A DNA stretch of 64,000 nucleotides, taken from an uncultured Candidatus Saccharibacteria bacterium. Lineage in GTDB: Bacteria > Patescibacteriota > Minisyncoccia > Phycocordibacterales > DATDWN01. This document shows, one piece after another, positions 1 through 64,000 of this stretch (position 1 is its first letter; every line of letters starts with the position of its first letter). The stretch lies in NCBI GenBank assembly GCA_964391455.1, contig CAYMJQ010000002.1, positions 12,688 to 76,687 on the forward strand. The letters run 5' to 3'. The notes beneath the pieces were generated by a model that was not told the DNA's origin, made no database searches, and saw nothing but the letters and a program-made list of their open reading frames with translations. Position numbers and translations under genes: made by a program.

Positions 1-121
1 GGTGTGTACAAGTTACAAGTTCATAAAATTAAAGGTGTGTAAAGTAAACAATTCTTGTCGCTTTTGATTTTTATTTATTTATTAATTAAACTTTCAACTT
101 TATAACTTTATAACCAATATT

Positions 122-259
122 ATGTCTTTCACATACAAACCAAAAAAAAGAAAAAGATCAAAAACACATGGTTTTTTGACTAGAAGTAAGTCAAAAACAG
201 GCTCAAAAACACTTTTAAGAAGAAGAAGGAAAGGAAGAGCTAAACTATCTACTGTTTAA
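122..259 (+). CDS. rpmH: 50S ribosomal protein L34
   Basis: My translation is [45 protein letters not shown] (45 aa), a canonical L34 sequence. The ORF is below the track's length cutoff. It sits directly upstream of rnpA, as in the conserved rpmH-rnpA-yidC arrangement. Confidence 0.85.
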
Positions 260-290
260 TTATAAGGCTCTATAAAGCCGTATAAAATAA

Positions 291-632
291 ATGTTAAAAA
301 AAAACAGAAGAATACAGAGGTCGTATTTTAAAAAAATAATAACAGAATCAAAGAGGTATCACTCAACCTCTTTTGTTTTATATTTATCAAAAATAAACAA
401 CAATACCACTCCTAGTAAATTTTCTTTTTCTATATCAAAAAAAATACTTAAATCTGCTGTAAAAAGAAACAAACAAAGAAGAAGGGCTTATTCTGTTATA
501 AAAAATGATTTGGAAAAAATAAAACCCGGATTTTTTTGTTTTTTTGTTTTTAAAAAAGGATTTCATGAAAAATTTTCAGATTTAGAAAAAGATATTAAGG
601 GGTTACTTTCTTCATCTGGTGTGTTAATATAG
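291..632 (+). CDS. rnpA: RNase P protein component
   Basis: A 113-aa basic protein in the position between rpmH and yidC, with a K/R-rich pattern typical of RnpA. Confidence 0.8.
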   Translation: MLKKNRRIQRSYFKKIITESKRYHSTSFVLYLSKINNNTTPSKFSFSISKKILKSAVKRNKQRRRAYSVIKNDLEKIKPGFFCFFVFKKGFHEKFSDLEKDIKGLLSSSGVLI

Positions 633-637
633 TCATC

Positions 638-1357
638 ATGATTACAATATTTAACACACTTGTATCCGAACCTCTTTATAGCACTCTTATATTTTTAATA
701 AACAAAATGCCCTTTTTTGATGTGGGTGTTGTAATAATTATATTTACAATACTAACAAAAATAGTTCTATTACCTCTTTCAATAAAAGCATCAAAATCTC
801 AATTAGAGATGAAAAATGCTGAAAAAGACATAAATCTTATAAAAGAAAAATATAAAGATAGCCCAGAACAAGGTTTGAAAATAATGGATTATTACAAAGA
901 AAAAGGAATAAATCCATTTATAGCTATTTTTATTGTTTTTATACAAATTCCTATTCTTATAGGTCTTTATAGAGTGTTTTTAAATCTTCCAGAAATAAAA
1001 ACAGATTGGTTGTATGGTTTTATAGAAATACCGTCATCCATAAATATGTTGTTTTTAGGTTTAATAGATATATCAGAAAAAAGTATTGTGCTAGCTGTTT
1101 TGGTTGGTGTAACAACTTATTTACAAACAAGCTTGGCTACTTCTAAGTCCGGAGAAGAAAAACAAACAAATAAAGAGGGGGATTTTGCAAAAGCAATGTC
1201 TTTTCAAATGAAGTATTTTTTACCACCACTTATTGCTGTTATTATTTACAACGTATCTTCAGCGGTAGCACTATATCTTTTGGTAAGTAACATATTCTCT
1301 ATTGTTCAAGAGTATTATATAAAACAAAAATATCACAAATCTATTGCAGTTGTTTAG
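638..1357 (+). CDS. yidC: membrane protein insertase YidC/Oxa1 (short form)
   Basis: A 239-aa polytopic membrane protein following rnpA, with a conserved YidC core (…INPFIAIFIVFIQIPILIGLYRVF…). Confidence 0.85.
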   Translation: MITIFNTLVSEPLYSTLIFLINKMPFFDVGVVIIIFTILTKIVLLPLSIKASKSQLEMKNAEKDINLIKEKYKDSPEQGLKIMDYYKEKGINPFIAIFIVFIQIPILIGLYRVFLNLPEIKTDWLYGFIEIPSSINMLFLGLIDISEKSIVLAVLVGVTTYLQTSLATSKSGEEKQTNKEGDFAKAMSFQMKYFLPPLIAVIIYNVSSAVALYLLVSNIFSIVQEYYIKQKYHKSIAVV

Positions 1358-1358
1358 T

Positions 1359-2597
1359 TTATTTGGTCAAATCTAAGCTCCACAAAGATCCATCTCTTTT
1401 ATTTATAAACACTAAAAACTGTTCGTTTGTTGAAAGTATAGGTTTTATTACATCTATCGCTTCACCCCCCTCTGATTCAAGGTTTGAAATTATTTGGGAA
1501 GTTAAGTTTAGAGTATCAAATACCCAAACATCATCACTATATTGAACCAAACCTTTATACCAATTTGTTAGACTTCCACTCCTTATTACATCCCTAGGTA
1601 CTGCACAGTATATTATGTTTGTGTCTTCGTTACTCCAAACACATTTTTCTGGAAATGTTTCTGGGGTTAAGAGACTGTTTGTTTTCTGGTTGTTATCGTA
1701 TAAAAACATATTAAATTCTGATCCTTGTCTTAAATATAAAATCTTTGAAGCATTATTATTTACCAAAGAAGAAAGACCTTTTATGTTGCCTAGTATTTTT
1801 CTAAAAGAAGCGTTTGTTACATCCAAAAAATACAAGAACCCGTCAGTTCCCTCTTCTGGTTTTGTGTTTAGTGCAACAATTCTAGAGTTAACGTATTGAG
1901 AATTAAATTCTTTTACAGGAGAGTTAATTACTAGTATTCTGTTTCCACCACTAAAATTTGATGTGTACCCAATAGAACCATTTTGACTTTTCTCTATATA
2001 AAATACACTATTGTTAAAAACAGATAAATCATAAATGTTTGCCGGGAATGCTATTCCAGATACAGTATTTTCAGTAGTGGTGCTTATCTCTCCAAGTGTT
2101 ATAGAAAAAGTATCTACAGTTTCATCATCATCTTTCAAGTATCTTGCCATTATGGAATTTCCATTATTTCCCCAGACAGCATCATAAATTCTTGGTATTG
2201 TTGTATTAGATATCCTGCCTTGTCTTGGAGAGAACAATTCTACCTCAAATATGTGTCCGGTAGCTTTTTCTATATAACGAACTATCGTCCCTGCTCTTAT
2301 ATCCAAAACTCCTGCCCCAGCTACAGGTTCAGAAGATATTTTTCTCAGTCTTTTTTGGAAATCCGTATTTTCCTCTTCGTCTATTATTGGATTTTCTTCT
2401 GGAAAATTATTATTATCTATTAATCCACCATCTTCACCCCCGAATGGGAAAAAGTTTTTAAATACATTTGTGATACCCCCATCTGTTTGGGGATTTCTTG
2501 TTCTTGTAAAATAATACCCTATAAGTACAGCAAGTATTATGCTTAGTACAACAAATATTATAATGTAGGTTTTTTTTGACATGATTTTTAAGTGCAA
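1359..2597 (-). CDS. hypothetical N-terminally anchored exported protein, last gene of the T4SS-like operon
   Basis: A 412-aa protein with a single N-terminal TM helix followed by a Ser/Thr/Asn-rich extracytoplasmic domain. Its start overlaps the stop of the upstream gene (2588/2597), indicating translational coupling. Confidence 0.5.
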   Translation of the reverse strand: MHLKIMSKKTYIIIFVVLSIILAVLIGYYFTRTRNPQTDGGITNVFKNFFPFGGEDGGLIDNNNFPEENPIIDEEENTDFQKRLRKISSEPVAGAGVLDIRAGTIVRYIEKATGHIFEVELFSPRQGRISNTTIPRIYDAVWGNNGNSIMARYLKDDDETVDTFSITLGEISTTTENTVSGIAFPANIYDLSVFNNSVFYIEKSQNGSIGYTSNFSGGNRILVINSPVKEFNSQYVNSRIVALNTKPEEGTDGFLYFLDVTNASFRKILGNIKGLSSLVNNNASKILYLRQGSEFNMFLYDNNQKTNSLLTPETFPEKCVWSNEDTNIIYCAVPRDVIRSGSLTNWYKGLVQYSDDVWVFDTLNLTSQIISNLESEGGEAIDVIKPILSTNEQFLVFINKRDGSLWSLDLTK

Positions 2598-3553
2598 GAA
2601 TTAGGTGCATTTACCTGATAATTATATACTGAAAAATGAGGTGCTGTTATTCTCGGTCTACCTGTTTGTGGGTCAGGTCCTATAACACGTATCGGTCCCC
2701 TATATGGAACAAAAGGTGTACCATCAGGGTTTCTTCTCGGTGTTCTACCATCAATATTTACTGTACTTATTAGATTCCGACACTCTTCAAATGTTGCTAC
2801 TTCAAATACCGGATACATATTACTTTGTCTAGCTTTTTCATAAAAATTATTTAAACCAGAAGGAGATCTGTCTATCGGGTTTCCGTCAATACAAGTCCCA
2901 TTACTATGACAACCAGATTGGTGTTGTACCGTTTGATTATAACCACCTTCCGTTATATACCAAGTACCTTCCCCCATTAATGCGTGGAAATTTTGAAGAT
3001 TTTGCATCATTCCTGCTGATACCCCAGAGTGAGATGCTCTAAGAGCGGGTAATCCTGATCCAGCAAAAGGAACACATCCACCAGGGCACCCAGTCGGTGG
3101 TATAACAGGGATTACAGGTGAATCTGTCGGCTCGACAGTAGGTCTTTCTATAAGAATATTAAAGCTTAGTATCTGGGGGTTTATTGTATTAAGAATAACA
3201 TATGAACCTATCACCAAAAGCAATCCTAGAACCGCATTTTCTATGTATTCTCTTCCTTGTTGTTTGCCACTTAAAGCGTCAGATGTTGCATATAGAACAC
3301 CACCTAATGTAATAAAAATAAAAGCCAAAGCAACAGCAATTCCAACAGTTAAATTAAACGCTGCTGGCAGGTAGGTACTAAGGTTTGTTCTTCCGTTTTC
3401 AGCACCTATACCTGGAAGAGGTGCTATAACCTCATAATCTCTTGGTCCTGTTGGCTCTGTTTGTGCAAAAGAAAAAGAAAACAAACTAAAAAACAAAAAA
3501 ACAGCTATAAATATTTTTATAAAAAAACTTTTTTTTGTTAAATTATTTTTCAT
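2588..3553 (-). CDS. VirB2/TrbC-like pilin-type membrane hairpin fused to a Cys-rich C-terminal domain
   Basis: Signal peptide, then two hydrophobic helices separated by a short loop (…LPAAFNLTVGIAVALAFIFITLGG…GLLLVIGSYVILNTI…), as in the T4SS pilin architecture. A ~180-aa Cys/Gly/Pro-rich soluble domain follows. Confidence 0.45.
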   Translation of the reverse strand: MKNNLTKKSFFIKIFIAVFLFFSLFSFSFAQTEPTGPRDYEVIAPLPGIGAENGRTNLSTYLPAAFNLTVGIAVALAFIFITLGGVLYATSDALSGKQQGREYIENAVLGLLLVIGSYVILNTINPQILSFNILIERPTVEPTDSPVIPVIPPTGCPGGCVPFAGSGLPALRASHSGVSAGMMQNLQNFHALMGEGTWYITEGGYNQTVQHQSGCHSNGTCIDGNPIDRSPSGLNNFYEKARQSNMYPVFEVATFEECRNLISTVNIDGRTPRRNPDGTPFVPYRGPIRVIGPDPQTGRPRITAPHFSVYNYQVNAPNSCT

Positions 3554-4593
3554 TATCTTTTAAATGTTAAATTTACACTCCTTGTTGAAGATTGGAGTAG
3601 TTTTTCTAAATTTTCTATAGACAAAGATATGTTAGATGTTCCAGAAACCCCTTCTTGTTTTCTAAATGTCTGATTTCTGTCACCCTGAACAGAAACAGGA
3701 GTTCCGTTTATTAACCATTTGTAGAGCATGGACTGATCGTTGTTTTGGTTATCAAAAAAATAAGGAACAGCGTGTATTGATATTTCGTTGGAATTTCCAA
3801 AATCTTCTTCCGCAACTAAGGCTTTTTGAAACTGTATACCATAGACTGGGTCTTTTTTATAAAACTGTATTGTTGGTTCATTTGGTATTAGTGTAATATT
3901 TGCAAAACCTAAACCAGGTCCAGTTTGAGGTGTAACCTCAACAGATATATTGATATTTCTTGATATTAAAGGACTTTCAAATGTATAAACATTTTTACCG
4001 AATCCAGAAGCACTTTCAATAAAGGATCCGTTTCTTGTCCACCGGTAAATCATATTTCTAGGATTCATTTCTACACCATTTTCATTTCTTATGTGCGGTA
4101 TGGCTATTATTGATATTGTGTTTTGGTGTGAAAAAAGAGCTTTTCCTTTATAAAATGGTGGAACATAACCACTACTTTGCCATATTAAGTCTACACTTGT
4201 TGGGACAAAAGAATAGTTTTTTTCTATAACAGAGCCAGAGCTTCCAGTCGCTGTTATATCAAGATTTGTTCTCTCCCCTTCTCTCCCCATTGTGAAACTG
4301 AAATTTTTCTCACCAATACCACTTTTTATTACTCTTCCATTAACTCTCCAAGTAAAATTTAAAGAATCAACATCTAAGGAAAAACTTTTTGCGGTAACAT
4401 AAACAAGTTCATTTGCTTTTGGTATTTCCGGAACAAATTCAATGATTAAGTTTGTGTCCGAATTACTAAAAACTTGAGAATTTACCGTACTATTTAATCC
4501 AAAAAATAATACAGTTATTAGAAATAAAATAGAAAAATATCTCATGTTTATAATAATATCATAGTCTAAATTTTGTGTTTTTTTGTTATTCAC
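3553..4593 (-). CDS. secreted hypothetical protein (T4SS-locus)
   Basis: A 346-aa protein with an N-terminal signal/TM segment and a mostly beta-rich Asn/Ser/Thr composition. It overlaps its neighbours by 1 nt. Confidence 0.5.
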   Translation of the reverse strand: MNNKKTQNLDYDIIINMRYFSILFLITVLFFGLNSTVNSQVFSNSDTNLIIEFVPEIPKANELVYVTAKSFSLDVDSLNFTWRVNGRVIKSGIGEKNFSFTMGREGERTNLDITATGSSGSVIEKNYSFVPTSVDLIWQSSGYVPPFYKGKALFSHQNTISIIAIPHIRNENGVEMNPRNMIYRWTRNGSFIESASGFGKNVYTFESPLISRNINISVEVTPQTGPGLGFANITLIPNEPTIQFYKKDPVYGIQFQKALVAEEDFGNSNEISIHAVPYFFDNQNNDQSMLYKWLINGTPVSVQGDRNQTFRKQEGVSGTSNISLSIENLEKLLQSSTRSVNLTFKR

Positions 4594-4595
4594 AA

Positions 4596-4973
4596 TTAAT
4601 TCTTGATATTTTTTGTTGCCACATTAATTCCCTTTGCTAACAAAGGGTTTTTTTCTGCTAAATCTTTTACTCTGGTTGTTGCTATTAAGAAAACTACAGC
4701 TACGGTCCATCCTGGAAGTATGTTTATATAAGGTATGGTTTCAATTAACCAACCTAAACCTAAGGAACCTAGTCTTTTTAAGGTTATCATATTTATTCCA
4801 TACATATGGAACCATAACCAAAATGTCATAAATACAAAAAAACTTACAATAGCTGCAAGTATATTACCCACAAGTGGTATCCAACCCGTTAAAGCTTGAA
4901 GGGTGTCAAAAAATAACGCTGTAAGAGTCATCAAAAAACCCGTGCCGAATTTTATTTGTGTTTCCTTTTTCAT
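4596..4973 (-). CDS. small polytopic membrane protein (T4SS-locus)
   Basis: A 125-aa protein with 3-4 predicted TM helices, immediately downstream of the VirB4 ATPase gene. Confidence 0.5.
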   Translation of the reverse strand: MKKETQIKFGTGFLMTLTALFFDTLQALTGWIPLVGNILAAIVSFFVFMTFWLWFHMYGINMITLKRLGSLGLGWLIETIPYINILPGWTVAVVFLIATTRVKDLAEKNPLLAKGINVATKNIKN

Positions 4974-6785
4974 TTAACTACTATTTTCTAAATCTGCTCT
5001 AGCTCTTTTTATAGACAAAACCTGAGATGGGTCAGAGGTTATAATCTGGTCTTCGGTATAAGAAGCTATTATTTTTATAGCTACATGTTTTAGCCCAGCA
5101 AAGAATATCCCTTCCCCAACATCTGATTCTAGAAGAAGATATTTTTCTTCATCAGTAAGACTAAATACTTGTTGTAATTTATCTATTGCAGTCGGAGATT
5201 GTTTTAGAAGTATTTGTATTGATGAGTTCGTTACTATAGGAACTCCATATGGAGATTTCATAAAATCATCAACATCTTGGGTTATGGTCGCAAGACCCAA
5301 ATAATATTTTCTTCCTCTTTTTGCCAAAGAAAGCAAAAAAGATGCAGTGTCTTCGGATTTCATCATCCACCAAGCTTCATCTATAACCAAGAGTCTTTTC
5401 TTTAGTTTTTTTCTTATCATGTTCCATATATAGTGCATGATTATGTACATAGCTATAGGTTTTAATTCATCTTCCATGTCCCGCAGAGAGAAAACTATAA
5501 ACTTTTTATTGATATCAATATTACTAGGTCTGTTTATAAAACCAGCCCATGTTCCTCTGGTGTATTTTGTAAGTCTTTGTGCTAGAGAACTACCACCTTC
5601 CATACCAGATAAAACCAATTCAAAATCAGAAAGTAGAGGAGGCTCTATGTTTTCAAAATTTGAATCAGCCGTAATATCTTTCAAGGCGTAAGTTTCTGTT
5701 ATAGCTCTATCTATAATCGCATCTTCTTCTGGTGTAAGCCCACCCATCATTAGTCTAAACAAACCAACCAAATTTATAATATTTGATCTCAAAACACTTG
5801 CAAAAGATTCATCTTCTCCTGGTGTTGGTATTTCAAAAGGGTTTATGTGGTGTTCAGAGTTTAGAGAAATGTTAAAATATCTACCACCAACAGCTTCTGA
5901 TAAATATTCATATTCCCTTTCTGGGTCAATAACCATCACATCTGTATCAAACATCAGTGTTCTTAGTATCTCTAGTTTTGTTGCATAAGATTTCCCAGCA
6001 CCAGATTTTGCAAAAGTTATAGAGTTGTAGTTTTCCAGTGTAAACCTATCAAACAAAACCAGAGAAGAGTTGTGTCTGTTTATACCATAAAGTATTCCAT
6101 TATCTGAGGTCAGGTCAAATGATATAAATGGAAACAGTGAAGATAGTGGAGAAGAGTTTAATTTGCTGTAAACCTCTAGTCCGTCTGTAGCTATTGGTAT
6201 TGCTGCTTTGAAAGCTTGTTCTTGTTGGAAGAGTGCTGGCTTTAGATATACAAGTTTTGCTTCTAGAATAGATTTTATTTCCGATTCTACTTTATCTAGC
6301 TCATCACTTGTATTTGCATACATTGTTATATAAAGACCCACATCAAACAACCTTTCTTGTGCTTGTTGCAAGTTGTCTCTTAGATTTTCTAGGTCTTGAT
6401 ATGCGGTATCCAGCATAGGGTCTCTTACGAGCCCTTTGGCTTCTCTTGCGTTTATCTGACTTTGTACTTCAGCCACTTTCTTTTGAAAAGTTCTTAGAAC
6501 GTTTGCTGTATCTATTGGTTTTACAAAAATAGAAACATCAAAAATTTTATCTAGATTTATAATTGGCGCAAACCAACTATCTGAAAGATATCTTGGATAA
6601 GATATGACAAAAAAGCTTCTTAAAACTTTCTCTCCGAGGTTAATTTCCTTAGGTGATACTTTTAAAGCACTTGGAGCTATAACATCTTTTAATTCAAGAC
6701 TGCTTGAATCATATATTTCTTGAGGCAAGATTGTTGAAATCTCCCTTTCCTCTTTTTTTGTTTTTAAAAAATCAAATATTCCCAT
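4974..6785 (-). CDS. virB4: VirB4/TrbE/CagE-family T4SS ATPase, central and C-terminal ATPase part
   Basis: Walker A GAGKSY (…FAKSGAGKSYATK…) and the VirB4-type Walker B LLVIDEAWWMM. The 603-aa protein lacks the family's N-terminal domain, which is encoded by the upstream ORF. Confidence 0.8.
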   Translation of the reverse strand: MGIFDFLKTKKEEREISTILPQEIYDSSSLELKDVIAPSALKVSPKEINLGEKVLRSFFVISYPRYLSDSWFAPIINLDKIFDVSIFVKPIDTANVLRTFQKKVAEVQSQINAREAKGLVRDPMLDTAYQDLENLRDNLQQAQERLFDVGLYITMYANTSDELDKVESEIKSILEAKLVYLKPALFQQEQAFKAAIPIATDGLEVYSKLNSSPLSSLFPFISFDLTSDNGILYGINRHNSSLVLFDRFTLENYNSITFAKSGAGKSYATKLEILRTLMFDTDVMVIDPEREYEYLSEAVGGRYFNISLNSEHHINPFEIPTPGEDESFASVLRSNIINLVGLFRLMMGGLTPEEDAIIDRAITETYALKDITADSNFENIEPPLLSDFELVLSGMEGGSSLAQRLTKYTRGTWAGFINRPSNIDINKKFIVFSLRDMEDELKPIAMYIIMHYIWNMIRKKLKKRLLVIDEAWWMMKSEDTASFLLSLAKRGRKYYLGLATITQDVDDFMKSPYGVPIVTNSSIQILLKQSPTAIDKLQQVFSLTDEEKYLLLESDVGEGIFFAGLKHVAIKIIASYTEDQIITSDPSQVLSIKRARADLENSS

Positions 6786-6789
6786 ATTT

Positions 6790-7425
6790 TTATTGTGATT
6801 TTATTGGTTTTTCTGTTTCACCAGGATTGAATATTTTATAAAATAATTCTATAACCTCTTCTGTTCCAAGTCTTATAACTCTGATACCGCAACGAGAAAG
6901 ACCTTGTTCTACGACAGAAACCCTCTGTTCTAATTGAGTCCTGTTTTCTTCAAAAGTAGCTTCTTTTCTCATTTTTTCTTCTTCACTAGATGTTCTTTTG
7001 AAAAAAGAAGGTGTGCCACCCTTTATGTTTATAAGTGCTGGGTCATAAGGAACAACTATAAAAAAACTTTTTGTCATTATATTTGTAGTTTCTGTAAATT
7101 TTCTTATGAATTCTATATATTCTTTAGTTTGGATTTTCATTAAATCATTTACTTGTTCTTTGTATCTTTCTTCAAGTAGGGCTATGTAGGGCCTTATATC
7201 CAGTCTTCTTGACTGTATTGATATTTGCACGGGGAAATCAAGTGAATTTAAAAAATCTTGGAACTGTAGAATTATGGCCCTTCTTTCATCTTCAGATTTG
7301 AGACTAAAGTTTAGAGAAGATGTTAGGATAACAGCCCTCATGGTATCATCTTTTAAAATAGCGATACCGTCTCTGACTTCTTTTATCGGGACAAACTCTT
7401 GTGTACTTTTAGCATTTACCGCCAT
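6790..7425 (-). CDS. VirB4 N-terminal domain, encoded as a separate upstream cistron
   Basis: The 211-aa protein begins …EFVPIKEVRDGIAILKDDTMRAVILTSSLNFSLKSEDERRAIILQFQDFLNSL…, resembling the N-termini of Gram-positive VirB4 homologues (TraE/Orf16/PrgJ type). Its TAA stop is followed by 4 nt and then the ATG of the ATPase ORF. Confidence 0.6.
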   Translation of the reverse strand: MAVNAKSTQEFVPIKEVRDGIAILKDDTMRAVILTSSLNFSLKSEDERRAIILQFQDFLNSLDFPVQISIQSRRLDIRPYIALLEERYKEQVNDLMKIQTKEYIEFIRKFTETTNIMTKSFFIVVPYDPALINIKGGTPSFFKRTSSEEEKMRKEATFEENRTQLEQRVSVVEQGLSRCGIRVIRLGTEEVIELFYKIFNPGETEKPIKSQ

Positions 7426-7455
7426 AAAATTTATTATAACACAGTAAAATATAAT

Positions 7456-7890
7456 TTATTTTGTTTTTACACCACTTTTACTTGTTAAAGGATTTAAATT
7501 TTCATTTACATCCAATGACCAAGACATTTCTTTTAATTTACTATCAGAAAGTTTAGGAACGTATACTTGTTTTTGGCTTTTTATAACATCTTCTGTTTTT
7601 TGTATTTTTTTCTGTTCTTTTTTCCAAATATATAAATTTTGTTTGGTGTAAAAAACAAAAGCAGCTTCAAGAAAATCTATGAAAGGTTTGTTGTTTATTT
7701 TGTAAAATGCTAAAGCCAGTGATAGTGGGATTATTATTGCAATAATTAAAATACTTAATAGAAAAGGTAAATAATTGTATACAACAAAACACATGCCAAC
7801 ACCACCAGCTAAATAAACAAATTGTTTTATGGTGAAAGGTCCAACGATTTTGTCTTCTACATCTATAAATTGTGGGACTTGATATCGCAT
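7456..7890 (-). CDS. PrgI/VirB3-like small membrane protein
   Basis: The N-terminal motif MRYQVPQFIDVEDKIVGPFTIKQFVYLAGG is followed by two TM helices. This pattern and the position upstream of VirB4 match PrgI-family proteins. Confidence 0.55.
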   Translation of the reverse strand: MRYQVPQFIDVEDKIVGPFTIKQFVYLAGGVGMCFVVYNYLPFLLSILIIAIIIPLSLALAFYKINNKPFIDFLEAAFVFYTKQNLYIWKKEQKKIQKTEDVIKSQKQVYVPKLSDSKLKEMSWSLDVNENLNPLTSKSGVKTK

Positions 7891-7970
7891 GATTATAAAT
7901 TTTACAGTTTTTAGTTTCTGGTGACTAGTGGATATACAAAAACTAAAAATTAATTACTATATAAAAACAA

Positions 7971-8588
7971 TTATTCCAGCGGCTCTCTGTAAGGATCCTT
8001 TTCATATTTTTTAATTGATTCTGCGGAATTTGTTGTGGTGTTTAATTTTTTTTCTAATATAGGGTTTTGAATATTTGAACTTGCTTGTTGTCCATATCTA
8101 GGGACACCGATTGTTTGTTTGTCTAAAACTTCATTTTGAAATACTGGTTTTGGTACAGGATTAACTCTTAAAGGCTCATTTTCTTCTATCATAGGGAGGT
8201 TTTCAGGTTTTAACTCTAGCTGGGTACTAGAAGACATCAATTTTTCTTTGTTTTCGGTATTTTCTGATGAATTTTTTTCTAACCCTTCTTTTTCTATTTG
8301 TTTTAAAGCATGGTCAAACACTCTATTTTCTAAATCTTCCAAGATTTGTTCAGCAAGAAGTTTGGATATATTTAAGTCAGAAATCATATTTGATAAAAAA
8401 TTATTGGGTTTTTCTAGTCCAACTAAAATAAGTACAACAGAATCAGTCAAGTTGTTTGTTTGTTCTTCATTAAGTCCGTATTTTTTACATATTTCTATAA
8501 CTTTTTCTTCCCAATCACTATTAAAAACAAAATCTTTAATAGGCTTAGGTAGATTTTCTATGTAGTTATTGTATGTATTTTTGTCCAT
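7971..8588 (-). CDS. acidic hypothetical protein (T4SS-locus)
   Basis: A 205-aa Glu/Asn-rich protein with no TM segment, carried in the operon. Confidence 0.45.
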   Translation of the reverse strand: MDKNTYNNYIENLPKPIKDFVFNSDWEEKVIEICKKYGLNEEQTNNLTDSVVLILVGLEKPNNFLSNMISDLNISKLLAEQILEDLENRVFDHALKQIEKEGLEKNSSENTENKEKLMSSSTQLELKPENLPMIEENEPLRVNPVPKPVFQNEVLDKQTIGVPRYGQQASSNIQNPILEKKLNTTTNSAESIKKYEKDPYREPLE

Positions 8589-8591
8589 ATT

Positions 8592-10877
8592 TTATGTTGT
8601 TACTTTTGGTTCAGTAGGTTCCTCTGGTTTTTCTTCTGTTTTTTGATTTTTTTCCTCTTCCTCTTTTTTCCTTTGTTCTTCCATATATTCCCTTGTTGCT
8701 TCTTCGGCTTTCTCTTTTTTGCTTTTTTCTGTGGCTAAACCTCTTATTTTTCTTGCAATAACTCTTCTATCAGATGCATTGTTAGTTTGTTCGGTTTGTG
8801 AAAGTGCATACCCTCCACCTACAAAAGCCCCAGGTATTCCACCAACCACCCCACCTAAAACTGTGCCCCCAGTAATTTTTGCTAAAACTGAACCATATCT
8901 ATACATTACTCCACCATTTTCTATTCTATTTGCATAATCATTAACTCTTTCTTTGTATCTTTCTTTCAATTTTGACTCATTGTCCTTTCCTAATGCTGTA
9001 ATTTCTTCCAATCTTCTTCGTTCATCTGATTTGAAGTTAGAACGATTATTTTTAGCTTCCTCATATATTTTCTTTCGGTCTTCAATTGCCTTGTTTAGAT
9101 TTTCAATCTCAGATTTTCTTCTTAAGTCATCATTTCTAATATTATCCATTTCTGTTTGGATTCTCACTTTTTCTTCCTGGCTTTCTGTCCAGTCTAATTG
9201 TTTTTGTAATTCCTTTAGTTTTTTTCTATTTTCTTCTATTTTTTGATCATTTTCATTTTTTGCAGATACAGCTTGGTTTAGAAGTTTTTCTTTTTCTGTT
9301 GCGTCTTTTCCTTCTTCAGTTTGTTGCCATATTCTATTTTCTTCATTTATAAAGCCTTCAGAATTTAATTTTTCTTCAGCTTCTTTTGTTGCTTTGTCTT
9401 TTTTCTTTGCTTCTTCGATAACATCATCATTTACCTTATAATACTGTTTTACTTTTTCAGCTTCATCTTTTGCTCTTTGTTCTGTAATTGCTCTATAGTT
9501 TGTTTTTTTGGTGTCTACTTTTCCAAAATCACTTCCAAAACCAGTTGCTTTGGCAACTGTGCCAAAACTATCTGTGGCCCTTGCATCAAAAGAACTTGTT
9601 GCAAGTCTATTTGCAGCAGAAAGTTTTAATCTTGCTCTTATATCACCTTTAGCTGCTCTGTCTTTGAGATCTTCATCATTTGCTACATTACCACCCCATC
9701 TTCCAATTGTGCTTCTACCCAACCTTCCTGCCCCTCCCATAAACACTCCACCAGCATAACCACTAAACTTACTAGTTGCTGTTGCGATGTGTGTGGATCC
9801 TTTTTTGGACATGTTTGCCGATACTATAAGTGAAGCAATGGACAAACCTATAATTATGGTAAATTTAAATAATAAATTTATAAAACCTTCATTATTTGCT
9901 GGGTTTTCACTTATTACACCACCCCAATTACCCCCCACAGTTATAAAACCTGGGCTCGTAAAAATAGTCATTGATACAAGCATCATTAGCATAAAAACAG
10001 GTGGAAATATAAGCTGGCTATTCAAAGCATTCCACCATTGAGAAGCATAAGGTTTCATGAAATCCAAAGCTAATCCCATATACGCAACTGGAGAAAGAAC
10101 AAGTAAAACAAGTATTGCTAAGAATCTAACAATAAACATTACTGATATGGCGAGGAAAACAAAACAAAGAATTAGAAATAGAAATATACCTAAAAGAGGA
10201 ATAAATATTAAATTAATCCTACCCCCCGCAGAACTTACCATTCCTTCAAATGCGTTGTTTGAATAAAAAGAAGTTATTCCAACAGCTCTCATAAAAGGCA
10301 CAGTTAAACCACCTCTTATTTCGACGTTTCCAGCTGTAACATTTCCTCTGTCTATTATGGCTTCATACAAACCAACAGTAACCACGTTTGAAGCATCTAT
10401 AAGCACTTTTGTAAAAAATAGGCTGAAGTTTATAAGTATAGAAGCCAGAACTATGCCTATAATAAATCTTTTTATATATTCTCTACTTCCCTGACCAATT
10501 ATGAGTTTTATTGCTTCAAAAAGTAGTATGAATATAAAAGCAATATTCATTAGGTCTTTTAGTATTTTCCATGCTGTGTTTATTCCTGTGAGACTTTGTA
10601 AATTCTCTTTAATATCCAAAATTGAGTATTCAATAACAAAGTCAAGTAATAGGCCAAATATCATGAGCAATAAAGCCATGATTGTTAGAATTCCATAAAA
10701 TATAGAAGAGATTATTGCAGTAAGACAGTTCTGTACATTTGGAAACGGAGTTTGGAAACCATACCAAGTTTGTGGGGCACAACCATTTCCTAGACTGAAA
10801 AAAGCATCAGCTGTAAAAGGTGTAAACACACCCACAAACAGAATTAGTATTAGTATGTAAGGAAAAAACCTTCTCAT
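8592..10877 (-). CDS. VirB6/TrbL-like polytopic membrane protein with long K/E-rich coiled-coil C-terminal extension
   Basis: A 761-aa protein with a signal peptide, at least six TM helices, Gly-rich segments, a ~250-aa Lys/Glu coiled-coil region and a C-terminal Gly-zipper helix. Confidence 0.5.
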   Translation of the reverse strand: MRRFFPYILILILFVGVFTPFTADAFFSLGNGCAPQTWYGFQTPFPNVQNCLTAIISSIFYGILTIMALLLMIFGLLLDFVIEYSILDIKENLQSLTGINTAWKILKDLMNIAFIFILLFEAIKLIIGQGSREYIKRFIIGIVLASILINFSLFFTKVLIDASNVVTVGLYEAIIDRGNVTAGNVEIRGGLTVPFMRAVGITSFYSNNAFEGMVSSAGGRINLIFIPLLGIFLFLILCFVFLAISVMFIVRFLAILVLLVLSPVAYMGLALDFMKPYASQWWNALNSQLIFPPVFMLMMLVSMTIFTSPGFITVGGNWGGVISENPANNEGFINLLFKFTIIIGLSIASLIVSANMSKKGSTHIATATSKFSGYAGGVFMGGAGRLGRSTIGRWGGNVANDEDLKDRAAKGDIRARLKLSAANRLATSSFDARATDSFGTVAKATGFGSDFGKVDTKKTNYRAITEQRAKDEAEKVKQYYKVNDDVIEEAKKKDKATKEAEEKLNSEGFINEENRIWQQTEEGKDATEKEKLLNQAVSAKNENDQKIEENRKKLKELQKQLDWTESQEEKVRIQTEMDNIRNDDLRRKSEIENLNKAIEDRKKIYEEAKNNRSNFKSDERRRLEEITALGKDNESKLKERYKERVNDYANRIENGGVMYRYGSVLAKITGGTVLGGVVGGIPGAFVGGGYALSQTEQTNNASDRRVIARKIRGLATEKSKKEKAEEATREYMEEQRKKEEEEKNQKTEEKPEEPTEPKVTT

Positions 10878-10882
10878 TATGA

Positions 10883-12574
10883 TTATATTGGTCTAAATAT
10901 TGCCCAAACAGAACCATCAGCAGATACGATTCCAGAACAAGTTGGCTGTGTTCCAAATACCGCACAAGCTCCACCCCAACCAACAAAAGTGTGACCTATG
11001 CCTGGTGTTGCTGATATAGACTGGTGTGATCCTCTAGGATAGACTTTTGATATTGTTGTTGAAGCCATAGTAACTGAATTCAACTCATCTACTCCGTCGC
11101 TCAATGATCCTACACCTGAAACAGTAAATGTAACTGTGTATGTTCCAACACCTGGAAGAGGTGTTGGTGGTGCTGGGTTTTCGTGTCCGGCTGGGTTTCT
11201 GTTACAAGCACACTCAACCAACCAACCCCAACCACCTTCTGCTATAGAGTATTCACCGTCCGGACCTTCATTTCCAACAGCACCAATCATTACATCTACA
11301 ATCATTCCATTACCAAAATTAAACTTATCTAATCTTATTGGGTGTTCCATTAATTCTCCTCCAAATCTACTACTAATTATCGGAGCTGCTTGTCGCATAC
11401 CGTAATTAGAAGCGGGATAACCATTTAATACAGATAAAACAGCACTACTACTTACTGTTGTACAATCTACGTTTGGATCTGGTGTGTATGCTGGACAATG
11501 ACCACCACTTCCTCCACCAGCTCCTAGTGGCCAAGGAGGAAGACCTCCAACTGTTCCTGGGGTGCTTCTGCAGTTTGCTTGTCCACCATCTCCACCCCCA
11601 CCCCCACCATCTGGGTCACCACCATCTCCACCACTTCCACCTGTTGCTGTACAGTTTATGGATGGAGCCGTTGCTGTGATCCGGTAATTTGTTATTGGTT
11701 GTTGTTCATCTCTTAAACTATTAGTAAAAACTCTTCCGGAAGCATCTCTTTCACTTGAAGTAAATAAACTTCCAGCGCCCCCAACTATTTTTTCTACCAA
11801 TTGTGTAAGCAAGGCAGTAACTATTTCATTGAATTCATCAGCTGCATTTAATCTTTCCCAACTTGAACCAAGACTTCTTGATAATTGATCGTTTATAAGG
11901 ACCCCAGGGGTGGTTGTTATTTCTTCTTGAGTACATATTGTTTGTTGAGATATTGGATCAATCACCTCTGCGCCTCTAGGACATCTTTTTACGTTTAGAA
12001 AACCACCACTTAAATCTAATTCTCTTTGTCTTGTGGCTTGAGCTGCACTTATTCTCATAGATAAAGTGTTTTGGGCTTCGAGGTATGCTCCATAAGGGTT
12101 GTTTTGAGAGTTTTGAGTTAATTCAAACCATCCCTGCCAACCACCCTGAGAGAAATCTCTGGTAAAAGCCTCATAATTATTTCTAAGTATATCTAGTGTA
12201 CAGGTGTAATTCGTGGTGTCTGGGTTTATATAATTTTTAACCAAAGCCAGTCTTACTTGGGCGTTAAACGGTGCACATAATTGATTTACTCCTGCTTGAG
12301 ATAAGAAAGCGGAAGCAGTTTCGTCTCCTATATCTAAGAAAAATTGTCTAGGATTCTGTACATATAGAGGGTTTCCTTTAAAACCAGAGTTGATCCAGTT
12401 TACTGTTGTGGCGGTAAGTCTTTTTAATGCTATGGCTGAAACTTGGTAAGCAACTCCATCAAGGGCGAATTCTTTTAAATTTTGAGCAATATCTACATAC
12501 TGTGCGTTGGTTTTTACTGGAGAAGATAATGATAATAGTGATGCCATTATCATTATTAATAAAGTTTTTTTCAT
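10883..12574 (-). CDS. secreted Gly/Cys-rich protein (T4SS-locus)
   Basis: A 563-aa protein with a signal peptide. It has a poly-Gly/Asp tract (GGSGGDGGDPDGGGGGGDGG) and many Cys in the C-terminal half. Confidence 0.5.
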   Translation of the reverse strand: MKKTLLIMIMASLLSLSSPVKTNAQYVDIAQNLKEFALDGVAYQVSAIALKRLTATTVNWINSGFKGNPLYVQNPRQFFLDIGDETASAFLSQAGVNQLCAPFNAQVRLALVKNYINPDTTNYTCTLDILRNNYEAFTRDFSQGGWQGWFELTQNSQNNPYGAYLEAQNTLSMRISAAQATRQRELDLSGGFLNVKRCPRGAEVIDPISQQTICTQEEITTTPGVLINDQLSRSLGSSWERLNAADEFNEIVTALLTQLVEKIVGGAGSLFTSSERDASGRVFTNSLRDEQQPITNYRITATAPSINCTATGGSGGDGGDPDGGGGGGDGGQANCRSTPGTVGGLPPWPLGAGGGSGGHCPAYTPDPNVDCTTVSSSAVLSVLNGYPASNYGMRQAAPIISSRFGGELMEHPIRLDKFNFGNGMIVDVMIGAVGNEGPDGEYSIAEGGWGWLVECACNRNPAGHENPAPPTPLPGVGTYTVTFTVSGVGSLSDGVDELNSVTMASTTISKVYPRGSHQSISATPGIGHTFVGWGGACAVFGTQPTCSGIVSADGSVWAIFRPI

Positions 12575-12681
12575 AAAATAATTATCTTAGAATACGTTTA
12601 TGTATAATTTACATAGTAATTATACATTATTATATTAGATATATATTCAAAAAAAAAGAAATTATGTTGAAAACTAATTTT

Positions 12682-13497
12682 TTAAGCGTTCCTTATCAGA
12701 AAGTCATTCATTTTAGTTAGTATGTTTATAAAAATAGATGAATTTTGGGTGTAATTACCAAATGCATCAAAAAGTCTTATAGGGTCATCTAATCCAATCT
12801 TCATATTTTCTAAATTAAACAATATTGCAGAGGATATATTTAATAACTCTAAGTGTACAGAAATAGCTTTTTCAGGCACCTCCATGTTCAGTAGATATTT
12901 TATAGTTGATTTGTTGATTGTAATTACAGAGTCAAGTTTCTTTAATTCTTCCTTATTTTCTGTACTTACAGCATTTGCAAATACTAAAATAGGATCATCA
13001 TAGATACTATAGTATATAGGTTGTATTGCTTCGTTTACACCCTCTTTGTATCTTTTCATTGTTTCAGAATCTGATTTTGTTGTAACTTTTAGGTTTTGTC
13101 TTATGTATGTTACTGGTTTTTGGTTGTATTCAGGAGAAGAAAGGGTTTTGGCCGCTATTTCAAAAGCTTTTTCTTCGGTGATTTGTTCGCCATTTCTAAC
13201 AGTTAGTAAATATTGAGATAGGAAATCTCTAGAAAGTTGATCTGTTAATGTCGCTCCTTCAGTTTCAGTTAAGTCCAAAGTTAGGTTTTGAAATGGGGTT
13301 TTTTGTTCAACAGTACTTAGAATTTTTTTCCAATCAACATCGGAGTTTTCTTTTGTTTGTATTGCAGGCATCAATGTTCCACCATCATCGTTTTTTATAG
13401 TAATTTTTTCATTATTTAAATTTTTATTAGACAACCAAACAGAAACAACTAGACCTAAACATAATATAAAAGTAGCTATAATTTTATTATTAGGCAT
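12682..13497 (-). CDS. N-terminally anchored hypothetical protein
   Basis: A 271-aa protein with one N-terminal TM helix and no recognised domain. It is the first gene downstream of the UbiA-fusion gene and may mark the operon start. Confidence 0.45.
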   Translation of the reverse strand: MPNNKIIATFILCLGLVVSVWLSNKNLNNEKITIKNDDGGTLMPAIQTKENSDVDWKKILSTVEQKTPFQNLTLDLTETEGATLTDQLSRDFLSQYLLTVRNGEQITEEKAFEIAAKTLSSPEYNQKPVTYIRQNLKVTTKSDSETMKRYKEGVNEAIQPIYYSIYDDPILVFANAVSTENKEELKKLDSVITINKSTIKYLLNMEVPEKAISVHLELLNISSAILFNLENMKIGLDDPIRLFDAFGNYTQNSSIFINILTKMNDFLIRNA

Positions 13498-13529
13498 TTT
13501 ATAAATCTTAACATGTTTTATTACTTGAT

Positions 13530-15182
13530 TTATAACAAGTTATAAACACCAGCCATGAAGTAAATCAAAATATAAGAAATAGCGATTCCTGCTAACAAAA
13601 AAAATCTTAATGTGAATATGTGTTTTTCTACATAAGGTTTTTTGGTTATAAGTCTATAGCCTATTATTGATGCGGGGATACATATGATATATAGCAGATA
13701 AAAAGATAAAAATAACGGTATTAAAAGAATACTTAAGCTGAACATAATTGCTACTATTTTTATTCCATTTTTCGGGAACATTGTTGGGATTGTCATTATT
13801 CCGTTTTGTTTATCACCCTCAATGTCTTTTATATCTTTAAAGTTTATAGCTAGTGTTACCATGATTATTATTCCAAGACTTAAAAGTATCGGAAATACAT
13901 ATATTTCTTTATATACAGACACAAAAAAGAATCCAGCTAAAATAGTAGAAAGACAAGCAACTGAAATAAGAAAGGAAGGAATCAAAGGGAATCTTCTAAG
14001 TCTAAGTGGTGGTGCTGAATATATATAAGAACAAAAGAAGTAAATTAGTGCCATAAAAAACGGATAAAATCCGGCCAAAAAAGCTCCCAAAAGACCTATA
14101 AATAACCAGATATTGCTAATATCCAACATTTCTTTTTTGGTTAAATCTTCTTTTACAAGAGGTCTATTTTTGTTTGAAATTTTGTCTATATCTACATCAT
14201 TTATATCGTTTAGATGTACTGCATGCATCCATAATGCTATCCAAGCTATTGTTATGGATAAAATTCCAAATATATCTATAAAAACAAATTTATTCCCTAA
14301 ACCATTTATATAAGCAAATCCAATTCCAGAGAAAAGAGATGCTGTATAAAAATTTACTCTTTCTAGTCTTATGTTTTTTATTACTGATAAAAATTTGTTT
14401 TTATTTATATTCCAAAGTATTAAAATAGATATGAATATAGATATTAAAAACAATATTTGTGAAACAAATTTTGCAAAACCTATTTCTATAAATCTCTCTC
14501 TTGTTACGGAGCCCAGACCCTCTCTTAGTGAATTGTGTGAGATTGTCGATTCTAAGATTATTTTTTCTAAAAATAAGACTATTTCAATACTTTGTGCTGG
14601 TGGGTTTTTTATGTGACTTATCGTGTATATAAGTCCTGGTATGGTTGCCATCAAAAAGACAAATAAATATATAAAAAACATGCTTAATAAACTTGTTTTT
14701 ATATTTTTACTTTCTCTCCATATCAAATATCCAATAACCAATATAGATATGGCTATACCTACCCTAATTCCTAGTGTTGCTCCGGAATATATGTTTGGTC
14801 CGAAAAAAGTTAGAAAATTTAAAATTAAATCTTTTCCACTACTAAAAATGTATAACATTTTTAAACCTTTTCCATTACTTATGACTATATCTATAATTGG
14901 GGCTAACCAAATAAGAGGTAATCCAAACAGAATGATTTTAGAAGCGTTTACATAATCTTTTGTAAAATATCCAAAAATAAAAATAGTTCCCAGTGTTACT
15001 GACAAGAAAAATAAACCAACATGTGTTATTGCATAAGAATCTGTGTGTATTATTCCAGATAAAGTAGGACTAGACAGACCTTCTAAGAGAAGTCTGACAA
15101 ATAAAATTCCAATAAAGCCCATAACCCAAGAAGTTAATGTAATCTCTTGTTTTTTTATGGTTGATATTAATGTATCTATCAT
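13530..15182 (-). CDS. UbiA-family prenyltransferase fused to an N-terminal polytopic membrane domain
   Basis: A 550-aa, all-membrane protein. The C-terminal half carries both UbiA Asp-rich motifs (NDINDVDID and DIKDIEGD). The N-terminal ~280 aa is an extra domain of at least seven TM helices. Confidence 0.6.
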   Translation of the reverse strand: MIDTLISTIKKQEITLTSWVMGFIGILFVRLLLEGLSSPTLSGIIHTDSYAITHVGLFFLSVTLGTIFIFGYFTKDYVNASKIILFGLPLIWLAPIIDIVISNGKGLKMLYIFSSGKDLILNFLTFFGPNIYSGATLGIRVGIAISILVIGYLIWRESKNIKTSLLSMFFIYLFVFLMATIPGLIYTISHIKNPPAQSIEIVLFLEKIILESTISHNSLREGLGSVTRERFIEIGFAKFVSQILFLISIFISILILWNINKNKFLSVIKNIRLERVNFYTASLFSGIGFAYINGLGNKFVFIDIFGILSITIAWIALWMHAVHLNDINDVDIDKISNKNRPLVKEDLTKKEMLDISNIWLFIGLLGAFLAGFYPFFMALIYFFCSYIYSAPPLRLRRFPLIPSFLISVACLSTILAGFFFVSVYKEIYVFPILLSLGIIIMVTLAINFKDIKDIEGDKQNGIMTIPTMFPKNGIKIVAIMFSLSILLIPLFLSFYLLYIICIPASIIGYRLITKKPYVEKHIFTLRFFLLAGIAISYILIYFMAGVYNLL

Positions 15183-15189
15183 AGATTAA

Positions 15190-15975
15190 TTATACTAGGT
15201 TTTTTGTTATTTCTATCCATAAAGACATAGGTAAATCTTCAGCTCTTATCTTTGGATTTATTTTTAATTTATTAAAAACATTTTGTGCTTTTTCTTTTCC
15301 AAAAACAGAAGATATATTAGAAAACAATTGTTTTCTTTTGTGAGCAAACCCAGCATGAATTATTTGGAAAAAATTTTTTTCATCTATTTCTCTAAACTTA
15401 TTTTTTGAGATATTATCAATTTTTATTACAGCGGAGTCTACTTTTGGTGGTGGGCTAAAGGCGCCTCTTGGAACCTTTTTTATTATTTTAGGGTTTCCAA
15501 ATATTTTTACCGACAAAGACAAAAGACTTTCTTTTCCGTTTTTAGCCATAATTCTTTCAGCAACCTCTTTTTGCACCATAAGAATCATTTCTTTTGGTTG
15601 AAGATTTGTATCTAAAAATTTTCTTATTATTGACCCTGTTATGTAATATGGAATATTGGCTATAACTTTATATTTTTTAGTACCTAAATTTTTTTCTGAT
15701 ATTTCAAACTCCAGAATATCTTTTTGTATTATTTTTAGTTTTTTATTTTTAATATAATTTTCAAATTTTTTTTCTAATAAAGGTATAAGTCTGTGGTCTT
15801 TTTCTACAAGCAAAACATTATCTGATATTTTTAGTATTTCTTCGGTTAAAAATCCTTCACCTGGTCCTATTTCTAGTATAAGCTCATCTTTTTCTGGTTT
15901 ACCAGAAAGAACAACATCTTTTGCAATTGTTTTTGATTTAAGAAAATTTTGGCCAAGAGATTTTTTTTTAAACAT
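15190..15975 (-). CDS. rsmA: 16S rRNA (adenine1518/1519-N6)-dimethyltransferase
   Basis: KsgA family, with the N-terminal LGQNFL motif and a Rossmann-fold core. Confidence 0.85.
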   Translation of the reverse strand: MFKKKSLGQNFLKSKTIAKDVVLSGKPEKDELILEIGPGEGFLTEEILKISDNVLLVEKDHRLIPLLEKKFENYIKNKKLKIIQKDILEFEISEKNLGTKKYKVIANIPYYITGSIIRKFLDTNLQPKEMILMVQKEVAERIMAKNGKESLLSLSVKIFGNPKIIKKVPRGAFSPPPKVDSAVIKIDNISKNKFREIDEKNFFQIIHAGFAHKRKQLFSNISSVFGKEKAQNVFNKLKINPKIRAEDLPMSLWIEITKNLV

Positions 15976-15979
15976 AAAT

Positions 15980-17995
15980 TTAAAAATCTATACTAAATAA
16001 CGGAGATCTATTGCTGGATATTTCAGAATTTTCAGTTTGTAAATATTGTGAAGGTATATCTTCTAAAAATTCTGATGGAGAATTTATTTCCATATTCCCA
16101 AATATAGTACGTACTTTGGCATGGGTCAAATAAAGTTTTTTGCCAGCTCTTGTTATTGCCACATAAAACAACCTCCTTTCTTCCTCCGCGTCTTCTCCAG
16201 TTTTTTTGTTTCTATCCATTCTGTTGTGTGGAAATAGATCTGCTTCAAGACCACAAACAAAAACATATTGGAATTCTAGACCTTTAGAAGAGTGTACTGT
16301 CATTAATTTTACTCCATTTTTTTTGCCATCCAAAGAATCTTGATCTGATGCTAGTGCCGAATCAGTCAAGAAATTCTCTATACCAACTTCTTTATCATAA
16401 GAATCATATGATGTGGCCATAGTCACAAGTTCCATTATGTTCTCTAGTCTCTCGGTGTCCTCCTCTAAGCCTGTTTTATAGAAATCCTCCATACCAGAGT
16501 TTTTTATTATATATTTTATTGCTACAGAAGGAGGTTCTTTTAATAAAACATTCTTAAAATCACTTAACATTTTTCTAAAATTATTTATTTTTATCTGCAT
16601 GTTTACAGGCAATTCACCTTCTTTTCCTTGGAGTATTTTTTGTAAAGTTGTCTTTCCTATGCCTCTTGTCGGAACATTTATGATTCTTGCAAAATCACTA
16701 AGAGAGCTTTCATTTAAAGATGCTTTTATATAACTCAAACAATCTTTAATCTCTTTTCTTTCAAAAAATTTTGTTCCAAGCATTTGATACGGAACTGTAT
16801 TTGCAAGAAAAGCTTCTTCTAAAACACGAGATTGGAAGTTTGCTCTATATAAAACAGCTATTTCTTCTGGATTAACCCCGCTTTCTATAATTTCTTTTGA
16901 TTTATTAGCTATAAAATACGCTTCATCTATTTCACTTCTTCCTTCAAACAGACTTATTTTTTCACCGACTTCATTTAGTGTAAATAATTTTTTAGGAATT
17001 CTAAAATTATTTTTTTCTATTATTTTGTTTGCTACATCAAGAATATTTTTTGTAGATCTATAGTTTTGTTCTAGAAAAAATGTTTTTACCTCTGGAAAAA
17101 CTTTTTCAAAATGAAGCATATTTTTGATTTCAGCACCTCTCCAACTATAAATATTTTGATCTGTATCTCCTACAACACAAATATTTCTGTGTTTCTCTAC
17201 TAATAATTCTACTATGTTGTTTTGGACTTTATTTGTATCTTGGTATTCATCTACATGAACATACAAAAATCTTTTCTGATATTTACTCAATATATCAGGG
17301 TATTTTTTAAGAAGTTTTAAAGTTTTTAATAGTAAGTCATCAAAATCCAGTCCAGATTCTTTTTTTAACACTTCTTCATATTTTGACCATACTTTTTTTA
17401 CTAATTCTGAAGTTTGGTCATAAGACCCTCTTTCTAGATATTCACTTAAATTTACTCCCCTACTTTTTTCATTAGAAATAATATGACTTATTTTATCTAA
17501 ATGGTCTTTTGGTTCCAATCCAAGGTTTGATATTGCCTCTTTTATTACTTTTTTGGAATCTGATTTGTCAAAAATATTAAAATGTCTTGGGAGTTTTAGT
17601 AATTCTGCATTTTCTTTGATTATTTGTACGCCAAGGGAGTGAAAGGTGCTAACAAAAGGCAGTTTTTTTTGTGTTCCTAATAATATTGAGTTTTGTTTTA
17701 ACAAATCAACAACTCTTTCTTTCATTTCTCTCGCTGCTTTGTTGGTAAATGTTATAGCTAATATATTTTCTGGTTTTATACCACCAGCTATTATGTGTAG
17801 TATTCGGTGGGTGATAGTCTTGGTTTTTCCTGCTCCAGCTCCAGCCACTATTAAAACTGGACCATCTACTGTCATAACTGCATTTTTTTGTTCAGAATTA
17901 AGGGTTTTTAGATAATCCATTATTTTTAAATGAGGAATTTTGTTTTCTATTAAGATTTGATTATAGCATTTGTCTAAAACTCCATTTTGTATCAT
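15980..17995 (-). CDS. pcrA: UvrD/PcrA-family ATP-dependent DNA helicase
   Basis: Motif I VAGAGAGKTKTITHR, a 671-aa length and a typical SF1 helicase motif series. Confidence 0.85.
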   Translation of the reverse strand: MIQNGVLDKCYNQILIENKIPHLKIMDYLKTLNSEQKNAVMTVDGPVLIVAGAGAGKTKTITHRILHIIAGGIKPENILAITFTNKAAREMKERVVDLLKQNSILLGTQKKLPFVSTFHSLGVQIIKENAELLKLPRHFNIFDKSDSKKVIKEAISNLGLEPKDHLDKISHIISNEKSRGVNLSEYLERGSYDQTSELVKKVWSKYEEVLKKESGLDFDDLLLKTLKLLKKYPDILSKYQKRFLYVHVDEYQDTNKVQNNIVELLVEKHRNICVVGDTDQNIYSWRGAEIKNMLHFEKVFPEVKTFFLEQNYRSTKNILDVANKIIEKNNFRIPKKLFTLNEVGEKISLFEGRSEIDEAYFIANKSKEIIESGVNPEEIAVLYRANFQSRVLEEAFLANTVPYQMLGTKFFERKEIKDCLSYIKASLNESSLSDFARIINVPTRGIGKTTLQKILQGKEGELPVNMQIKINNFRKMLSDFKNVLLKEPPSVAIKYIIKNSGMEDFYKTGLEEDTERLENIMELVTMATSYDSYDKEVGIENFLTDSALASDQDSLDGKKNGVKLMTVHSSKGLEFQYVFVCGLEADLFPHNRMDRNKKTGEDAEEERRLFYVAITRAGKKLYLTHAKVRTIFGNMEINSPSEFLEDIPSQYLQTENSEISSNRSPLFSIDF

Positions 17996-18019
17996 GTTAA
18001 CAACTTCTATTGACCGGTT

Positions 18020-18048
18020 TTAGGTACTATATATAATGGATAGGTACG
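18020..18048 (+). promoter_or_regulatory. sigma70-like promoter (TTGACC-16-TATAAT) for the LysM-M23 gene
   Basis: The sequence reads ttgaccggttttaggtactatatataat. Confidence 0.4.
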
Positions 18049-18055
18049 GTAATGG

Positions 18056-19231
18056 TTGAAAAATAATACGGCTCAACAAAGCCATATTTATTTACAGAGT
18101 TTCAGAATTTGTATTAAATTTAAGACTATTTTGGGGTCTAAACATGATCCAGATTCTATTTCGGGTCTTAAAAGCATCGTTGCCATATTTGTAAATAAAG
18201 TAGGCAAGATGGGATCTAGAGAGAATTTGGTGACAATATTTTACACTCTTGTTATAAATCCAGCTATTTTGTTGGGGGTGGTTATACCTTTGCAAGCATC
18301 AGCTTGTGGGATTTTTGATTTGAGGTCTTGTTTTTCTGGGGGCAATAGGGTTCAGGCAGAGGAAATTGTGTCTATGAATTCTCAAAATATAGCTTTGTTA
18401 CAAGCAACCCTTTCTCCCCTTCAAGGTATTTCTACTACAACAGATGAGATTGCCATAGTTAATGATGTTTTTATTTCTCCAGAAAATCAAAGATTTGCTG
18501 AAGATATAAAGACTATAGAAGATGAACAAATCAGTGTTTATGAAGTTAGAAGTGGAGATACGTTACCTTTAATTGCAAAAATGTTTGGAGTTTCTGTTAA
18601 TACTATAAAATGGGGTAACGATTTGAAAAGTGATAAAATAATACCCGGACAAGTGTTGGTTATATTGCCAATTTCTGGAGTTCAACACGTTGTTAAATCA
18701 GGAGACACTCTTCAAGGTATAGCGAAAAAACATAAAGGTGATTTAGATGAGATATTGCAGTACAACAATTTAACGCTTTCATCAAAACTTTCAATAGGTG
18801 ATGTTATTATAGTTCCAAATGGAGAGATTGTGTCTCATACCCCCACAACAAGAACTTCTGTAACAATAAGTCAAAGCACTCCTGCTTATAGTGGTTACTA
18901 TATAAGACCTATTGTTGGGGGAATAAAAACACAAGGAATTCATGGGAAAAATGCTATAGACCTAGCTTCTTACTATGGAGCTAATATATTAGCTTCTGCT
19001 TCTGGAGAAGTTATTATTGCTAGAACTGGATGGAATGGTGGTTATGGTACTTATGTTGTTATAAAACACGGAAACGGTACACAAACACTTTATGCTCATA
19101 TGAGTTCGTTAAATGTTGGTGTTGGAAGTAAAGTTTCTCAAGGTCAAGTTATAGGTAAAATGGGTAGTACAGGGAGAAGTACTGGTACACATTTACACTT
19201 TGAGATTCGTGGTGCCCGAAATCCTTTCTAA
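18056..19231 (+). CDS. LysM-LysM-M23 family peptidoglycan metalloendopeptidase
   Basis: Two LysM repeats (…SGDTLPLIAKMFGVSVNTIKWGN…, …SGDTLQGIAKKHKGDLDEILQYNN…) and a C-terminal M23 domain (HLHFEIR). The track start is a TTG. A more plausible start is the ATG at 18209 (MGSRENLV…), which carries a signal-like segment. Confidence 0.75.
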   Translation: MKNNTAQQSHIYLQSFRICIKFKTILGSKHDPDSISGLKSIVAIFVNKVGKMGSRENLVTIFYTLVINPAILLGVVIPLQASACGIFDLRSCFSGGNRVQAEEIVSMNSQNIALLQATLSPLQGISTTTDEIAIVNDVFISPENQRFAEDIKTIEDEQISVYEVRSGDTLPLIAKMFGVSVNTIKWGNDLKSDKIIPGQVLVILPISGVQHVVKSGDTLQGIAKKHKGDLDEILQYNNLTLSSKLSIGDVIIVPNGEIVSHTPTTRTSVTISQSTPAYSGYYIRPIVGGIKTQGIHGKNAIDLASYYGANILASASGEVIIARTGWNGGYGTYVVIKHGNGTQTLYAHMSSLNVGVGSKVSQGQVIGKMGSTGRSTGTHLHFEIRGARNPF

Positions 19232-19266
19232 AAATTTTACTAACAACTAACAACTAAAAACTACCC

Positions 19267-20814
19267 CTAGTATTTCTTCGGTCTATATTGCAGTGCTTCC
19301 AACAAATGTCTTTCTAGGATTTTTTCTGATTCATCTAAGTCAGCTATAGTCTGAGCAAGTTTTATCACTCTATGGTAAGAACGAGCAGATAGATCGAGTT
19401 TTTTTGCAGATTCGTTTAAAAGTTTTTTTGTTCTTTCTTCCAATTGAATAGTTTTTACTAAATCTTTTGAAGAAAGTTCAGCGTTTGTTTTTATTTTTAG
19501 GTTTTTGAATCGATTTGCTTGTTTTTCTCTAGCTTTTTCTATTCTAGGTTTTATTTTTTCTGTTCCCTCGTGAAATTCTCTTCCTTCAGTTAATTTTTCA
19601 TATTCAACTTTACTTACCTCTACCCACATATCTATTCTATCCATTATTGGTCCAGAGAGTTTTCTTTTGTATTTTTCTATAGCAATAGCTGAACAAACAC
19701 ATTCTTTGCCTTTTGTTCCTAAATTACCACAAGGACAGGGATTCATGGTCGCTACCAAAATAAAATGAGCCGGATAACAAACACTTCCCTTGGCCCTAGA
19801 TATTGTAACAACTCTATCTTCTAGCGGTTGTCTTAATGACTCTATTACTTTTTTATCAAATTCTGGGAATTCATCTAGGAACAAAACTCCTTTGTGAGCA
19901 AGGGTTACTTCTCCTGGCTTTAGATTTGTTCCTCCTCCGACCAAAGAAACATAAGAAGCTGTATGGTGAGGAGATCTAAAAGGGGCTTCATTTATTATCC
20001 CATTTTTTAACATGCCTCCAATTGAGTAAATTGATGTTACTTCCAGCTTTTCATCAAAAGACAAATCTGGAAGTAGTTGCGAAAATGCTTTTGCGAGCAT
20101 GGTTTTTCCTGTGCCAGGCGGTCCATACATTATTATGTTGTGCCCACCAGCTGCAGCAATCTCTAACCCTCTTTTTGCTGACTCTTGTCCTTTTATATCT
20201 GCAAAATCTATGTCAATTTCTTTTTTGGGTTCATCTTTTTTATCTTTTATGTATACTTTTATTGTTTCTTTTTTAAGATTTTCGTTGTCTGAATCTTTTG
20301 TATTTATATGTTTTATTATTTCAAGTAAAGAGTTTGCTCCAAATATTTTTATTCCCTCTATGTTTGAGGCTTCCTCGGCATTTTCAATGGGTAAAAATAC
20401 TTCTTTAAACCCATCTTTTTTTGCTTGTTGCACTATTGGCAGAACTCCATTAACAGGTCTTAATTTCCCATCAAGAGAAAGTTCTCCTACAAAAATTTTA
20501 TTTTCTGTATCAGCTTCTACTTCTTCTGAAGCTATTAAATAAGCTATAGCTATGGGTAAATCAAAAAACGGACCTTCTTTTTTGATGTGGGCTGGGGCTA
20601 AAGAAACCACAACTTTCTGATTTTTATTTTTTGGTGATTTCCAACCAGAGTTTTTTATAGCTGAAGAAACTCTTTCTTTGGATTCATCTACAGATTTATC
20701 ACCAAGGCCTACTATTGAAAATGAGTGTAGTCCCCTAGATATATCTACTTCCAAATCTATTATTTGTGCGGATAGAAGGGATGTCTGTGCGGAATATATT
20801 TTTGATACGGCCAT
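19267..20814 (-). CDS. comM: YifB/ComM-family Mg-chelatase-like AAA+ ATPase
   Basis: The motif GPPGTGKTMLAKAF, a C-terminal Mg-chelatase ChlI-like domain and the characteristic 515-aa size. Confidence 0.85.
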   Translation of the reverse strand: MAVSKIYSAQTSLLSAQIIDLEVDISRGLHSFSIVGLGDKSVDESKERVSSAIKNSGWKSPKNKNQKVVVSLAPAHIKKEGPFFDLPIAIAYLIASEEVEADTENKIFVGELSLDGKLRPVNGVLPIVQQAKKDGFKEVFLPIENAEEASNIEGIKIFGANSLLEIIKHINTKDSDNENLKKETIKVYIKDKKDEPKKEIDIDFADIKGQESAKRGLEIAAAGGHNIIMYGPPGTGKTMLAKAFSQLLPDLSFDEKLEVTSIYSIGGMLKNGIINEAPFRSPHHTASYVSLVGGGTNLKPGEVTLAHKGVLFLDEFPEFDKKVIESLRQPLEDRVVTISRAKGSVCYPAHFILVATMNPCPCGNLGTKGKECVCSAIAIEKYKRKLSGPIMDRIDMWVEVSKVEYEKLTEGREFHEGTEKIKPRIEKAREKQANRFKNLKIKTNAELSSKDLVKTIQLEERTKKLLNESAKKLDLSARSYHRVIKLAQTIADLDESEKILERHLLEALQYRPKKY

Positions 20815-20862
20815 TAACCGTTACTCTACTCCTAAGACTTTAATTTGCAAGTCTTTAAAAAA

Positions 20863-21222
20863 TTAAGACATATGAGCTATACAAGTAACAGCTGCAGGAT
20901 TTGCATCTAGTCTATTATCTTCTATTTCGTTTCCACAAACTTCACATACACCGTATTTTTCTTCTTTTATTCTTTCTAGAGCATGATTTACTTCATGGAG
21001 TCTTGTTTCTAGATTTTCTAATACGGCATTGTTATTTTCGTATTGTTCTATACTATCAGCCACATCTAACTCATCTGCCTCATCTACAACCCCTTCCTCT
21101 TTTGTGGCCTGCCAATCACCAACTTCATCAGGGTTTCTTCTCCCAAGTGTTTCAAGTTGTTTTTCTAATTCAGCCACTTCTTTTTCTAGTAAATTTTTGT
21201 AATGTTCAGCGTCTTTTTTCAT
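20863..21222 (-). CDS. DksA/TraR-family C4 zinc-finger protein
   Basis: An N-terminal coiled coil and a C-terminal CxxC-17-CxxH zinc finger (CEVCGNEIEDNRLDANPAAVTCIAH). Confidence 0.6.
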   Translation of the reverse strand: MKKDAEHYKNLLEKEVAELEKQLETLGRRNPDEVGDWQATKEEGVVDEADELDVADSIEQYENNNAVLENLETRLHEVNHALERIKEEKYGVCEVCGNEIEDNRLDANPAAVTCIAHMS

Positions 21223-21262
21223 TTCTTTATTGTATCAGAGATATTTCTACTCGCAATCAGTA

Positions 21263-22162
21263 CTATTTTACTTGTCTGTTTAACACTATTTTACCAGCTA
21301 TAGCTGATAGGATACCTTCATTTCTGGTTATAACTAGAGTTTGTCTATCTATAAATGAATATAAAACAAGAGGATTTCCATTTTTATCTTTCAGTATTCT
21401 CATATCTCTATTTTTTGCTGTTTCATCTATGAAAACATTAGATGATTCATCAAAGTTCTCGTTTAAAATGTCAAAAAATCCATCTAAATCGTATGCCATA
21501 TCACTTTCCCACTTTAACATTCCCGAATAAGCTAAAGGAAAATCATCTACAGTAAGTATTATGAAGGTTTCATTTGTATCAAATGAATATATTCCCAACA
21601 TATAATCTTTTCCAAAAGATCTTTGAAGTGAAGGAAGCATATTTGGTCCAATTATGCTTACTACTTTTTCAATACTCCCCTCTTGTTTTTCGGAAGAAGT
21701 GTTTATATAAAGAACCGAATTTACAGTGCTACCCCAAGATTGTTTATTTTCGGTAATTAGATTTATTAGGTTTTCTCTGTTTAATTCAGTATCAGAAATA
21801 TTTCTCTCATCAGAAAAAGTTACAAGAGTTTTTGGATTTTGATTTATGTTTATACCATCATTTGGGTTTATTATATACAGTGCTAAAAAAGAAATTATTC
21901 CCAATAATATAAAGGTGGTTCCAAGCACTAGATATGTTTTATTTTTTACTTCAGATTTTTTTTGTAAATCTGCGATTTCTGGTCGCTCTATTTTTCTTTT
22001 TTGTTCCGAAACCAATACAGTTGTGGCTGAATATTTATTTTTTGAAATAGCTTCTTGAACATCACCTTGGAAGGTTCTCAAAGATTTTATAGGAACTCTC
22101 TCGTTCTTAAGAGTCTCTTTTTGTTCTTCGTTGTTTGTTTTTTGATTTTGTTCAGGATTCAT
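21263..22162 (-). CDS. hypothetical single-pass membrane protein
   Basis: A 299-aa protein with one TM helix near residue 80 and no recognised domain. Confidence 0.45.
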   Translation of the reverse strand: MNPEQNQKTNNEEQKETLKNERVPIKSLRTFQGDVQEAISKNKYSATTVLVSEQKRKIERPEIADLQKKSEVKNKTYLVLGTTFILLGIISFLALYIINPNDGININQNPKTLVTFSDERNISDTELNRENLINLITENKQSWGSTVNSVLYINTSSEKQEGSIEKVVSIIGPNMLPSLQRSFGKDYMLGIYSFDTNETFIILTVDDFPLAYSGMLKWESDMAYDLDGFFDILNENFDESSNVFIDETAKNRDMRILKDKNGNPLVLYSFIDRQTLVITRNEGILSAIAGKIVLNRQVK

Positions 22163-22223
22163 TTAGTTGTATACCAAATTTAATCTGCGAATTAATTGTA
22201 ACAAAATCTTTACTAATTAAAAA

Positions 22224-22769
22224 CTATTTTTTTGTATTTTTTCTATTTCTTTTATTGTTTCCGTAACCTAAAAGATATTTACTCGGGTTGTTATCTAGAT
22301 CCATGAAGTCATCACAGACTTCTATGAGTTTACTAGAAGAAGATTTCCCAAAAGAAACTGCTTCTACTTGGCAACCTTCATTTACTTTTAAGTACTCAAC
22401 CAGAGGGACAAAATCGCCGTCTCCAGTAACCAGAATTATTGCATCAAGTTTCGGGGCTAGTTTTATAGCATCTACAGCTAGGCCAACATCCCAATCTGCC
22501 TTTTTTGCGCCACCAGAAAATATTTGTAAATTTTTTGTTTTTGTCTCAATACCCATTTTTTCTAATGCATCAAAAAAATTTTTTTCATCTCCGGCTTCTG
22601 TAGTAATAACATAAGCAACAGCTCTTATAAGTTGCCTTCCGGCTAAACTATCTTTAACTACTTCCCCAAAATTTACTCTTGTATTATAAATATTTTTCGC
22701 TGAGTGGTATAAATTTTGGGTATCAATAAATACACCAACTCTTTGATCTTTGTGTTTAATGACTGACAT
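22224..22769 (-). CDS. NYN/LabA-like domain protein
   Basis: The N-terminus GVFIDTQNLYHSAKN…, a conserved Asp pattern typical of NYN nucleases, and a 181-aa length. Confidence 0.6.
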   Translation of the reverse strand: MSVIKHKDQRVGVFIDTQNLYHSAKNIYNTRVNFGEVVKDSLAGRQLIRAVAYVITTEAGDEKNFFDALEKMGIETKTKNLQIFSGGAKKADWDVGLAVDAIKLAPKLDAIILVTGDGDFVPLVEYLKVNEGCQVEAVSFGKSSSSKLIEVCDDFMDLDNNPSKYLLGYGNNKRNRKNTKK

Positions 22770-22841
22770 TTGTATGTAATTTAATATTAAAAATATAAAA
22801 ACTTCTAACTAATTTTATCTTATTTAAAATCTAATGCCACT

Positions 22842-22870
22842 AAAAACAAAAACAACCTTACGGTTGCTTT
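22842..22870 (-). terminator. intrinsic terminator of rpsO
   Basis: On the minus strand, a caacc-gtaa-ggttg hairpin is followed by tttttgttttt. Confidence 0.5.
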
Positions 22871-22876
22871 CAAGAG

Positions 22877-23143
22877 TTATTTTTTAAGACCTAATTTTTT
22901 AGTAAGAGAACCGTATCTTTTCGGGTTTTTCTTCTCTAGGTATTTTAAATGTTTTTTTCTATCTGCAACCATTTGCAACAAACCTCTTCTAGAATGGTTA
23001 TCTTTTGTGTTTTTCTTTAAGTGAGAAGTTAATTCATCTATTCTTTTAGACAAAATAGCTACTTGGACTTCTGGAGAGCCGGTATCTTTTTCATGTACCT
23101 GGACTTCTTTTATAACCCTTGTTTTCTTTGTTTTTGTAAGCAT
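22877..23143 (-). CDS. rpsO: 30S ribosomal protein S15
   Basis: An 88-aa protein reading …GSPEVQVAILSKRIDELTSHLKKNTKDNHSRRGLLQMVADRKKHLKYL…, a canonical S15 sequence. Confidence 0.9.
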   Translation of the reverse strand: MLTKTKKTRVIKEVQVHEKDTGSPEVQVAILSKRIDELTSHLKKNTKDNHSRRGLLQMVADRKKHLKYLEKKNPKRYGSLTKKLGLKK

Positions 23144-23226
23144 TGTCCTACAAGGATATCATAAAAGCTTGATATTTGCAAGCTCTTAGAGGAAGTGTCT
23201 TAAGTCTCAAGTTATACTCTTATATA

Positions 23227-23255
23227 TTGACAAAATACATTTTTAGGTGTATAAT
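23227..23255 (+). promoter_or_regulatory. consensus sigma70 promoter TTGACA-17-TATAAT driving the GC-rich mini-gene
   Basis: The sequence ttgacaaaatacatttttaggtgtataat is followed by the SD aggaggtg (23263-23270). Confidence 0.55.
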
Positions 23256-23274
23256 TTACGTTAGGAGGTGCCAA

Positions 23275-23511
23275 ATGGCACAGGTGCAGCAGCTCGTTTT
23301 CGCCATCATGGTTATGTTTGTGGTGGCGACTGGGATTTCCGTCATGATTGGCGGGCTTCCCTTGGCTGGTCGACTCTGGAGGTCGGCCAGCAACCTGATC
23401 CGCCGACAGGTGGTCAGGTCTCTCGGATGGCTCTGGCGGAACTACCGCCGGGAAATCATTGGGTTCTGGGTGGGTGTTGCCACCACCCTGTTCGTTTTTG
23501 GACGCTTCTAG
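23275..23511 (+). CDS. GC-rich foreign-looking small membrane protein (78 aa, two TM helices, Arg-rich loop)
   Basis: An ATG lies 5 nt after the AGGAGGTG SD. The product is MAQVQQLVFAIMVMFVVATGISVMIGGLPLAGRLWRSASNLIRRQVVRSLGWLWRNYRREIIGFWVGVATTLFVFGRF. GC content is far above the flanks. A hairpin plus T-run overlaps the stop codon. The overlapping track ORF 23268..23543 is an alternative frame of the same GC-rich block. Confidence 0.5.
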   Translation: MAQVQQLVFAIMVMFVVATGISVMIGGLPLAGRLWRSASNLIRRQVVRSLGWLWRNYRREIIGFWVGVATTLFVFGRF

Positions 23512-23543
23512 AAATTTTAGGAGCGTTCTTTTTTATATCTTGA

Positions 23544-23582
23544 AAAATATTTTGCGATTATTTTAGTTTCGCAAAATATTTT
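23544..23582. promoter_or_regulatory. 14-bp perfect inverted repeat (AAAATATTTTGCGA…TCGCAAAATATTTT) upstream of xerC, candidate operator
   Basis: The repeat is visible in the sequence. Nearby TGCGACA-like repeats and an extended -10 (tgtgttataat) lie at about 23638. Confidence 0.35.
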
Positions 23583-23685
23583 CAGATTATGCGACAAGTA
23601 ATCTTGTTTGTATAACCTATATTGTGCGACATTGTGTTATAATTTCATCTAACAACTATAAAATGATAACTAGAAACTTTACCTC

Positions 23686-24615
23686 ATGGCTTCACTAAAA
23701 CAACTTAAACAACAATTTTTAGAATATGTTGAGATAGAAAGAGGTCGTTCTGTGAAAACAATAGAGAATTACGACCATTACCTATCGGTTTTTCTTGAAT
23801 TTTTAAAAAAAGATAAGCCTGAAGACATAACAGATGAAAATGTAAGGATGTTTCGTCTCTGGCTTAACCGTCGTCCTGTTGGTAAACATGGTCAAACAGT
23901 AACCAGAAAGACTCAGAACTATTATCTCATTGCCCTAAGGGCATTTTTGAAGTATCTAGCTAGGCAAGAGATAAAAACAATGCCAGCAGAAAGAATAGAG
24001 TTGGCGAAAACAACTGAAAGGTCTTTGGATTTAATAACCCAAGAAGAATTAAATAGGATTTTAGAGGCGCCCAATGGAAATGATGAAAAATCTTTAAGAG
24101 ATAAGGCTATACTAGAGCTTCTTTTTTCTACAGGTCTTCGTGTGTCGGAGCTATGTTCCCTACCTCGTGATATAAATCTTCGTTCGGATGAGCTTTCTGT
24201 GAAAGGTAAGGGTGGAAAAATAAGGGTAGTATTTTTATCAGAAGAAGCCAAAAGGTGTGTAAAAAATTATTTAGACAAAAGAAAAGATATGAACGACGGC
24301 CTTTTTGTGAGAATAAATCAAGATTTAGATAAAAAAGGTTCTAAAACAACAACAATAGATAAAAAAAATAATCTAGATAGAAGGTCTATAGAAAGAATAG
24401 TCAGGCATTACGCGATAAAAGCTGGTGTGTCTAAAAAAGTTACTCCTCATACATTAAGACATTTGTTTGCAACAGATTTACTTTCTAACGGAGCTGATTT
24501 GCGTTCAGTACAAGCACTTTTGGGTCACTCAAGTATTTCTACAACTCAAATATATACACATGTCACAGATAAACACCTGCGTGAAGTTCACAAAAAATTC
24601 CATAAAAAAAGTTAA
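23686..24615 (+). CDS. xerC: tyrosine site-specific recombinase XerC/XerD family
   Basis: The C-terminal catalytic motif HTLRHLFATDLL…LLGHSSISTTQIYTHV and an N-terminal SAM-like domain. Confidence 0.85.
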   Translation: MASLKQLKQQFLEYVEIERGRSVKTIENYDHYLSVFLEFLKKDKPEDITDENVRMFRLWLNRRPVGKHGQTVTRKTQNYYLIALRAFLKYLARQEIKTMPAERIELAKTTERSLDLITQEELNRILEAPNGNDEKSLRDKAILELLFSTGLRVSELCSLPRDINLRSDELSVKGKGGKIRVVFLSEEAKRCVKNYLDKRKDMNDGLFVRINQDLDKKGSKTTTIDKKNNLDRRSIERIVRHYAIKAGVSKKVTPHTLRHLFATDLLSNGADLRSVQALLGHSSISTTQIYTHVTDKHLREVHKKFHKKS

Positions 24616-24635
24616 TTTATGATAGTATTGTTTTT

Positions 24636-25430
24636 ATGAAAATAATCTCTTGGAATGTTAATGGAATACGCGCTGTACATAAAAAGGGTTTACTAGTTCC
24701 TTTTGTTGAAAAATACAAACCAGATATTCTGTGTTTACAAGAAACCAAAGCACAAAAAGATCAAAGTGAGGTAGATTTACCAGAATACAAGGAGTATTGG
24801 AATTCTGCAGAGAAAAAAGGTTATAGTGGTACAGCAATTTTTACAAAAGAAGAACCTTTGTCTGTTTTAATTAATTTTCCAGATAAAATAGCTAAAAAAT
24901 ATAAATTTTCTGATAAGTATGGTGATACCAACACAGAAGGTAGAATAATTTGTGCAGAATATAAAAAATTTTATTTAGTTACTGTTTATACCCCTAACGC
25001 AAAAGATGACTTAACTCGTATACCGATGAGACACAAGTCATGGGACCCAGCTTTTTTAGAATATATGAAGGAATTAGAAAAAGATAAGCCCGTTATGTTT
25101 TGTGGAGATTTAAATGTGGCTCATACAGAAGATGATTTAGCTAGACCGAAAGAAAACATAGGTAAAAAAGGTTTTACAAGTGAAGAAAGAGAAGGAATAC
25201 AAAAGTATATTGACGCTGGTTTTGTGGATACCCTAAGATTATTTAAAAAAGGAAATGGTTTTTATACATGGTGGAGTCATTTTGGTGGAGCCCGAGCTAG
25301 GAATGTGGGCTGGAGAATAGACTATATTTTTGTAAGTAAAAAGTTGAAGGAAAAAGTTAAGAAAGCAGATATCCATCCGGACATACTTGGCTCTGATCAT
25401 TGTCCAGTATCAATTGAAATTGAATTTTAG
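24636..25430 (+). CDS. xth: exodeoxyribonuclease III
   Basis: MKIISWNVNGIRA… and other EEP-family AP-endonuclease motifs in a 264-aa protein. Confidence 0.9.
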   Translation: MKIISWNVNGIRAVHKKGLLVPFVEKYKPDILCLQETKAQKDQSEVDLPEYKEYWNSAEKKGYSGTAIFTKEEPLSVLINFPDKIAKKYKFSDKYGDTNTEGRIICAEYKKFYLVTVYTPNAKDDLTRIPMRHKSWDPAFLEYMKELEKDKPVMFCGDLNVAHTEDDLARPKENIGKKGFTSEEREGIQKYIDAGFVDTLRLFKKGNGFYTWWSHFGGARARNVGWRIDYIFVSKKLKEKVKKADIHPDILGSDHCPVSIEIEF

Positions 25431-25554
25431 TTATCCACAATATTTTTATAAAATGTCCTTTACATATTTTTATAAAAGACATAAACTTATTTCAGAACGC
25501 AGATTAAATGTCCGATACAATAAACCCTGTATTGGATTGACGTTCTGTAATAGT

Positions 25555-25785
25555 TCTTTTTTTTGGGAATCGGCCGAATTCCTCTCTTTTAGAAGACCCC
25601 CTGGTCTTCCCTGGGAAAGAGTGTAAACGAGCTCCTCACTATCTACTATATTTTTTTGAGCATTCGTTACTACCCCCTGCCCTAGTAAGTACTGGGTGGC
25701 CCTTCTCCAAACTACGCACATTTGTGCGCCCAACAGTCCCTAGATTTGCCTTCGTGAGATGGCTCTCTAATTGGGGCTGTTTTTT
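25555..25785. ncRNA. candidate structured small RNA in a GC-elevated convergent intergenic region (identity unresolved)
   Basis: A ~230-bp block is clearly richer in G+C than its surroundings. It lies between the 3' ends of xth and cca and has several local hairpins. Only spurious ORFs cover it. Confidence 0.25.
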
Positions 25786-27250
25786 ATTGTACGTAATGTT
25801 TTTTTCTAATTTTCTTTATTTCTATTTCATCCACTTCTTCCTTTATCATTTTCCCCTTTTCTCCTAATTCCCTTAATTTATTTTCTGGTAATTCCAACAT
25901 TTCTAAAGCTCTTTTTTCCATATATTCATCTGTGTTTTTACTAGGGTCCTCTAATACTTCTTCAAGAAGTGCGTGTAAAACAAAACCAACTTTCGGTCCA
26001 GGAGGAATTTTGCCTATTTCTATAATTTTTTTACCATCAATATTAAGCATTCCTACAGAAATCGGGTCACGGAGAGCTTCTTCAATCATTGAATGATATT
26101 TTCTGAGACGATAGGGGTCTTCTTTGGGTCTACCAGCTCCTATACGATCGCATATGCGTAGATTCATTAAATCCCATATATTTTCTCGTCCAACATTTAC
26201 AATCATTCTACGGACCGCAGAGAGCGTAATTTGCTCTGTGTCAGAGAAAAACATATGCCAGCGTATCATGGAAACAACTTTATCAATGATTTTTGTAGGA
26301 TATTTTAAATTTTCAAGAATTTTTTTAGTTTTTCTTGCTCCAAGAACTTCATGGCCAAAGAAAGTCCATTTTTTATTTTTCCCACCACCTCTTCTTGTTT
26401 CTGGTTTAGAAATATCATGAAAAAGTGCAGAAAGCCTTATTTCTAAAGGGTAATTTTTATCAGCTGAATGCTGTAGTGATCTAAGTAAGTGCTCCCAAAC
26501 ATCATAAGCATGTACTCCCCCTTGTTCCACCCCTACGGTTTCTAGTAGTTCAGGTGAAATATACTCTAGTAAGTTAAGTTTTTTAAGCATCAAAAGTCCC
26601 TTCATTGGGTTATCTGACATTACTATTCTAGTGAATTCATCTCTTATTCTTTCCTTTGATATATTTTTTAACAAAGATGAGCTTTCTAACATAGCTTTTT
26701 CAGTTTCTGGATGAATTTCAAAACTTAACTCAACAGAAAGTCTAATTCCCCTAATTATTCTAAGTCCATCTTCATTAAATCTTGATACAGGATCTCCTAC
26801 AGTTCTTATTAATTTGTCTTTTAAATCTTTTTCTCCACCATAAAGGTCAATAAATTCATTTTTAGATGTCGAATAGGCTAACGCATTCACAGTGAAATCT
26901 CTCCTTTTTAGGTCATCTTCTATTTTTTGGCTAAAAATAACGTTATTAGGATGCCTATTATCCAAATACTCCCCTTCTAATCTATACGGAGTTACCTCTA
27001 CCACTTTCAATGTTTCTTTTTCTACATTTTCATTTACAACTCCTACTGTACCAAAGGTATTTTCATAAAAAGTATTTGGGAACGAGGCTATTATCTGTTC
27101 TGGATTAGCATTTGTTGTTATATCCCAATCCTTCGGTTCCCTATCAAGCATAAGATCTCTCACGCAACCACCAACAAGAAAAGCTTCAAAGCCTTCTTTT
27201 TCTAGTTTTTTCGTTATGTTAGTTATTTCTTTTGGAATATTTAGTTTCAT
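25784..27250 (-). CDS. cca: CCA-adding tRNA nucleotidyltransferase / poly(A) polymerase family with HD domain
   Basis: An N-terminal GGCVRDLMLDREPKDWDITT nucleotidyltransferase head and a C-terminal HD domain. Confidence 0.8.
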   Translation of the reverse strand: MKLNIPKEITNITKKLEKEGFEAFLVGGCVRDLMLDREPKDWDITTNANPEQIIASFPNTFYENTFGTVGVVNENVEKETLKVVEVTPYRLEGEYLDNRHPNNVIFSQKIEDDLKRRDFTVNALAYSTSKNEFIDLYGGEKDLKDKLIRTVGDPVSRFNEDGLRIIRGIRLSVELSFEIHPETEKAMLESSSLLKNISKERIRDEFTRIVMSDNPMKGLLMLKKLNLLEYISPELLETVGVEQGGVHAYDVWEHLLRSLQHSADKNYPLEIRLSALFHDISKPETRRGGGKNKKWTFFGHEVLGARKTKKILENLKYPTKIIDKVVSMIRWHMFFSDTEQITLSAVRRMIVNVGRENIWDLMNLRICDRIGAGRPKEDPYRLRKYHSMIEEALRDPISVGMLNIDGKKIIEIGKIPPGPKVGFVLHALLEEVLEDPSKNTDEYMEKRALEMLELPENKLRELGEKGKMIKEEVDEIEIKKIRKKHYVQ

Positions 27251-27263
27251 CTAAATAAAATTG

Positions 27264-27335
27264 TGCTCTCGGTAGGAATCGAACCCACATCCACGGTTCC
27301 GAAGACCGGTACTCTATCCATTGAGCTACGAGAGC
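27264..27335 (-). tRNA. tRNA-Arg (anticodon UCG)
   Basis: I folded a cloverleaf by hand on the minus strand, read as gctctcg-ta-gctc…ccggt-cttcgga-accgt…gtggg-ttcgatt-cctac-cgagagc-a. It is 72 nt with one C-U mismatch at the top of the anticodon stem. Confidence 0.75.
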
Positions 27336-27369
27336 TTATTAATAATAACATGAAAAAGACAAAATTTTG

Positions 27370-27440
27370 TGCGGTCAGGGGTAATCGAAACCCCGACTGC
27401 TCCTTGGCAAGGAGCTGTTATACCACTTAACCATGACCGC
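27370..27440 (-). tRNA. tRNA-Gly (anticodon GCC)
   Basis: On the minus strand: gcggtca…gctcc-ttgccaa-ggagc…ggggt-ttcgatt-acccc-tgaccgc-a. It is 71 nt. Confidence 0.85.
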
Positions 27441-27679
27441 ATTATTTGATATTTACTATCATATAACAATTATTATAAAAATAAAAGCTTTTAATTTATC
27501 AGACAAAATTTTGTTCAATTGTGGATAACTCTGGGGACATGTGTATTAAAGACAAGTCTTTGACTATTGTCAAATTTAAGGACCTTATAGTACATATTTT
27601 TATTATATGGCTTAAAATAAGTCTATTTTTCAATAGACATGGCTATTAAAGGTCTGTTCTTTACGTTTTTTATAAAAGT

Positions 27680-27748
27680 TTCACGTGAAATATATAAAAT
27701 AGTTACATATGTAACAAATATTTATTTAGAATTGGTTACATATGTAAC
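27680..27748. promoter_or_regulatory. operator-like cluster: TTTCACGTGAAA palindrome plus two copies of the perfect 14-bp palindrome GTTACATATGTAAC
   Basis: The exact palindromes sit at 27680-27691, 27702-27715 and 27735-27748. Each 14-mer is followed by (A/C)AATATTTA. All lie upstream of the 27788 gene. Confidence 0.45.
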
Positions 27749-27787
27749 CAATATTTACTTATTTTAATATAGGAGTATATTTTCTTT

Positions 27788-28228
27788 ATGTTTAATAAAA
27801 AATTTCACAAAGAACCTACAGATAAACAGAAAATTGGCCAGATGGGAGAAGATATTGCCTGTAATTATCTTGAAAATAAAGGTTATAAAATAGTCGAGAG
27901 AAATTATCTAAAAAAGTGGGGAGAGATTGATATAGTTTCCAAAAAAAGCAATATAATTCATTTTGTTGAGGTAAAAGCAGTTACTAGGAATTTTGACAGT
28001 GTTACACATGTAACAAATAACGGTAATTATAAACATAATGACTCTTATAATCCCGAAGACAATATGCACCCTTGGAAACTCAAGAGGTTAACCAGAACAA
28101 TACAGTCATATTTGCTGGATAGAAGTGTTTCAGATGAAACAGAGTGGCAGTTTGATCTAGTTACTGTGTATATAGATTTAGATAAAGGACTTAATAGGGT
28201 AGAGGTTCTTGAAGACATTGTCCTATAA
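27788..28228 (+). CDS. YraN/UPF0102-like endonuclease-fold protein
   Basis: …GEDIACNYLENKGYKIVERNYLKKWGEIDIVSKKSNIIHFVEVKA… matches the YraN family pattern. The protein is longer (146 aa) with a C-terminal extension. Confidence 0.55.
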   Translation: MFNKKFHKEPTDKQKIGQMGEDIACNYLENKGYKIVERNYLKKWGEIDIVSKKSNIIHFVEVKAVTRNFDSVTHVTNNGNYKHNDSYNPEDNMHPWKLKRLTRTIQSYLLDRSVSDETEWQFDLVTVYIDLDKGLNRVEVLEDIVL

Positions 28229-28255
28229 TTCGAACTATTTCTTTGTGGTTCGAAA

Positions 28256-28645
28256 TTGTATAATTTAGATATGAAGGAATGTCGTTATTGTAAAAATAAA
28301 TATCCTGAGTCACATTTTGGAGTAGCACTCACCACTAAAGATAAAATTTATTATAGACATAAGTGTAAGTTTTGTTATCAAGAAACAAAAAAGAAGCTTC
28401 GAAGAAAGAATCAAGATTGGTTTCTTAATTTTAAGAAAAAGGGAAGGTGTAAATTATGTGGTAATAGTGATTATAGAGTTCTAGAGTTTCATCATTTATA
28501 TGAGAAGGATAAAGATTTTTCAATTGCTTATATGAGGAATAATAGTTTTAGTTTGGATAAAATGAGGCAAGAAATAAAAAAGTGTGCTATATTATGTGCT
28601 AATTGTCACAGGATTACACATTGGGAGAAAAACAGTTGGCAATAA
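28256..28645 (+). CDS. HNH endonuclease
   Basis: A Cys-rich 129-aa protein with the motifs EFHH…N…CANCHRITH. Confidence 0.65.
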   Translation: MYNLDMKECRYCKNKYPESHFGVALTTKDKIYYRHKCKFCYQETKKKLRRKNQDWFLNFKKKGRCKLCGNSDYRVLEFHHLYEKDKDFSIAYMRNNSFSLDKMRQEIKKCAILCANCHRITHWEKNSWQ

Positions 28646-28646
28646 A

Positions 28647-28718
28647 CGGAGTGTAGTGAAACGGCTATCATACCTGTTTTGGGAACAGGCGATCCGAGTT
28701 CGAATCTCGGCACTCCGA
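28647..28718 (+). tRNA. tRNA-Pro (anticodon UGG)
   Basis: cggagtg-ta-gtga…cctgt-tttggga-acagg-cgat-ccgag-ttcgaat-ctcgg-cactccg-a. It is 72 nt with a C1:G72 pair. It starts 2 nt after the HNH stop. Confidence 0.85.
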
Positions 28719-28783
28719 CAAGAGTTTTATGATAAACCGCCGACCTCACAAAGTGAGATTCGGCGGTTTGGTGGTAAGGTGTG

Positions 28784-28906
28784 CTAGGTGACTATCCCAG
28801 CATACCATTTTCCGGTTCGTCGCTTCCTGTTTGCAAATCGGTTTTTCCACTTGGCGTACTGAACGCCAGCGAAAAAAGCGATTACAAAAAGAACAATTTC
28901 TGTCAT
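28784..28906 (-). CDS. GC-rich 40-aa hydrophobic peptide with basic tail (type I toxin-like), SD-preceded
   Basis: My minus-strand translation is MTEIVLFVIAFFAGVQYAKWKNRFANRKRRTGKWYAGIVT. It is preceded by GGAGGG and 5 nt. It lies in a GC-rich structured block right after tRNA-Pro. Confidence 0.4.
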   Translation of the reverse strand: MTEIVLFVIAFFAGVQYAKWKNRFANRKRRTGKWYAGIVT

Positions 28907-28970
28907 TTTTCCCTCCATAAAAAATAGTACAACATATACTTTTTTTGTCAAAATATGTTATATTTCTAAA

Positions 28971-29267
28971 ATGCCGTTTATAAAAAATACAGAAAATTTT
29001 ATTTGTGAGAAGTGCGGTAATGAAGTAGTGGGGGATGGTTATACTAATCATTGCCCAGAATGTTTGTGGTCCAAACATGTAGATATTTATCCAGGGGATA
29101 GATTAAATACTTGTAAGGGTATGATGGAGCCGGTTGGAATAGAGAAGAAGGGGAGAGAATATAATATTTTACATAAATGCACCAAATGTGGTTTTGAGAA
29201 AACAAATAAGGCAAATAAAAATGATAATTTTCAAATGATAATTCAAGTCTCAGCTAATCCTAAATAA
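28971..29267 (+). CDS. small zinc-ribbon protein (CxxC…HCPEC…CTKC; RNHCP-like)
   Basis: A 98-aa protein with four Cys pairs. 'TNHCPECLW' resembles RNHCP-type ribbons. Confidence 0.45.
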   Translation: MPFIKNTENFICEKCGNEVVGDGYTNHCPECLWSKHVDIYPGDRLNTCKGMMEPVGIEKKGREYNILHKCTKCGFEKTNKANKNDNFQMIIQVSANPK

Positions 29268-29269
29268 AA

Positions 29270-30400
29270 TTATTTGATTAATTCATCAATTATCATTTTT
29301 GATAGTTCAGCTCCTTTTGTGTTTTGAAAGTTTTTTGCAAATTGTTCATGGTTTAGGTTTAAAAAACTTATCAAATCTAAAGATATTTCTTTTTGTAAGG
29401 ATCGGTTTATATATGGAGTTGTGATAGCATTCAAGTTTCTGGTACTAGTGGTTTCTCCATTTGAACTCGTGGTTATTATTCCAATAAGTAAAGAATTTTT
29501 ATCTACAACAAGCCCACCAGAAGAACCTTTTTGTGAGACTACAGTTCCTCCAACAGAGATTACATCAATAGTCTCTTCTTTAAAAGTAAATACATCTTGA
29601 ATATTAGTTATACTACTTACAATATTTAAATCTCTAAGTATTGATAGTCCTCCTAAAAATCCAGCAGGGTAGGAGGCGAGTAAGACCGGTTCTCCAATTT
29701 TAATATTTTCTCTAATACTCGGTTGTATATAAGGGATTGTTTCGTTTTTTGTAGGATTTAAAGTTTCTGTGATTCTTATAAACGCAAAATCATCTTTGCC
29801 TGTGCCTTGAGGGTCTTTGTCTTTTAATATCGCTTTATTTTCTTCTACCCAGTTTGGAGATATGTATACAAGTTCTAAATTGTATTTTGGGTATGCGGGA
29901 CTTCCTGTTCTACCTATACATTTTAGATAGTCCTTTTCTCCAAAATCTTTTAACAAAAAGTATTGTGCTATGTGTGCGTTGGTTAGGATTAAACCTTGTG
30001 AATTTATCAATACACCCGTGCCAGATATAGGGGATAGATCATTGTATTTTGTTGTACATAAAATATTTATTGTTGTTTTTCTAGCCTCAGTATTTATTTT
30101 TTCAAAATCTGGTAATGGTTCTGGTTCTATTTTGACTGGGATTTCTATTTTTTCTTCAATTTTTATTTCGGTTTTTGTTTCTGTTTTATTTGTATTTGTT
30201 TCTAAGTTTGGTCTTGGTACCAGGTTTGTTTCTTTTTCTGTGTTTTTAGTTGTTGTTGCCTTTGTTTCTACAACCGGTTCACTTATTGAAGTTTCTTTTT
30301 CTGGTGCTACATAAACAGGATCATTTGGAGACGTGTTGAATAATTGCCCAATGAATATTATCGGGGCGAATATGATAGAAATTATTGTCTTAATTAACAT
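29270..30400 (-). CDS. membrane-anchored trypsin-like (S1) serine protease
   Basis: An N-terminal TM helix, a Thr/Glu/Lys-rich linker, then a chymotrypsin fold (…TNAHIAQY…, …GSSGGLVVD…). No PDZ domain is visible. Confidence 0.7.
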   Translation of the reverse strand: MLIKTIISIIFAPIIFIGQLFNTSPNDPVYVAPEKETSISEPVVETKATTTKNTEKETNLVPRPNLETNTNKTETKTEIKIEEKIEIPVKIEPEPLPDFEKINTEARKTTINILCTTKYNDLSPISGTGVLINSQGLILTNAHIAQYFLLKDFGEKDYLKCIGRTGSPAYPKYNLELVYISPNWVEENKAILKDKDPQGTGKDDFAFIRITETLNPTKNETIPYIQPSIRENIKIGEPVLLASYPAGFLGGLSILRDLNIVSSITNIQDVFTFKEETIDVISVGGTVVSQKGSSGGLVVDKNSLLIGIITTSSNGETTSTRNLNAITTPYINRSLQKEISLDLISFLNLNHEQFAKNFQNTKGAELSKMIIDELIK

Positions 30401-30470
30401 TTTATGATTATAACATTAAGAAAAAAATAATTGCTGTAAACTGTTTTCTTTGGTAAGATACTCTTTAATT

Positions 30471-30541
30471 GCGGGATTAGTTTAGTGGTAGAATGACTGC
30501 CTTCCAAGCAGTATACACCAGTTCGATTCTGGTATCCCGCA
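30471..30541 (+). tRNA. tRNA-Gly (anticodon UCC)
   Basis: gcgggat-ta-gttt-agtggta-gaat-g-actgc-cttccaa-gcagt-atac-accag-ttcgatt-ctggt-atcccgc-a. It is 71 nt and very similar to bacterial tRNA-Gly(UCC). Confidence 0.85.
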
Positions 30542-30735
30542 CAAAATAAAATCCCCGAATGGGGATTTTATGTTGAGGATACCAGAATCGAACTAGATAG
30601 AGTTCGGGAAAGAAAGTCTTTCCCGTGGAGGAAGGCAACGAGCGGAGCGAGTGTTGGAAAACCGAGGGTTTCCAAGGAGTGAGATATCTGGTATCCCGCA
30701 CACGAGAAGCCCGAAAGGGCTTTTTATTGTGTGTG
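30542..30735. repeat. tRNA-Gly 3'-end-derived direct and inverted repeats framing a GC-rich structured element, with flanking terminator hairpins
   Basis: The 15-nt direct repeat ctggtatcccgcaca occurs at the tRNA 3' end and again at about 30684. An inverted near-copy of the T-arm and acceptor (gaggataccagaatcgaact) lies at about 30574. Hairpin plus T-run terminators sit at 30549-30572 and 30705-30730. Confidence 0.45.
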
Positions 30736-31273
30736 GAATAAGCAAAACATTGTTTTGCGTCCAGAATCGAAAGACGGAGCGGGTACCAGTTCAGCAGAAC
30801 TGGTCGTGAGTCGAGGTTGTTCTCTACAGTTTCATTTATTGTGTTATAATTTGGTAATTGTGAATACAATTACCTCCGGTCAAAAGTTTTTTTATAATTT
30901 AATTGCTAATGTAGTTTTTCTACTGCATTTATTTCTGGTTTTGGTGGTTTGTATTGGTTGGGCTTTTCCTTCTTTGTTTTATCTATTTTTATTTCTACTT
31001 TCAATAACAGCTCTTTCTGAAATTTTTCTAGGATATTGTATTTTAACTAAGTGGGAATTTAGTTTAAGAAAAAAAATTGATCCAAGTAGACAATTTGATA
31101 CATCATGCATATTTCATTATGGTAGAGCCATGTTCGGATTAGGACCAAGGGTTCCAACTAATAAAAAAGAAGCCGGATTTTTCAAAAAGTATTCATCACT
31201 TCTAGTGTTACTACTACCTTTATTAGGAGCTATTCTGGTTAAGTTTGGGCCAGGGACTTTACAAAATTTTTGA
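30731..31273 (+). CDS. small polytopic membrane protein resembling DUF2784 (C-x-LT-x-WE motif); N-terminus uncertain
   Basis: The C-terminal two-thirds (…LHLFLVLVVCIGWAF…SEIFLGYCILTKWEFSLRKK…) looks like a real membrane protein. The track start overlaps the tRNA-derived element, so the true start is probably an internal GTG or TTG (30806 or 30860). An extended -10 tgtgttataat lies at about 30841. Confidence 0.4.
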   Translation: MWNKQNIVLRPESKDGAGTSSAELVVSRGCSLQFHLLCYNLVIVNTITSGQKFFYNLIANVVFLLHLFLVLVVCIGWAFPSLFYLFLFLLSITALSEIFLGYCILTKWEFSLRKKIDPSRQFDTSCIFHYGRAMFGLGPRVPTNKKEAGFFKKYSSLLVLLLPLLGAILVKFGPGTLQNF

Positions 31274-31284
31274 TAGGAGTAATA

Positions 31285-31452
31285 TTTAACACGGAGGTTC
31301 ATCGGGGTCTAGCCACTGTGCTCAAGTCCACGCTAAGTGAAAACTGGTCCGGATTTTCCGGATAAAGGACCACAATAAATGTGGACTCGCGGTGCACTTG
31401 CACCCCAAAGAACACCGGCTGAGAGTTGCTTCGGCAGCTCTCAGCCTTTTAT
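31285..31452 (+). ncRNA. candidate structured RNA / elaborate 3'UTR ending in a UUCG-loop terminator
   Basis: A GC-elevated block with nested stems (agtccac…gtggact enclosing ggtccgg…ggacc). It ends in the ggctgagagttgc-ttcg-gcagctctcagcc hairpin plus T-run (31417-31452). A second, bidirectional terminator follows. Confidence 0.25.
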
Positions 31453-31457
31453 ATTAT

Positions 31458-31487
31458 CAAAAAACACCTTGTTACAAGGTGTTTTTT
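31458..31487. terminator. bidirectional intrinsic terminator (A-run, hairpin aacaccttg/caaggtgtt, T-run) ending hup
   Basis: The sequence aaaaaacaccttgttacaaggtgttttttg is visible. Confidence 0.55.
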
Positions 31488-31534
31488 GATTTCTTCTAGA
31501 AAAAATCAGACATCTGTGTCAGATTTAAGAACTT

Positions 31535-31807
31535 TTACTTAACGGCTTCTTTAAGAGCCTTAGCTGCTCTAAACTTAGGAACTTTCATCGCAGGAACAGA
31601 GATTGTTTCTCCTGTTCTTGGGTTTCTTGCTTGTCTTGCAGCTCTTGTCTTTGTTGAAAAGATTCCAAGACCGGCTATAGATACCTCACCACCTTTTTTA
31701 AGGGTGTTTACTATAGAATCTATTACTAAATCCACTACTTCTTCAGCTTGGACCTTTGTACTGCCCAATTTTTCATGTACCGCATCCACAATACCTGCTT
31801 TATTCAT
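31535..31807 (-). CDS. hup: DNA-binding protein HU
   Basis: A 90-aa canonical HU fold sequence (…GFGTFSTKTRAARQARNPRTGE…). Confidence 0.9.
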   Translation of the reverse strand: MNKAGIVDAVHEKLGSTKVQAEEVVDLVIDSIVNTLKKGGEVSIAGLGIFSTKTRAARQARNPRTGETISVPAMKVPKFRAAKALKEAVK

Positions 31808-32051
31808 AGTTTTTTGTAATTATTAAACCTACTAATAATCCACTATCTACTAGTAAATAGTATACAGTAAGGACTTTTTAGGGCAATACCTTGACACATT
31901 ACCAAAAAACTTGCAGAAAATTACCTTATACTAGGTTGATAAAATTATTTTAGATACTAGGCGCTGGAGATTTTACGATTGAGCCTTACAAATAGTAAGG
32001 TGAATGAGTAAAATTGAACAGCAACAACGTAGATGAAATGATTTTGGTAAC

Positions 32052-33581
32052 CTAGCGTGCGAACTCGATGGTGCGTGACTCACGTATTACACTAACTTTT
32101 ATCTCACCAGGGTATTTTAATTCAGATTCTATTTTTACAGCAATATCCCTCGCCATTTTTTTTGCTTCTAAATCAGTTACTTCAGTTGGAGTTACAAATA
32201 TTCTTATTTCTCTTCCAGCTTGAAGGGCGTATGATTTTTCTACTCCTTTAAATGAATTTGCCACTGCTTCCAAATCTTTTAATCTCTTTAGATAGTTTTC
32301 TATACTATCTCTTCTTGCACCAGGTCTTCCTCCAGATATTGCATCTGCTGATTGAACTATTATTGATTCTATAGTTTCATAAGGGTATTCTTCGTGGTGT
32401 GCTTGCATTGCTTTTATAATACTTTCATCAGTTCCAAATTTTTGTAAGATTTTTCTACCTATTTCTACGTGAGTTCCAGCAACTTCATGATCTAATGCTT
32501 TTCCAATGTCATGCACCAAAGCTCCTGCTTTAGCCACTTGAACGTTGGCTCCTATTTCTTCAGCCAACATTCCAGCTATGTGAGCCATTTCTATTGAATG
32601 GGCCAACACATTTTGTCCGTAACTTGTTCTAAAGTGTAGTCTTCCCAATATAGAAATAACTTTTGGATCAAGACCTAAAACTCCAGTCTCATATACAGCT
32701 TCTTCTCCTTTTTGTTTGATTATTTTGTTTATTTCTTCTTCAGAAGCTTTTACCATGTCTTCTATTTTTGCTGGTTGTATTCTTCCATCAGTAATAAGTT
32801 TTTCTAAGGCGAGTTTAGCTACTTGTCTTCTGACTGGGTCAAAAGAAGATATGGTTATAGAGCCAGGTGTGTCATCCACAATGACTTCTACTCCAGTGCA
32901 TCTTTCAAATGCTTTTATATTTCTACCTTCTTTACCTATGATTTTTCCTTTAATCTCGTCGTTTGGAATGCTTACTGTAGTTGTGAGCATGTCTGAAGTT
33001 ACAGAATTAGAAAGTCTTTGTATTGAAGTTGCTAGAATTTCTTTAGCTTTTTCTTCTATTTTTTCATTTCCGGAAGCTTCCAGCTTTCTCATTTTAACCA
33101 AAATATCTTCTTCAGACTCTTTTTCAACTATTTTTAATATTTCTTCTTTTGCTTGTTCCTTGGTTAAATTAGCTATTTTTTGTAGTTCTTCTTTTTTCTC
33201 TTGTTCAATTTTTTCTGCATTTTCACGTATTTGCTTGATTTCTTGAATTTTTTTCTTAACCTCTTCAACCTCAGAATCTAAATCTCCTTGACGTTTTAAA
33301 AGAAGCTCGTCTTTTTTGATAAGCCTTTCTTCATTTTTTCTTACATCTTCTTCTTTCTGCTTTATTTCTGCTCTTGCTGTCGTTATTATTTCTTCTGCTT
33401 TTTTCTCTGCTTCTTCTATTATTTTTTGTTCTTTATCCTTGGCAACCAACATCATTTGCTGGATGTCTAGTTCCATAGAACCCTTTTTGCTTTTTGCGAC
33501 TAAAATACGCAAATAATAACCAATCACCATTGATGTGAGTGATGCGGCGCCTAACAATAGGCCTAATTTTTCTAATGACAT
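32052..33581 (-). CDS. rny: ribonuclease Y
   Basis: An N-terminal TM helix, a coiled coil, a KH domain and an HD domain (…LAHSIEMAHIAGMLAEEIG…HDIGK…). Confidence 0.85.
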   Translation of the reverse strand: MSLEKLGLLLGAASLTSMVIGYYLRILVAKSKKGSMELDIQQMMLVAKDKEQKIIEEAEKKAEEIITTARAEIKQKEEDVRKNEERLIKKDELLLKRQGDLDSEVEEVKKKIQEIKQIRENAEKIEQEKKEELQKIANLTKEQAKEEILKIVEKESEEDILVKMRKLEASGNEKIEEKAKEILATSIQRLSNSVTSDMLTTTVSIPNDEIKGKIIGKEGRNIKAFERCTGVEVIVDDTPGSITISSFDPVRRQVAKLALEKLITDGRIQPAKIEDMVKASEEEINKIIKQKGEEAVYETGVLGLDPKVISILGRLHFRTSYGQNVLAHSIEMAHIAGMLAEEIGANVQVAKAGALVHDIGKALDHEVAGTHVEIGRKILQKFGTDESIIKAMQAHHEEYPYETIESIIVQSADAISGGRPGARRDSIENYLKRLKDLEAVANSFKGVEKSYALQAGREIRIFVTPTEVTDLEAKKMARDIAVKIESELKYPGEIKVSVIRESRTIEFAR

Positions 33582-33802
33582 TTTTTCGGAACCCCCTTTT
33601 TCTGCTTCTCGAGACTTTTATAGAATACTTTCAATATTTATTATTTGGAAATACTTTAAAATTTTCAATTTGTGTTTCAGAGTTTCAGTAAATAATCAGA
33701 ATAAATCAAGAAAAGACAAAAACTAACGGTTATTTAATTAATTTAAGTAATACTCGTACTATATAAGAAACAGGGGAATAAGTCAAAAATGTATTAACGA
33801 AG

Positions 33803-34378
33803 TTAGTTTAGGACTTTGTCTATAATACCGTACTTTTTTGCTTCATCAGCCGTCATGTAGAAATCTCTATCTCCATCTTTTTCTATTTTTGAAAAAGGTT
33901 GACCTGTGTTTTTAGACAGTATTTTGTATAAGTTTTCTCTCATTCTGATTATATTTTTAGCCCCAATTTCAATATCAGAAGCTTGTCCCTCAAGGCCTCT
34001 TAGTAGTGGTTGGTGAATCATAACCTCAGCGTTTGGCAAAGAAAATCTTTTTCCTTTTTTACCAGCCGATAAGATTACAGCTCCCATAGATGCGGCTACC
34101 CCAACACAGACGGTGGAAACATCATTTTTTATGTAATTCATTGTATCTACAATAGCTAACCCCGCCGTAACTGATCCACCAGGAGAGTTTATGTAAAAAG
34201 AAATGTCTTTTTTCGGGTCTTCGGATTGAAGAAATAGCATTTGGGCAATAATAAGGTTAGCTACATGGTCATCTATTGGACCATCTAGGAAAATAATATT
34301 ATCTCTAAGTAGTCGAGAGAATATGTCGTACGCTCTTTCGCCAAATTGTGATTTTTCTATTACGGTTGGTATAAGCAT
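33803..34378 (-). CDS. clpP: ATP-dependent Clp protease proteolytic subunit
   Basis: …[19 protein letters not shown]…[12 protein letters not shown]… with the Ser-His-Asp catalytic triad context. Confidence 0.9.
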
Positions 34379-34462
34379 TTTTTATAAAATTAATTTGTTT
34401 TATGAGTATACCAGAAAGTGCATTTTTGTAAAATTGTGGTATAGTTTCATAAAACAAATTTT

Positions 34463-35164
34463 ATGCGAGTTCATAGATTTTATACAAGCACTCCTATAAC
34501 CTTAAAGAAATTTGATATCACCGATCGAGATATGATTCATCAGTGGAAATCAGTTTTTCGTTACAACGTGGGTTCACAAGTAATATTATTTGATGGTTCT
34601 GGCGTTGATTACCTGTGCATGATCACTTCGCTCAGAAATCTTGGAGCAACTTTAGAAGTAATTGAAAATAAAGAAGTCGGTATGAATAGAAATAATGTGT
34701 ATCTGTGTATGGCATTAGTTAAAAAAGATAATTTTGAATTAATAGCACAAAAAGTTACTGAGATAGGTGTCACACACATTGTTCCAATACTTTGTGAAAG
34801 AAGTGAAAAAAGAAAATTAAATATGGATAGGTTAAACAAAATAATTTTAGAAAGTTCAGAGCAGTCAGGCAGGGGAGATATTCCAACTATTCATGAAGTT
34901 ATGAAAATAGAAGAAGTTTTTAAAAAGGGAATATTACCACAAGAAAAAATAGTTTTGCATCCAGAGGGGGATGCGCTTAAAAAATATCTAAGTGGGTTAC
35001 ATGAAACTAAATCATTTGCTGTTTTTGTTGGTCCAGAAGGCGGTTTTAGTCCAAAAGAAATAGAGTTATTGAAATCCTATAATGTTCCAGCAATTTCTCT
35101 AGGCTCCCAGATACTTCGTGCTGAAACTGCAGCCATAGCAATATCTAGTTTGTTGATTTTATAA
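34463..35164 (+). CDS. rsmE: 16S rRNA (uracil1498-N3)-methyltransferase RsmE
   Basis: The N-terminus RVHRFY and a C-terminal SPOUT knot motif; 233 aa. Confidence 0.75.
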   Translation: MRVHRFYTSTPITLKKFDITDRDMIHQWKSVFRYNVGSQVILFDGSGVDYLCMITSLRNLGATLEVIENKEVGMNRNNVYLCMALVKKDNFELIAQKVTEIGVTHIVPILCERSEKRKLNMDRLNKIILESSEQSGRGDIPTIHEVMKIEEVFKKGILPQEKIVLHPEGDALKKYLSGLHETKSFAVFVGPEGGFSPKEIELLKSYNVPAISLGSQILRAETAAIAISSLLIL

Positions 35165-35264
35165 AATCTCGTCGAGCACATATCTTTTTTTGACCTAGGA
35201 CAAAGCGAAATCTCCGCAGGAGAGATTGAGCAGTCTAAAAAATTGTATGTGTGAGAAAGAGGTT

Positions 35265-36359
35265 TTATTTTTGTTTTTCTAAAAACTGGAATACTAGTTC
35301 ATTCGTAAGAAAAGTTTCTACATACATTCTTACTCTGAATCTATCTGCATCTTTATGGTGAGAGAGAATATGTTCCATTTCTCTTTTTATATCTTCTTCT
35401 TTTGATGCGATTTTTTCTTTCTTTGCAATTTCATTTAAAATTATTTGAGATTTTGCTCTTTTTGTTGCAGGTTCTTTCCATTCTAATCTAATATCTTCCT
35501 CTGTTTTCTTTATATGTTTTAAGTAATCTTCATAAGAGATACCACTTTTTGCTATATCATCCTTAAATTGGGCAAGCATTTTTTCCATCTCACCATCTAC
35601 AATTATTTTAGGTATATCTATTTTTGAATCTTCTATGATTTTTTCTAGAATTTTAGTTCTTCTTTTATCTTTCTCTTTTAGTTCTTTTTCTTTTGCAAGG
35701 TTTTCTTTTATTTTAGATTTCATATCTTCTAGGTTTTCAAAATTACCTAGCATTTTTGCGAAATCATCATTGACTTCTGGTAAGTCGCTGTCTTCTATTT
35801 TCCTGTGATTATGTTCTACACCTCCTCCCGCTTCAGCGTGAACTTTTTCATGAGCTAGATTATGTCTTATGGTTTCAATTACCTCTTGTATTTCTTTATC
35901 AAGCACCTCTACAGTTTCTTTTTTTTCAGAGAGTTGCTTTTTTGCAATATCTTTATAATTAGCTAATTCTATATCTGGCATTAAATAGGTTTTGATTTTA
36001 AATTCCATATCTGAACCTAATCCTATTTTAGTTATAGTTATTTCTGGTCTGCCTATAGCATCTATGTTGTGTTCTTCCAAAATGTTCGGATACTCTTCTG
36101 TAAGAGCAATCTCTGCCGCTTCTTCAAGTAAAGAGCCTTCTCCAATCTTTTGCGCTACCAAAGAATCAGGAGCATTTCCTTTTCTAAATCCAGGAAGTTC
36201 AACTGATTCTTTCAGTTTTTTGAGAGCCTTTTCCCTCATTAAACTCATTTTTTCAGCTGTTATCGTCCCTAATATTTCTAATTCTCTTTCTGGTAGGTGA
36301 TTTAGTTTTATATTTTTATAGTTTTTAGACATATTCAAAGAGTCTATATTATAAGGCAT
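35265..36359 (-). CDS. tig: trigger factor-like chaperone lacking the PPIase domain
   Basis: The ribosome-binding signature GFRKGNAP (compare GFRKGKVP) lies in the N-domain. A C-terminal helical arm domain is present and no FKBP domain is evident. The true start may be the internal ATG (MSKNYKN…). Confidence 0.65.
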   Translation of the reverse strand: MPYNIDSLNMSKNYKNIKLNHLPERELEILGTITAEKMSLMREKALKKLKESVELPGFRKGNAPDSLVAQKIGEGSLLEEAAEIALTEEYPNILEEHNIDAIGRPEITITKIGLGSDMEFKIKTYLMPDIELANYKDIAKKQLSEKKETVEVLDKEIQEVIETIRHNLAHEKVHAEAGGGVEHNHRKIEDSDLPEVNDDFAKMLGNFENLEDMKSKIKENLAKEKELKEKDKRRTKILEKIIEDSKIDIPKIIVDGEMEKMLAQFKDDIAKSGISYEDYLKHIKKTEEDIRLEWKEPATKRAKSQIILNEIAKKEKIASKEEDIKREMEHILSHHKDADRFRVRMYVETFLTNELVFQFLEKQK

Positions 36360-36422
36360 ATTTTGGCAATATTAAAAAATTGCCTATAAAGGCAATTTTT
36401 TAATTTGAACTGAAAATTTATT

Positions 36423-36782
36423 TTACTGTAATTCTACTTCAAGTTCTGCCCCTAGTCCGTCTAGGTCTGTACTCTGTAAATCTGCTTCTATTGAATTCAG
36501 GTCATCAGAAGAATCTACATTTAGTATAGAATTTATTTCAGAGTCGTTGCTTTCTTGTATATCTTGGGTTTCTGTTAGTGTTTGTTCCTGTCTCATTTTT
36601 GCTTCATCTATTCTTTTTCCCCAAAAATATAATCCACCTAGTATTATTACAGCTATTACTATTATTGTTCCAATTATAGATCCTATAGAAGATTTGTTTT
36701 CATTTAGGCCATTGTTTTGAAAGTTACCCATAGTTGAGTTGTTTAAAGGAGACATATTATTCATATCATTATTTGGTTGCAT
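36423..36782 (-). CDS. small single-pass membrane protein
   Basis: A 119-aa protein with a central TM helix and an acidic C-terminus. Confidence 0.4.
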   Translation of the reverse strand: MQPNNDMNNMSPLNNSTMGNFQNNGLNENKSSIGSIIGTIIVIAVIILGGLYFWGKRIDEAKMRQEQTLTETQDIQESNDSEINSILNVDSSDDLNSIEADLQSTDLDGLGAELEVELQ

Positions 36783-36808
36783 ATTTTCGTTTATATTATT
36801 TTTTAATT

Positions 36809-37546
36809 TTAATTGGTTTTTGTTGTTGTAGACAATCCTTTAAGACTAGATATAGCATTCACTAGAGATCTATGAGATGTTTTTAGATAATCTTGAATCA
36901 TACCAACTTCACTTCTCATTTTTGTCATAGTTTCTAGTTTTATTGCACCAGTTGTTGTTGAAATATTTTGCATTCCCAAAGCAGTTGTGTTTCTTAAAGA
37001 AGTCAATGAATTTCTAGCTTTTTGAATGTTAGATTTAGCATCTGATACATATCTTTCTGCTTCTGTGGTGTTTCCACCGTCTTCTTTGATTTTATCCATT
37101 CTAGACTCTATTCTTTCGATTATTTTTTCTTGTCTTTGTATAGTAGCTTGAATTCTGTCTAGCATTTTAACAAACAATCTATTTAATTGTTCTCTTGCGT
37201 TAGCAATTCTGTTTTCTGAGCTAGTGCCCATTTGAGACTTTCTTTCTATCAAGTCTTCCTTTTTTTGTTGAGAGGATGTCTCTAATTTTTTGTTTAATTC
37301 TTGAACCTGTGCTCTTTTTGTTTCTGTGTTGTTTAAGTTATTTAACTTTTCATTTTTTTGCCTCTCTAACTCTTCTAGTTTTGCTCTTTTTTGCTCCATC
37401 AATTCTGGAGAAACTTGTTGTTGTTTTACAGGTCTATTAACAGAGTTTTCTGGATTTTTTGTATTACTAACATCTTGACCATACACAGCAGTAGACATTG
37501 TCAGTGTCATGGCCATTATAGATGCATTTAAGATAAATTTTTTCAT
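36809..37546 (-). CDS. secreted coiled-coil protein
   Basis: A 245-aa protein with a signal peptide and Gln/Glu/Lys-rich heptad repeats. Confidence 0.45.
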   Translation of the reverse strand: MKKFILNASIMAMTLTMSTAVYGQDVSNTKNPENSVNRPVKQQQVSPELMEQKRAKLEELERQKNEKLNNLNNTETKRAQVQELNKKLETSSQQKKEDLIERKSQMGTSSENRIANAREQLNRLFVKMLDRIQATIQRQEKIIERIESRMDKIKEDGGNTTEAERYVSDAKSNIQKARNSLTSLRNTTALGMQNISTTTGAIKLETMTKMRSEVGMIQDYLKTSHRSLVNAISSLKGLSTTTKTN

Positions 37547-37655
37547 AATTAATTGAATTTTGATTTTTTGTTTTATTAAATGACTAACTTGTTAATTATA
37601 CAACAAATACAACAAAACCCCATCTTGTAATACACAAGGTGGGGTTTTGTAATTT

Positions 37656-38171
37656 TTAAGACTTTTTATAGTTTTCTAGTGCTTTTTTGAAAGCTTGCAT
37701 TGCCTTATCTTTTCCTTCTATTCCATTTATTTCAACCACTTTATTTTGAAGATTTTTATATGTAGTAAAGAAATGCTCAATTTCCTTAAGTGTGTGTTTA
37801 TTTAGGTCTTTTAAATCATTAATATCGTCAAACCTAGGATCTTTTACTGGTACGGCAATTATTTTTGCATCAGATTCTCCATCATCTACCATATTTACTA
37901 TTGCTACAGGTCTTACTTTAACTAGAACTCCAGGGAAAAGAGGGTAAGTTGTTAGAACAAGAACATCTAATGGATCGCCATCATCCCACAAAGTTTGAGG
38001 CACAAAACCATAGTCAAAAGGGTAATCTTGAGTGGTGTACATAGCTCTGTCTAACATTATAAGCCCTGTTTCTTTGTCTATTTCGTATTTATTCTTACTG
38101 CCTTTATTGATTTCTATAATTACATTTATTTTTTCAGCTGTACCCGGATCTATTTCCTTTATTAAATTCAT
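37656..38171 (-). CDS. ppa: inorganic pyrophosphatase
   Basis: DPLDVLVL and other family I PPase motifs; 171 aa. Confidence 0.9.
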   Translation of the reverse strand: MNLIKEIDPGTAEKINVIIEINKGSKNKYEIDKETGLIMLDRAMYTTQDYPFDYGFVPQTLWDDGDPLDVLVLTTYPLFPGVLVKVRPVAIVNMVDDGESDAKIIAVPVKDPRFDDINDLKDLNKHTLKEIEHFFTTYKNLQNKVVEINGIEGKDKAMQAFKKALENYKKS

Positions 38172-38202
38172 ATTATATTAAAGTTAATTTTCTTAGCTTT
38201 TC

Positions 38203-38285
38203 CAAATTTGGTCAATCTCATCTTCTAAATTTTTAAAATATTCGTTGCCTTACTACCTGTAAGGCTTCTTACATTTTAAAAACTT
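38203..38285. repeat. dispersed ~85-bp intergenic repeat, copy B (contains hairpin gccttac…gtaaggc)
   Basis: It aligns along its length with 46964-47046 (caaatttgg…ttcgt.gccttactac.tgtaag…attttaaaa). Confidence 0.55.
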
Positions 38286-38345
38286 ATAAGTGATTTTGTC
38301 TCAAATTATGAAAAAGATTCTTTTAATCTAATAATACTAACACAA

Positions 38346-39509
38346 TTATTCAATAACAATTTCAGGTTCTGTTTCATTTTTCTTGTCTTCTTCTGATTTC
38401 CCAGTAGATTGGATATCAATTTTCCAACCTGTAAGTTTGGCAGCAAGACGTACATTTTGACCACCCTTACCTATAGCAAGAGATTGTTGGTCTTCAGATA
38501 CACTTACAGTTGCTTGTTTTTCTTCTTCATTTATTTTTACATCAAGGATTTTTGCTGGAGATAGTGCGTCTTCAATAAATTTCTTAGAGTCTTCAGACCA
38601 CTCTATTATGTCTATTTTTTCACCTCCTAGTTCTGACATAACAGTAGAAACACGAACACCACGTTGACCAACCATTGATCCAACTGGGTCTATGTGTGAA
38701 TCGGTCGAAGATACTGCTATTTTAGTCCTTGACCCTGCTTCTCTTGCAATAGATTTTATTACTACTGTTCCATTAACAATTTCTGGAGTTTCAGCTTCAA
38801 AAAGTTTTTCTAAAAATTTAGGGTGTGAACGTGAAAGTCTTAGAAATACTCCTTTCCCAGATTCTTCTACTCTATATAAGTAAGCCCTAACTCTTTCTCC
38901 CTGACCAAATCTCTCTCCAGGAATTTGTTCTTCATAAGGAAGAAGTCCAGTTGCTCGTCCCATATCAATAAATATATTACCTCTTTCTATTCTTTGAACT
39001 GTTCCAGTAACAATTTCTCCCTCTTTTTCACCATACTGAGATATTATAGAGACTTTTTCCGCTTCTCTTATTTTTTGCATAATAACTTGTTTTGCTGTTT
39101 GAGCTGCGATTCTGCTGTAGTCATCTTGTGCTTCAAGAGGGAAAATCATTTCCTCTCCGAGAGTAACATTTTTTTTGATTCTTCTGGCATCGTCTATCAT
39201 TATATGGTGTTCTGGATTAAATAAATCTACAGTAGGTTGTGTATCTTCTGCTGAAGGGTCAAATTCCGGCAAATCTTCTTCGTTCATAACAACAGTAGTA
39301 TCATCAACCACTTTTTTGACCTGAAACATCTCTGTTTTTCCAGAGTTCATATCGAATTTTGCTCTTATTATTTGTCCTTTTTTACCGTATTCTTTTTTGT
39401 ATGCTGTAGCTAGTGCAAGCTCAATAGCCTCGATTATTTTTTCTCGAGGGATACCTCTCTCTTCTTCTAGTTGAGTTAGGACACTACCTATTACTTTTAA
39501 GTCAATCAT
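38346..39509 (-). CDS. nusA: transcription termination/antitermination factor NusA
   Basis: An N-terminal domain, an S1 domain and two KH domains with a characteristic sequence; 387 aa. Confidence 0.9.
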   Translation of the reverse strand: MIDLKVIGSVLTQLEEERGIPREKIIEAIELALATAYKKEYGKKGQIIRAKFDMNSGKTEMFQVKKVVDDTTVVMNEEDLPEFDPSAEDTQPTVDLFNPEHHIMIDDARRIKKNVTLGEEMIFPLEAQDDYSRIAAQTAKQVIMQKIREAEKVSIISQYGEKEGEIVTGTVQRIERGNIFIDMGRATGLLPYEEQIPGERFGQGERVRAYLYRVEESGKGVFLRLSRSHPKFLEKLFEAETPEIVNGTVVIKSIAREAGSRTKIAVSSTDSHIDPVGSMVGQRGVRVSTVMSELGGEKIDIIEWSEDSKKFIEDALSPAKILDVKINEEEKQATVSVSEDQQSLAIGKGGQNVRLAAKLTGWKIDIQSTGKSEEDKKNETEPEIVIE

Positions 39510-39817
39510 ATTATTTTTGAAAGTTTTTTGAATTAATTTTTAATTTTTTTCTTAAAAAAATGGCCCGCCCTGTGGCGAACTTCAATAAAATAATAATACA
39601 CCCTATGTATAATTTTGTCAATCGAAGCTTTGCCTCAGATTATATGTAAGTCTCTGGCGGTAATACTAAAAAATTTTTATTTATGAAATCTTTTACACAT
39701 TTTTGGAGCGTTACAAAAAAAATTTTGATATAATATTATGAAAGAATGGTGATAAAATCATAACTAATATTGAATTATACAAAATGTAGTAATTCATAAT
39801 TCTTTATTCAACCCATT

Positions 39818-41572
39818 ATGCACATAGAAGAATCACAGTTAAAAAATTTTATTTTGGATTCTGGTCTTGTTTCAAAGACAGATGTAGAGTCTGCTGAAAA
39901 AGAAGCAAAAGAAAACAATAGTAATATAGGAAAGATTCTTGTAAACAAAGGCAAACTTACAGAGGACGATCTTCGTCGTATGCAGGCATATATATTAGGT
40001 ATACCTTTTGTTGATTTAAAAAAAGAAAAATTACCTTTTGATGTCCTTTCTTTAATACCAGAACCAATTGCTAGAAACCATAATATAGTTGCTTTTAAAA
40101 AAAGCGATTCCGCTCTGGAGGTTGCCATGCTTGATACAGAAGATTTGACCGCTATTGATTTTGTAAAAAAGAAGACTGGTTTGAAAATTCTACCTAGACT
40201 GACCGATGATGATTCAATGAAGAGCGCTATTTTGCAGTATCAAAAAAGCCTTAAAGCTGAATTCGGAGATCTTATTGCGGAAGATGTGAGTAATATAAAA
40301 AATATTCCAAATGGAGATGGAGACGTTGATTTAAATGAACAAGACTTGAAGAAAATGGCAGATGATGTGCCAATGATAAGAATAGTTGATACCTTACTTA
40401 AACACGCTATTATTCAAAACGCTTCAGATATACACATAGAACCACAAGAAAAAGAACTTTTGATTAGATATAGAATTGATGGACTTTTGCATGACGCAAT
40501 GATTTTGCCTAAAAATATGGCACCTAGTGTTGTTGCTCGTATAAAAGTATTGTCTTCTCTTAAACTCGATGAAAAAAGACTTCCGCAAGATGGAAGATTT
40601 AAAATAGATTCAGATGGTGAAAAGGTTTCTTTTCGTGTTTCAACGCTACCAACTTATTATGGTGAAAAAATCGTGATGAGACTTTTACGTGAAAATGTAT
40701 CCGGATTTACTTTGGAATCTCTGGCCTTTCATGGTGAAGGTTTGGATAGGATACATAAAGCGGTTAAATCTACTACGGGGATGATTTTAACTACTGGTCC
40801 GACTGGTTCTGGAAAGACAACAACTCTTTATACTGTATTAGATATTCTAAATACTCCAGATGTAAATATATCTACCATTGAGGATCCTATTGAATATCAA
40901 ATGAAAAGAGTTAATCAAACTCAAGTTAGGCCAGAGATAGGTTTCACTTTTGCTTCTGGGCTTAGGACTTTAGTTAGGCAAGACCCAGATATTATCATGG
41001 TCGGTGAAATTCGTGATGGCGAAACAGCTTCACTTGCGGTTAACGCTGCACTTACTGGTCACGTAGTTCTTTCTACACTTCACACCAACTCAGCTGCAGG
41101 TGCTATACCCAGACTTATAGATATGAAAGTAGAACCTTTTCTTTTGGTGTCTACTATAAATATAATTATTGGACAAAGATTGGTAAGAAAATTAACAGAC
41201 CAAAAGGAAAAATATAATTTAACTAAAGCAGAAATAGACACTTTGGGTAAATCAATAAATCTAGATAAGGTTTTGGATGCCTTAAAATCAGAAAAGATAA
41301 TAGGTAAAAGTGATAAATGGGAAGACATATCTTTTTATCGTCCAAAAACAGGTGTTAATCCAGAGGAATGTTTTTCTGGAAGATCTGGTATTCACGAAAT
41401 ACTTAAAGTTTCTCCAGCTATCAAAGAAGCAATATTAAAATCTGGAACAACAGATGATATTCAAAAAATTGCTGAACAAGAAGGTATGTTAACAATGATG
41501 GAAGATGGAATTTTTCAAGCGGTGCAAGGGTATACCACCATCGAAGAAGTCTTACGTGTTATATCGGAATAA
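39818..41572 (+). CDS. pilB: type IV pilus / T2SS assembly ATPase (GspE/PilB family)
   Basis: The Walker A GPTGSGKTTTLY, the Asp and His boxes, an N-terminal GSPII_E_N-like domain, and a tetracysteine replaced region. Confidence 0.85.
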   Translation: MHIEESQLKNFILDSGLVSKTDVESAEKEAKENNSNIGKILVNKGKLTEDDLRRMQAYILGIPFVDLKKEKLPFDVLSLIPEPIARNHNIVAFKKSDSALEVAMLDTEDLTAIDFVKKKTGLKILPRLTDDDSMKSAILQYQKSLKAEFGDLIAEDVSNIKNIPNGDGDVDLNEQDLKKMADDVPMIRIVDTLLKHAIIQNASDIHIEPQEKELLIRYRIDGLLHDAMILPKNMAPSVVARIKVLSSLKLDEKRLPQDGRFKIDSDGEKVSFRVSTLPTYYGEKIVMRLLRENVSGFTLESLAFHGEGLDRIHKAVKSTTGMILTTGPTGSGKTTTLYTVLDILNTPDVNISTIEDPIEYQMKRVNQTQVRPEIGFTFASGLRTLVRQDPDIIMVGEIRDGETASLAVNAALTGHVVLSTLHTNSAAGAIPRLIDMKVEPFLLVSTINIIIGQRLVRKLTDQKEKYNLTKAEIDTLGKSINLDKVLDALKSEKIIGKSDKWEDISFYRPKTGVNPEECFSGRSGIHEILKVSPAIKEAILKSGTTDDIQKIAEQEGMLTMMEDGIFQAVQGYTTIEEVLRVISE

Positions 41573-41585
41573 TTCCAAATTCGGT

Positions 41586-41650
41586 GAATTTCTTGTTCCC
41601 AAATTAAAAATACTTACTCACAATTTTATTTTAAAACTATAAACTATTTA
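41586..41650. repeat. dispersed intergenic repeat, shorter copy C
   Basis: ccaaattcggtgaatttcttgttcccaa…attttaaaact matches the ends and left arm of copies A and B. Confidence 0.45.
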
Positions 41651-41724
41651 TTTTTATTTTGATAGAATGTATATAGTATGATTTTTTTTCTAACACTAAA
41701 AACTAGAAACTAACAATTGTTTAT

Positions 41725-42936
41725 ATGTTGTTTCATTACAAAATTTTAAATAAAGAAGGGAAGGTTGTGGAAGGTGAAATGGAAGCAAAGGATAAATTTG
41801 CCCTATATCATAGTCTTAAACAAGATGGCTCTACGGTTGTTTCAGCCAATGAAATAAAAGATAAAAAGGCAATAGAAATTCCATTTCTGGGAGCTTTGTT
41901 TGATAAGGTAAAAACAAGGGATAAAATAGTTTTTGCAAAAAATTTGGCAAAAATGACCGAAGCAGGTTTGCCGATTACCCGAGCACTTTCTATCTTAGAG
42001 CGTCAAGCAAAAGGCCAATTCAAAAAAGTTCTTGTCGGAATTAGTGATTCTATAAACAAAGGAAATACTTTAAGTGATTCCATGAAAGCTTATCCAAAAG
42101 TGTTTTCTACACTTTTTGTATCAATGGTTAAGGCTGGAGAAGAGTCTGGTAATCTATCTGTTTCATTGCAAAATGTTGGCGAGCAAATGGATAAATCATA
42201 TCAACTAACTAAAAAAGTTAGAGGAGCAATGATGTATCCGGCTGTAATCATTTCTCTTATGATTGTAATCGGTGTTCTAATGATGATTTACATGGTGCCA
42301 ACTCTTACCTCTACTTTTATCGGTCTTGGCGTAGAATTGCCATTATCAACTAGGATTATTATTTGGATTAGTGATTTTTTGAAATCCTATATTGTTTTTA
42401 TGGCTGTTGGACTTTTAATTTTTTCTTTTTTTGCCCTTTGGTGGTTAAGAACACAGAAAGGACAAAGATTGTTGGATTTTGTTTTTTTGCATATACCGGT
42501 GGTAAAAAATATTGTTAAACAAGTTAATTCTGCAAGAACAGCAAGAACATTATCTTCTCTTCTTTCGTCTGGGGTTGATATTGTGTTGGCAATAGGTATA
42601 ACAAGAGACGTTATACAGAATTCTTACTACAAAGAAGTTTTGTTAGAAATTCAAAACATAATCCAAAAAGGAGAACCAATATCAACTGTTTTTGCTGAAA
42701 ACAGTAATTTATACCCTCTTTTTGTAAGTGAAATGGTTTCAGTTGGTGAAGAGACCGGTAAAATAGGTGAGATGCTTTTGGGTATAGCAGTTTACTATGA
42801 AGATGAAGTAGATCAAAAAACTAAAGATTTATCATCAATCATAGAACCTGTAATTATGATTTTTATAGGTGTTGGAGTTGGATTTTTTGCGATTTCGATG
42901 CTTGGACCGACTTACTCTCTGGCAGACGCCCTTTAA
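41725..42936 (+). CDS. pilC: type IV pilus / T2SS inner-membrane platform protein (GspF/PilC family)
   Basis: Two T2SS_F repeats and 3 TM helices; 403 aa. Confidence 0.8.
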   Translation: MLFHYKILNKEGKVVEGEMEAKDKFALYHSLKQDGSTVVSANEIKDKKAIEIPFLGALFDKVKTRDKIVFAKNLAKMTEAGLPITRALSILERQAKGQFKKVLVGISDSINKGNTLSDSMKAYPKVFSTLFVSMVKAGEESGNLSVSLQNVGEQMDKSYQLTKKVRGAMMYPAVIISLMIVIGVLMMIYMVPTLTSTFIGLGVELPLSTRIIIWISDFLKSYIVFMAVGLLIFSFFALWWLRTQKGQRLLDFVFLHIPVVKNIVKQVNSARTARTLSSLLSSGVDIVLAIGITRDVIQNSYYKEVLLEIQNIIQKGEPISTVFAENSNLYPLFVSEMVSVGEETGKIGEMLLGIAVYYEDEVDQKTKDLSSIIEPVIMIFIGVGVGFFAISMLGPTYSLADAL

Positions 42937-43072
42937 AAACAAAATAAAATTTCCTCATCTGCGTTGTTGCAGTTCAGTTTTGCTCGCTTGTCGTATTTTT
43001 ATACGGCTCGCTCTCAAAACATCCTGCGCCCTAGCGTTTGAAGTAATTTAATTTGTTTTTGATACAAGAAAA

Positions 43073-44878
43073 ATGAATAAGATAAATTTAAAACAGAATA
43101 GTAAAAAGGGGTTCTCACTTGTTGAACTTTTGGTGGGGGTAACAGTTTTTACTTTGATAAGCGTTTCTGTTTATACAAGTTATATAAGTATTTTTGATGT
43201 AGTAAAAGTAAGTAGAAGTAGACTCGAAGCTGTAGACTTAGCAAATGAGCAGTTTGAGATAATAAGAAATCTTCCTTATGCTGATGTTGGTGTTTACGGC
43301 AGTATTCCTAGTGGAGTATTGGTTTATGAAAAAAATTTATCTAAAAGTTCAAATATTTTTAATATAAGAACTACAGTAAGAAATATTGATGATCCTTTTG
43401 ATGGTACTTTAGGAGGTACTCCAAATGATCTTTCACCTGCTGATTATAAATTAGTTGAACTAGAGATAAATTGTTCTACTTGTGTAAATTTTATTCCTAT
43501 GTTCTTTACTACTCGTGTTGCTCCGAGAAATCTTGAAACAGCATCTACAAACGGAGCATTATTTATTAGAGTTTTTGATGCAAACGGTAATCCAGTTCAA
43601 GGAGCTAATGTTCGTGTCGAAAATAATCAAACCATACCTTCTATTTTGATTGAAGATGTGACTAATGCTAATGGCATGCTACAAATAGTAGATGCACCTC
43701 CGGGCGTTAATGCTTATGATATTACAGTAACAAAAAGTGGGTACTCGTCTGATAGGACCCATCGCATTGATGTATCTAATCCAAATCCAAGTAAACCACC
43801 AGCTACTGTGTTATTACAACAAGTTACTCAAATTTCTTTTGTTATAGATAGGGTTAGTACTTTTAATGTAAGCTCGGTAACTCAAACTTGCACCCCAATT
43901 CCTTCGTTTGATTTTAACTTAAGAGGAAGTAAGTTGATCGGTTCTTCTCCTGATGTGTTGAAGTACAACGAAAACAAAATTACTAACGGTTCAGGGTCTT
44001 TGAATATAAATAATCTTGAATGGGATTCTTATGTATTTAGCGGTATAGATAGCGCTTATGATGTTATAGGTTGGAATCCAATTTCTCCTATAAATTTAAT
44101 TCCAGATAGTAATCAAACAGTTCAGTTGGTTGTCGCTCCGAAAGACCCGAATACTTTGGTTGTTATAGTTACTGACGGGGCGACAGGCCTGCCTTTATCT
44201 GATGTATCTGTTGAATTATCCAGATCTGGTTTTACTACAGTTACCAAATCTACAGGTCAAGGTTTTATAAATCAAACAGACTGGTCTTCTGGTTCGGGAC
44301 AAGCAACTTCAACAATACTTAATATGTATTATTCGTCAGATGGAAACATTGAAAATAATAATCCAGCAGGCGAATTATCATTAAGGCAAGTTTTTGGAGA
44401 GTATGTTGGTTCTGGAATTCTGGAATCTTCTTCGTTTGATGTAGGCTCTCTAAGTAATTTTCAAAAGATATACTGGACCCCTATAGATCAGCCGATACAA
44501 TCAGGTGATCCTAACGTTCGTTTTCAAATCGCGACCAATGATGATGGTGGCATCTGGCAGTTCACTGGTCCGGATGGAACAAGCGGTTCTTATTACACAA
44601 CTACAAATCAAAATATTCACAGTATAAATAATGCTAAAAGATATTTAAGATATAAATTATTTTTAGATACAATCTCAACTTCTACTTCTCCTAATATAAG
44701 TGACGTATCTTTTACTTTTACTTCTTTATGTACACCTCCAGGACAAGTGAGTTTTTCAGGCTTATCAGATGGAGTTTATAATTTAAATTTATCTAAATCT
44801 GGTTATACGACCACCGATATATCAGTTAACATCAATTCTCCTTGGCAGAGCCAAAGTGTGATTTTATTACCTAATTAA
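43073..44878 (+). CDS. large prepilin-type protein (N-terminal cleavage/methylation motif) with beta-rich extracellular domains
   Basis: KKGFSLVELLVGVTVFTLISV matches the class III signal G^FSLVE. The protein is 601 aa. Confidence 0.6.
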   Translation: MNKINLKQNSKKGFSLVELLVGVTVFTLISVSVYTSYISIFDVVKVSRSRLEAVDLANEQFEIIRNLPYADVGVYGSIPSGVLVYEKNLSKSSNIFNIRTTVRNIDDPFDGTLGGTPNDLSPADYKLVELEINCSTCVNFIPMFFTTRVAPRNLETASTNGALFIRVFDANGNPVQGANVRVENNQTIPSILIEDVTNANGMLQIVDAPPGVNAYDITVTKSGYSSDRTHRIDVSNPNPSKPPATVLLQQVTQISFVIDRVSTFNVSSVTQTCTPIPSFDFNLRGSKLIGSSPDVLKYNENKITNGSGSLNINNLEWDSYVFSGIDSAYDVIGWNPISPINLIPDSNQTVQLVVAPKDPNTLVVIVTDGATGLPLSDVSVELSRSGFTTVTKSTGQGFINQTDWSSGSGQATSTILNMYYSSDGNIENNNPAGELSLRQVFGEYVGSGILESSSFDVGSLSNFQKIYWTPIDQPIQSGDPNVRFQIATNDDGGIWQFTGPDGTSGSYYTTTNQNIHSINNAKRYLRYKLFLDTISTSTSPNISDVSFTFTSLCTPPGQVSFSGLSDGVYNLNLSKSGYTTTDISVNINSPWQSQSVILLPN

Positions 44879-44879
44879 T

Positions 44880-45494
44880 ATGAAATATAAAGATTTAAAA
44901 AAAGGGTTTACTATAGCAGAATTCATTATAAGTATAACAATTCTTTCCTTTTTAGCGGTTACAGTTAACACTTTTCAAAAAGATGTTTTTTCACTCAGTT
45001 TAAATTTACAAAGCAGTTTGAACGCTCAGCTAGAAGCTAGGCATTTGGTAAAAACAATGGTTTCAGAACTTAGAAGAACAACTAATTCTGCTTTAGGTTC
45101 TTATCCTATTGAACTAGCTTCCTCAACAGGGATTACTTTTTATAGCGACATTGACAATAACGGTTCTATTGAAAGAGTAAGATATTATTTACATAACACT
45201 ACAATAAGAAAGGGGGTTGTGACTCCAACAGGTAATCCACCTGTTTATAATCTAGGTAACGAAGTTACTACAACACTTTTAAATTATGTTATTGCAAGTT
45301 CTACTTTACCAATTTTCCAATATTATGATTCAAATTATTCTGGCACTACATCACCATTAAGTTTTCCTATAGATATATCCACAATAAGATTGATAAAAAT
45401 TACTGTTATAATTGATACAGATCCGAATAGATCTCCGGTTCCAATAATCACAACTTCTCAAGTGAGCCTTAGAAACCTTAAAGATAATTATTAA
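44880..45494 (+). CDS. prepilin-type minor pilin / pseudopilin
   Basis: KKGFTIAEFIISITILSFLAV is a prepilin motif; 204 aa. Confidence 0.6.
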   Translation: MKYKDLKKGFTIAEFIISITILSFLAVTVNTFQKDVFSLSLNLQSSLNAQLEARHLVKTMVSELRRTTNSALGSYPIELASSTGITFYSDIDNNGSIERVRYYLHNTTIRKGVVTPTGNPPVYNLGNEVTTTLLNYVIASSTLPIFQYYDSNYSGTTSPLSFPIDISTIRLIKITVIIDTDPNRSPVPIITTSQVSLRNLKDNY

Positions 45495-46957
45495 TGAAAT
45501 TTTTTTATACTAAAAAAAATAAAGGTAGTCTGATGATACAAGCTATAGTTTTTGGTTCTATAGCTGTTGTTATGATAGGTGCTTTAATAAGTTGGGCTGG
45601 AGTAAATATAAAAGCAGGGAAGGTTTCAATGTATAGAGAGCAGGCACTGCAGATTGCTGAGGCGGGGGTAGATTATTATAGATGGCATTTGGCACATGCA
45701 CCTAATGATTTTCAAGATGGTACAGGACTCCCTGGTCCATATATTCATGATTTTCACAATAAAGATGGAATAAAAATAGGTGAATATTCTCTGGAAATAA
45801 TACCACCACCAGTTGGTTCTACATTGGTGGTGATAAGGTCTACTGGGACAATAATAGAAGATCCTACAGTATCTAGAACAATTGAGACAAGATTGGCTAT
45901 ACCTTCTTTGGCTAGGTACGCAATAGCTTCTAATAGTGATATTCGTTTTGGAGAAGGAACAGAGGTTTTTGGTCCTATACATTCAAATGGTGGAATAAGA
46001 TTTGATGGTATTGCTCATAATTTAGTTACAAGTTCTAGAGAGGATTATAATGATCCAGATCATACAGGTGGAAATGAGTTTGGTGTTCATACTCATGTTA
46101 ACCCTCCTCCGGGTAGTGGTGTAAATAATACATTTCGTCCAAATGAAGCTCCACCTAACACAATTCCAAGTCGTCCAGATGTTTTTGTTGCTGGTAGACT
46201 TTTTCCGGTGCCAGCTATTGATTTTTTAGGTTTTACGACTGATTTGGCACAAATAAAATCAGACGCTCAATCAAGTGGTAGATATTTTGGTTCTTCAGGA
46301 GCACTTGGTTACAGAATTCTTCTAAGAACAGATGATACTTTTGATTTGTATAGGGTTAATCAATTAACCTCTGCGGGAGGAAGTTGTACAGAAACAACAA
46401 CAGGTTGGGGAACTTGGAGTATAAGAACTACCGGAGGTTCTCAAACATTTTTGGCAAACTATGCTATACCAGCAAACGGATTAATCTTTGTAGAGGATCA
46501 TGTTTGGGTTGAGGGACAAATAAATTCTGCCAGAGTAACTATAGCTGCGGGAAGATTTCCAGATAATGCTACAACTAGACCAAACATTATGGTTAATAAT
46601 AATCTTTTATATACGAATTATGATGGTCAGGACGTTATTTCTCTTATTGCTCAAGGAAATATTAATACTGGCTTATCTAGTGCAAATAATCTTCGAGTAG
46701 ACGCGGCTTTGGTAGCTCAAAACGGTAGAGTTGGTAGGTACTATTACTCATCTAGTTGTGGTACGGGTTATACCAGAAATTCTATTACTTTGTATGGAAT
46801 GATCGCAAGTAATCAAAGGTATGGTTTTGCTTATACAGATGGAACAGGTTATAGCCAAAGAGACATTATATATGATGCAAACTTGCTTTATGCTCCACCT
46901 CCTTCATTTCCTCTAACTTCTGACCAATACCAGATCGTCTCCTGGAAAGAACTGTAG
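45494..46957 (+). CDS. pilus-associated protein with hydrophobic N-terminus (PilX/tip-like?)
   Basis: A 487-aa protein whose N-terminal helix follows the basic MKFFYTKKNKGS. It is overlap-coupled to the upstream pilin gene. Confidence 0.45.
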   Translation: MKFFYTKKNKGSLMIQAIVFGSIAVVMIGALISWAGVNIKAGKVSMYREQALQIAEAGVDYYRWHLAHAPNDFQDGTGLPGPYIHDFHNKDGIKIGEYSLEIIPPPVGSTLVVIRSTGTIIEDPTVSRTIETRLAIPSLARYAIASNSDIRFGEGTEVFGPIHSNGGIRFDGIAHNLVTSSREDYNDPDHTGGNEFGVHTHVNPPPGSGVNNTFRPNEAPPNTIPSRPDVFVAGRLFPVPAIDFLGFTTDLAQIKSDAQSSGRYFGSSGALGYRILLRTDDTFDLYRVNQLTSAGGSCTETTTGWGTWSIRTTGGSQTFLANYAIPANGLIFVEDHVWVEGQINSARVTIAAGRFPDNATTRPNIMVNNNLLYTNYDGQDVISLIAQGNINTGLSSANNLRVDAALVAQNGRVGRYYYSSSCGTGYTRNSITLYGMIASNQRYGFAYTDGTGYSQRDIIYDANLLYAPPPSFPLTSDQYQIVSWKEL

Positions 46958-46963
46958 AACTTT

Positions 46964-47046
46964 CAAATTTGGCGAAATTCTCGTTCTCAAGTTTCAAAAT
47001 GTTCGTCACCTTACTACTTGTAAGTTTCCTCATATTTTAAAACTCT
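46964..47046. repeat. dispersed ~85-bp intergenic repeat, copy A
   Basis: It directly follows the pilus operon stop. It contains the hairpin ccttactacttgtaagg and ends in attttaaaactc. Confidence 0.55.
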
Positions 47047-47124
47047 CAATATCGGATTTCATTCAAATTATGAAATTTCCAGAAACCAAATTGACTTTTC
47101 AGTAATTTAGTAGAATTTGGTACA

Positions 47125-47892
47125 ATGTTTGGTATGAAAAAACAGAAAAAACTGATTGTGGGGAATTGGAAAATGAATCCAATAGATGAGTATAATGCTA
47201 GAGATATCGTAAAGAAAGTTAAAAGGGCGAGTGAAAAATTAAAAAAATCTCAAGTTATTATTTGTCCTCCACATTTATATTTACCTCTTTTTACAAAAAC
47301 TAAAAGTAAAAATTTTTTATTGGGCAGTCAAAACGCACATTATGAAGTTTCAGGGTCTTTTACTGGAGAAGTGAGTTTTTCTATGTTGTATCAATTTGGT
47401 GTTCGTTTTGTAATAGTTGGACATTCGGAAAGAAGAAAAATGGGTGAGACAGATGAAGTCGTAAACAGAAAAGTTAAATCAATAGTAAATTCAGGCATGT
47501 CTGCGATTGTTTGTGTTGGTGAAAGCATCAGAGATCACAATGGTGATTATTTGGAGTTTATTAAGAAACAAATAAAAGAAGCCTTAAATGATGTTCCTAA
47601 AAAGATTTTAAATCAAATAGTCATAGCTTATGAGCCAATCTGGGCCATAGGAGCTAGAGAAGCTATGTCATCCAGAGATTTACATGAGATGTCTATATTT
47701 ATAAAAAAAGTTCTTAATGATACTTTCGGTTCTTATTCGGAAGATGTGAGAATTATATATGGTGGTTCTGTAGATAGTGTAAACGCAGATACTTTAGTAA
47801 AAGAAGGTAATGTTTCAGGACTTCTTGTTGGTAGACAAAGTCTCACACCAAAAGATTTTATACAAATTATAAATTCAGTTGATAATTTATAA
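47125..47892 (+). CDS. tpiA: triosephosphate isomerase
   Basis: The motifs GNWKMN, VIVGHSERR and AYEPIWAIG. Confidence 0.9.
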   Translation: MFGMKKQKKLIVGNWKMNPIDEYNARDIVKKVKRASEKLKKSQVIICPPHLYLPLFTKTKSKNFLLGSQNAHYEVSGSFTGEVSFSMLYQFGVRFVIVGHSERRKMGETDEVVNRKVKSIVNSGMSAIVCVGESIRDHNGDYLEFIKKQIKEALNDVPKKILNQIVIAYEPIWAIGAREAMSSRDLHEMSIFIKKVLNDTFGSYSEDVRIIYGGSVDSVNADTLVKEGNVSGLLVGRQSLTPKDFIQIINSVDNL

Positions 47893-47943
47893 ATTATCAG
47901 TAACTAAAACTTATATTATATAGTATTAATTATAAAATAATTT

Positions 47944-49080
47944 ATGAAATATCTCAGTGATTTAACAGAAAAAGATTTGAAAGGTAAGTATGTATTATTA
48001 AGACTTGATTTAAATGTTCCAATTATAAATGGAGAAGTTACAGATACATTTAGATTAGATAGGGTTATAGAAACAATTGATTTTTTAAGACAAAATAAAG
48101 CCAGAACGATCATCATTTCTCATATAGAAAGTGGTGATAAAACTCTTGTTCCTGTCTGGCACTACTTAAACGGGTTTTTCCCATTAGAATTTTCACCTAC
48201 ATATTTTACAGCAGAAGCTATTGATAAGATTTCAAAACTTGAAGACAAAGGAGTGATACTTTTTGAAAATCTTAGAGTAAATCAAGGGGAGAAAGAAAAT
48301 GATGAAGAATTTGCTAAAAAGTTAAGTCAGATGGCAGAGATTTATGTTAATGATGCTTTTGCAGTTTCTCACAGAAAGCACGCCTCTATTGTGGGGGTTT
48401 CAAAATTTTTACCTTCATATGCGGGATTACTTTTAAAACAAGAAATTGAACATTTGGGAAAAGCTTTTAATCCAGAGCATCCATTTTTATTTGTACTTGG
48501 TGGCGCAAAGTTTGAAACCAAAATGCCTCTTATTAAAAAATTTTTAGATAAAGCAAATAAAATTTTTTTGGCAGGGGCTTTAGCAAATAATATTTTCAAA
48601 GAGAGAGGTTTAGAATTGGGGACATCTTTGGTTTCGGAAACTAAAGCAGATCTTGGTGAGCTATCTAATAATGATAAAGTCATTACTCCAATAGATGTAA
48701 CAGTCACCAACTCAAAAGGTGAGGTGTTAAATAGAAAAACAAATGAAATAAAAAATGATGAGTGTATAGTTGATATAGGCACTGAAACCATAAAACAATT
48801 AGAAAATATTTTAAATGGTACAAAAACTATTTTATGGAATGGTCCTTTGGGTAACTATGAATTAGGTTTTCAGGATAAAACAGAAGTTTTGGCAAAGATG
48901 GTGGCTGATTTAACAAAAAAAGAAGGAATAACTTCTATAGTGGGTGGTGGAGACACTATTGCTTCTATAAACAAACTTGGTCTAAATAATGATTTTACTT
49001 TTATTTCCACTGGTGGAGGAGCGATGTTGGATTACTTGGTCAATGAGACTCTCCCTGGAATTGATGTTTTAAATAAGTAG
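47944..49080 (+). CDS. pgk: phosphoglycerate kinase
   Basis: A PGK fold sequence reading …RLDLNVP…GGGA…; 378 aa. Confidence 0.9.
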   Translation: MKYLSDLTEKDLKGKYVLLRLDLNVPIINGEVTDTFRLDRVIETIDFLRQNKARTIIISHIESGDKTLVPVWHYLNGFFPLEFSPTYFTAEAIDKISKLEDKGVILFENLRVNQGEKENDEEFAKKLSQMAEIYVNDAFAVSHRKHASIVGVSKFLPSYAGLLLKQEIEHLGKAFNPEHPFLFVLGGAKFETKMPLIKKFLDKANKIFLAGALANNIFKERGLELGTSLVSETKADLGELSNNDKVITPIDVTVTNSKGEVLNRKTNEIKNDECIVDIGTETIKQLENILNGTKTILWNGPLGNYELGFQDKTEVLAKMVADLTKKEGITSIVGGGDTIASINKLGLNNDFTFISTGGGAMLDYLVNETLPGIDVLNK

Positions 49081-49174
49081 GTTATTGATTTATTTATATT
49101 TTACTTTATAGTTGTGGAAGGGTTCTTTGACTACCACCTGCCTGTGGCAGACTGGTAATTGTTAGGAGACTGCC

Positions 49175-49780
49175 ATGAGCACCTCATTTCGTCAGGTAGT
49201 GAAGATTGCGAATACTCTGGAAGAGAAAGGGCTAACACCCGAACTCATCCAGTCTGAGCTTTTGGGTAGGGGAATTCTCGCAGATATCGCCGAGGCGGTG
49301 GTTCTTGGAACTGTGCCTAATCGCCGAGAGTTTCAGAAGTTTCTCGGAATTTTACCACCCCCTATTCCTCTCCTCGTCGACTACACGATGAGCCTCACCA
49401 AGATGATCTCAGCAGGAAAGTACGACCGTAAGAACTCAAACGTGAATAACAAGAACTTTCCCCGCACCAAGTCGGGGAAGTTCACGGTGGAGGTAGAGCT
49501 TCTACAAATATATCGGCAAACCTATTCGGAGAGCGTTCTCGTCGAGATGTTGAAACTCGGTTTCCGTCCGGCGACTCTGGAAGAACTCCTCTCATTCGGA
49601 GTCACAAACCCAGAAGTTCAGAGAGAGTTCCCTGTGGTTGCTCTCGGATCATCCTGTGTTCTGGATGGCGTTCGCCACGTTCCGTACCTAAGTGGGGACA
49701 ATTTGGAGCGCGACCTTGACCTGGACTGGTTCGCCAGCTGCTGGGGTCGCGGTTATCAGTTCCTCGTCGTTCGCAAGTGA
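49175..49780 (+). CDS. GC-rich foreign-looking hypothetical protein (201 aa)
   Basis: It is preceded by an AGGAG SD 6 nt before the ATG and a palindrome ctgccTGTggcag. Its composition is strongly GC-shifted. A UUCG-tetraloop hairpin (cctcgagtgg-ttcg-ccactcgagg) follows the stop. I recognise no domain. Confidence 0.5.
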   Translation: MSTSFRQVVKIANTLEEKGLTPELIQSELLGRGILADIAEAVVLGTVPNRREFQKFLGILPPPIPLLVDYTMSLTKMISAGKYDRKNSNVNNKNFPRTKSGKFTVEVELLQIYRQTYSESVLVEMLKLGFRPATLEELLSFGVTNPEVQREFPVVALGSSCVLDGVRHVPYLSGDNLERDLDLDWFASCWGRGYQFLVVRK

Positions 49781-49884
49781 TCTTTTGACCTTTGTTTCTG
49801 TGACTGTACTCTGTGCCTTGTCACTTAGACACTTGGTCCCTCCTCGAGTGGTTCGCCACTCGAGGAGTTATTGTATACAAAAAG

Positions 49885-50247
49885 TTATATCAAACTTTCT
49901 TTGAGTAGTTTTAGATTTGTTTCAAAATCTTTTGGGGTTCCAGAAACTTCTTTGTTTGGGAATACCCAGATGTGAGCGTGGGGAACTTCGTCACCAACTA
50001 TTTTAGAAAGTATCCAATCAGTGTTAAAAGCTTTTTGTTGGGCTAAAGCTATTTTTTTTGCCACTTCAAAATATTCTCCAGCATTTTCTACATCCCAAAC
50101 CCATCTTTTGTGCTCTTTGGGTATGACTTGGGTATGCCCAGGAGATTGGGGATTTATATCTAAAAAAGCTAGATATTTATCATCCTCATACACCCTATAA
50201 CAAGGTATCTCTCCCTTAACTATTTTGCAAAATATACAGTTGTTCAT
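49885..50247 (-). CDS. HIT-family (histidine triad) nucleotide hydrolase
   Basis: An N-terminal CxxC and the HIT motif HAHIWVFP; 120 aa. Confidence 0.8.
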   Translation of the reverse strand: MNNCIFCKIVKGEIPCYRVYEDDKYLAFLDINPQSPGHTQVIPKEHKRWVWDVENAGEYFEVAKKIALAQQKAFNTDWILSKIVGDEVPHAHIWVFPNKEVSGTPKDFETNLKLLKESLI

Positions 50248-50347
50248 AGATATTATTTTAACATAGACTCAAACTTTCTCATCCTACTACGATATATCGT
50301 AGTAGGATGAGAAGTGTTTCTAGTTGTGTGGGACGTGGTAGAATTAC

Positions 50348-52090
50348 TTGATGTCAAAAAAATACTCAGTTAGAGAGAATATTCCAGAAAAGATAGATAA
50401 AATATTTGAAGTACATTCTCCACTTGTGCGCTCATTACTGTATGCACGAGGTATAGAAGATTTAGAAACTGCAAACGCTTTTCTAAATCCTGATTACGAA
50501 AAACATCTTCACGATCCATTTCTGTTAAAAGATATGGATAAAGTGGTGGTTAGAATTTTAAAAGCAATTAAAGATGGAGAGAGAATAGGGATTTTCTCTG
50601 ACTATGATGCAGATGGTATACCTGGTGCAGTTGCGTTACACGATTTTTTTAAAAAAATTGGTTACACAAATTTTACAAATTATATACCACTTAGAAATGA
50701 AGAAGGTTTTGGATTAAATAACGATGCAGTAGAAATATTAAGTAAGGATGGTGTAAATCTACTCATTACTATCGACTGTGGTATTACAGATGTTTCTCAA
50801 GTAGATCTTGCAAATAAATTAGGAATAGATGTGATAATTACCGATCATCATATTCCAGGGAAAAAACTTCCAAAGGCTTTTGGAATAATTAATCCAAAGC
50901 AAAAAAAATGTGAGTATCCAGAGAAAATGCTCTGTGGTAGCGGTGTGATTTTCAAGGTTATTCAAGCTCTCATAAAAAAAGGAAAAGAAGATGGTGTGTT
51001 TGAATGGAAAGAGGGTCAGGAGAAATGGTTTTTAGATATGGTGGGGTTAGCTACACTTTCTGATATGGTCCCTCTTTTAGGAGAGAATAGAGTACTATCT
51101 TACTATGGGATGAAAGTAATACAAAAAAGTCCTAGAGCGGGTCTACAGAAACTTTTTTCACTACTTAAAATAAATCAAAATAAAGTTACCGAGGACGATA
51201 TCGCTTTTATGATAACTCCACGTATTAATGCAGCAAGCAGAATGGGTGTACCTTTAGATGCATTTAAACTTTTATCAACCATAGATGAGGTTGAGGCTGG
51301 AGTATTTGCAGAACACTTAAATAATAAAAATGATGAGAGAAAGGGTGTGGTAGGTAGTATGATACGAGAAATAAAAAAAAGGCTGGACGAACGCGAGGAA
51401 GATATGCGACATGTGTTTGTGTTTGGAAATCCAGAATGGAAACCAAGTCTGTTGGGGCTTGTCGCTAATAGTTTTTCAGATGAGCATAATAGACCTGTAT
51501 TTTTCTGGGGAAGAAATGGTGAGAGTGGAGAGGAGGGGCTAATAAAGGGTTCATGTCGAAGTGGCGGTGATACAGACATCGTAAAACTTATGGAAAGATG
51601 CAAAGATATTTTTGTAGACTTCGGTGGACATAAGGGTGCTGGAGGGTTTTCAATACTTCAAGAGAATGTACATCATTTAGAAGAAAGACTAAACGAAGCT
51701 TTTCATGAATTAGAGGCCGAAGGTTTTTTAACATCAGAGGCGATAGCTACGGTAGATAAAAAACTATCACTAGATGATGTGAATTGGGATACATACAGTA
51801 GTGTAGAAAAGTTTGCTCCTTTTGGACTAGATAACCCCAAACCACTTTTTCTTTTTGATGATGTTTTACTGCATGGAGTTAAACTTTTTGGCAAGGAGAA
51901 AAATCATTTAGAACTTAAACTCAAAAATTCTCAAAATAAAGATGTGAATGCAATGGCATTTTTCAAAACTGATCTAAGTTTCGATAGGCCGTTAAATGTA
52001 GGGGATAAAATAAACCTTGTAGCCACACTAGAAAAATCAGAGTTTCGGAATTTTCCAGAGTTAAGATTGCGAATAGTGGATATATTCTAA
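50348..52090 (+). CDS. recJ: single-stranded-DNA-specific exonuclease RecJ (DHH/DHHA1)
   Basis: DHH motifs (FSDYDADG, ITDHH), a DHHA1 domain with GGH, and a C-terminal OB-like domain; 580 aa. Confidence 0.8.
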   Translation: MMSKKYSVRENIPEKIDKIFEVHSPLVRSLLYARGIEDLETANAFLNPDYEKHLHDPFLLKDMDKVVVRILKAIKDGERIGIFSDYDADGIPGAVALHDFFKKIGYTNFTNYIPLRNEEGFGLNNDAVEILSKDGVNLLITIDCGITDVSQVDLANKLGIDVIITDHHIPGKKLPKAFGIINPKQKKCEYPEKMLCGSGVIFKVIQALIKKGKEDGVFEWKEGQEKWFLDMVGLATLSDMVPLLGENRVLSYYGMKVIQKSPRAGLQKLFSLLKINQNKVTEDDIAFMITPRINAASRMGVPLDAFKLLSTIDEVEAGVFAEHLNNKNDERKGVVGSMIREIKKRLDEREEDMRHVFVFGNPEWKPSLLGLVANSFSDEHNRPVFFWGRNGESGEEGLIKGSCRSGGDTDIVKLMERCKDIFVDFGGHKGAGGFSILQENVHHLEERLNEAFHELEAEGFLTSEAIATVDKKLSLDDVNWDTYSSVEKFAPFGLDNPKPLFLFDDVLLHGVKLFGKEKNHLELKLKNSQNKDVNAMAFFKTDLSFDRPLNVGDKINLVATLEKSEFRNFPELRLRIVDIF

Positions 52091-52093
52091 CAC

Positions 52094-52122
52094 TTGACAA
52101 AAAAAATGCTTAGTATATAATT
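52094..52122 (+). promoter_or_regulatory. consensus sigma70 promoter TTGACA-16-TATAAT
   Basis: The sequence reads ttgacaaaaaaaatgcttagtatataat. Confidence 0.5.
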
Positions 52123-52128
52123 GTGTTT

Positions 52129-52221
52129 GAACGAGCATCCCCAAGGGGCACTGCTCGGAACGTAAGACAATTAAGTATCGGGTACTACCCCGGGCCCCTA
52201 AAAAGGCCCGGGTTTCTCTTT
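52129..52221 (+). ncRNA. candidate ~90-nt small RNA (or attenuator leader of rnhA)
   Basis: It runs from the consensus promoter to a GC-clamped terminator, cccgggcc-cctaaaaa-ggcccggg plus tttctcttt. It has internal stems (cgagca…tgctcg, cccc-aa-gggg). No ORF or SD is present. Confidence 0.35.
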
Positions 52222-52249
52222 GCAAAAATATATTTGTTATACTAATTAA

Positions 52250-52921
52250 ATGATAAAAATTTTTACTGATGGTTCATCTCGCGGTAATCCTGGTCCTGGG
52301 GGGTGGGGAGCAATACTTGTTATGGAAGATAGGGTTCTTGAACTTGGTGGAAGAGAAGATGACACTACAAATAACCGTATGGAACTTACTGCAGTTTTAG
52401 AGTCACTTAAACAGGCAACTGATCCTAATATAGAAATATTTACAGACTCTGCATATGTTCTAAATGGCGCCACTCGCTGGGTTAAAGGTTGGGTTAAAAA
52501 TAATTGGAAGACAAGCACCAAAGACGATGTGTTAAACAAGGATTTGTGGGAAAGTCTAGTTTCTCTTACAGAACACAAAAATATTTCTTGGAATCTAGTT
52601 AAGGGTCATGCGGGACATGCAGGTAACGAAAGATGTGATGTTATTGCAACTTCTTTTGCTGACAATAATCCCACAGTTTTATATAAAGGTAGTAGAGAAC
52701 GTTATGGAGTTGCTATAAACAATGTTGCAACTACCGGGCTACCTGAAAGCAAAAGCAAATCCAAGGCTTACTCGTATGTAAGTATGGTGGATGGAGAAAT
52801 ACAAATTCACAAAACTTGGGATGAATGTAAAGAAAGGGTAAATGGTAAAAGTGGCGCACGTTTTAAAAAATCTACTTCACCACAAAATGAGGAAGAGATA
52901 ATAGAGGAGTTTTCAAATTAG
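52250..52921 (+). CDS. rnhA: ribonuclease HI with C-terminal extension
   Basis: MIKIFTDGSSRGNPGPGGWGAIL plus the DEDD catalytic pattern, and an ~80-aa extra C-terminal tail. Confidence 0.85.
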   Translation: MIKIFTDGSSRGNPGPGGWGAILVMEDRVLELGGREDDTTNNRMELTAVLESLKQATDPNIEIFTDSAYVLNGATRWVKGWVKNNWKTSTKDDVLNKDLWESLVSLTEHKNISWNLVKGHAGHAGNERCDVIATSFADNNPTVLYKGSRERYGVAINNVATTGLPESKSKSKAYSYVSMVDGEIQIHKTWDECKERVNGKSGARFKKSTSPQNEEEIIEEFSN

Positions 52922-53054
52922 TATTTTTAGATTTCGCGAGTAATTAGAAAACAACTAAAAAATTATAGTTCAACAAAATTTAAGAAATACTAATTTGAAG
53001 ACTTTAAGATTGGGAAGTGTTTGCAATATTGTTAAAAAGGAATAGAGTGGGGGC

Positions 53055-54536
53055 ATGATTTTATCAGCCACATTTGGCTTCATCTTAGGTATTGCCAGTG
53101 CTTCATTTTTCTATTTTGATTTCTGGTCTATTTTAGCTTTGTTTTTAGGTGGTTTCATTTCTTTTTCTTTTTATTATTTCAGAAGCAATGTTTCAAGAGA
53201 AAAATTTTGGATATTTACTTTATTTTTTGTGTTTTTTATTTTAGGTGTTTTCAGAATAAATGTTTCAGATCTTTATTCTGAATCAAAATTAAAAGATTTT
53301 GATTCCAAGAAAATTATTGTTTCAGGTGTTATAGTTTCTGAACCAGACATCAGGGATAACAACACAAAATATACTATTGAGGTGCAAAAAATTTTTCCAT
53401 CAGGAGACAACAATTTAGATATTAGATTGGTTACAACTGAAAAAATATTAGTTACACTTCCTCTTTATCCAAAATTTAATTATGGAGACGAAATAAAAGT
53501 AAATGTTTCACTACAAAAACCAAAGTTAATAGAAAATGAAGATGGAAGGATTTTTAATTATGAAGGTTACTTGAGGGTGAGAGGTATTTGGTACACTTCA
53601 AATTATTCTACAGCAGAACCCCTATCTTCTGGTAATGGAAACATTATTAAACATTGGTTATTCAAAACCAAAAACATTTTCACAAATTCTATTGAAAATG
53701 TTTTACCACAACCTGAATCCAGTTTGCTTGGTGGATTGTTACTTGGCTCAAAACAAAGTTTGGGAAAAGATCTATTAAATGATTTTCAAAGAACAGGAAT
53801 TTCTCATATTGTTGTTTTGTCTGGTTACAACATTGCAATAGTTGCTGATAGCATAATTAATTTTTTTAAATTTTTACCAAAAAATATATCTTTCGGTTTT
53901 GGTACTGTGGGAATAATTTTATTTACAATTTTATCTGGTTCTGGGTCTTCCGGAGTGCGTGCATCTATTATGGTTTTGATTGCTTTGTTTGCAAAACATA
54001 GCAATAGAGATTATAAGTCAGATAGAATTTTAGGTTTCACAATTTTTGCAATGCTTTTGTATAACCCTCTTCTTTTGATATTTGATCCATCTTTCCAACT
54101 TTCTATTTTGGCAACAATAGGAATTATTTTTGTTTCTCCGGTGCTGGAAAAATATTTTAAAAATATTCCAGAGAAATTTGGTATGAGAGAAATATTTTCT
54201 ACCACTATAGCTACTCAAATAACTGTTCTACCCCTGCTTATATATAGTACAGGTATAGTTTCATTTGTTTCACTGCCTGTTAATGTTTTGATTTTGGGAA
54301 CAATACCAATAACTATGTTTTTCGGGTTTATTACCGGATTACTTGGTTTATTTTCTATGTATCTTGCTTTTGTACCAGCCTTTTTTACATACGTGCTTTT
54401 ATGGTATCAACTAAAAATAGTTGCCATAGGAAGTAGTGTTTCATTTGGTGTGATTAGTTTACCAGCTTTTTCTTCTGTGTTTTTATTTTTTATTTATATT
54501 TTGTTATTTTGGTTATTTTATAAAATTAAAAATTAA
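53055..54536 (+). CDS. comEC: ComEC/Rec2 N-terminal part (DUF4131 + competence channel domain)
   Basis: A polytopic protein with the ComEC core motifs SGYNIAIVADSI and ISHIVVLSG. It lacks the metallo-beta-lactamase domain. Confidence 0.75.
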   Translation: MILSATFGFILGIASASFFYFDFWSILALFLGGFISFSFYYFRSNVSREKFWIFTLFFVFFILGVFRINVSDLYSESKLKDFDSKKIIVSGVIVSEPDIRDNNTKYTIEVQKIFPSGDNNLDIRLVTTEKILVTLPLYPKFNYGDEIKVNVSLQKPKLIENEDGRIFNYEGYLRVRGIWYTSNYSTAEPLSSGNGNIIKHWLFKTKNIFTNSIENVLPQPESSLLGGLLLGSKQSLGKDLLNDFQRTGISHIVVLSGYNIAIVADSIINFFKFLPKNISFGFGTVGIILFTILSGSGSSGVRASIMVLIALFAKHSNRDYKSDRILGFTIFAMLLYNPLLLIFDPSFQLSILATIGIIFVSPVLEKYFKNIPEKFGMREIFSTTIATQITVLPLLIYSTGIVSFVSLPVNVLILGTIPITMFFGFITGLLGLFSMYLAFVPAFFTYVLLWYQLKIVAIGSSVSFGVISLPAFSSVFLFFIYILLFWLFYKIKN

Positions 54537-54541
54537 TTTTA

Positions 54542-55132
54542 TTACGCGTTATTAAATCTATCCTCAACTTTTTTCCAATTTAGATTTGTAAAAAAATCTT
54601 CTACATATTGTTTTTTACCACTTGGCTCATAGTCAGACACAAAAGAGTGTTCCCACATATCTAATGCAAGTATTGGAGTACAGTTTTGCAACTGTCCTAA
54701 ATGTTGTTCATCAACCCAAGAAGTTAGAAGTTTATTCTCTTTTTTGTCTAACCAAAGCATTGCCCAACCAACACCTCTTGTTAATGCAATAGTTTTAAAG
54801 TATTTAAGAAAGTTATCCAGGGTTCCATAATTTTCTTCCAATGCTTTTTTAAGCCCTTCATCTGAAAGTTCTTTCGGTCCATCTGACAGAGAATCAAAAT
54901 ATATTTCATGATTTCTCATACCATTATATTCAAAAGAAAATCTTCTATTTAATTCTCCAATCAGATAAATATTTTTTTCTACATCTTCCATAAAAAGTTC
55001 ATACAATTTCTGATTTACAAGGTTGGCATTTTTTACATACCCGGAATACAGTTTTAAATGTTCTTCTATGTTTTTTGTTGAAATGCCTTTAAGTTCCCCA
55101 ATATTAAATTTTTTTTCTTCAAATTGTGCCAT
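54542..55132 (-). CDS. sodA: Fe/Mn superoxide dismutase
   Basis: The motif DMWEHSFV…Y (compare DVWEHAYY) and metal-ligand His positions in the N-domain. Confidence 0.85.
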   Translation of the reverse strand: MAQFEEKKFNIGELKGISTKNIEEHLKLYSGYVKNANLVNQKLYELFMEDVEKNIYLIGELNRRFSFEYNGMRNHEIYFDSLSDGPKELSDEGLKKALEENYGTLDNFLKYFKTIALTRGVGWAMLWLDKKENKLLTSWVDEQHLGQLQNCTPILALDMWEHSFVSDYEPSGKKQYVEDFFTNLNWKKVEDRFNNA

Positions 55133-55154
55133 AGTTTATGTTTAAATTTATAAA

Positions 55155-56096
55155 TTGAAATTAGTATGTATACTATACCACATGGATGGAGTCGTGTTAC
55201 AAAGAAAAAATAAGCTCAAGAAGTACTTAATCATAGGTTTTTTTATTCTCAGTCTTTTTTTACTTTGGTCTATTTTTTTAGATAAAAAAGATAATTTATT
55301 AAAATTTTCTATGTTAGATGTTGGACAGGGAGATGCGTTATTTATAGAATCGCCAACAAAAGTTCAGGTGTTAGTAGATGGTGGCCCGGGAAATAATTTA
55401 TCAAGACAGATTTCAAAAGTTATACCTTGGCATGACCGACACATAGATATATTAGTTGTTACAAACCCAGATAGAGATCATTATGAAGGTTTTATAAAAC
55501 TTTTAGATAAGTATTCTGTAGGACTTTTAATAGAACCTGGTGTTATTAAAAATGATCCAGTTTACGAAGTCTTTAAAAATAAAATTAAAGATAAAAATAT
55601 TGAAACTGTTTTAGCTCGTAGAGGACAGGTCATAGATATAGGTGACGGGGCCTATTTACAAGTTCTATTTCCAGATAGAAATGTCTCACAAGTATCTCCT
55701 AATATGGGTTCAATAGTAATGAAACTTTTTTATAAAAATACAAATGTGATATTGCAAGGTGATTCCTTATCTAATATTGAAAATTATTTATTAGAAATAG
55801 ATGGAGATTATTTAAAAAGTGATATTTTAAAAGTAGGACATCATGGTTCAAAAACAAGTAGTATCGAGAATTATGTAGCAAAAGTTAATCCAGATTTTGC
55901 TCTGGTTTCCGCTGGAGAAAATAATCCGCACGGACATCCACATAAAGAAGTTATAGACATTTTTTCTAATTTAGGGATTCCTGTTTATAGTACTTGCAAT
56001 AATGGCAATATAAATTTTAAATCAGATGGAGAAAAATTTACTTTAAAAAACAAAAAAATAAAACAAGCTATTGTTGGTTGCAAAACAAATATTTGA
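55155..56096 (+). CDS. ComEC-type metallo-beta-lactamase domain protein (separate cistron, N-terminal TM helix)
   Basis: …MLDVGQGDALFIE…VDGGP…TNPDRDH… with a C-terminal HHGS motif. It resembles a ComEC C-terminal domain. Confidence 0.65.
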   Translation: MKLVCILYHMDGVVLQRKNKLKKYLIIGFFILSLFLLWSIFLDKKDNLLKFSMLDVGQGDALFIESPTKVQVLVDGGPGNNLSRQISKVIPWHDRHIDILVVTNPDRDHYEGFIKLLDKYSVGLLIEPGVIKNDPVYEVFKNKIKDKNIETVLARRGQVIDIGDGAYLQVLFPDRNVSQVSPNMGSIVMKLFYKNTNVILQGDSLSNIENYLLEIDGDYLKSDILKVGHHGSKTSSIENYVAKVNPDFALVSAGENNPHGHPHKEVIDIFSNLGIPVYSTCNNGNINFKSDGEKFTLKNKKIKQAIVGCKTNI

Positions 56097-56136
56097 CATT
56101 TTTATAAAAGATATTAACATTTTTTTTGGAGGTAAG

Positions 56137-56334
56137 ATGAAGCACACCCTTCTTTGGGTTCGTGGTGGGGCGGAGGAAGTGGAACTTCCTTTTTCCGCTT
56201 CTCCGAGTGACGCGATGCCTCTGGCGAGGCGTCATGTTGAGAACTTGTCGCAGTCGACGGTGCCTTTGTCGAACTTCCGGCTTCGGATGCCGGATGGTCG
56301 CGAGGTGCCGATCGACCCCAAGAAGAAGCACTAG
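56137..56334 (+). CDS. GC-rich foreign-looking small protein (65 aa)
   Basis: A GGAGG SD 4 nt upstream. The product is MKHTLLWVRGGAEEVELPFSASPSDAMPLARRHVENLSQSTVPLSNFRLRMPDGREVPIDPKKKH. A perfect terminator follows. Confidence 0.4.
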   Translation: MKHTLLWVRGGAEEVELPFSASPSDAMPLARRHVENLSQSTVPLSNFRLRMPDGREVPIDPKKKH

Positions 56335-56350
56335 TACCAACTAGTGTAAA

Positions 56351-56388
56351 CAGCCAAATCCTGAAAACCAGGATTTGGCTGTTTTTTC
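56351..56388 (+). terminator. perfect intrinsic terminator
   Basis: The sequence cagccaaatcctg-aaaac-caggatttggctg is followed by tttttt. Confidence 0.7.
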
Positions 56389-56422
56389 TTTTTTTGTGTT
56401 ATATTGTTTTCCGGAGGATTTT

Positions 56423-56626
56423 ATGAGGGAAAATTGTTACGAGCTTCGCTGGCGGGTTGGTCAGGAGAAGATAAAGACGGGGTTTATGAATTTTTTTGGG
56501 GAGAAAGAAAAAGTTCTTCCTGAGGCAAGGGAAGTCGCCCAGAGGATTCATGGAAGAAATCCACTCATGAAGGATTTCTCTCTTCGAGGACCATGGGGAG
56601 AGGAAACTCCGATTTCTGTAAGCTAG
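56423..56626 (+). CDS. GC-shifted small protein (67 aa), second cistron of the cassette
   Basis: A GGAGGA SD 6 nt upstream. The product is MRENCYELRWRVGQEKIKTGFMNFFGEKEKVLPEAREVAQRIHGRNPLMKDFSLRGPWGEETPISVS. Confidence 0.4.
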   Translation: MRENCYELRWRVGQEKIKTGFMNFFGEKEKVLPEAREVAQRIHGRNPLMKDFSLRGPWGEETPISVS

Positions 56627-56632
56627 CTTTAG

Positions 56633-56671
56633 AAAACGACCGGACCATTTGTGTGGTTCCGGTCGTTTTTT
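56633..56671 (+). terminator. perfect intrinsic terminator
   Basis: The sequence aaaacgaccggaacc…ggttccggtcg is followed by ttttttc. Confidence 0.7.
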
Positions 56672-56692
56672 CATAGGTGATGTGTATTTTTA

Positions 56693-56727
56693 ATTTGGAA
56701 ACCAGTAGTTCGCCAAATTTGAGAATT
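56693..56727. repeat. partial inverted copy (D) of the dispersed repeat left arm
   Basis: ttcgccaaatttg is the reverse complement of the caaatttggcgaa start of copy A, and it sits next to aatttggaaacc. Confidence 0.35.
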
Positions 56728-56970
56728 CTATATTAACCCTGCTTTTTTTAGGGTTGCATAGGCTCCGTTTTTCTGAATAGTCTTTATTGCTTCAGTAGAA
56801 ACAGTTAAAGTTATAGATTTTTTAAGTTCAGGTATGTAAATTCTCTTTTTTTGTAGGTTTGGGTAGCGTCTTTTAACACCAGTAGGATTAAACTGGGTTG
56901 CACGTGTTCTGTTTGAGTACCCACCTCCTAATTGAGATGACTTTCCTGTTATGTCACATACTTTTGCCAT
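56728..56970 (-). CDS. rpmB: 50S ribosomal protein L28
   Basis: MAKVCDITGKSSQLGGGYSNRTRATQFNPTGVKRRY… is a canonical L28 sequence. I chose the start at the MAKVCD methionine (56970), not the track's upstream ATG. Confidence 0.8.
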   Translation of the reverse strand: MAKVCDITGKSSQLGGGYSNRTRATQFNPTGVKRRYPNLQKKRIYIPELKKSITLTVSTEAIKTIQKNGAYATLKKAGLI

Positions 56971-57017
56971 AGTGTCGAATATGTTAGCATACATATATTA
57001 AAAAGCAAATTAAATAA

Positions 57018-57626
57018 ATGAATCTGGATTTTATATTTCAAATAGCAATACTTATATTTTCTGTTGTTGTTCATGAGTTTTCTCATGGCTATGCCGCTTA
57101 TAGACTAGGAGATAATACAGCTAAATATGCTGGCAGATTAAACCTAAATCCAATAAATCACTTAGAGCTTTTTGGTTCTTTTTTGTTACCAGCAATGTCT
57201 TATTTATTGGGGGGTTTTATTATTGGTTGGGCAAAACCAGTTCCTTTTAATCCTTATAATTTAAGGAATCAGAGATGGGGCGAGGCAATTGTTGCGTTTG
57301 CTGGTCCACTATCTAATATTCTAATAGCTTTATTTTTCGGAATTCTTATAAGATTAAGTATACTTTCTTCATTGGGTGAATCTTTTCTATATATAGGAAC
57401 AGTTATTGTATTTATAAATTTGATTTTAGCCGTGTTTAACCTTATGCCGATACCGCCTCTAGATGGTTCCAAGATACTTTTCTCTGTTTTGCCTTACAAT
57501 ATGGGCTATGTTAGAAATTGGATGGAACAAAACGGTATATTTATTCTTATTTTCTTCATATTTTTTATGTGGAGATTTATAATACCTTTGGTTGGTTGGG
57601 CTTTTGGTATGATAACTGGGCTTTAA
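57018..57626 (+). CDS. small membrane zinc metalloprotease (site-2 protease/M50-like)
   Basis: HEFSHGYAAY (the HExxH motif) lies inside a TM helix. The protein is 202 aa with 5-6 TM segments. Confidence 0.6.
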   Translation: MNLDFIFQIAILIFSVVVHEFSHGYAAYRLGDNTAKYAGRLNLNPINHLELFGSFLLPAMSYLLGGFIIGWAKPVPFNPYNLRNQRWGEAIVAFAGPLSNILIALFFGILIRLSILSSLGESFLYIGTVIVFINLILAVFNLMPIPPLDGSKILFSVLPYNMGYVRNWMEQNGIFILIFFIFFMWRFIIPLVGWAFGMITGL

Positions 57627-57691
57627 TATTTGCTAGTCATAAGTAGTTGCAATATTATCAAATATATATTAGAGTAACCCTTACGTATATT

Positions 57692-58108
57692 ATGTCGACA
57701 ATAAATCAGTTGGTTAAAAGAAAAAGAAAGAATGTTAAAACAAAGCCAAAAGCTGTGGCTCTTACTCGTGGTTTTAATACTCTTAAAAATAGACCTGTAT
57801 TTTATCCTTCTTCTTTTAAAAGAGGTGTTTGCACAAAAGTAACAACAAAGACTCCTAAAAAACCTAACTCTGCTATTAGAAAAATTGCAAGAGTAAGACT
57901 TTCAAATGGTATGGAGGTTACTGCTTATATTCCAGGTATGGGGCACGGCTTACAGGAACACTCAGTGGTACTACTGAGAGGTGGAAAGGTAAAGGATGTC
58001 GGTATTCGTTACACTATAGTTAGAGGAGTTCTTGATGCTACTGGTGTAGAAAAAAGAATGAAAGGAAGGTCTCGATATGGTGCTAAAAGACCAAAAGCAG
58101 GTAAATAA
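57692..58108 (+). CDS. rpsL: 30S ribosomal protein S12
   Basis: [13 protein letters not shown]…, with the conserved PNSA(I/L)RK motif. I chose the start at the MSTINQ methionine, not the track's upstream ATG. Confidence 0.9.
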
Positions 58109-58120
58109 ATTTAAATAAAA

Positions 58121-58588
58121 ATGAGAAGAAAAGTTACAAACAGAAATATAGTGGGCAAGGATTTGGAATTCAACTCTGAAAAAGTTGGAAAGTTTATTAA
58201 CTATGTAATGTGGAGAGGTCAAAAAGAAACTGCAAGAGGCATTGTTTATGGTGCTTTTGAAAAAATAAAAGAAAAAACAGGTTCTGATCCTATGGAAGTT
58301 TTTGATACAGCTTTGAAGAATTCAGGCCCTCTAACTGAAGTTAGATCAAGAAGAGTTGGTGGTGCAAACTATCAAATACCTAGAGAAGTAAGACCAGAAA
58401 GAAGATCTTTTCTTGCTATGAAGTGGATAATAGGGGCAGCGAGAGAAGGTAAGGGAGCTTCTATGACTGATAGATTAGCTGATGAAATAATACTAGCTTC
58501 AAAAAACGAAGGTAAGGCAGTTAAGAAAAGAGAAGATACTCACAAGATGGCAGAGGCGAATAAGGCCTTCGCTCACTTCGCCTGGTAG
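58121..58588 (+). CDS. rpsG: 30S ribosomal protein S7
   Basis: [11 protein letters not shown]…[24 protein letters not shown]-like sequence; 155 aa. Confidence 0.9.
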   Translation: [155 protein letters not shown]

Positions 58589-58760
58589 TTTTTACTGTCT
58601 TTTTGCCGTACTCCTTTGTCGCAAACTCCGCTCGTTCTCGCGGAGTATTTTTATACACCTTGGTCACGATGCTCGTTTGCTTCGCGGATTACCGCAAAAA
58701 TCCTAGTAAAAACAAATCTTTACTTTTTTATTTTTTTTGGTAGTTTTCTTTTAGGAGGTG

Positions 58761-59114
58761 ATGATGAAAACCGAAATTGCAAGATTGCTTGAAGAAAAAA
58801 GGGTAGAGCGAGGGGAAACCAAAGGGGAGTTTAGTAAGTTCCTGGGTTTTTCTGTCTCTATGTATGATCAAGTTTTGAATGGCACAAGAACTCTGCCCAA
58901 GAAATACTCAGTTCGTGTGTCCGAAGTCATCAATATCCCGGCTGATCGAGTTATGTTTCTTTCAAAACTCGGTAGAAGGGCTTTGTTGTCTGACCATGAA
59001 ATTACGGGTGATGAGCTAAGGTATCTTGCTGGCATCGCAGATGCTGCAGGGTCTCCTGTCCGACTTTCTTTGCTTCTTGAACATCTGGAACATTATCCCA
59101 AAAGAACCACATGA
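58761..59114 (+). CDS. GC-shifted XRE-like helix-turn-helix protein inserted between rpsG and fusA
   Basis: An AGGAGGTG SD. The start is MMKTEIARLLEEKRVERGETKGEFSKFLGFSVSMYDQVLNGTRTLP…, with a predicted HTH at residues ~20-45. A terminator lies upstream (58636-58665) and downstream (59101-59134). Confidence 0.5.
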   Translation: MMKTEIARLLEEKRVERGETKGEFSKFLGFSVSMYDQVLNGTRTLPKKYSVRVSEVINIPADRVMFLSKLGRRALLSDHEITGDELRYLAGIADAAGSPVRLSLLLEHLEHYPKRTT

Positions 59115-59134
59115 ATATTGTGTGGTTCTTTTCG
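59101..59134 (+). terminator. intrinsic terminator
   Basis: The sequence aagaaccaca-tgaatat-tgtggttctt is followed by ttcgttt. Confidence 0.6.
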
Positions 59135-59228
59135 TTTGCTCAAAAGTGATTTTTGGTATATAGTTTTCGTTGAATTAGCCAAACGGCTTTTTTCTTTACT
59201 TTAGCAAAATTAACAATTAAAAATTATT

Positions 59229-61370
59229 ATGAATCGGGATTATACATTGGATAAAGTTAGAAACTTTGGAATCATTGCTCACATTGATGCTGGCAAGACA
59301 ACAACCTCTGAAAGAGTTCTTTTCTATACAGGAATGACTCACAAAATAGGTGAGGTGCATGAAGGAGAGACAGTTACAGATTGGATGGAACAAGAAAGAG
59401 AAAGAGGTATCACTATTACTGCTGCCGCTATTACTTGTTTCTGGAATCCTACATATATGCCAAAGGGGGCAAAACCAGAATACCGTTTTAATATTATTGA
59501 TACTCCTGGTCACATAGACTTTACAGCTGAAGTAAAGAGAAGTTTGAGAGTTCTAGACGGTGCGGTTGTGGTTTTTGATGGTGTTGCTGGAGTAGAGCCA
59601 CAATCAGAAACAAACTGGAGATATGCAGATGATGGAAATGTACCAAGAATTTGTTTTATAAATAAACTAGATAGAACGGGGGCGTCTTTTGAAAGATCAT
59701 ATGCTTCTATTTTAGACAGACTTACAAAAAATGCAGTTAGAGTCCAGATCCCTATTGGTCTTGAAGATAAATTTGAAGGAGTTATTGACCTTTTGAAAAT
59801 GAAGGCTTTCTACTTTGAGGGGAATATGGGTATGAATATTAAAGAGGATGAAATCCCAGCAGAATACTTAGATGAAGCTAAAAAATATAGAGCAGAGCTT
59901 GTTGAAAAAATAGTTGAGCATGATGATGAGCTTATGACAGCTTATCTTGACGGAAAAGAACCTTCACTAGAAGATATGAAAAAAACTCTAAGAAAGGCGA
60001 CTTTGGCGGTTAAACTAGTTCCGGTTTTTGCTGGTTCAGCTTTAAAAAACAAGGGAGTTCAATTGGTTTTGGATGGTGTGGTAGATTACTTGCCTTCACC
60101 TATAGATATTCCTCCTGTTCACGGTGTTGATCCAAAAACAAATGAAGAAATATATAGAAAATCTTCTGATACAGAACCATTTGCAGCTCTTGCTTTCAAA
60201 CTTCAAAACGATCCATTCGTAGGACAGCTCACTTTCTTTAGAGTTTATTCTGGGACTATTGAGGCTGGTACATATGTATATAACGCTACTACTGGCGAGA
60301 AAGAGCGTCTAGGAAGAATTGTAAGACTCCAAGCTGATAAAAGAGAAGAGGTTAAAAAAGTTTTTGCTGGTGAGATTGCTGCAGCTGTAGGTTTAAAATC
60401 TGCTAAAACATCTCACACTTTATGTGATGAAAATAATCCTATAATTCTCGATCCTATTAAATTCGTTGCTCCTGTGGTTTCTTTGCGTGTTGAACCAAAA
60501 ACAAAAGCAGACCAAGAGAAAATGGGTATGGCTCTTAAAAAACTTTCTGATGAAGATCCAACTTTCGTTATTTCTTCAAACAATGAAACAGGAGAATCTA
60601 TAATTTCTGGTATGGGTGAACTTCATCTTGAAATTATGGTTGATCGTATGAAAAGAGAATTTGGTGTAGATGTAAATGTAGGCAAGCCTCAGGTTGCTTA
60701 TAGAGAAACTATTTTGGGTGAAGCTGAGGCAGAACATAAATACATAAAACAAACTGGTGGTAAGGGACAATATGGTCACGTAAAACTTACAATCAAACCA
60801 ATGCAACCTTTAGTGGAGGGTGAAAAGATTCCAAAAAATGTTAAGAGATATGAGGATTTTGAATTTATCGACAATATTAAAGGAGGTGTTATCCCACAAG
60901 AATTTATACCTGCTGTTGAGAAGGGAGTTTATGAAGCAATGGAGAGAGGGATTGTTGCTGGTTACAAAATGGTAAATGTTTCTTGCGATTTAACTTTTGG
61001 TTCATACCATGATGTCGACTCATCTGAAATCGCTTACAAAATTGCAGCATCTCAAGCTTTTCAAGAGGCTGCCAAAAAAGCTAGACCTGTTATCTTAGAG
61101 CCTATTATGAAAGTTGAAGCAATAATGCCAGAACAATTCATGGGTGATGTTACAGGTTCACTATCTGGAAAGAGAGGGCAAATAGAAGGGATGGCAGAAA
61201 GAGGAATGCTTAGAGTTATTCATGCAAAAGTTCCACTGTCTGAAATGTTTGGTTATACAACAGATATTCGTTCTATGACACAAGGAAGAGGAAGTGTGCA
61301 AATGGAGTTTGATCATTATGAAGTGGTACCACCAAACGTTGAGAAGCAAATTGTAGAAAGTAGAAAATAA
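59229..61370 (+). CDS. fusA: translation elongation factor G
   Basis: [15 protein letters not shown]…, the DTPGHIDF motif, the full five-domain architecture and a 713-aa length. Confidence 0.95.
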
Positions 61371-61373
61371 AAA

Positions 61374-61407
61374 ACAAAACCTCACAAAAGTGAGGTTTTG
61401 TTTTTTT
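61374..61407 (+). terminator. intrinsic terminator after fusA
   Basis: The sequence aaaacctcac-aaaa-gtgaggtttt is followed by gttttttt. Confidence 0.65.
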
Positions 61408-61476
61408 ATTCACATTTTATCCAGATATTTCTATAAATTATTTGATAGTAATTCTTCTACAAGATATAATGTATCT

Positions 61477-64000
61477 ATGAGTATTTCTACTTCTGAAAGT
61501 AATTTTCTAAATACTGATAAAAAAAACACAGGAACTTCTAATCAAGATTTTATTGATTTACCATTGAATATTCCTGATGATAAAAGTAAGGGTTATGTTG
61601 GCTATCTTGATATTTTACATAGACAACTAGATGATGAAGAAAAAAGAAAATTAGATAATAAACCTAGTCCTGTTGAAAGTGTTTCTGGAGATCAAGGTAA
61701 TCCGGAAAATAAAAATGATTTAGATTTGGAAGGTGGAGTTGTAGAAGCAATGAATGAAGGAAATTTTGATCTTGCGCTGGATTTAGTAAATAAAATAGAA
61801 AGTGAAGAAGTGTTACATAGGGTAGTAGAAAAAGTAGTAGAACAACTTGTAAAAGAGAAAGAATTTTCTGTTGCAAAAAAGTTTCTTCGAACAATTCACA
61901 ATATGGATTTTTATAATCAACAACTCAGTATTGTTTTAGAAAATCAAAGAGTTTATTTGGATCAAGGAAATGATGGATCTGCAGAAGCTGTTTCAGGTGA
62001 TGATGAAGAAGTTGCAAATAAGGTTGAAATAAAAAAACCAGAACAAGTTGAAAATAAAATAGAACCAGATTTAAAAACAGAAGTCATTTCTGATGATGAT
62101 TATGAAAATTTTGTAAAAACAGGTGATGTTCCGGGTGATGTACTTGTAAATATTGCAAATAGAATAGCAAACACGGGGTCAATTACAGATAGAGAAAGAG
62201 CCATATATGAAATTTATGGAGAGAAAATCGAACAATTACTTAGAAACAGAAAGGGAGAATCTACTCCGGATGATGAAGTTCTGGATAGCTCCATTAATTC
62301 AGCAAGTGGTTTAGAAAACCCTCCAGAGCAAGAAAAAATAAAATTAAATCCAGATGAATCTAGTTCAGGTATTCAAGATATAAAAGATGCAACAATAGCT
62401 CCTGCTCCAGAAAATATTCCTAATTCAAATGAAGAAATCGATGCAAACCTTGAAAAAGCTAGAAGCGAATACGCCAATCAGTTGGTTATTTGGAAAAATA
62501 GTATAAGAGAAAAAAAGAGTAAATTCAGAAAAGTTTTGCAAGATTTGGGTGTAGATAAGCAACTCCCACCAGAAGAAGAACCAGTTGAACTAGTTGAAGC
62601 GAGAAGACTCTATATAGAAGCAAAAAAGGCAAAAAACAAAGACTTAATTGGAGTTATTTTTGATGTGCCTAATCAAAGTCAAAAGCCTTTAGGTATTGCT
62701 GTAGAAGAAATGAATTCTAAAAAAGAACAACTCCTATCTTCTATAGAGTCTGAAAATTCAGAATTAGAAAAAAGATTGATGGAGAATATTCCTCCTCTAG
62801 AAAGAGGTATTTTGGGTAAGGCCTTTGATAAATGGAGAGCGATGCCTCGCTATCAGAGAATAGCTATAAGCTCCAGTCTTGCTTTTACTGCTGGTCTTGC
62901 TTCAGGTCTTGGTTTAGGAAGTGCAGCTGTATATGGAGGTATGAGGGCTGGTAGGGCGGTAGCTGGGGCGGTTTTGTCACAAGGCGCTGGTAAAACACTC
63001 GATACTTTTTATGGCAAGAAAAATAGAGATAACAAAGACCAAGTTTTTGAAAATTATGCAAAACAAATAAATTTGGATAATTTCGAACAGAAAGAAAAAG
63101 AAATGATGGCTTTTCTTGACAAACAAAAAGATGAAAGAAAAAGACAAATATTAAAAAAAGGCTTGGTAATGGCTGCTGTTGCTGGAGCAAGTAATTTGGG
63201 TGTTGGGGGTGGAGGAGGGACAGATATTCCTGATAACATAAATCCAACTCCAGGTGTATCTGGGTCAATAGGCAATACTGTTGAAAACACTGGTGTGACT
63301 TCTGATTTGATGGAAAAACCAGAAGTACTAGACGCAAAATCTAATCTAGATAATTTAGTGGAATCGAAATCTCCCGTTTTAAATGAATCACCTGGTATTT
63401 TAGAGACAAAAGTAGAACTTTCTTCTAAAGGTTTTATTCAGGATATGCATAATTTGAAAGCAAATATTTTAGCAGAATACGGTGGAGAGCCTCCAGAGAC
63501 TTTAAATCAAATAATGAATAAAACTCCTATTGAACTTGCAAAAGCTTTTCATTTTTATGATCCAGAAACAAATGCTACTGGATTAGGTTTTAAGGGTGAG
63601 TCTATTGGTTTGGATAGCACAGGTAATGTTTACTATGAACATTTAGATGGTACGAAGCAAATTATTTTCGATGCAAAAACCGGAGAATTTCACCATTTTG
63701 ATGGTGAAATGGTTGTGAAAAATGCTCCAGATGTACAGTTATACCCAAATGGAAAAATTGGTGATGATATAACTCCTGTAAATTTTGAGAAAAACCCTTC
63801 ATTAGAAGATCCATTTTCTGTAAACAGATCAAATGTTAGTTTTATACCACAAGATGTAGTAAGTCAGACCGATTTACCAGAGAAAGTTAATATTTCTTAT
63901 GAAGAGCCTTTGGTAACAAACACAGATCTTCGCCCAGAAGAAGTTTTGATGAATACTGAATCAGTATTGAAGGAGGCAAGTGTTCCACCTTTGCGCCATA
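61477..64000 (+). CDS. very large hypothetical protein (>840 aa, runs off window end), acidic and low-complexity with two Gly/Ala-rich hydrophobic segments
   Basis: Reading this frame from the ATG at 61477 to the window end, I found no stop codon. It is not in the ORF track because it is open-ended. It contains …SSLAFTAGLASGLGLGSAAVYGGMRAGRAVAGAVL… and …GLVMAAVAGASNLGVGGGGG…. Confidence 0.5.
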   Translation, partial: MSISTSESNFLNTDKKNTGTSNQDFIDLPLNIPDDKSKGYVGYLDILHRQLDDEEKRKLDNKPSPVESVSGDQGNPENKNDLDLEGGVVEAMNEGNFDLALDLVNKIESEEVLHRVVEKVVEQLVKEKEFSVAKKFLRTIHNMDFYNQQLSIVLENQRVYLDQGNDGSAEAVSGDDEEVANKVEIKKPEQVENKIEPDLKTEVISDDDYENFVKTGDVPGDVLVNIANRIANTGSITDRERAIYEIYGEKIEQLLRNRKGESTPDDEVLDSSINSASGLENPPEQEKIKLNPDESSSGIQDIKDATIAPAPENIPNSNEEIDANLEKARSEYANQLVIWKNSIREKKSKFRKVLQDLGVDKQLPPEEEPVELVEARRLYIEAKKAKNKDLIGVIFDVPNQSQKPLGIAVEEMNSKKEQLLSSIESENSELEKRLMENIPPLERGILGKAFDKWRAMPRYQRIAISSSLAFTAGLASGLGLGSAAVYGGMRAGRAVAGAVLSQGAGKTLDTFYGKKNRDNKDQVFENYAKQINLDNFEQKEKEMMAFLDKQKDERKRQILKKGLVMAAVAGASNLGVGGGGGTDIPDNINPTPGVSGSIGNTVENTGVTSDLMEKPEVLDAKSNLDNLVESKSPVLNESPGILETKVELSSKGFIQDMHNLKANILAEYGGEPPETLNQIMNKTPIELAKAFHFYDPETNATGLGFKGESIGLDSTGNVYYEHLDGTKQIIFDAKTGEFHHFDGEMVVKNAPDVQLYPNGKIGDDITPVNFEKNPSLEDPFSVNRSNVSFIPQDVVSQTDLPEKVNISYEEPLVTNTDLRPEEVLMNTESVLKEASVPPLRH

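Follow-up and report, generated by a model that had tools for sequence, protein, structure and literature searches.

The ~125-base repeats in the DNA analysed here (the window, 64,000 nucleotides in length) are a real family that is spread through small Saccharibacteria genomes, and this family behaves like a mobile palindromic element of a kind not described before. Repeats are generally held to be few in CPR bacteria such as Saccharibacteria, whose genomes are very small and streamlined. As the best explanation of the repeats, we lean towards a palindromic mobile element that is non-autonomous, resembles REP, ERIC, and RPE in kind, and spreads via a single-strand hairpin; it would be neither a classical MITE nor a classical terminator. 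A literature text search on repeat elements in these phyla found no description of this hairpin, and no Rfam 15 family matches it (in the window and seven element-rich loci, the gathering score was reached by tRNAs alone, and the best sub-threshold matches had E values of at least 0.26).

Repeat unit and its copies in the window

According to the predicted folds, the repeat unit is a single long imperfect hairpin of ~125 to 127 nt (~128 nt in copy G), and its ~55-bp stem is AT-rich and conserved in sequence. The first-pass annotation had described an ~85-bp unit with an internal hairpin, based on two copies alike along their whole length. The alignment confirms the likeness of these two copies (A and B below), and both were recovered by a covariance model (R1) trained solely on copies from other genomes, none of them from the window. 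The unit, however, is ~127 nt long and extends as far as a conserved "TCAAATTATGAAA", and the internal hairpin of 19 nt exists merely as the tip of the long one. The window contains five full copies (A, B, F, H, and G) and two truncated relics (C and E):

Copy B, 46954..47081, + strand: full type I copy; R1 score 105.5 bits, E value 5e-25.
Copy A, 38193..38319, + strand: full type I copy (Ib); R1 score 78.7 bits, E value 6e-18.
Copy F, 31931..32056, − strand: full type II copy with different arms and the same tip; R1 score 29.3 bits.
Copy H, 42934..43060, + strand: type II arms with an alternative tip (GTCGTATTTTTATACGGC), aligned along both arms with 18 type II copies.
Copy G, 58588..58716, + strand: related hairpin with type-III-like ends (GTCTTTTTGCC...GCAAAAATCC) and the alternative tip.
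Relic C, 41573..41640, + strand: truncated, degenerate 5′ half of type I; no full R1 match.
Relic E, 56684..56731, − strand: 5′ half of type I, through the 5′ side of the tip; partial R1 matches only.

Copy B starts on the TAG stop codon (46955-46957) of a 487-aa pilus-operon gene; its tip hairpin occupies 47009-47024, and the promoter and start of tpiA lie 12 to 43 nt downstream. Copy A, flanked by nusA (−) and ppa (−), runs counter to both genes, an orientation that only a minority of copies have, and its TAG at 38194-38196 terminates no ORF (tip hairpin, 38247-38265). Copy F, which lies upstream of the HU gene, starts on the TAG that ends rny (32052..33581, −), and copy H starts on the TAA stop of pilC (41725..42936); the fold of copy H has an energy of −36.3 kcal/mol (z, −5.2). 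A second model (R2) scores F and H at 135.3 and 107.6 bits, both copies having been part of its training set. Copy G starts on the TAG stop of a 155-aa gene (58121..58588), where relatives hold a type Ia copy; its model matches are weak (13.7 and 16 bits), and its folds reach −40.5 (sense) and −47.9 (antisense) kcal/mol, with z values of −5.5 and −7.1. Copies F, H, and G were absent from the first-pass annotation. Its short copy (near 41586) and its inverted fragment (near 56709) are genuine and correspond to relics C and E, which are 84% complementary to each other, and its possible degenerate copy at 22175-22226 gave no model match at E ≤ 10. Relic C lies directly 3′ of the TAA stop of pilB (39818..41572), and relic E starts on the TAG stop of rpmB (56728..56994, −), adjoining the terminator of a convergent gene; the gene contexts first proposed need correction for copy A, which sits between nusA and ppa and is oriented against both, and for relic E, which follows the L28 gene rather than a "GC cassette".

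A strict 22-nt tip pattern, for which our own estimate is ~4 chance matches in the 596 Gb searched, retrieved 45 genome loci, which places the family above chance; 39 of these loci lie in seven Saccharibacteria MAGs, and the same pattern retrieved 39 further metagenome loci. The first-pass annotation had allowed for a merely local duplication; copies do occur beyond its sites, with R1 recovering 99 distinct ones in many genomes. They belong to a modular superfamily, in which no fewer than three types of arm and two of tip can be told apart and which resides in Saccharibacteria as well as some related CPR genomes. Conservation is centred on the tip, a 6-5-6 inverted repeat, with its 7×7 internal loop, and the ends vary. 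The stems covary: in the alignment, 90% of cells are paired (27 to 52% in slid controls), compensatory double changes occur in 31 of 44 stem pairs, and 173 cells are changed on both sides, versus 43.5 in shuffles.

Placement, turnover, and ends of the element

Nearly all copies are located between the stop codon of one gene and the promoter (−10 box) of the next, the stop codon forming part of the stem base. Of 95 copies, 84 run in the same direction as the gene upstream and 11 in the opposite one. A frame of at least 60 codons precedes 73 copies; at 72 of these 73 junctions the stop is the in-frame gene stop, and at 59 of the 73 the stop ends at element positions 1 to 6. One ORF takes 9 codons and its stop from the element. 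Such precision (72/73) is hard to obtain from insertion preference alone and counts against the mobile-element reading. The 76 upstream genes scanned are housekeeping genes, among the 25 most frequent families listed, and are often of highly expressed kinds (EF-Tu, EF-G, RpoC, GAPDH, S10, and RNase Y). Five genes of the 64-kb window have a conserved hairpin on their stop codon; in the sampled loci, which were selected for holding a copy, it is found on approximately one in nine genes. The next start codon follows the element within 7 to 14 nt in several copies. The promoters of these bacteria seem to be leaderless, with only a few bases between them. The same genes hold copies in several genomes: rny carries one in the window and in four other loci (L041, L009, L084, and L047), those in the first three being orthologues of copy F. 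This recurrence looks like locus-wise selection, that is, host function or domestication, which a purely selfish element does not predict.

Comparison of related genomes reveals gain, loss, and exchange of copies. The ppa-nusA site is filled in the window (copy A) and empty in L012, whose syntenic spacer has only 66 nt, and at the clpP-side site the situation is reversed, with a copy in L012 and none in the window. Clean empty sites are likewise found in comparisons of L022 and L036 with L024 and of L035 with L073; in L073, the element stands in place of the canonical terminator stem of L035, with the T-tract kept. Between the same flanks, an EF-G-like gene is followed by a plain terminator in the window, by a type III copy in L003, and by a type I copy in L031. 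As regards the insertion hotspots that the first-pass annotation had considered possible, a given site can hold different subtypes in different genomes, and the subtype differs in 16 of 30 orthologous pairs. L027 retains a 26-nt relic. The single in-frame intragenic copy, an exception among the 99, is the match at L084:3400-3524, which coincides with 34 residues inserted in frame in a conserved ORF of 146 aa; the orthologue of the interrupted gene in the window (27788..28228) we take to be YraN-like from reading its sequence.

Three further observations count against the mobile-element reading. In the orthologue comparison, paired columns change at half the rate of unpaired ones (8.8% versus 17%), which looks like selection. 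The best identity among non-orthologous pairs is ~91%, and neither near-identical paralogues nor identical "master" copies were found, so that no sign of recent bursts is seen. Type Ia copies are 85 to 90% alike across unrelated loci and different species, and the adjacent intergenic DNA is unalignable.

The elements end in (T)AAAACTTCC ... GAAAGTTT(N) or in copy-specific sequence, and the flanks beyond the hairpin are unrelated. Each copy has its own sequence in the outermost ~10 bp of the stem: the outer 12 nt pair better with their own partner than with the ends of other copies (8.6 versus 6.9, p = 2e-15; in a second such comparison, 8.7 versus 5.4, p = 3e-20), and the 3′ arm of L073:2119 is complementary to the ORF end at 14 of 17 positions. 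No conserved terminal inverted repeats common to the copies were found, several different termini being present. The target-site duplications that the first-pass annotation had suggested looking for did not appear, since no consistent direct repeat was seen at the junctions or in filled-versus-empty comparisons. Its designation of the family as REP/MITE-like survives as a broad interspersed-repeat class, on the strength of the 99 copies, the filled and empty orthologous sites (a presence/absence polymorphism as in MITEs), the relics C, E, and L027, and the in-frame intragenic copy; the terminal repeats and duplications that define MITEs are absent. A classical MITE, i.e., a DDE derivative such as Correia or an IS630-type element, does not fit the copy-specific ends and the lack of target-site duplications.

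Strand asymmetry and competing explanations

The antisense strand, relative to the gene, folds better than the sense strand in all 99 copies (−46 to −48 versus −33 to −34 kcal/mol), and DNA parameters give the same direction in four of the five window copies. Among same-subtype orthologues, single changes that keep a wobble pair number 30 on the antisense strand versus 7 on the sense strand, together with 13 double compensatory changes. The purine-rich antisense strand (A 36.5, G 22.4, C 12.6, T 28.5) is the one that is kept foldable; its composition is near that of gene sense strands, and its internal loops can form tandem G·A pairs. The folded molecule may be either single-stranded DNA or RNA, as the sequence alone fits both.

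In a mobile element of the REP/ERIC/RPE kind, a single-stranded hairpin intermediate would propagate the element and keep its palindrome. Candidate routes are a HUH/Y1-type "peel and paste" enzyme, as for REP/IS200-IS605, and intrastrand template switching that would copy the ORF end into the 3′ arm; DDE cut-and-paste is probably not the route. The bias in orientation and position might then represent the insertions that a very compact, promoter-per-gene genome tolerates, and within mRNA the copies would form moderately stable 3′-UTR hairpins (~−32 kcal/mol), which may shield the 3′ end or make RNA polymerase pause, without being canonical terminators. The 8- to 14-kb loci yielded no transposase and no other partner gene, which also counts against the mobile-element reading.

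The suggestion of the first-pass annotation that the repeat may act as a terminator does not hold in its classical form. A U-tract is lacking on both strands (the mean longest T-run, measured over 12 nt spanning the element 3′ end, is 3.2 in sense and 2.3 in antisense), canonical terminators with T6-7 lie downstream of several copies, and the mRNA-sense strand is always the poorer folder. A role in mRNA 3′-end stability, also proposed there, is possible. The same three features, together with the 30-versus-7 bias towards pairing on the other strand, weigh against a broader, less likely alternative, in which the repeats are chiefly host cis-acting mRNA 3′-end elements: stop-codon-clamping hairpins that would mark the ends of transcription units before mostly leaderless promoters and would bar 3′ exonucleases, cause RNA polymerase to pause or terminate, or keep units insulated from one another, with repeat spread being secondary. 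Their exact placement from the stop codon to the −10 box of the next gene, the replacement of the L035 terminator in L073, the retention of copies at the same genes across species with stems under purifying selection, and the housekeeping, often highly expressed upstream genes are all consistent with such a function, for which ERIC, Correia, and QMITE2 provide precedents (PMC10969869). However, a copy is optional at a given gene, 11 copies have the opposite orientation, and one lies inside an ORF.

We regard it as rather doubtful that the repeats constitute a distinct genome component, "stop-codon clamps", with the functional fold on the antisense strand, that would renew itself by inverted copying, with the end of the ORF as template for the 3′ arm, and would be more than junk that the genome tolerates. 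Selection would keep such clamps at transcription-unit ends in terminator-poor, leaderless-mRNA genomes, where they might serve as insulators in both directions or as the target of a single-strand-specific enzyme.

That the antisense purine-rich RNA itself is functional appears unlikely, whether as a ~125-nt small RNA family or as a strong hairpin at which divergent antisense transcripts, started at the neighbouring downstream promoter, would end short of the upstream gene. The better antisense fold in all copies, the potential G·A pairs, the base composition, and the promoters directly adjoining the element would suit such an RNA, but no conserved promoter precedes its 5′ end, the 7 to 14 nt to the next start codon leave no room for one in several copies, no U-tract follows the antisense hairpin, and Rfam has no similar family. 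Least probable, and by our estimate hardly credible, are structure-specific recombination sites that act as folded single strands like attC, with the tip (inverted CCTTA/TAAGG around a ~7-bp centre) as a tyrosine recombinase core site: the imperfect palindromes, which are about as long as attC sites and directly follow co-oriented ORFs, the better-folding bottom strand, the different subtypes between identical flanks, and the 6-5-6 tip are set against the lack of RYYYAAC/GTTRRRY boxes at the ends, a tip that is conserved where the base is not, alternative-tip members without the motif, and syntenic housekeeping neighbours in place of cassette arrays.

Comparison with known palindromic repeats

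A mobile element of the preferred kind has its closest counterparts in other palindromic repeats. Like the present family, REP/REPIN-RAYT systems comprise short interspersed extragenic palindromes at gene 3′ ends in compact bacterial genomes, and both lack DDE-type terminal inverted repeats and target-site duplications. Escherichia coli REPs at most ~15 nt from a stop codon reportedly stall terminating ribosomes (Liang, Rudd and Deutscher in 2015). REPINs fold into hairpins of ~100 nt, REPIN-RAYT systems persist over long times by vertical inheritance, and REP/REPIN sequences, which have no DDE-type terminal inverted repeats or target-site duplications, are recognised as single strands (PMC3116915, PMC3337134, bioRxiv 10.1101/2021.07.10.451892). 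REPs, however, are GC-rich ~25- to 35-mers, with two conserved REPs at the ends of a REPIN; our AT-rich hairpin has a conserved central tip and copy-specific ends, where two inverted conserved REP palindromes were not encountered, and unlike those systems it shows neither a RAYT gene in the 8- to 14-kb loci nor identical master copies.

ERIC (IRU) is an ~127-bp imperfect palindrome in transcribed intergenic regions. To our knowledge, neither a locking of ERIC onto stop codons, nor a strong co-orientation with the upstream gene, nor an antisense-strand folding bias has been reported for it; no sequence relationship to our repeat was detected, and the phylum is different. In a review, ERIC is classed as an intergenic MITE that Enterobacteriaceae and Vibrionaceae carry in tens to hundreds of copies; those at gene 3′ ends can alter transcript levels, and others are known within genes (PMC10969869). 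RNase III cuts Correia elements present in transcripts, and QMITE2 is found mainly in 3′ UTRs (PMC10969869). Rickettsia palindromic elements (RPEs) are likewise ~100- to 150-bp palindromic repeats in the reduced genomes of host-dependent bacteria. They form in-frame fusions with genes at an unusually high frequency, with 44 insertions in Rickettsia conorii genes (PMC10969869). The in-frame insertion in a conserved gene and the ORF that draws its last codons from the element resemble RPEs, whereas copies of the present family as a rule come immediately after the stop codon, and 1 of 99 is intragenic.

Integron attC sites are imperfect palindromes of 57 to 141 bp that also lie directly 3′ of a co-oriented ORF, and their function resides in the folded bottom strand. 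Unlike attC, the present repeat has no R/L boxes (the core sites R″/R′, RYYYAAC ... GTTRRRY, were not found at its ends, nor was any GTTRRRY) and forms no arrays, its copies being dispersed behind syntenic housekeeping genes, and its conserved tip and variable base are the reverse of attC. With intrinsic terminators and SPRITE-like terminator repeats, it shares the hairpin between stop codon and next promoter, and at one site it replaces a canonical stem with the T-tract kept; it differs in its ~55-bp AT-rich conserved stem, the missing U-tract, and the real terminators that often follow downstream.

The antisense folding bias and the copy-specific stems from ORF ends are unusual, and both are directly testable. 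If the repeats are mobile, they would represent a new long-lived repeat system in a phylum with poorly known mobile DNA and would offer a handle for strain typing and for finding the enzyme involved; if they are functional, they would bear on how transcripts end and how transcription units are separated in Saccharibacteria.

Copies in the window and beyond

Two copies that the first-pass annotation had described as an 85-bp repeat, A and B, can be aligned over their whole length, as claimed, and the similarity runs beyond the end assigned to them, with TCAAATTATGAAA common to both about 110 nt from their starts. Folding of copies from other genomes gives a unit of about 127 nt, so that the repeat is real but longer than proposed, and what had been called an internal hairpin is the tip of one long, imperfect hairpin formed by the entire unit. 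The shorter copy near 41586 and the inverted fragment near 56709 are likewise real but retain the 5' half only (C and E, 84% complementary to each other), whereas D, a supposed degenerate copy at 22175, has no covariance-model match. The copies had been placed after pilB, the pilus operon, ppa, and a GC cassette; the first two placements hold for C and B, but A lies between nusA and ppa, and E follows rpmB. A tip-hairpin search of the window yielded a third full copy, F, and in total the 64-kb window has five full members and two relics.

Members of the element family in the window (gene contexts of A, B, C, E, and F from Pfam)
A, 38193-38319 (+): full copy in the nusA/ppa spacer, both genes on the minus strand
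B, 46954-47081 (+): full copy, 3' of a pilus-operon gene and 5' of tpiA
C, about 41573-41640 (+): truncated relic after pilB
E, 56684-56731 (-): truncated relic after rpmB
F, 31931-32056 (-): full copy after rny, before an HU gene
G, 58588-58716 (+): full copy with type-III-like ends and the alternative tip of H; relatives have a type Ia copy there
H, 42934-43060 (+): full copy after pilC, with type II arms over the full length and a differing tip, GTATTTTTATAC

Outside the window, both a 22-nt degenerate pattern of the conserved tip and R1, a covariance model of the element, find further copies in genomes and metagenomes. The tip pattern matches 45 loci among GTDB species representatives, 39 of which come from seven MAGs designated uncultured Candidatus Saccharibacteria; the remaining loci comprise three in a MAG labelled Zambryskibacteria, one in "Parcubacteria group," and two evident chance matches. 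In metagenomes, 39 loci match. A viral origin was rejected, the single IMG/VR match being a chance hit within a 1133-aa ORF. R1, built from 14 copies with none from the window, gives scores of 105.5 bits for B and 78.7 bits for A, and over all sources it returns 99 distinct copies, including ones absent from the strict-pattern matches. Some contigs reach three to four copies per 12 to 15 kb. Among the loci of 8 to 14 kb sampled from other genomes for carrying the element (prefix L), L048 has four copies within 13 kb, and L084 has a tandem pair (7497-7623 and 8020-8146, minus strand) about 400 nt apart, downstream of rny. The window proteins are 90 to 95% identical to those of MAG CAZSNI, which assigns the window to a Saccharibacterium related to that MAG. 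No family in Rfam 15 matches the element, permissive thresholds included, and full-text literature searches for repeat elements in CPR, Saccharibacteria, and Patescibacteria turned up no description of such an element.

Hairpin architecture and strand asymmetry

From base to tip, the type I element consists of a basal stem (AAACTTCC / GAAAGTTT), a layer of AAATYTGG / CCARATT in which a C.A mismatch is conserved and one base is bulged, and a middle part of three short helices and then an AT-rich helix of about 13 bp; it has a conserved 7x7 internal loop (TTCGTCA / CTTCTCA) and an invariant tip, CCTTAC-TAYYT-GTAAGG. When 39 type I copies are aligned on the model, 90% of the cells are paired, 31 of 44 pairs carry double compensatory changes, and the cells changed on both sides number 173, versus 43.5 in shuffles, counts that lean somewhat to the model because the alignment is fitted to its structure. 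Sliding the partners by one to three columns lowers pairing to 27 to 52%, and the raw MAFFT alignment gives the same covariation. The family is a modular superfamily whose tips and arms are interchangeable: arm types Ia (copy B), Ib (A is Ib-like), II, and III have the same tip in common. Type II arms, of which F is a member, read CTCATCTGCGTTGTTGC... / ...GCGCCTAGCATCTGAG, and type III ends read GGTCTTTTTG... / ...CAAAAATCC; a regular-expression search for the latter gave almost no matches, the pattern being too strict.

The antisense strand, that is, the purine-rich complement of the mRNA strand of the upstream gene, is the better folder in 99 of 99 copies. Mean fold energies are -46.1 versus -32.5 kcal/mol (antisense versus sense) in a first set and -47.6 versus -34.0 kcal/mol in a second, G.U pairs number 239 versus 80 in the 58 copies of the first set, and with DNA energy parameters the direction is unchanged in four of five copies in the window. 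Pyrimidines predominate on the element's sense strand (C, 22%; G, 13%; GC skew, -0.28), the coding sense strands of these loci have a GC skew of +0.12, and the antisense internal loops are purine-rich, making tandem G.A pairs possible. In 12 same-subtype orthologous pairs, which are partly dependent on one another, 30 single substitutions leave a wobble on the antisense versus 7 on the sense strand, 13 changes are double and compensatory, and divergence is 8.8% in paired and 17% in unpaired columns. Element-free intergenic regions of the window have no such strand bias, and mutation bias was rejected as the cause, given that deamination on the non-transcribed strand and the lagging-strand template would predict the opposite asymmetry. 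Taken together, the folding bias, the substitutions, the unbiased element-free regions, and the opposite expectation from deamination suggest that constraint acts on the fold of the bottom strand, be it RNA or single-stranded DNA.

The flanks outside the 127-nt unit show no complementarity (matched, 3.44; mismatched, 3.55). Within the unit, the outermost 12 nt fit their own partner better than they fit the ends of fellow copies in their class (8.6 versus 6.9, p = 2e-15; 8.7 versus 5.4, p = 3e-20). Where filled and empty sites can be paired, the 5' strand of the outer stem is the ORF end with its stop codon and has its homologue in the end of the ORF where the site is empty, and the 3' strand is the complement of that ORF end, at 14 of 17 positions at L073:2119 and over 8 nt at L024. 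Such a length cannot come from point mutation, and the outer 3' strand must therefore be templated. It could be made at insertion, or it could come later from template switching within a strand, the known process of quasipalindrome correction.

A 261-nt intergenic stretch of the window (31274-31534; -101.9 kcal/mol, z -8.5) folds into a multi-helix domain and two terminator-like hairpins, has no Rfam family at gathering score, and may, on its predicted fold, be an undescribed structured RNA. In L012, a strongly self-complementary, GC-rich segment of about 280 nt (about 520-800), right after an element copy and before the next gene past a ClpP-like gene, has no counterpart in the syntenic spacer of the window (34379-34462) and may represent an insert or a further structured RNA. 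The 308-nt divergent spacer between nusA (-) and pilB (+), at 39510-39817, lies at the minimum of cumulative skew, gene strand and GC skew both switching sign there; a replication origin is one possibility, and a skew that simply follows the coding strand is another.

Position between stop codon and promoter

Copies are co-oriented with the upstream gene in 84 of the 95 cases where one is identifiable. Upstream of 73 copies there is an open frame of 60 codons or more, whose stop codon, in 59 of these, ends at element positions 1 to 6; the stop stands 4 to 9 nt ahead of the conserved CAAAT, within the outer, variable portion of the basal stem. The junction stops are nearly all TAA or TAG, with TGA in 1 of 72 versus 63 of 566 elsewhere (p = 0.006). 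TGA depletion was set aside as a sign of a TAR target, being ambiguous: TGA is typical of ATGA gene overlaps, and its scarcity may only reflect that an insertion has no space in such overlaps. Upstream of the element lie genes of ordinary housekeeping function, among them those for RNase Y, EF-Tu, EF-G, RpoC, GAPDH, S10, sigma-70, and ParB. The next gene usually begins 7 to 160 nt downstream of the element, and in 32 3' flanks from the loci and the window (e.g., 47082-47136) a TAnAAT or TGnTAnAAT box typically stands 6 to 9 nt ahead of the downstream ATG. A Shine-Dalgarno-like motif precedes only 5 of the 32 downstream genes, a pattern suggesting that these genomes as a rule use leaderless mRNAs, each gene having its own promoter. 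From the positions of stop and box, the element occupies the gap from the stop codon to the following promoter, which is apparently leaderless.

Only one ORF, L007 4035-5621 (-), reads into the element; it continues for nine codons to an in-element TAG, so that the C-terminus of its 528-aa product, which looks like a histidine kinase by sequence, is supplied by the element. In A, B, and F the frame is open from TAG to the tip TAA and ends in ...PYYL*, but a read-through peptide was rejected, since other copies (e.g., L015) have early stops in this frame and no ORF lies upstream of A. Small antisense-strand ORFs were rejected as well, all three frames of type Ia containing stops.

The suggestion that the repeat acts as a terminator fails for the classical form, since there is no U-tract (mean longest T-run, 3.2 on the sense and 2.3 on the antisense strand). 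Several copies are followed downstream by a canonical hairpin-plus-T6-7 terminator. In L073 compared with L035 the element replaces the canonical terminator stem and the T-tract is kept, so some terminator-like use is possible. Two hairpins of the window may be recorded here. At 61366-61408, a canonical A-tract/hairpin/T-tract terminator directly on the stop codon of a 713-aa EF-G-like gene covers the start predicted for the longest form of the next ORF (61390), so that this ORF probably begins further downstream. At 56345-56386, a hairpin followed by a T-run is similar to the element's two basal helices (AAACAGCCAAATCCTG..., R1 score of 18.6 bits); this hairpin probably represents an ordinary terminator, although it could be the remnant of an excised or collapsed copy.

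Gain, loss, and nature of the element

Comparison of syntenic loci reveals several differences in occupancy. The nusA-ppa spacer, 174 nt long in the window, where it holds copy A, is 66 nt in L012, where no copy is present. Sites empty in the window but filled in relatives lie beside the ClpP-like gene (identity read from sequence), after the 391-aa gene at 18056..19231, where the window has, by inspection, a 35-nt spacer, and after the EF-G-like gene, where between identical flanks the window has a plain terminator, L003 a type III copy, and L031 a type I copy. Clean empty sites are TAA-ATAT-ATG in L022 and L036, with a type II copy in L024, and the canonical terminator of L035, with the element in L073. 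Subtypes differ in 16 of 30 orthologous pairs having an element on both sides, the protein C-termini being 85 to 98% identical. Relics with the 5' part alone are C, E, and L027:784. A diverged intragenic copy (L084:3400-3524) lies in ORF 3162-3704, the orthologue of window ORF 27788..28228, which encodes a conserved, putatively YraN-like protein of 146 aa; read on its purine-rich strand, this copy is a 34-aa in-frame insertion.

The first-pass annotation called the family REP/MITE-like. Its likeness to REP palindromic repeats stands, but a classical MITE does not fit, as conserved terminal inverted repeats (TIRs) and target-site duplications (TSDs) were tested and not found; duplications of TA or any other target are inconsistent at the junctions. 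On balance, we slightly favor a non-autonomous palindromic element of the REP/REPIN, ERIC, or RPE kind. Propagation would proceed through a single-strand hairpin intermediate rather than DDE cut-and-paste, a route favored by three features together: strand-specific folding, an outer stem that is templated, and the lack of both TIRs and TSDs. Several observations argue against pure selfishness: near-identical paralogues are absent, the best non-orthologous pairs being about 91% identical; type Ia copies at unrelated loci or in different species are 85 to 90% alike while the adjoining intergenic DNA is unalignable; the stems are, judging from orthologous sequences, under purifying selection; and rny is accompanied by a copy in the window and in L041, L009, L084, and L047, in a sample ascertained on element presence. 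The copies are either homogenised by conversion from an active pool or kept by selection.

The rules of position and orientation may mark the insertions that can be tolerated where promoters recur at every gene-length. That they reflect a real role at mRNA 3' ends is a reading to which we give about one chance in four. An antisense-RNA role is improbable, being weakened by a lack of space for a promoter and of a U-tract. Recombination in the manner of integron attC sites is very improbable, the R boxes and cassette arrays that define attC being absent.

The repeat family is real and considerably richer than first described. What distinguishes this palindromic element is the way it clamps the stop codon, stems that are made from ORF ends and particular to each copy, an antisense folding bias common to all copies, and tips and arms that are interchangeable.

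Follow-up and report, generated by a model that had tools for sequence, protein, structure and literature searches.

What occupies the space between rpsG and fusA in an uncultured CPR (Patescibacteria) bacterium, and how did it come to lie there? In the window analyzed here, an AT-rich stretch of 64,000 nucleotides (GC 0.33) to whose positions all coordinates refer, a 640-bp spacer separates the genes for ribosomal protein S7 and EF-G. The first-pass annotation had described this spacer as the site of an XRE-like helix-turn-helix (HTH) gene, with its own Shine-Dalgarno (SD) sequence and terminators, inserted into the str operon. In order, the spacer holds a 125-nt hairpin with an inner terminator, a promoter-like element, an SD sequence, a 116-aa ORF, a second hairpin, a promoter-like block, and an AU-rich stretch devoid of an SD sequence that leads to the ATG of fusA. 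The features are collected in Table 1. With a probability of roughly 70%, we read the spacer as a single autonomous, monocistronic HTH unit that encodes a two-domain Cro/CI factor and is an old, vertically inherited resident of an open junction.

Table 1. Features of the rpsL-fusA region, with window positions, strand, and evidence or properties. The sister genome is GCA_964453075.1.
rpsL (ribosomal protein S12)	57692-58108	+	Pfam Ribosom_S12_S23, E = 7e-31; no SD sequence
rpsG (ribosomal protein S7)	58121-58588	+	Pfam Ribosomal_S7, E = 9e-58; 85% identity to S7 of the sister genome; no SD sequence
Extended imperfect hairpin of ~125 nt, from the rpsG stop codon	58588-58713	+	MFE -40.5 kcal/mol, z -6.7
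First terminator-like hairpin ACTCCGC/GCGGAGT (58625-58646), then ATTTTTATAC	58625-58656	+	terminator scan
Promoter-like element of the HTH gene: TTTACT, 16 nt, TGgTAGTTT (extended -10)	58719-58746	+	read from the sequence; putative function
SD sequence AGGAGGT	58753-58759	+	4 nt to the ATG at 58764 (5 nt from the GGAGG core)
HTH gene, 116 aa, two-domain XRE (Cro/CI-type) protein	58764-59114	+	orthologue, family, profile, and AlphaFold2 evidence
Second terminator hairpin, spanning the stop codon of the HTH gene	59100-59132	+	12 perfect pairs (15 in the MFE fold), -16.6 kcal/mol, z -4.9
Conserved fusA-proximal block TTTTTGGTATATAGTTTT (59150-59167; TATAGT as putative -10), then AGCC/GGCT stem and T-run	59150-59194	+	alignment with the sister genome
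fusA (EF-G), 713 aa	59229-61370	+	90% identity to EF-G of the sister genome; no SD sequence
Strong terminator of fusA	61369-61406	+	terminator scan

Open-frame calling gave an ORF with a GTG start at 58758-59114, which corresponds to the 118 residues of the first-pass annotation. The orthologues begin with MK(T/S)E, so the start was placed at the ATG and the protein shortened to 116 aa. A word-indexed search of 5.8 billion proteins returned the protein itself and one relative only. This relative, also of 116 aa and 72% identical without gaps, is encoded in the same slot of GCA_964453075.1 (locus L001, hereafter the sister genome), where the gene order is L28, M50 peptidase, rpsL, rpsG, HTH gene, and fusA. 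The fusA assignment is based on the Pfam domains GTP_EFTU, EFG_III, EFG_IV, and EFG_C in the EF-G of that genome. There, the HTH gene is followed by two extra small ORFs, which match no Pfam, PHROG, or PADLOC family, and then by the conserved fusA-proximal block. The third homologue, P0003, is 47% identical and follows L28-M50-rpsL-rpsG; it is preceded by an extra 80-aa ORF and followed by a response-regulator receiver gene. With two DNA sequences of the locus at hand, the conservation arguments made here amount to a single comparison. Between these two, the HTH ORF has a pN of 0.164 and a pS of 0.91 (synonymous sites saturated), and 11 neighboring gene pairs are near saturation, differing at 49-69% of four-fold sites. 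The identity of the HTH proteins is mid-range for neighboring host genes (54-90%). With these values the ORF behaves as would a vertically inherited gene under purifying selection, and as judged by this comparison of sequences the ORF is a real, conserved gene.

Against Pfam HTH_3 (PF01381), the window protein scored 19.4 bits (E = 1.1e-3; cut-off 23). HMMER, run exhaustively over 1.8 billion cluster representatives, yielded 46 matches, about 25 of them full-length (111-129 aa). The family members stem from metagenomes and Patescibacteria MAGs and, where named at all, are called "XRE-family HTH." HTH_3 was matched by 11 of 24 members (E <= 0.01), at best with 4.2e-9, and the family profile recognized lambda cI (2.9e-5) and the 434 repressor (5.8e-5). 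The XRE-type assignment is thus clear at the level of the family profile, but the single sequence remains below the cut-off.

An AlphaFold2 model computed with the family alignment (pLDDT 89) comprises a five-helix DNA-binding domain (residues 4-69), a flexible linker (residues 70-81), and a two-helix module (residues 82-110). The predicted fold of the first domain is that of lambda repressor, five helices with the HTH at helices 2-3, and the modeled helices at residues 20-27 and 31-39 coincide with the HTH stretch quoted in the first-pass annotation. Conserved positions in the family form the motif LLExKRxxLGETKxxFAKxLG...Y.Q...G.R..P.K in the N-terminal part and eeLRYLAxIAeAAGxPLxLSLLLxHL in the C-terminal part. 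For the C-terminal module, no relative was found in the PDB, in Pfam (24 members, E <= 0.01), or in NCBIfam; a match of its profile to a DARPin in the PDB (E = 0.41) was dismissed as chance. PHROGs, PADLOC, and NCBIfam gave generic HTH matches only, and the window protein itself matched no NCBIfam model. A metagenome scan with a six-member alignment, the 24-member one being too diverse, produced 97 pattern matches, none of which was confirmed.

Profile and fold evidence together place the protein in the Cro/CI (XRE) class, with a C-terminal extension specific to its family. Dimerization, repressor activity, and targets we infer by analogy: the protein is most likely an autonomous dimeric repressor and most likely binds DNA via helices 2-3 (residues 20-39). 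The C-terminal helical hairpin is the obvious candidate for, and most likely is, the dimer or partner interface.

The DNA on both sides of the ORF was then read for signals. None of 200 shuffled sequences was as stable as the 125-nt hairpin that begins at the rpsG stop codon, and a hairpin of other sequence occupies the same position in the sister genome (-45.8 kcal/mol, z -6.9). The hairpin of the window probably forms the 3' end of the rpsL-rpsG transcript. Inside it sits the first terminator of the first-pass annotation, which the terminator scan recovered; with AUUUUUAUAC, this shorter hairpin has a free energy of -12.2 kcal/mol (z -3.5). Its U-tract is weak, and the 125-nt rod is a competing fold. 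The terminator at the apex of the hairpin in the sister genome is stronger (-25 kcal/mol). The second terminator is likewise present. It was missed by the scan, in which loops were limited to 3-8 nt, and was seen as a 12-nt perfect inverted repeat. An A-run before it and its U-rich 3' arm give this hairpin a bidirectional look, with the U-run lying partly within the arm. It is retained in the sister genome through two compensatory pair changes (AGAACCACA/TGTGGTTCT versus AGAACTACG/CGTAGTTCT). Both predicted structures, 58625-58646 and 59100-59132, combine a GC-rich hairpin with a direct U-tract, as is expected of intrinsic terminators.

In front of the HTH gene, the sister genome retains the 10-mer TGGTAGTTTT together with a TTGACA-type -35, despite the divergence of the surrounding spacer. 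AGGAGG is kept there too, and also wherever the DNA upstream of other family members was inspected. In front of fusA, window and sister genome have in common the exact 13-mer GTATATAGTTTT and GCC..GGCTTTTTT (GCC..GGC-T6). Conservation of this 13-nt block and of the leader, in a genome otherwise at synonymous saturation, indicates that fusA very probably has its own promoter. The AGCC/GGCT stem of the leader is conserved in position but thermodynamically not significant (z -0.7), and therefore no attenuator is claimed. Searched with Rfam at gathering thresholds, the whole window contained four tRNAs and no other family; at permissive settings, the best sub-threshold match within 58500-59300 reached 28 bits against a cut-off of 60, and no family covered the spacer structures. 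Since every described element of the spacer is present, the observation is confirmed, the only corrections being the start codon and the longer structure that encloses the first hairpin.

Does the HTH protein act on the gene that follows it? A dedicated regulator of fusA or of translation genes would bind the fusA promoter or leader and tune EF-G, and its family would have been recruited repeatedly beside translation genes. In the window the HTH gene lies directly upstream of fusA, and the homologue of the third lineage follows rpsG. Family members are also located ~40 bp after alaS in another Patescibacteria lineage (three contigs, apparently one lineage). Moreover, TGGTA(TATA)GTTTT is common to the promoters of the HTH gene and of fusA in both genomes. 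This motif, however, is not palindromic, sequences differing from it by one mismatch are no more frequent in the window than expected by chance, and it may simply represent the two -10 regions; an operator search detected no conserved palindrome near either promoter. Regulation of fusA is for these reasons treated here as a possibility. The wider contexts also argue against a dedicated regulator. The rpsG and alaS neighborhoods represent two independent lineages only, and other members are found before smc, beside a YafQ-like pair (L086), or beside unrelated genes, so that the family contexts, as far as the sequences tell, point to no single partner. Even at the locus itself the gene is parted from fusA by two ORFs in the sister genome and followed by the response-regulator gene in P0003. 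We regard a dedicated fusA regulator as unlikely.

It is also quite improbable that the protein represents a HigA-like orphan antitoxin, left over from a type II toxin-antitoxin module that had entered the junction, and kept as a transcription factor or anti-addiction gene. Such an origin would accord with the uncharacterized 80-aa ORF in front of the P0003 homologue and with the toxin-antitoxin pairs in loci of relatives, RelB/RelE-like in L009 (read from translations) and YafQ-like in L086. No toxin-sized ORF adjoins the gene in the window, however, where the 175 bp upstream are taken up by the hairpin and the promoter, and the small neighboring ORFs of the sister genome belong to none of the families searched. 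At ~40 bp, the interval between alaS and the linked members is too short for a toxin ORF, and next downstream, in two of the three alaS-linked contigs (L084 and L089), lies a gene of an uncharacterized 367-aa family. The NCBIfam model of HigA (TIGR02607) matches one of 24 members (E = 0.004). Purifying selection across saturation-level divergence argues for a function of the protein's own.

The history of the junction was followed in a set of 80 loci fetched with an S7 query. The first-pass annotation had stated that rpsG and fusA are normally adjacent, and the gap is indeed ~16-60 bp in most non-CPR bacteria of the set. The nearest GTDB species representatives (S7 identity 64-68%) lack the HTH gene, and none has the order rpsG-HTH gene-fusA. 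Among these species only L005 has a compact junction, of 10 bp. Unrelated genes fill rpsG-fusA gaps of 2.2-3.6 kb in L004 (four minus-strand ORFs of 179-360 aa, enzyme-like when the translations are inspected by eye), L006 (a 1079-aa repeat protein), and L008 (three genes), whereas rpsG is followed by secY in L007 and by obg in L009. With variable cargo, secY, or obg after rpsG in the nearest species, the split of the operon is clade-wide. A terminator stands just after rpsG in L001, L004, L006, and L009. Ahead of fusA, L001, L006, and L008 have a TATAGT box, and in L001 and L006 a small stem or hairpin with a T-run comes next; L004 has only a small hairpin and T-run upstream of fusA. Between terminator and promoter lies a slot whose cargo varies, and in this lineage the HTH gene has long been that cargo.

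These comparisons change how the insertion is to be understood. The proposed uncoupling of fusA from the S12/S7 transcript agrees with the very probable fusA promoter, but the break is a property of the clade and was not caused by the HTH gene. By the evidence of the two sequences, the gene predates the split between the window genome and GCA_964453075.1 and is no fresh insertion. The term "inserted" is apt only in part, and then for the distant past; a recent or lineage-private event is contradicted by the 72% orthologue in the same slot, the 47% relative, and the lack of mobile marks. The first-pass annotation had made its claim depend on str synteny and composition in related genomes, and here the outcome is divided: the HTH gene is conserved in relatives, but its composition is host-like in neither genome. 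A junction that is open between rpsG and fusA and collects unrelated cargo is relevant wherever synteny of ribosomal loci is used in the binning or phylogeny of CPR bacteria.

The GC shift of the ORF was reproduced. The HTH ORF has a GC content of 0.433 and a GC3 of 0.368, compared with a GC3 of 0.21 +/- 0.03 (maximum 0.28) in 52 host-like genes of the window (z = 5.6); in the sister genome the values are 0.48 for the HTH gene and ~0.30 for the host. In the window, a canonical SD sequence precedes each of the five small GC-rich ORFs, the HTH gene included, compared with 0-2 of the 52 genes of host type (Fisher p = 2e-7 to 5e-6); in the sister genome the counts are all three GC-rich ORFs versus 0 of 17. 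In many host genes of both genomes, just 6-10 nt separate a TATAAT-like box from the ATG. Family members elsewhere have strong SD sequences and reside on contigs with a GC content of 0.45-0.56. The non-host GC3 and the SD sequence support an origin outside the lineage. A signature that persists despite synonymous saturation is not predicted by a simple ancient acquisition followed by amelioration, which leaves room for repeated replacement or special selection. If general, a GC-rich, SD-bearing minority of genes in an SD-less genome bears on translation initiation and on gene acquisition in reduced symbionts. A more far-reaching interpretation joins two propositions: the HTH protein would be a lineage-specific factor wired to translation that controls fusA via the adjacent promoter or leader, and it would belong to a persistently GC-rich, SD-led class of small, self-terminated genes in an SD-less, apparently largely leaderless genome. 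We consider this combination doubtful, at long odds; if true, a CPR bacterium would possess a two-tier regime of translation initiation.

The unit was also inspected for traces of mobility. No transposase, integrase, or other recombinase gene was found, and no terminal repeats flank the unit. Two candidates for a target-site duplication, TGGTAGTTTT at 58583 and 58738 and TCGTTTGCT at 58673 and 59132, are at chance level, about one exact 9-10-mer repeat being expected by chance per 700 bp according to our own estimate. The copy of TGGTAGTTTT at 58738 is the -10 conserved in the sister genome, where the end of rpsG differs. A MITE or other repeat element was rejected, as neither the 125-nt palindrome nor its arm recurs within the window. 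An integron attC site was rejected too: the palindrome has ends that deviate from the core consensus GTTRRRY, and no integrase is present. Neither the scan of viral contigs nor tblastn against phages and plasmids revealed relatives of the HTH protein, and a phage or plasmid origin is thus unsupported. A recent horizontal or mobile, moron-like cassette of promoter, SD sequence, ORF, and terminator, inserted independently or repeatedly replaced at a hot spot, could account for the GC3 shift, the canonical SD sequence in genomes whose host genes lack it, the GC-richer contigs of other family members, and the different junction cargo in each relative, but it is very improbable given that position, orientation, length, promoter 10-mer, and terminator hairpin are the same in both genomes, that the divergence matches that of flanking host genes, that integrase and transposase genes are lacking and the 9-10-nt flanking direct repeats do not exceed chance, and that there are no extra copies in the window and no phage, plasmid, or viral homologues.

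For the autonomous HTH unit, the following course of events is proposed, in which we infer the boundaries of the transcripts. Acquisition of the HTH gene would predate the divergence of the window genome from GCA_964453075.1 and probably from the third lineage. The gene would have landed in a junction that, with its terminator and promoter, was open across the Patescibacteria clade, and would since have descended vertically under purifying selection. In the present locus, the rpsL-rpsG transcript would end in the long hairpin/terminator right past the rpsG stop codon. Transcription of the HTH gene would begin approximately at the SD sequence, driven by an extended -10 promoter of its own (TGgTAGTTT); translation would be initiated from this SD sequence, and transcription would terminate at the hairpin that spans the stop codon. 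fusA would be transcribed separately from a TATAGT-type promoter, with an AU-rich leader of ~60 nt that lacks an SD sequence. The HTH protein would probably repress its own promoter and possibly the neighboring one. Viewed as a whole, the gene is of an ordinary kind and its place, specific to the clade, is mildly unusual; current understanding is not overturned. To our knowledge, very few regulators are known in Patescibacteria, and the protein defines a small, previously unnamed family in which an HTH domain is joined to a C-terminal LRYLAxIAxAAG...LSLLL module.

Among characterized proteins, the N-terminal domain resembles the N-terminal domains of the phage 434 repressor and lambda cI, as well as P22 c2, being a five-helix bundle with the HTH at helices 2-3. 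In contrast to these Cro/CI phage repressors, the HTH gene is chromosomal and not part of a phage, the window sequence stays under the Pfam gathering score, and the protein adds a C-terminal two-helix module. In size and architecture it resembles SinR of Bacillus subtilis (111 aa) and DdrO of Deinococcus (~130 aa), in which an XRE domain and a linker precede a C-terminal part that is short and all-helical; 1b0n_A and 6jq1 appear in the Foldseek list as full-length matches, a likeness to SinR and DdrO that concerns layout only. The C-terminal part differs from that of SinR and DdrO in having neither sequence similarity nor a Pfam match, and oligomerization through it is presumed. SinR-type membership was judged by the SinR/SinI multimerization domain, which we take to be the Pfam SinI family, and by the neighborhood of the gene. 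It was not supported, given that the C-terminal part gave no Pfam match in 24 members and no small antagonist is a conserved neighbor; no gene for a SinI-like antagonist or an IrrE/ImmA-type protease was recognized next to the HTH gene in the window or in the sister genome. Unlike the antitoxins HigA and YbaQ, the HTH gene has no adjacent toxin gene, and the window protein does not match the HigA model. With the str operon (rpsL-rpsG-fusA-tuf), the locus shares the gene order, tuf lying further on. Contiguity, in contrast, is lost: a terminator, the HTH unit, and a promoter are interposed between rpsG and fusA, a separate terminator follows fusA, and tuf of the sister genome is parted from fusA by two genes, one of 982 aa and one of DUF5663. 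Unlike in the str operon, breaks between rpsG and fusA are the rule in the nearest species.

Genes across the whole window fell into two classes that were distinguished by GC3 and by the sequence upstream of the start codon. The host-like class comprised about 52 genes with a GC3 of about 0.21 and without a Shine-Dalgarno sequence. Many of them carried a TATAAT-like box 6-10 nt 5' of the ATG, which suggests that their mRNAs are leaderless or have a very short leader. The second class was a handful of mostly small, GC-rich ORFs with a GC3 of 0.37-0.73 and a canonical GGAGG 5-9 nt 5' of each start, for none of which a Pfam match was obtained. Where GC-rich ORFs were read in detail (those starting at 56137 and 56423 and the HTH gene between rpsG and fusA), each was accompanied by a terminator and a promoter-like box of its own. 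The sister-genome locus L001 showed this split as well: a Shine-Dalgarno sequence preceded 3/3 GC-rich ORFs versus 0/17 host-like genes. Coordinates are collected in the table.

Coordinates of the features described (nt; z, z-score of the hairpin)
Feature	Window	L001	Other loci
GC-rich ORFs with Shine-Dalgarno (window, examples)	23275-23511, 49175-49780, 56137-56334, 56423-56626, 58764-59114	7686-7868, 10001-10351, 10727-10972	
Second GC-rich island	56100-56700		
tpiA-HIT junction	47944-49780	686-692	
Further GC-rich patches (GC 0.49-0.57)	30446-30866, 28566-28940, 31196-31523, 25506-25811, 2856-3236, 10897-11801		
tRNA-Gly	30471-30542		
tRNA-Pro	28647-28719		
Post-rpsG hairpin	58588-58713 (z -6.7)	9786-9914 (z -6.9)	
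fusA-leader stem and T-run	59170-59194	11050-11075	L006 ~7795-7815; L004 ~7990-8010
Region 3' of fusA	61369-64000	13307-16556	
alaS-linked HTH gene and 367-aa protein			L084 3495-4598; L089 800-1036

In a second GC-rich island, flanked by an MBL-fold gene and rpmB, GC reached 0.585. Two small ORFs (65 and 67 aa) were arranged there in tandem; both had a Shine-Dalgarno sequence and a terminator, and the first was additionally preceded by a TTGACA-16-TAACAT box. The two products were weak paralogues of one another (28% identity, E=8e-6); they had no match in Pfam, PHROG, or PADLOC and no counterpart in L001. The corresponding place was occupied by a different GC-rich ORF of 60 aa in L001 and by ORFs of 73 and 77 aa on P0003, a contig from a third lineage.

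Between tpiA and a HIT-family gene, the window contained a 378-aa ORF, which by eye of its translation appears to be pgk, and a GC-rich 201-aa ORF with a Shine-Dalgarno sequence and without a Pfam match. In L001, tpiA and the HIT gene were directly adjacent. On sequence comparison, this difference is another indel with a GC-rich ORF. Additional GC-rich patches were present in the window, two of which were adjoined by tRNA genes (tRNA-Gly and tRNA-Pro); the patches might hold divergent structured RNAs below the Rfam gathering thresholds.

In both the window and L001, the rpsG stop codon marked the exact start of an imperfect hairpin some 125 nt long. The two hairpin sequences were almost unrelated except for ACTCCTTTGT toward the 5' side. 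No Rfam family was assigned to it, and no second copy was found within the window. The hairpin could be a 3'-end stabilizer, a terminator, or a protein-binding site.

The window, L001, and two loci of nearest relatives (L006 and L004) each had, about 35-50 nt 5' of the fusA start, a 4-bp GC stem with a T-run after it. The stem sequence varied (GCC/GGC, GCCC/GGGC, GACC/GGTC, and GCGC/GCGC), and the stem alone had no thermodynamic significance. A TATAGT box was located upstream of it in the window, L001, and L006; none was recognized upstream of the L004 stem. The stem and T-run might act as a 5' stabilizer or weak attenuator. The fusA and tuf genes were also apart in this lineage. In the window, the fusA terminator was followed by a long ORF from ~61478 that extended past the window end, and the L001 interval between fusA and tuf encoded a 982-aa protein without a Pfam match and a DUF5663 protein.

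In another Patescibacteria lineage (L084 and L089), the HTH family gene was situated between alaS and the gene for a conserved 367-aa protein. The latter was without a Pfam match; by eye, its N terminus (VLIDIGSSxVGGA) looks like that of the actin/FtsA-type ATPase fold.
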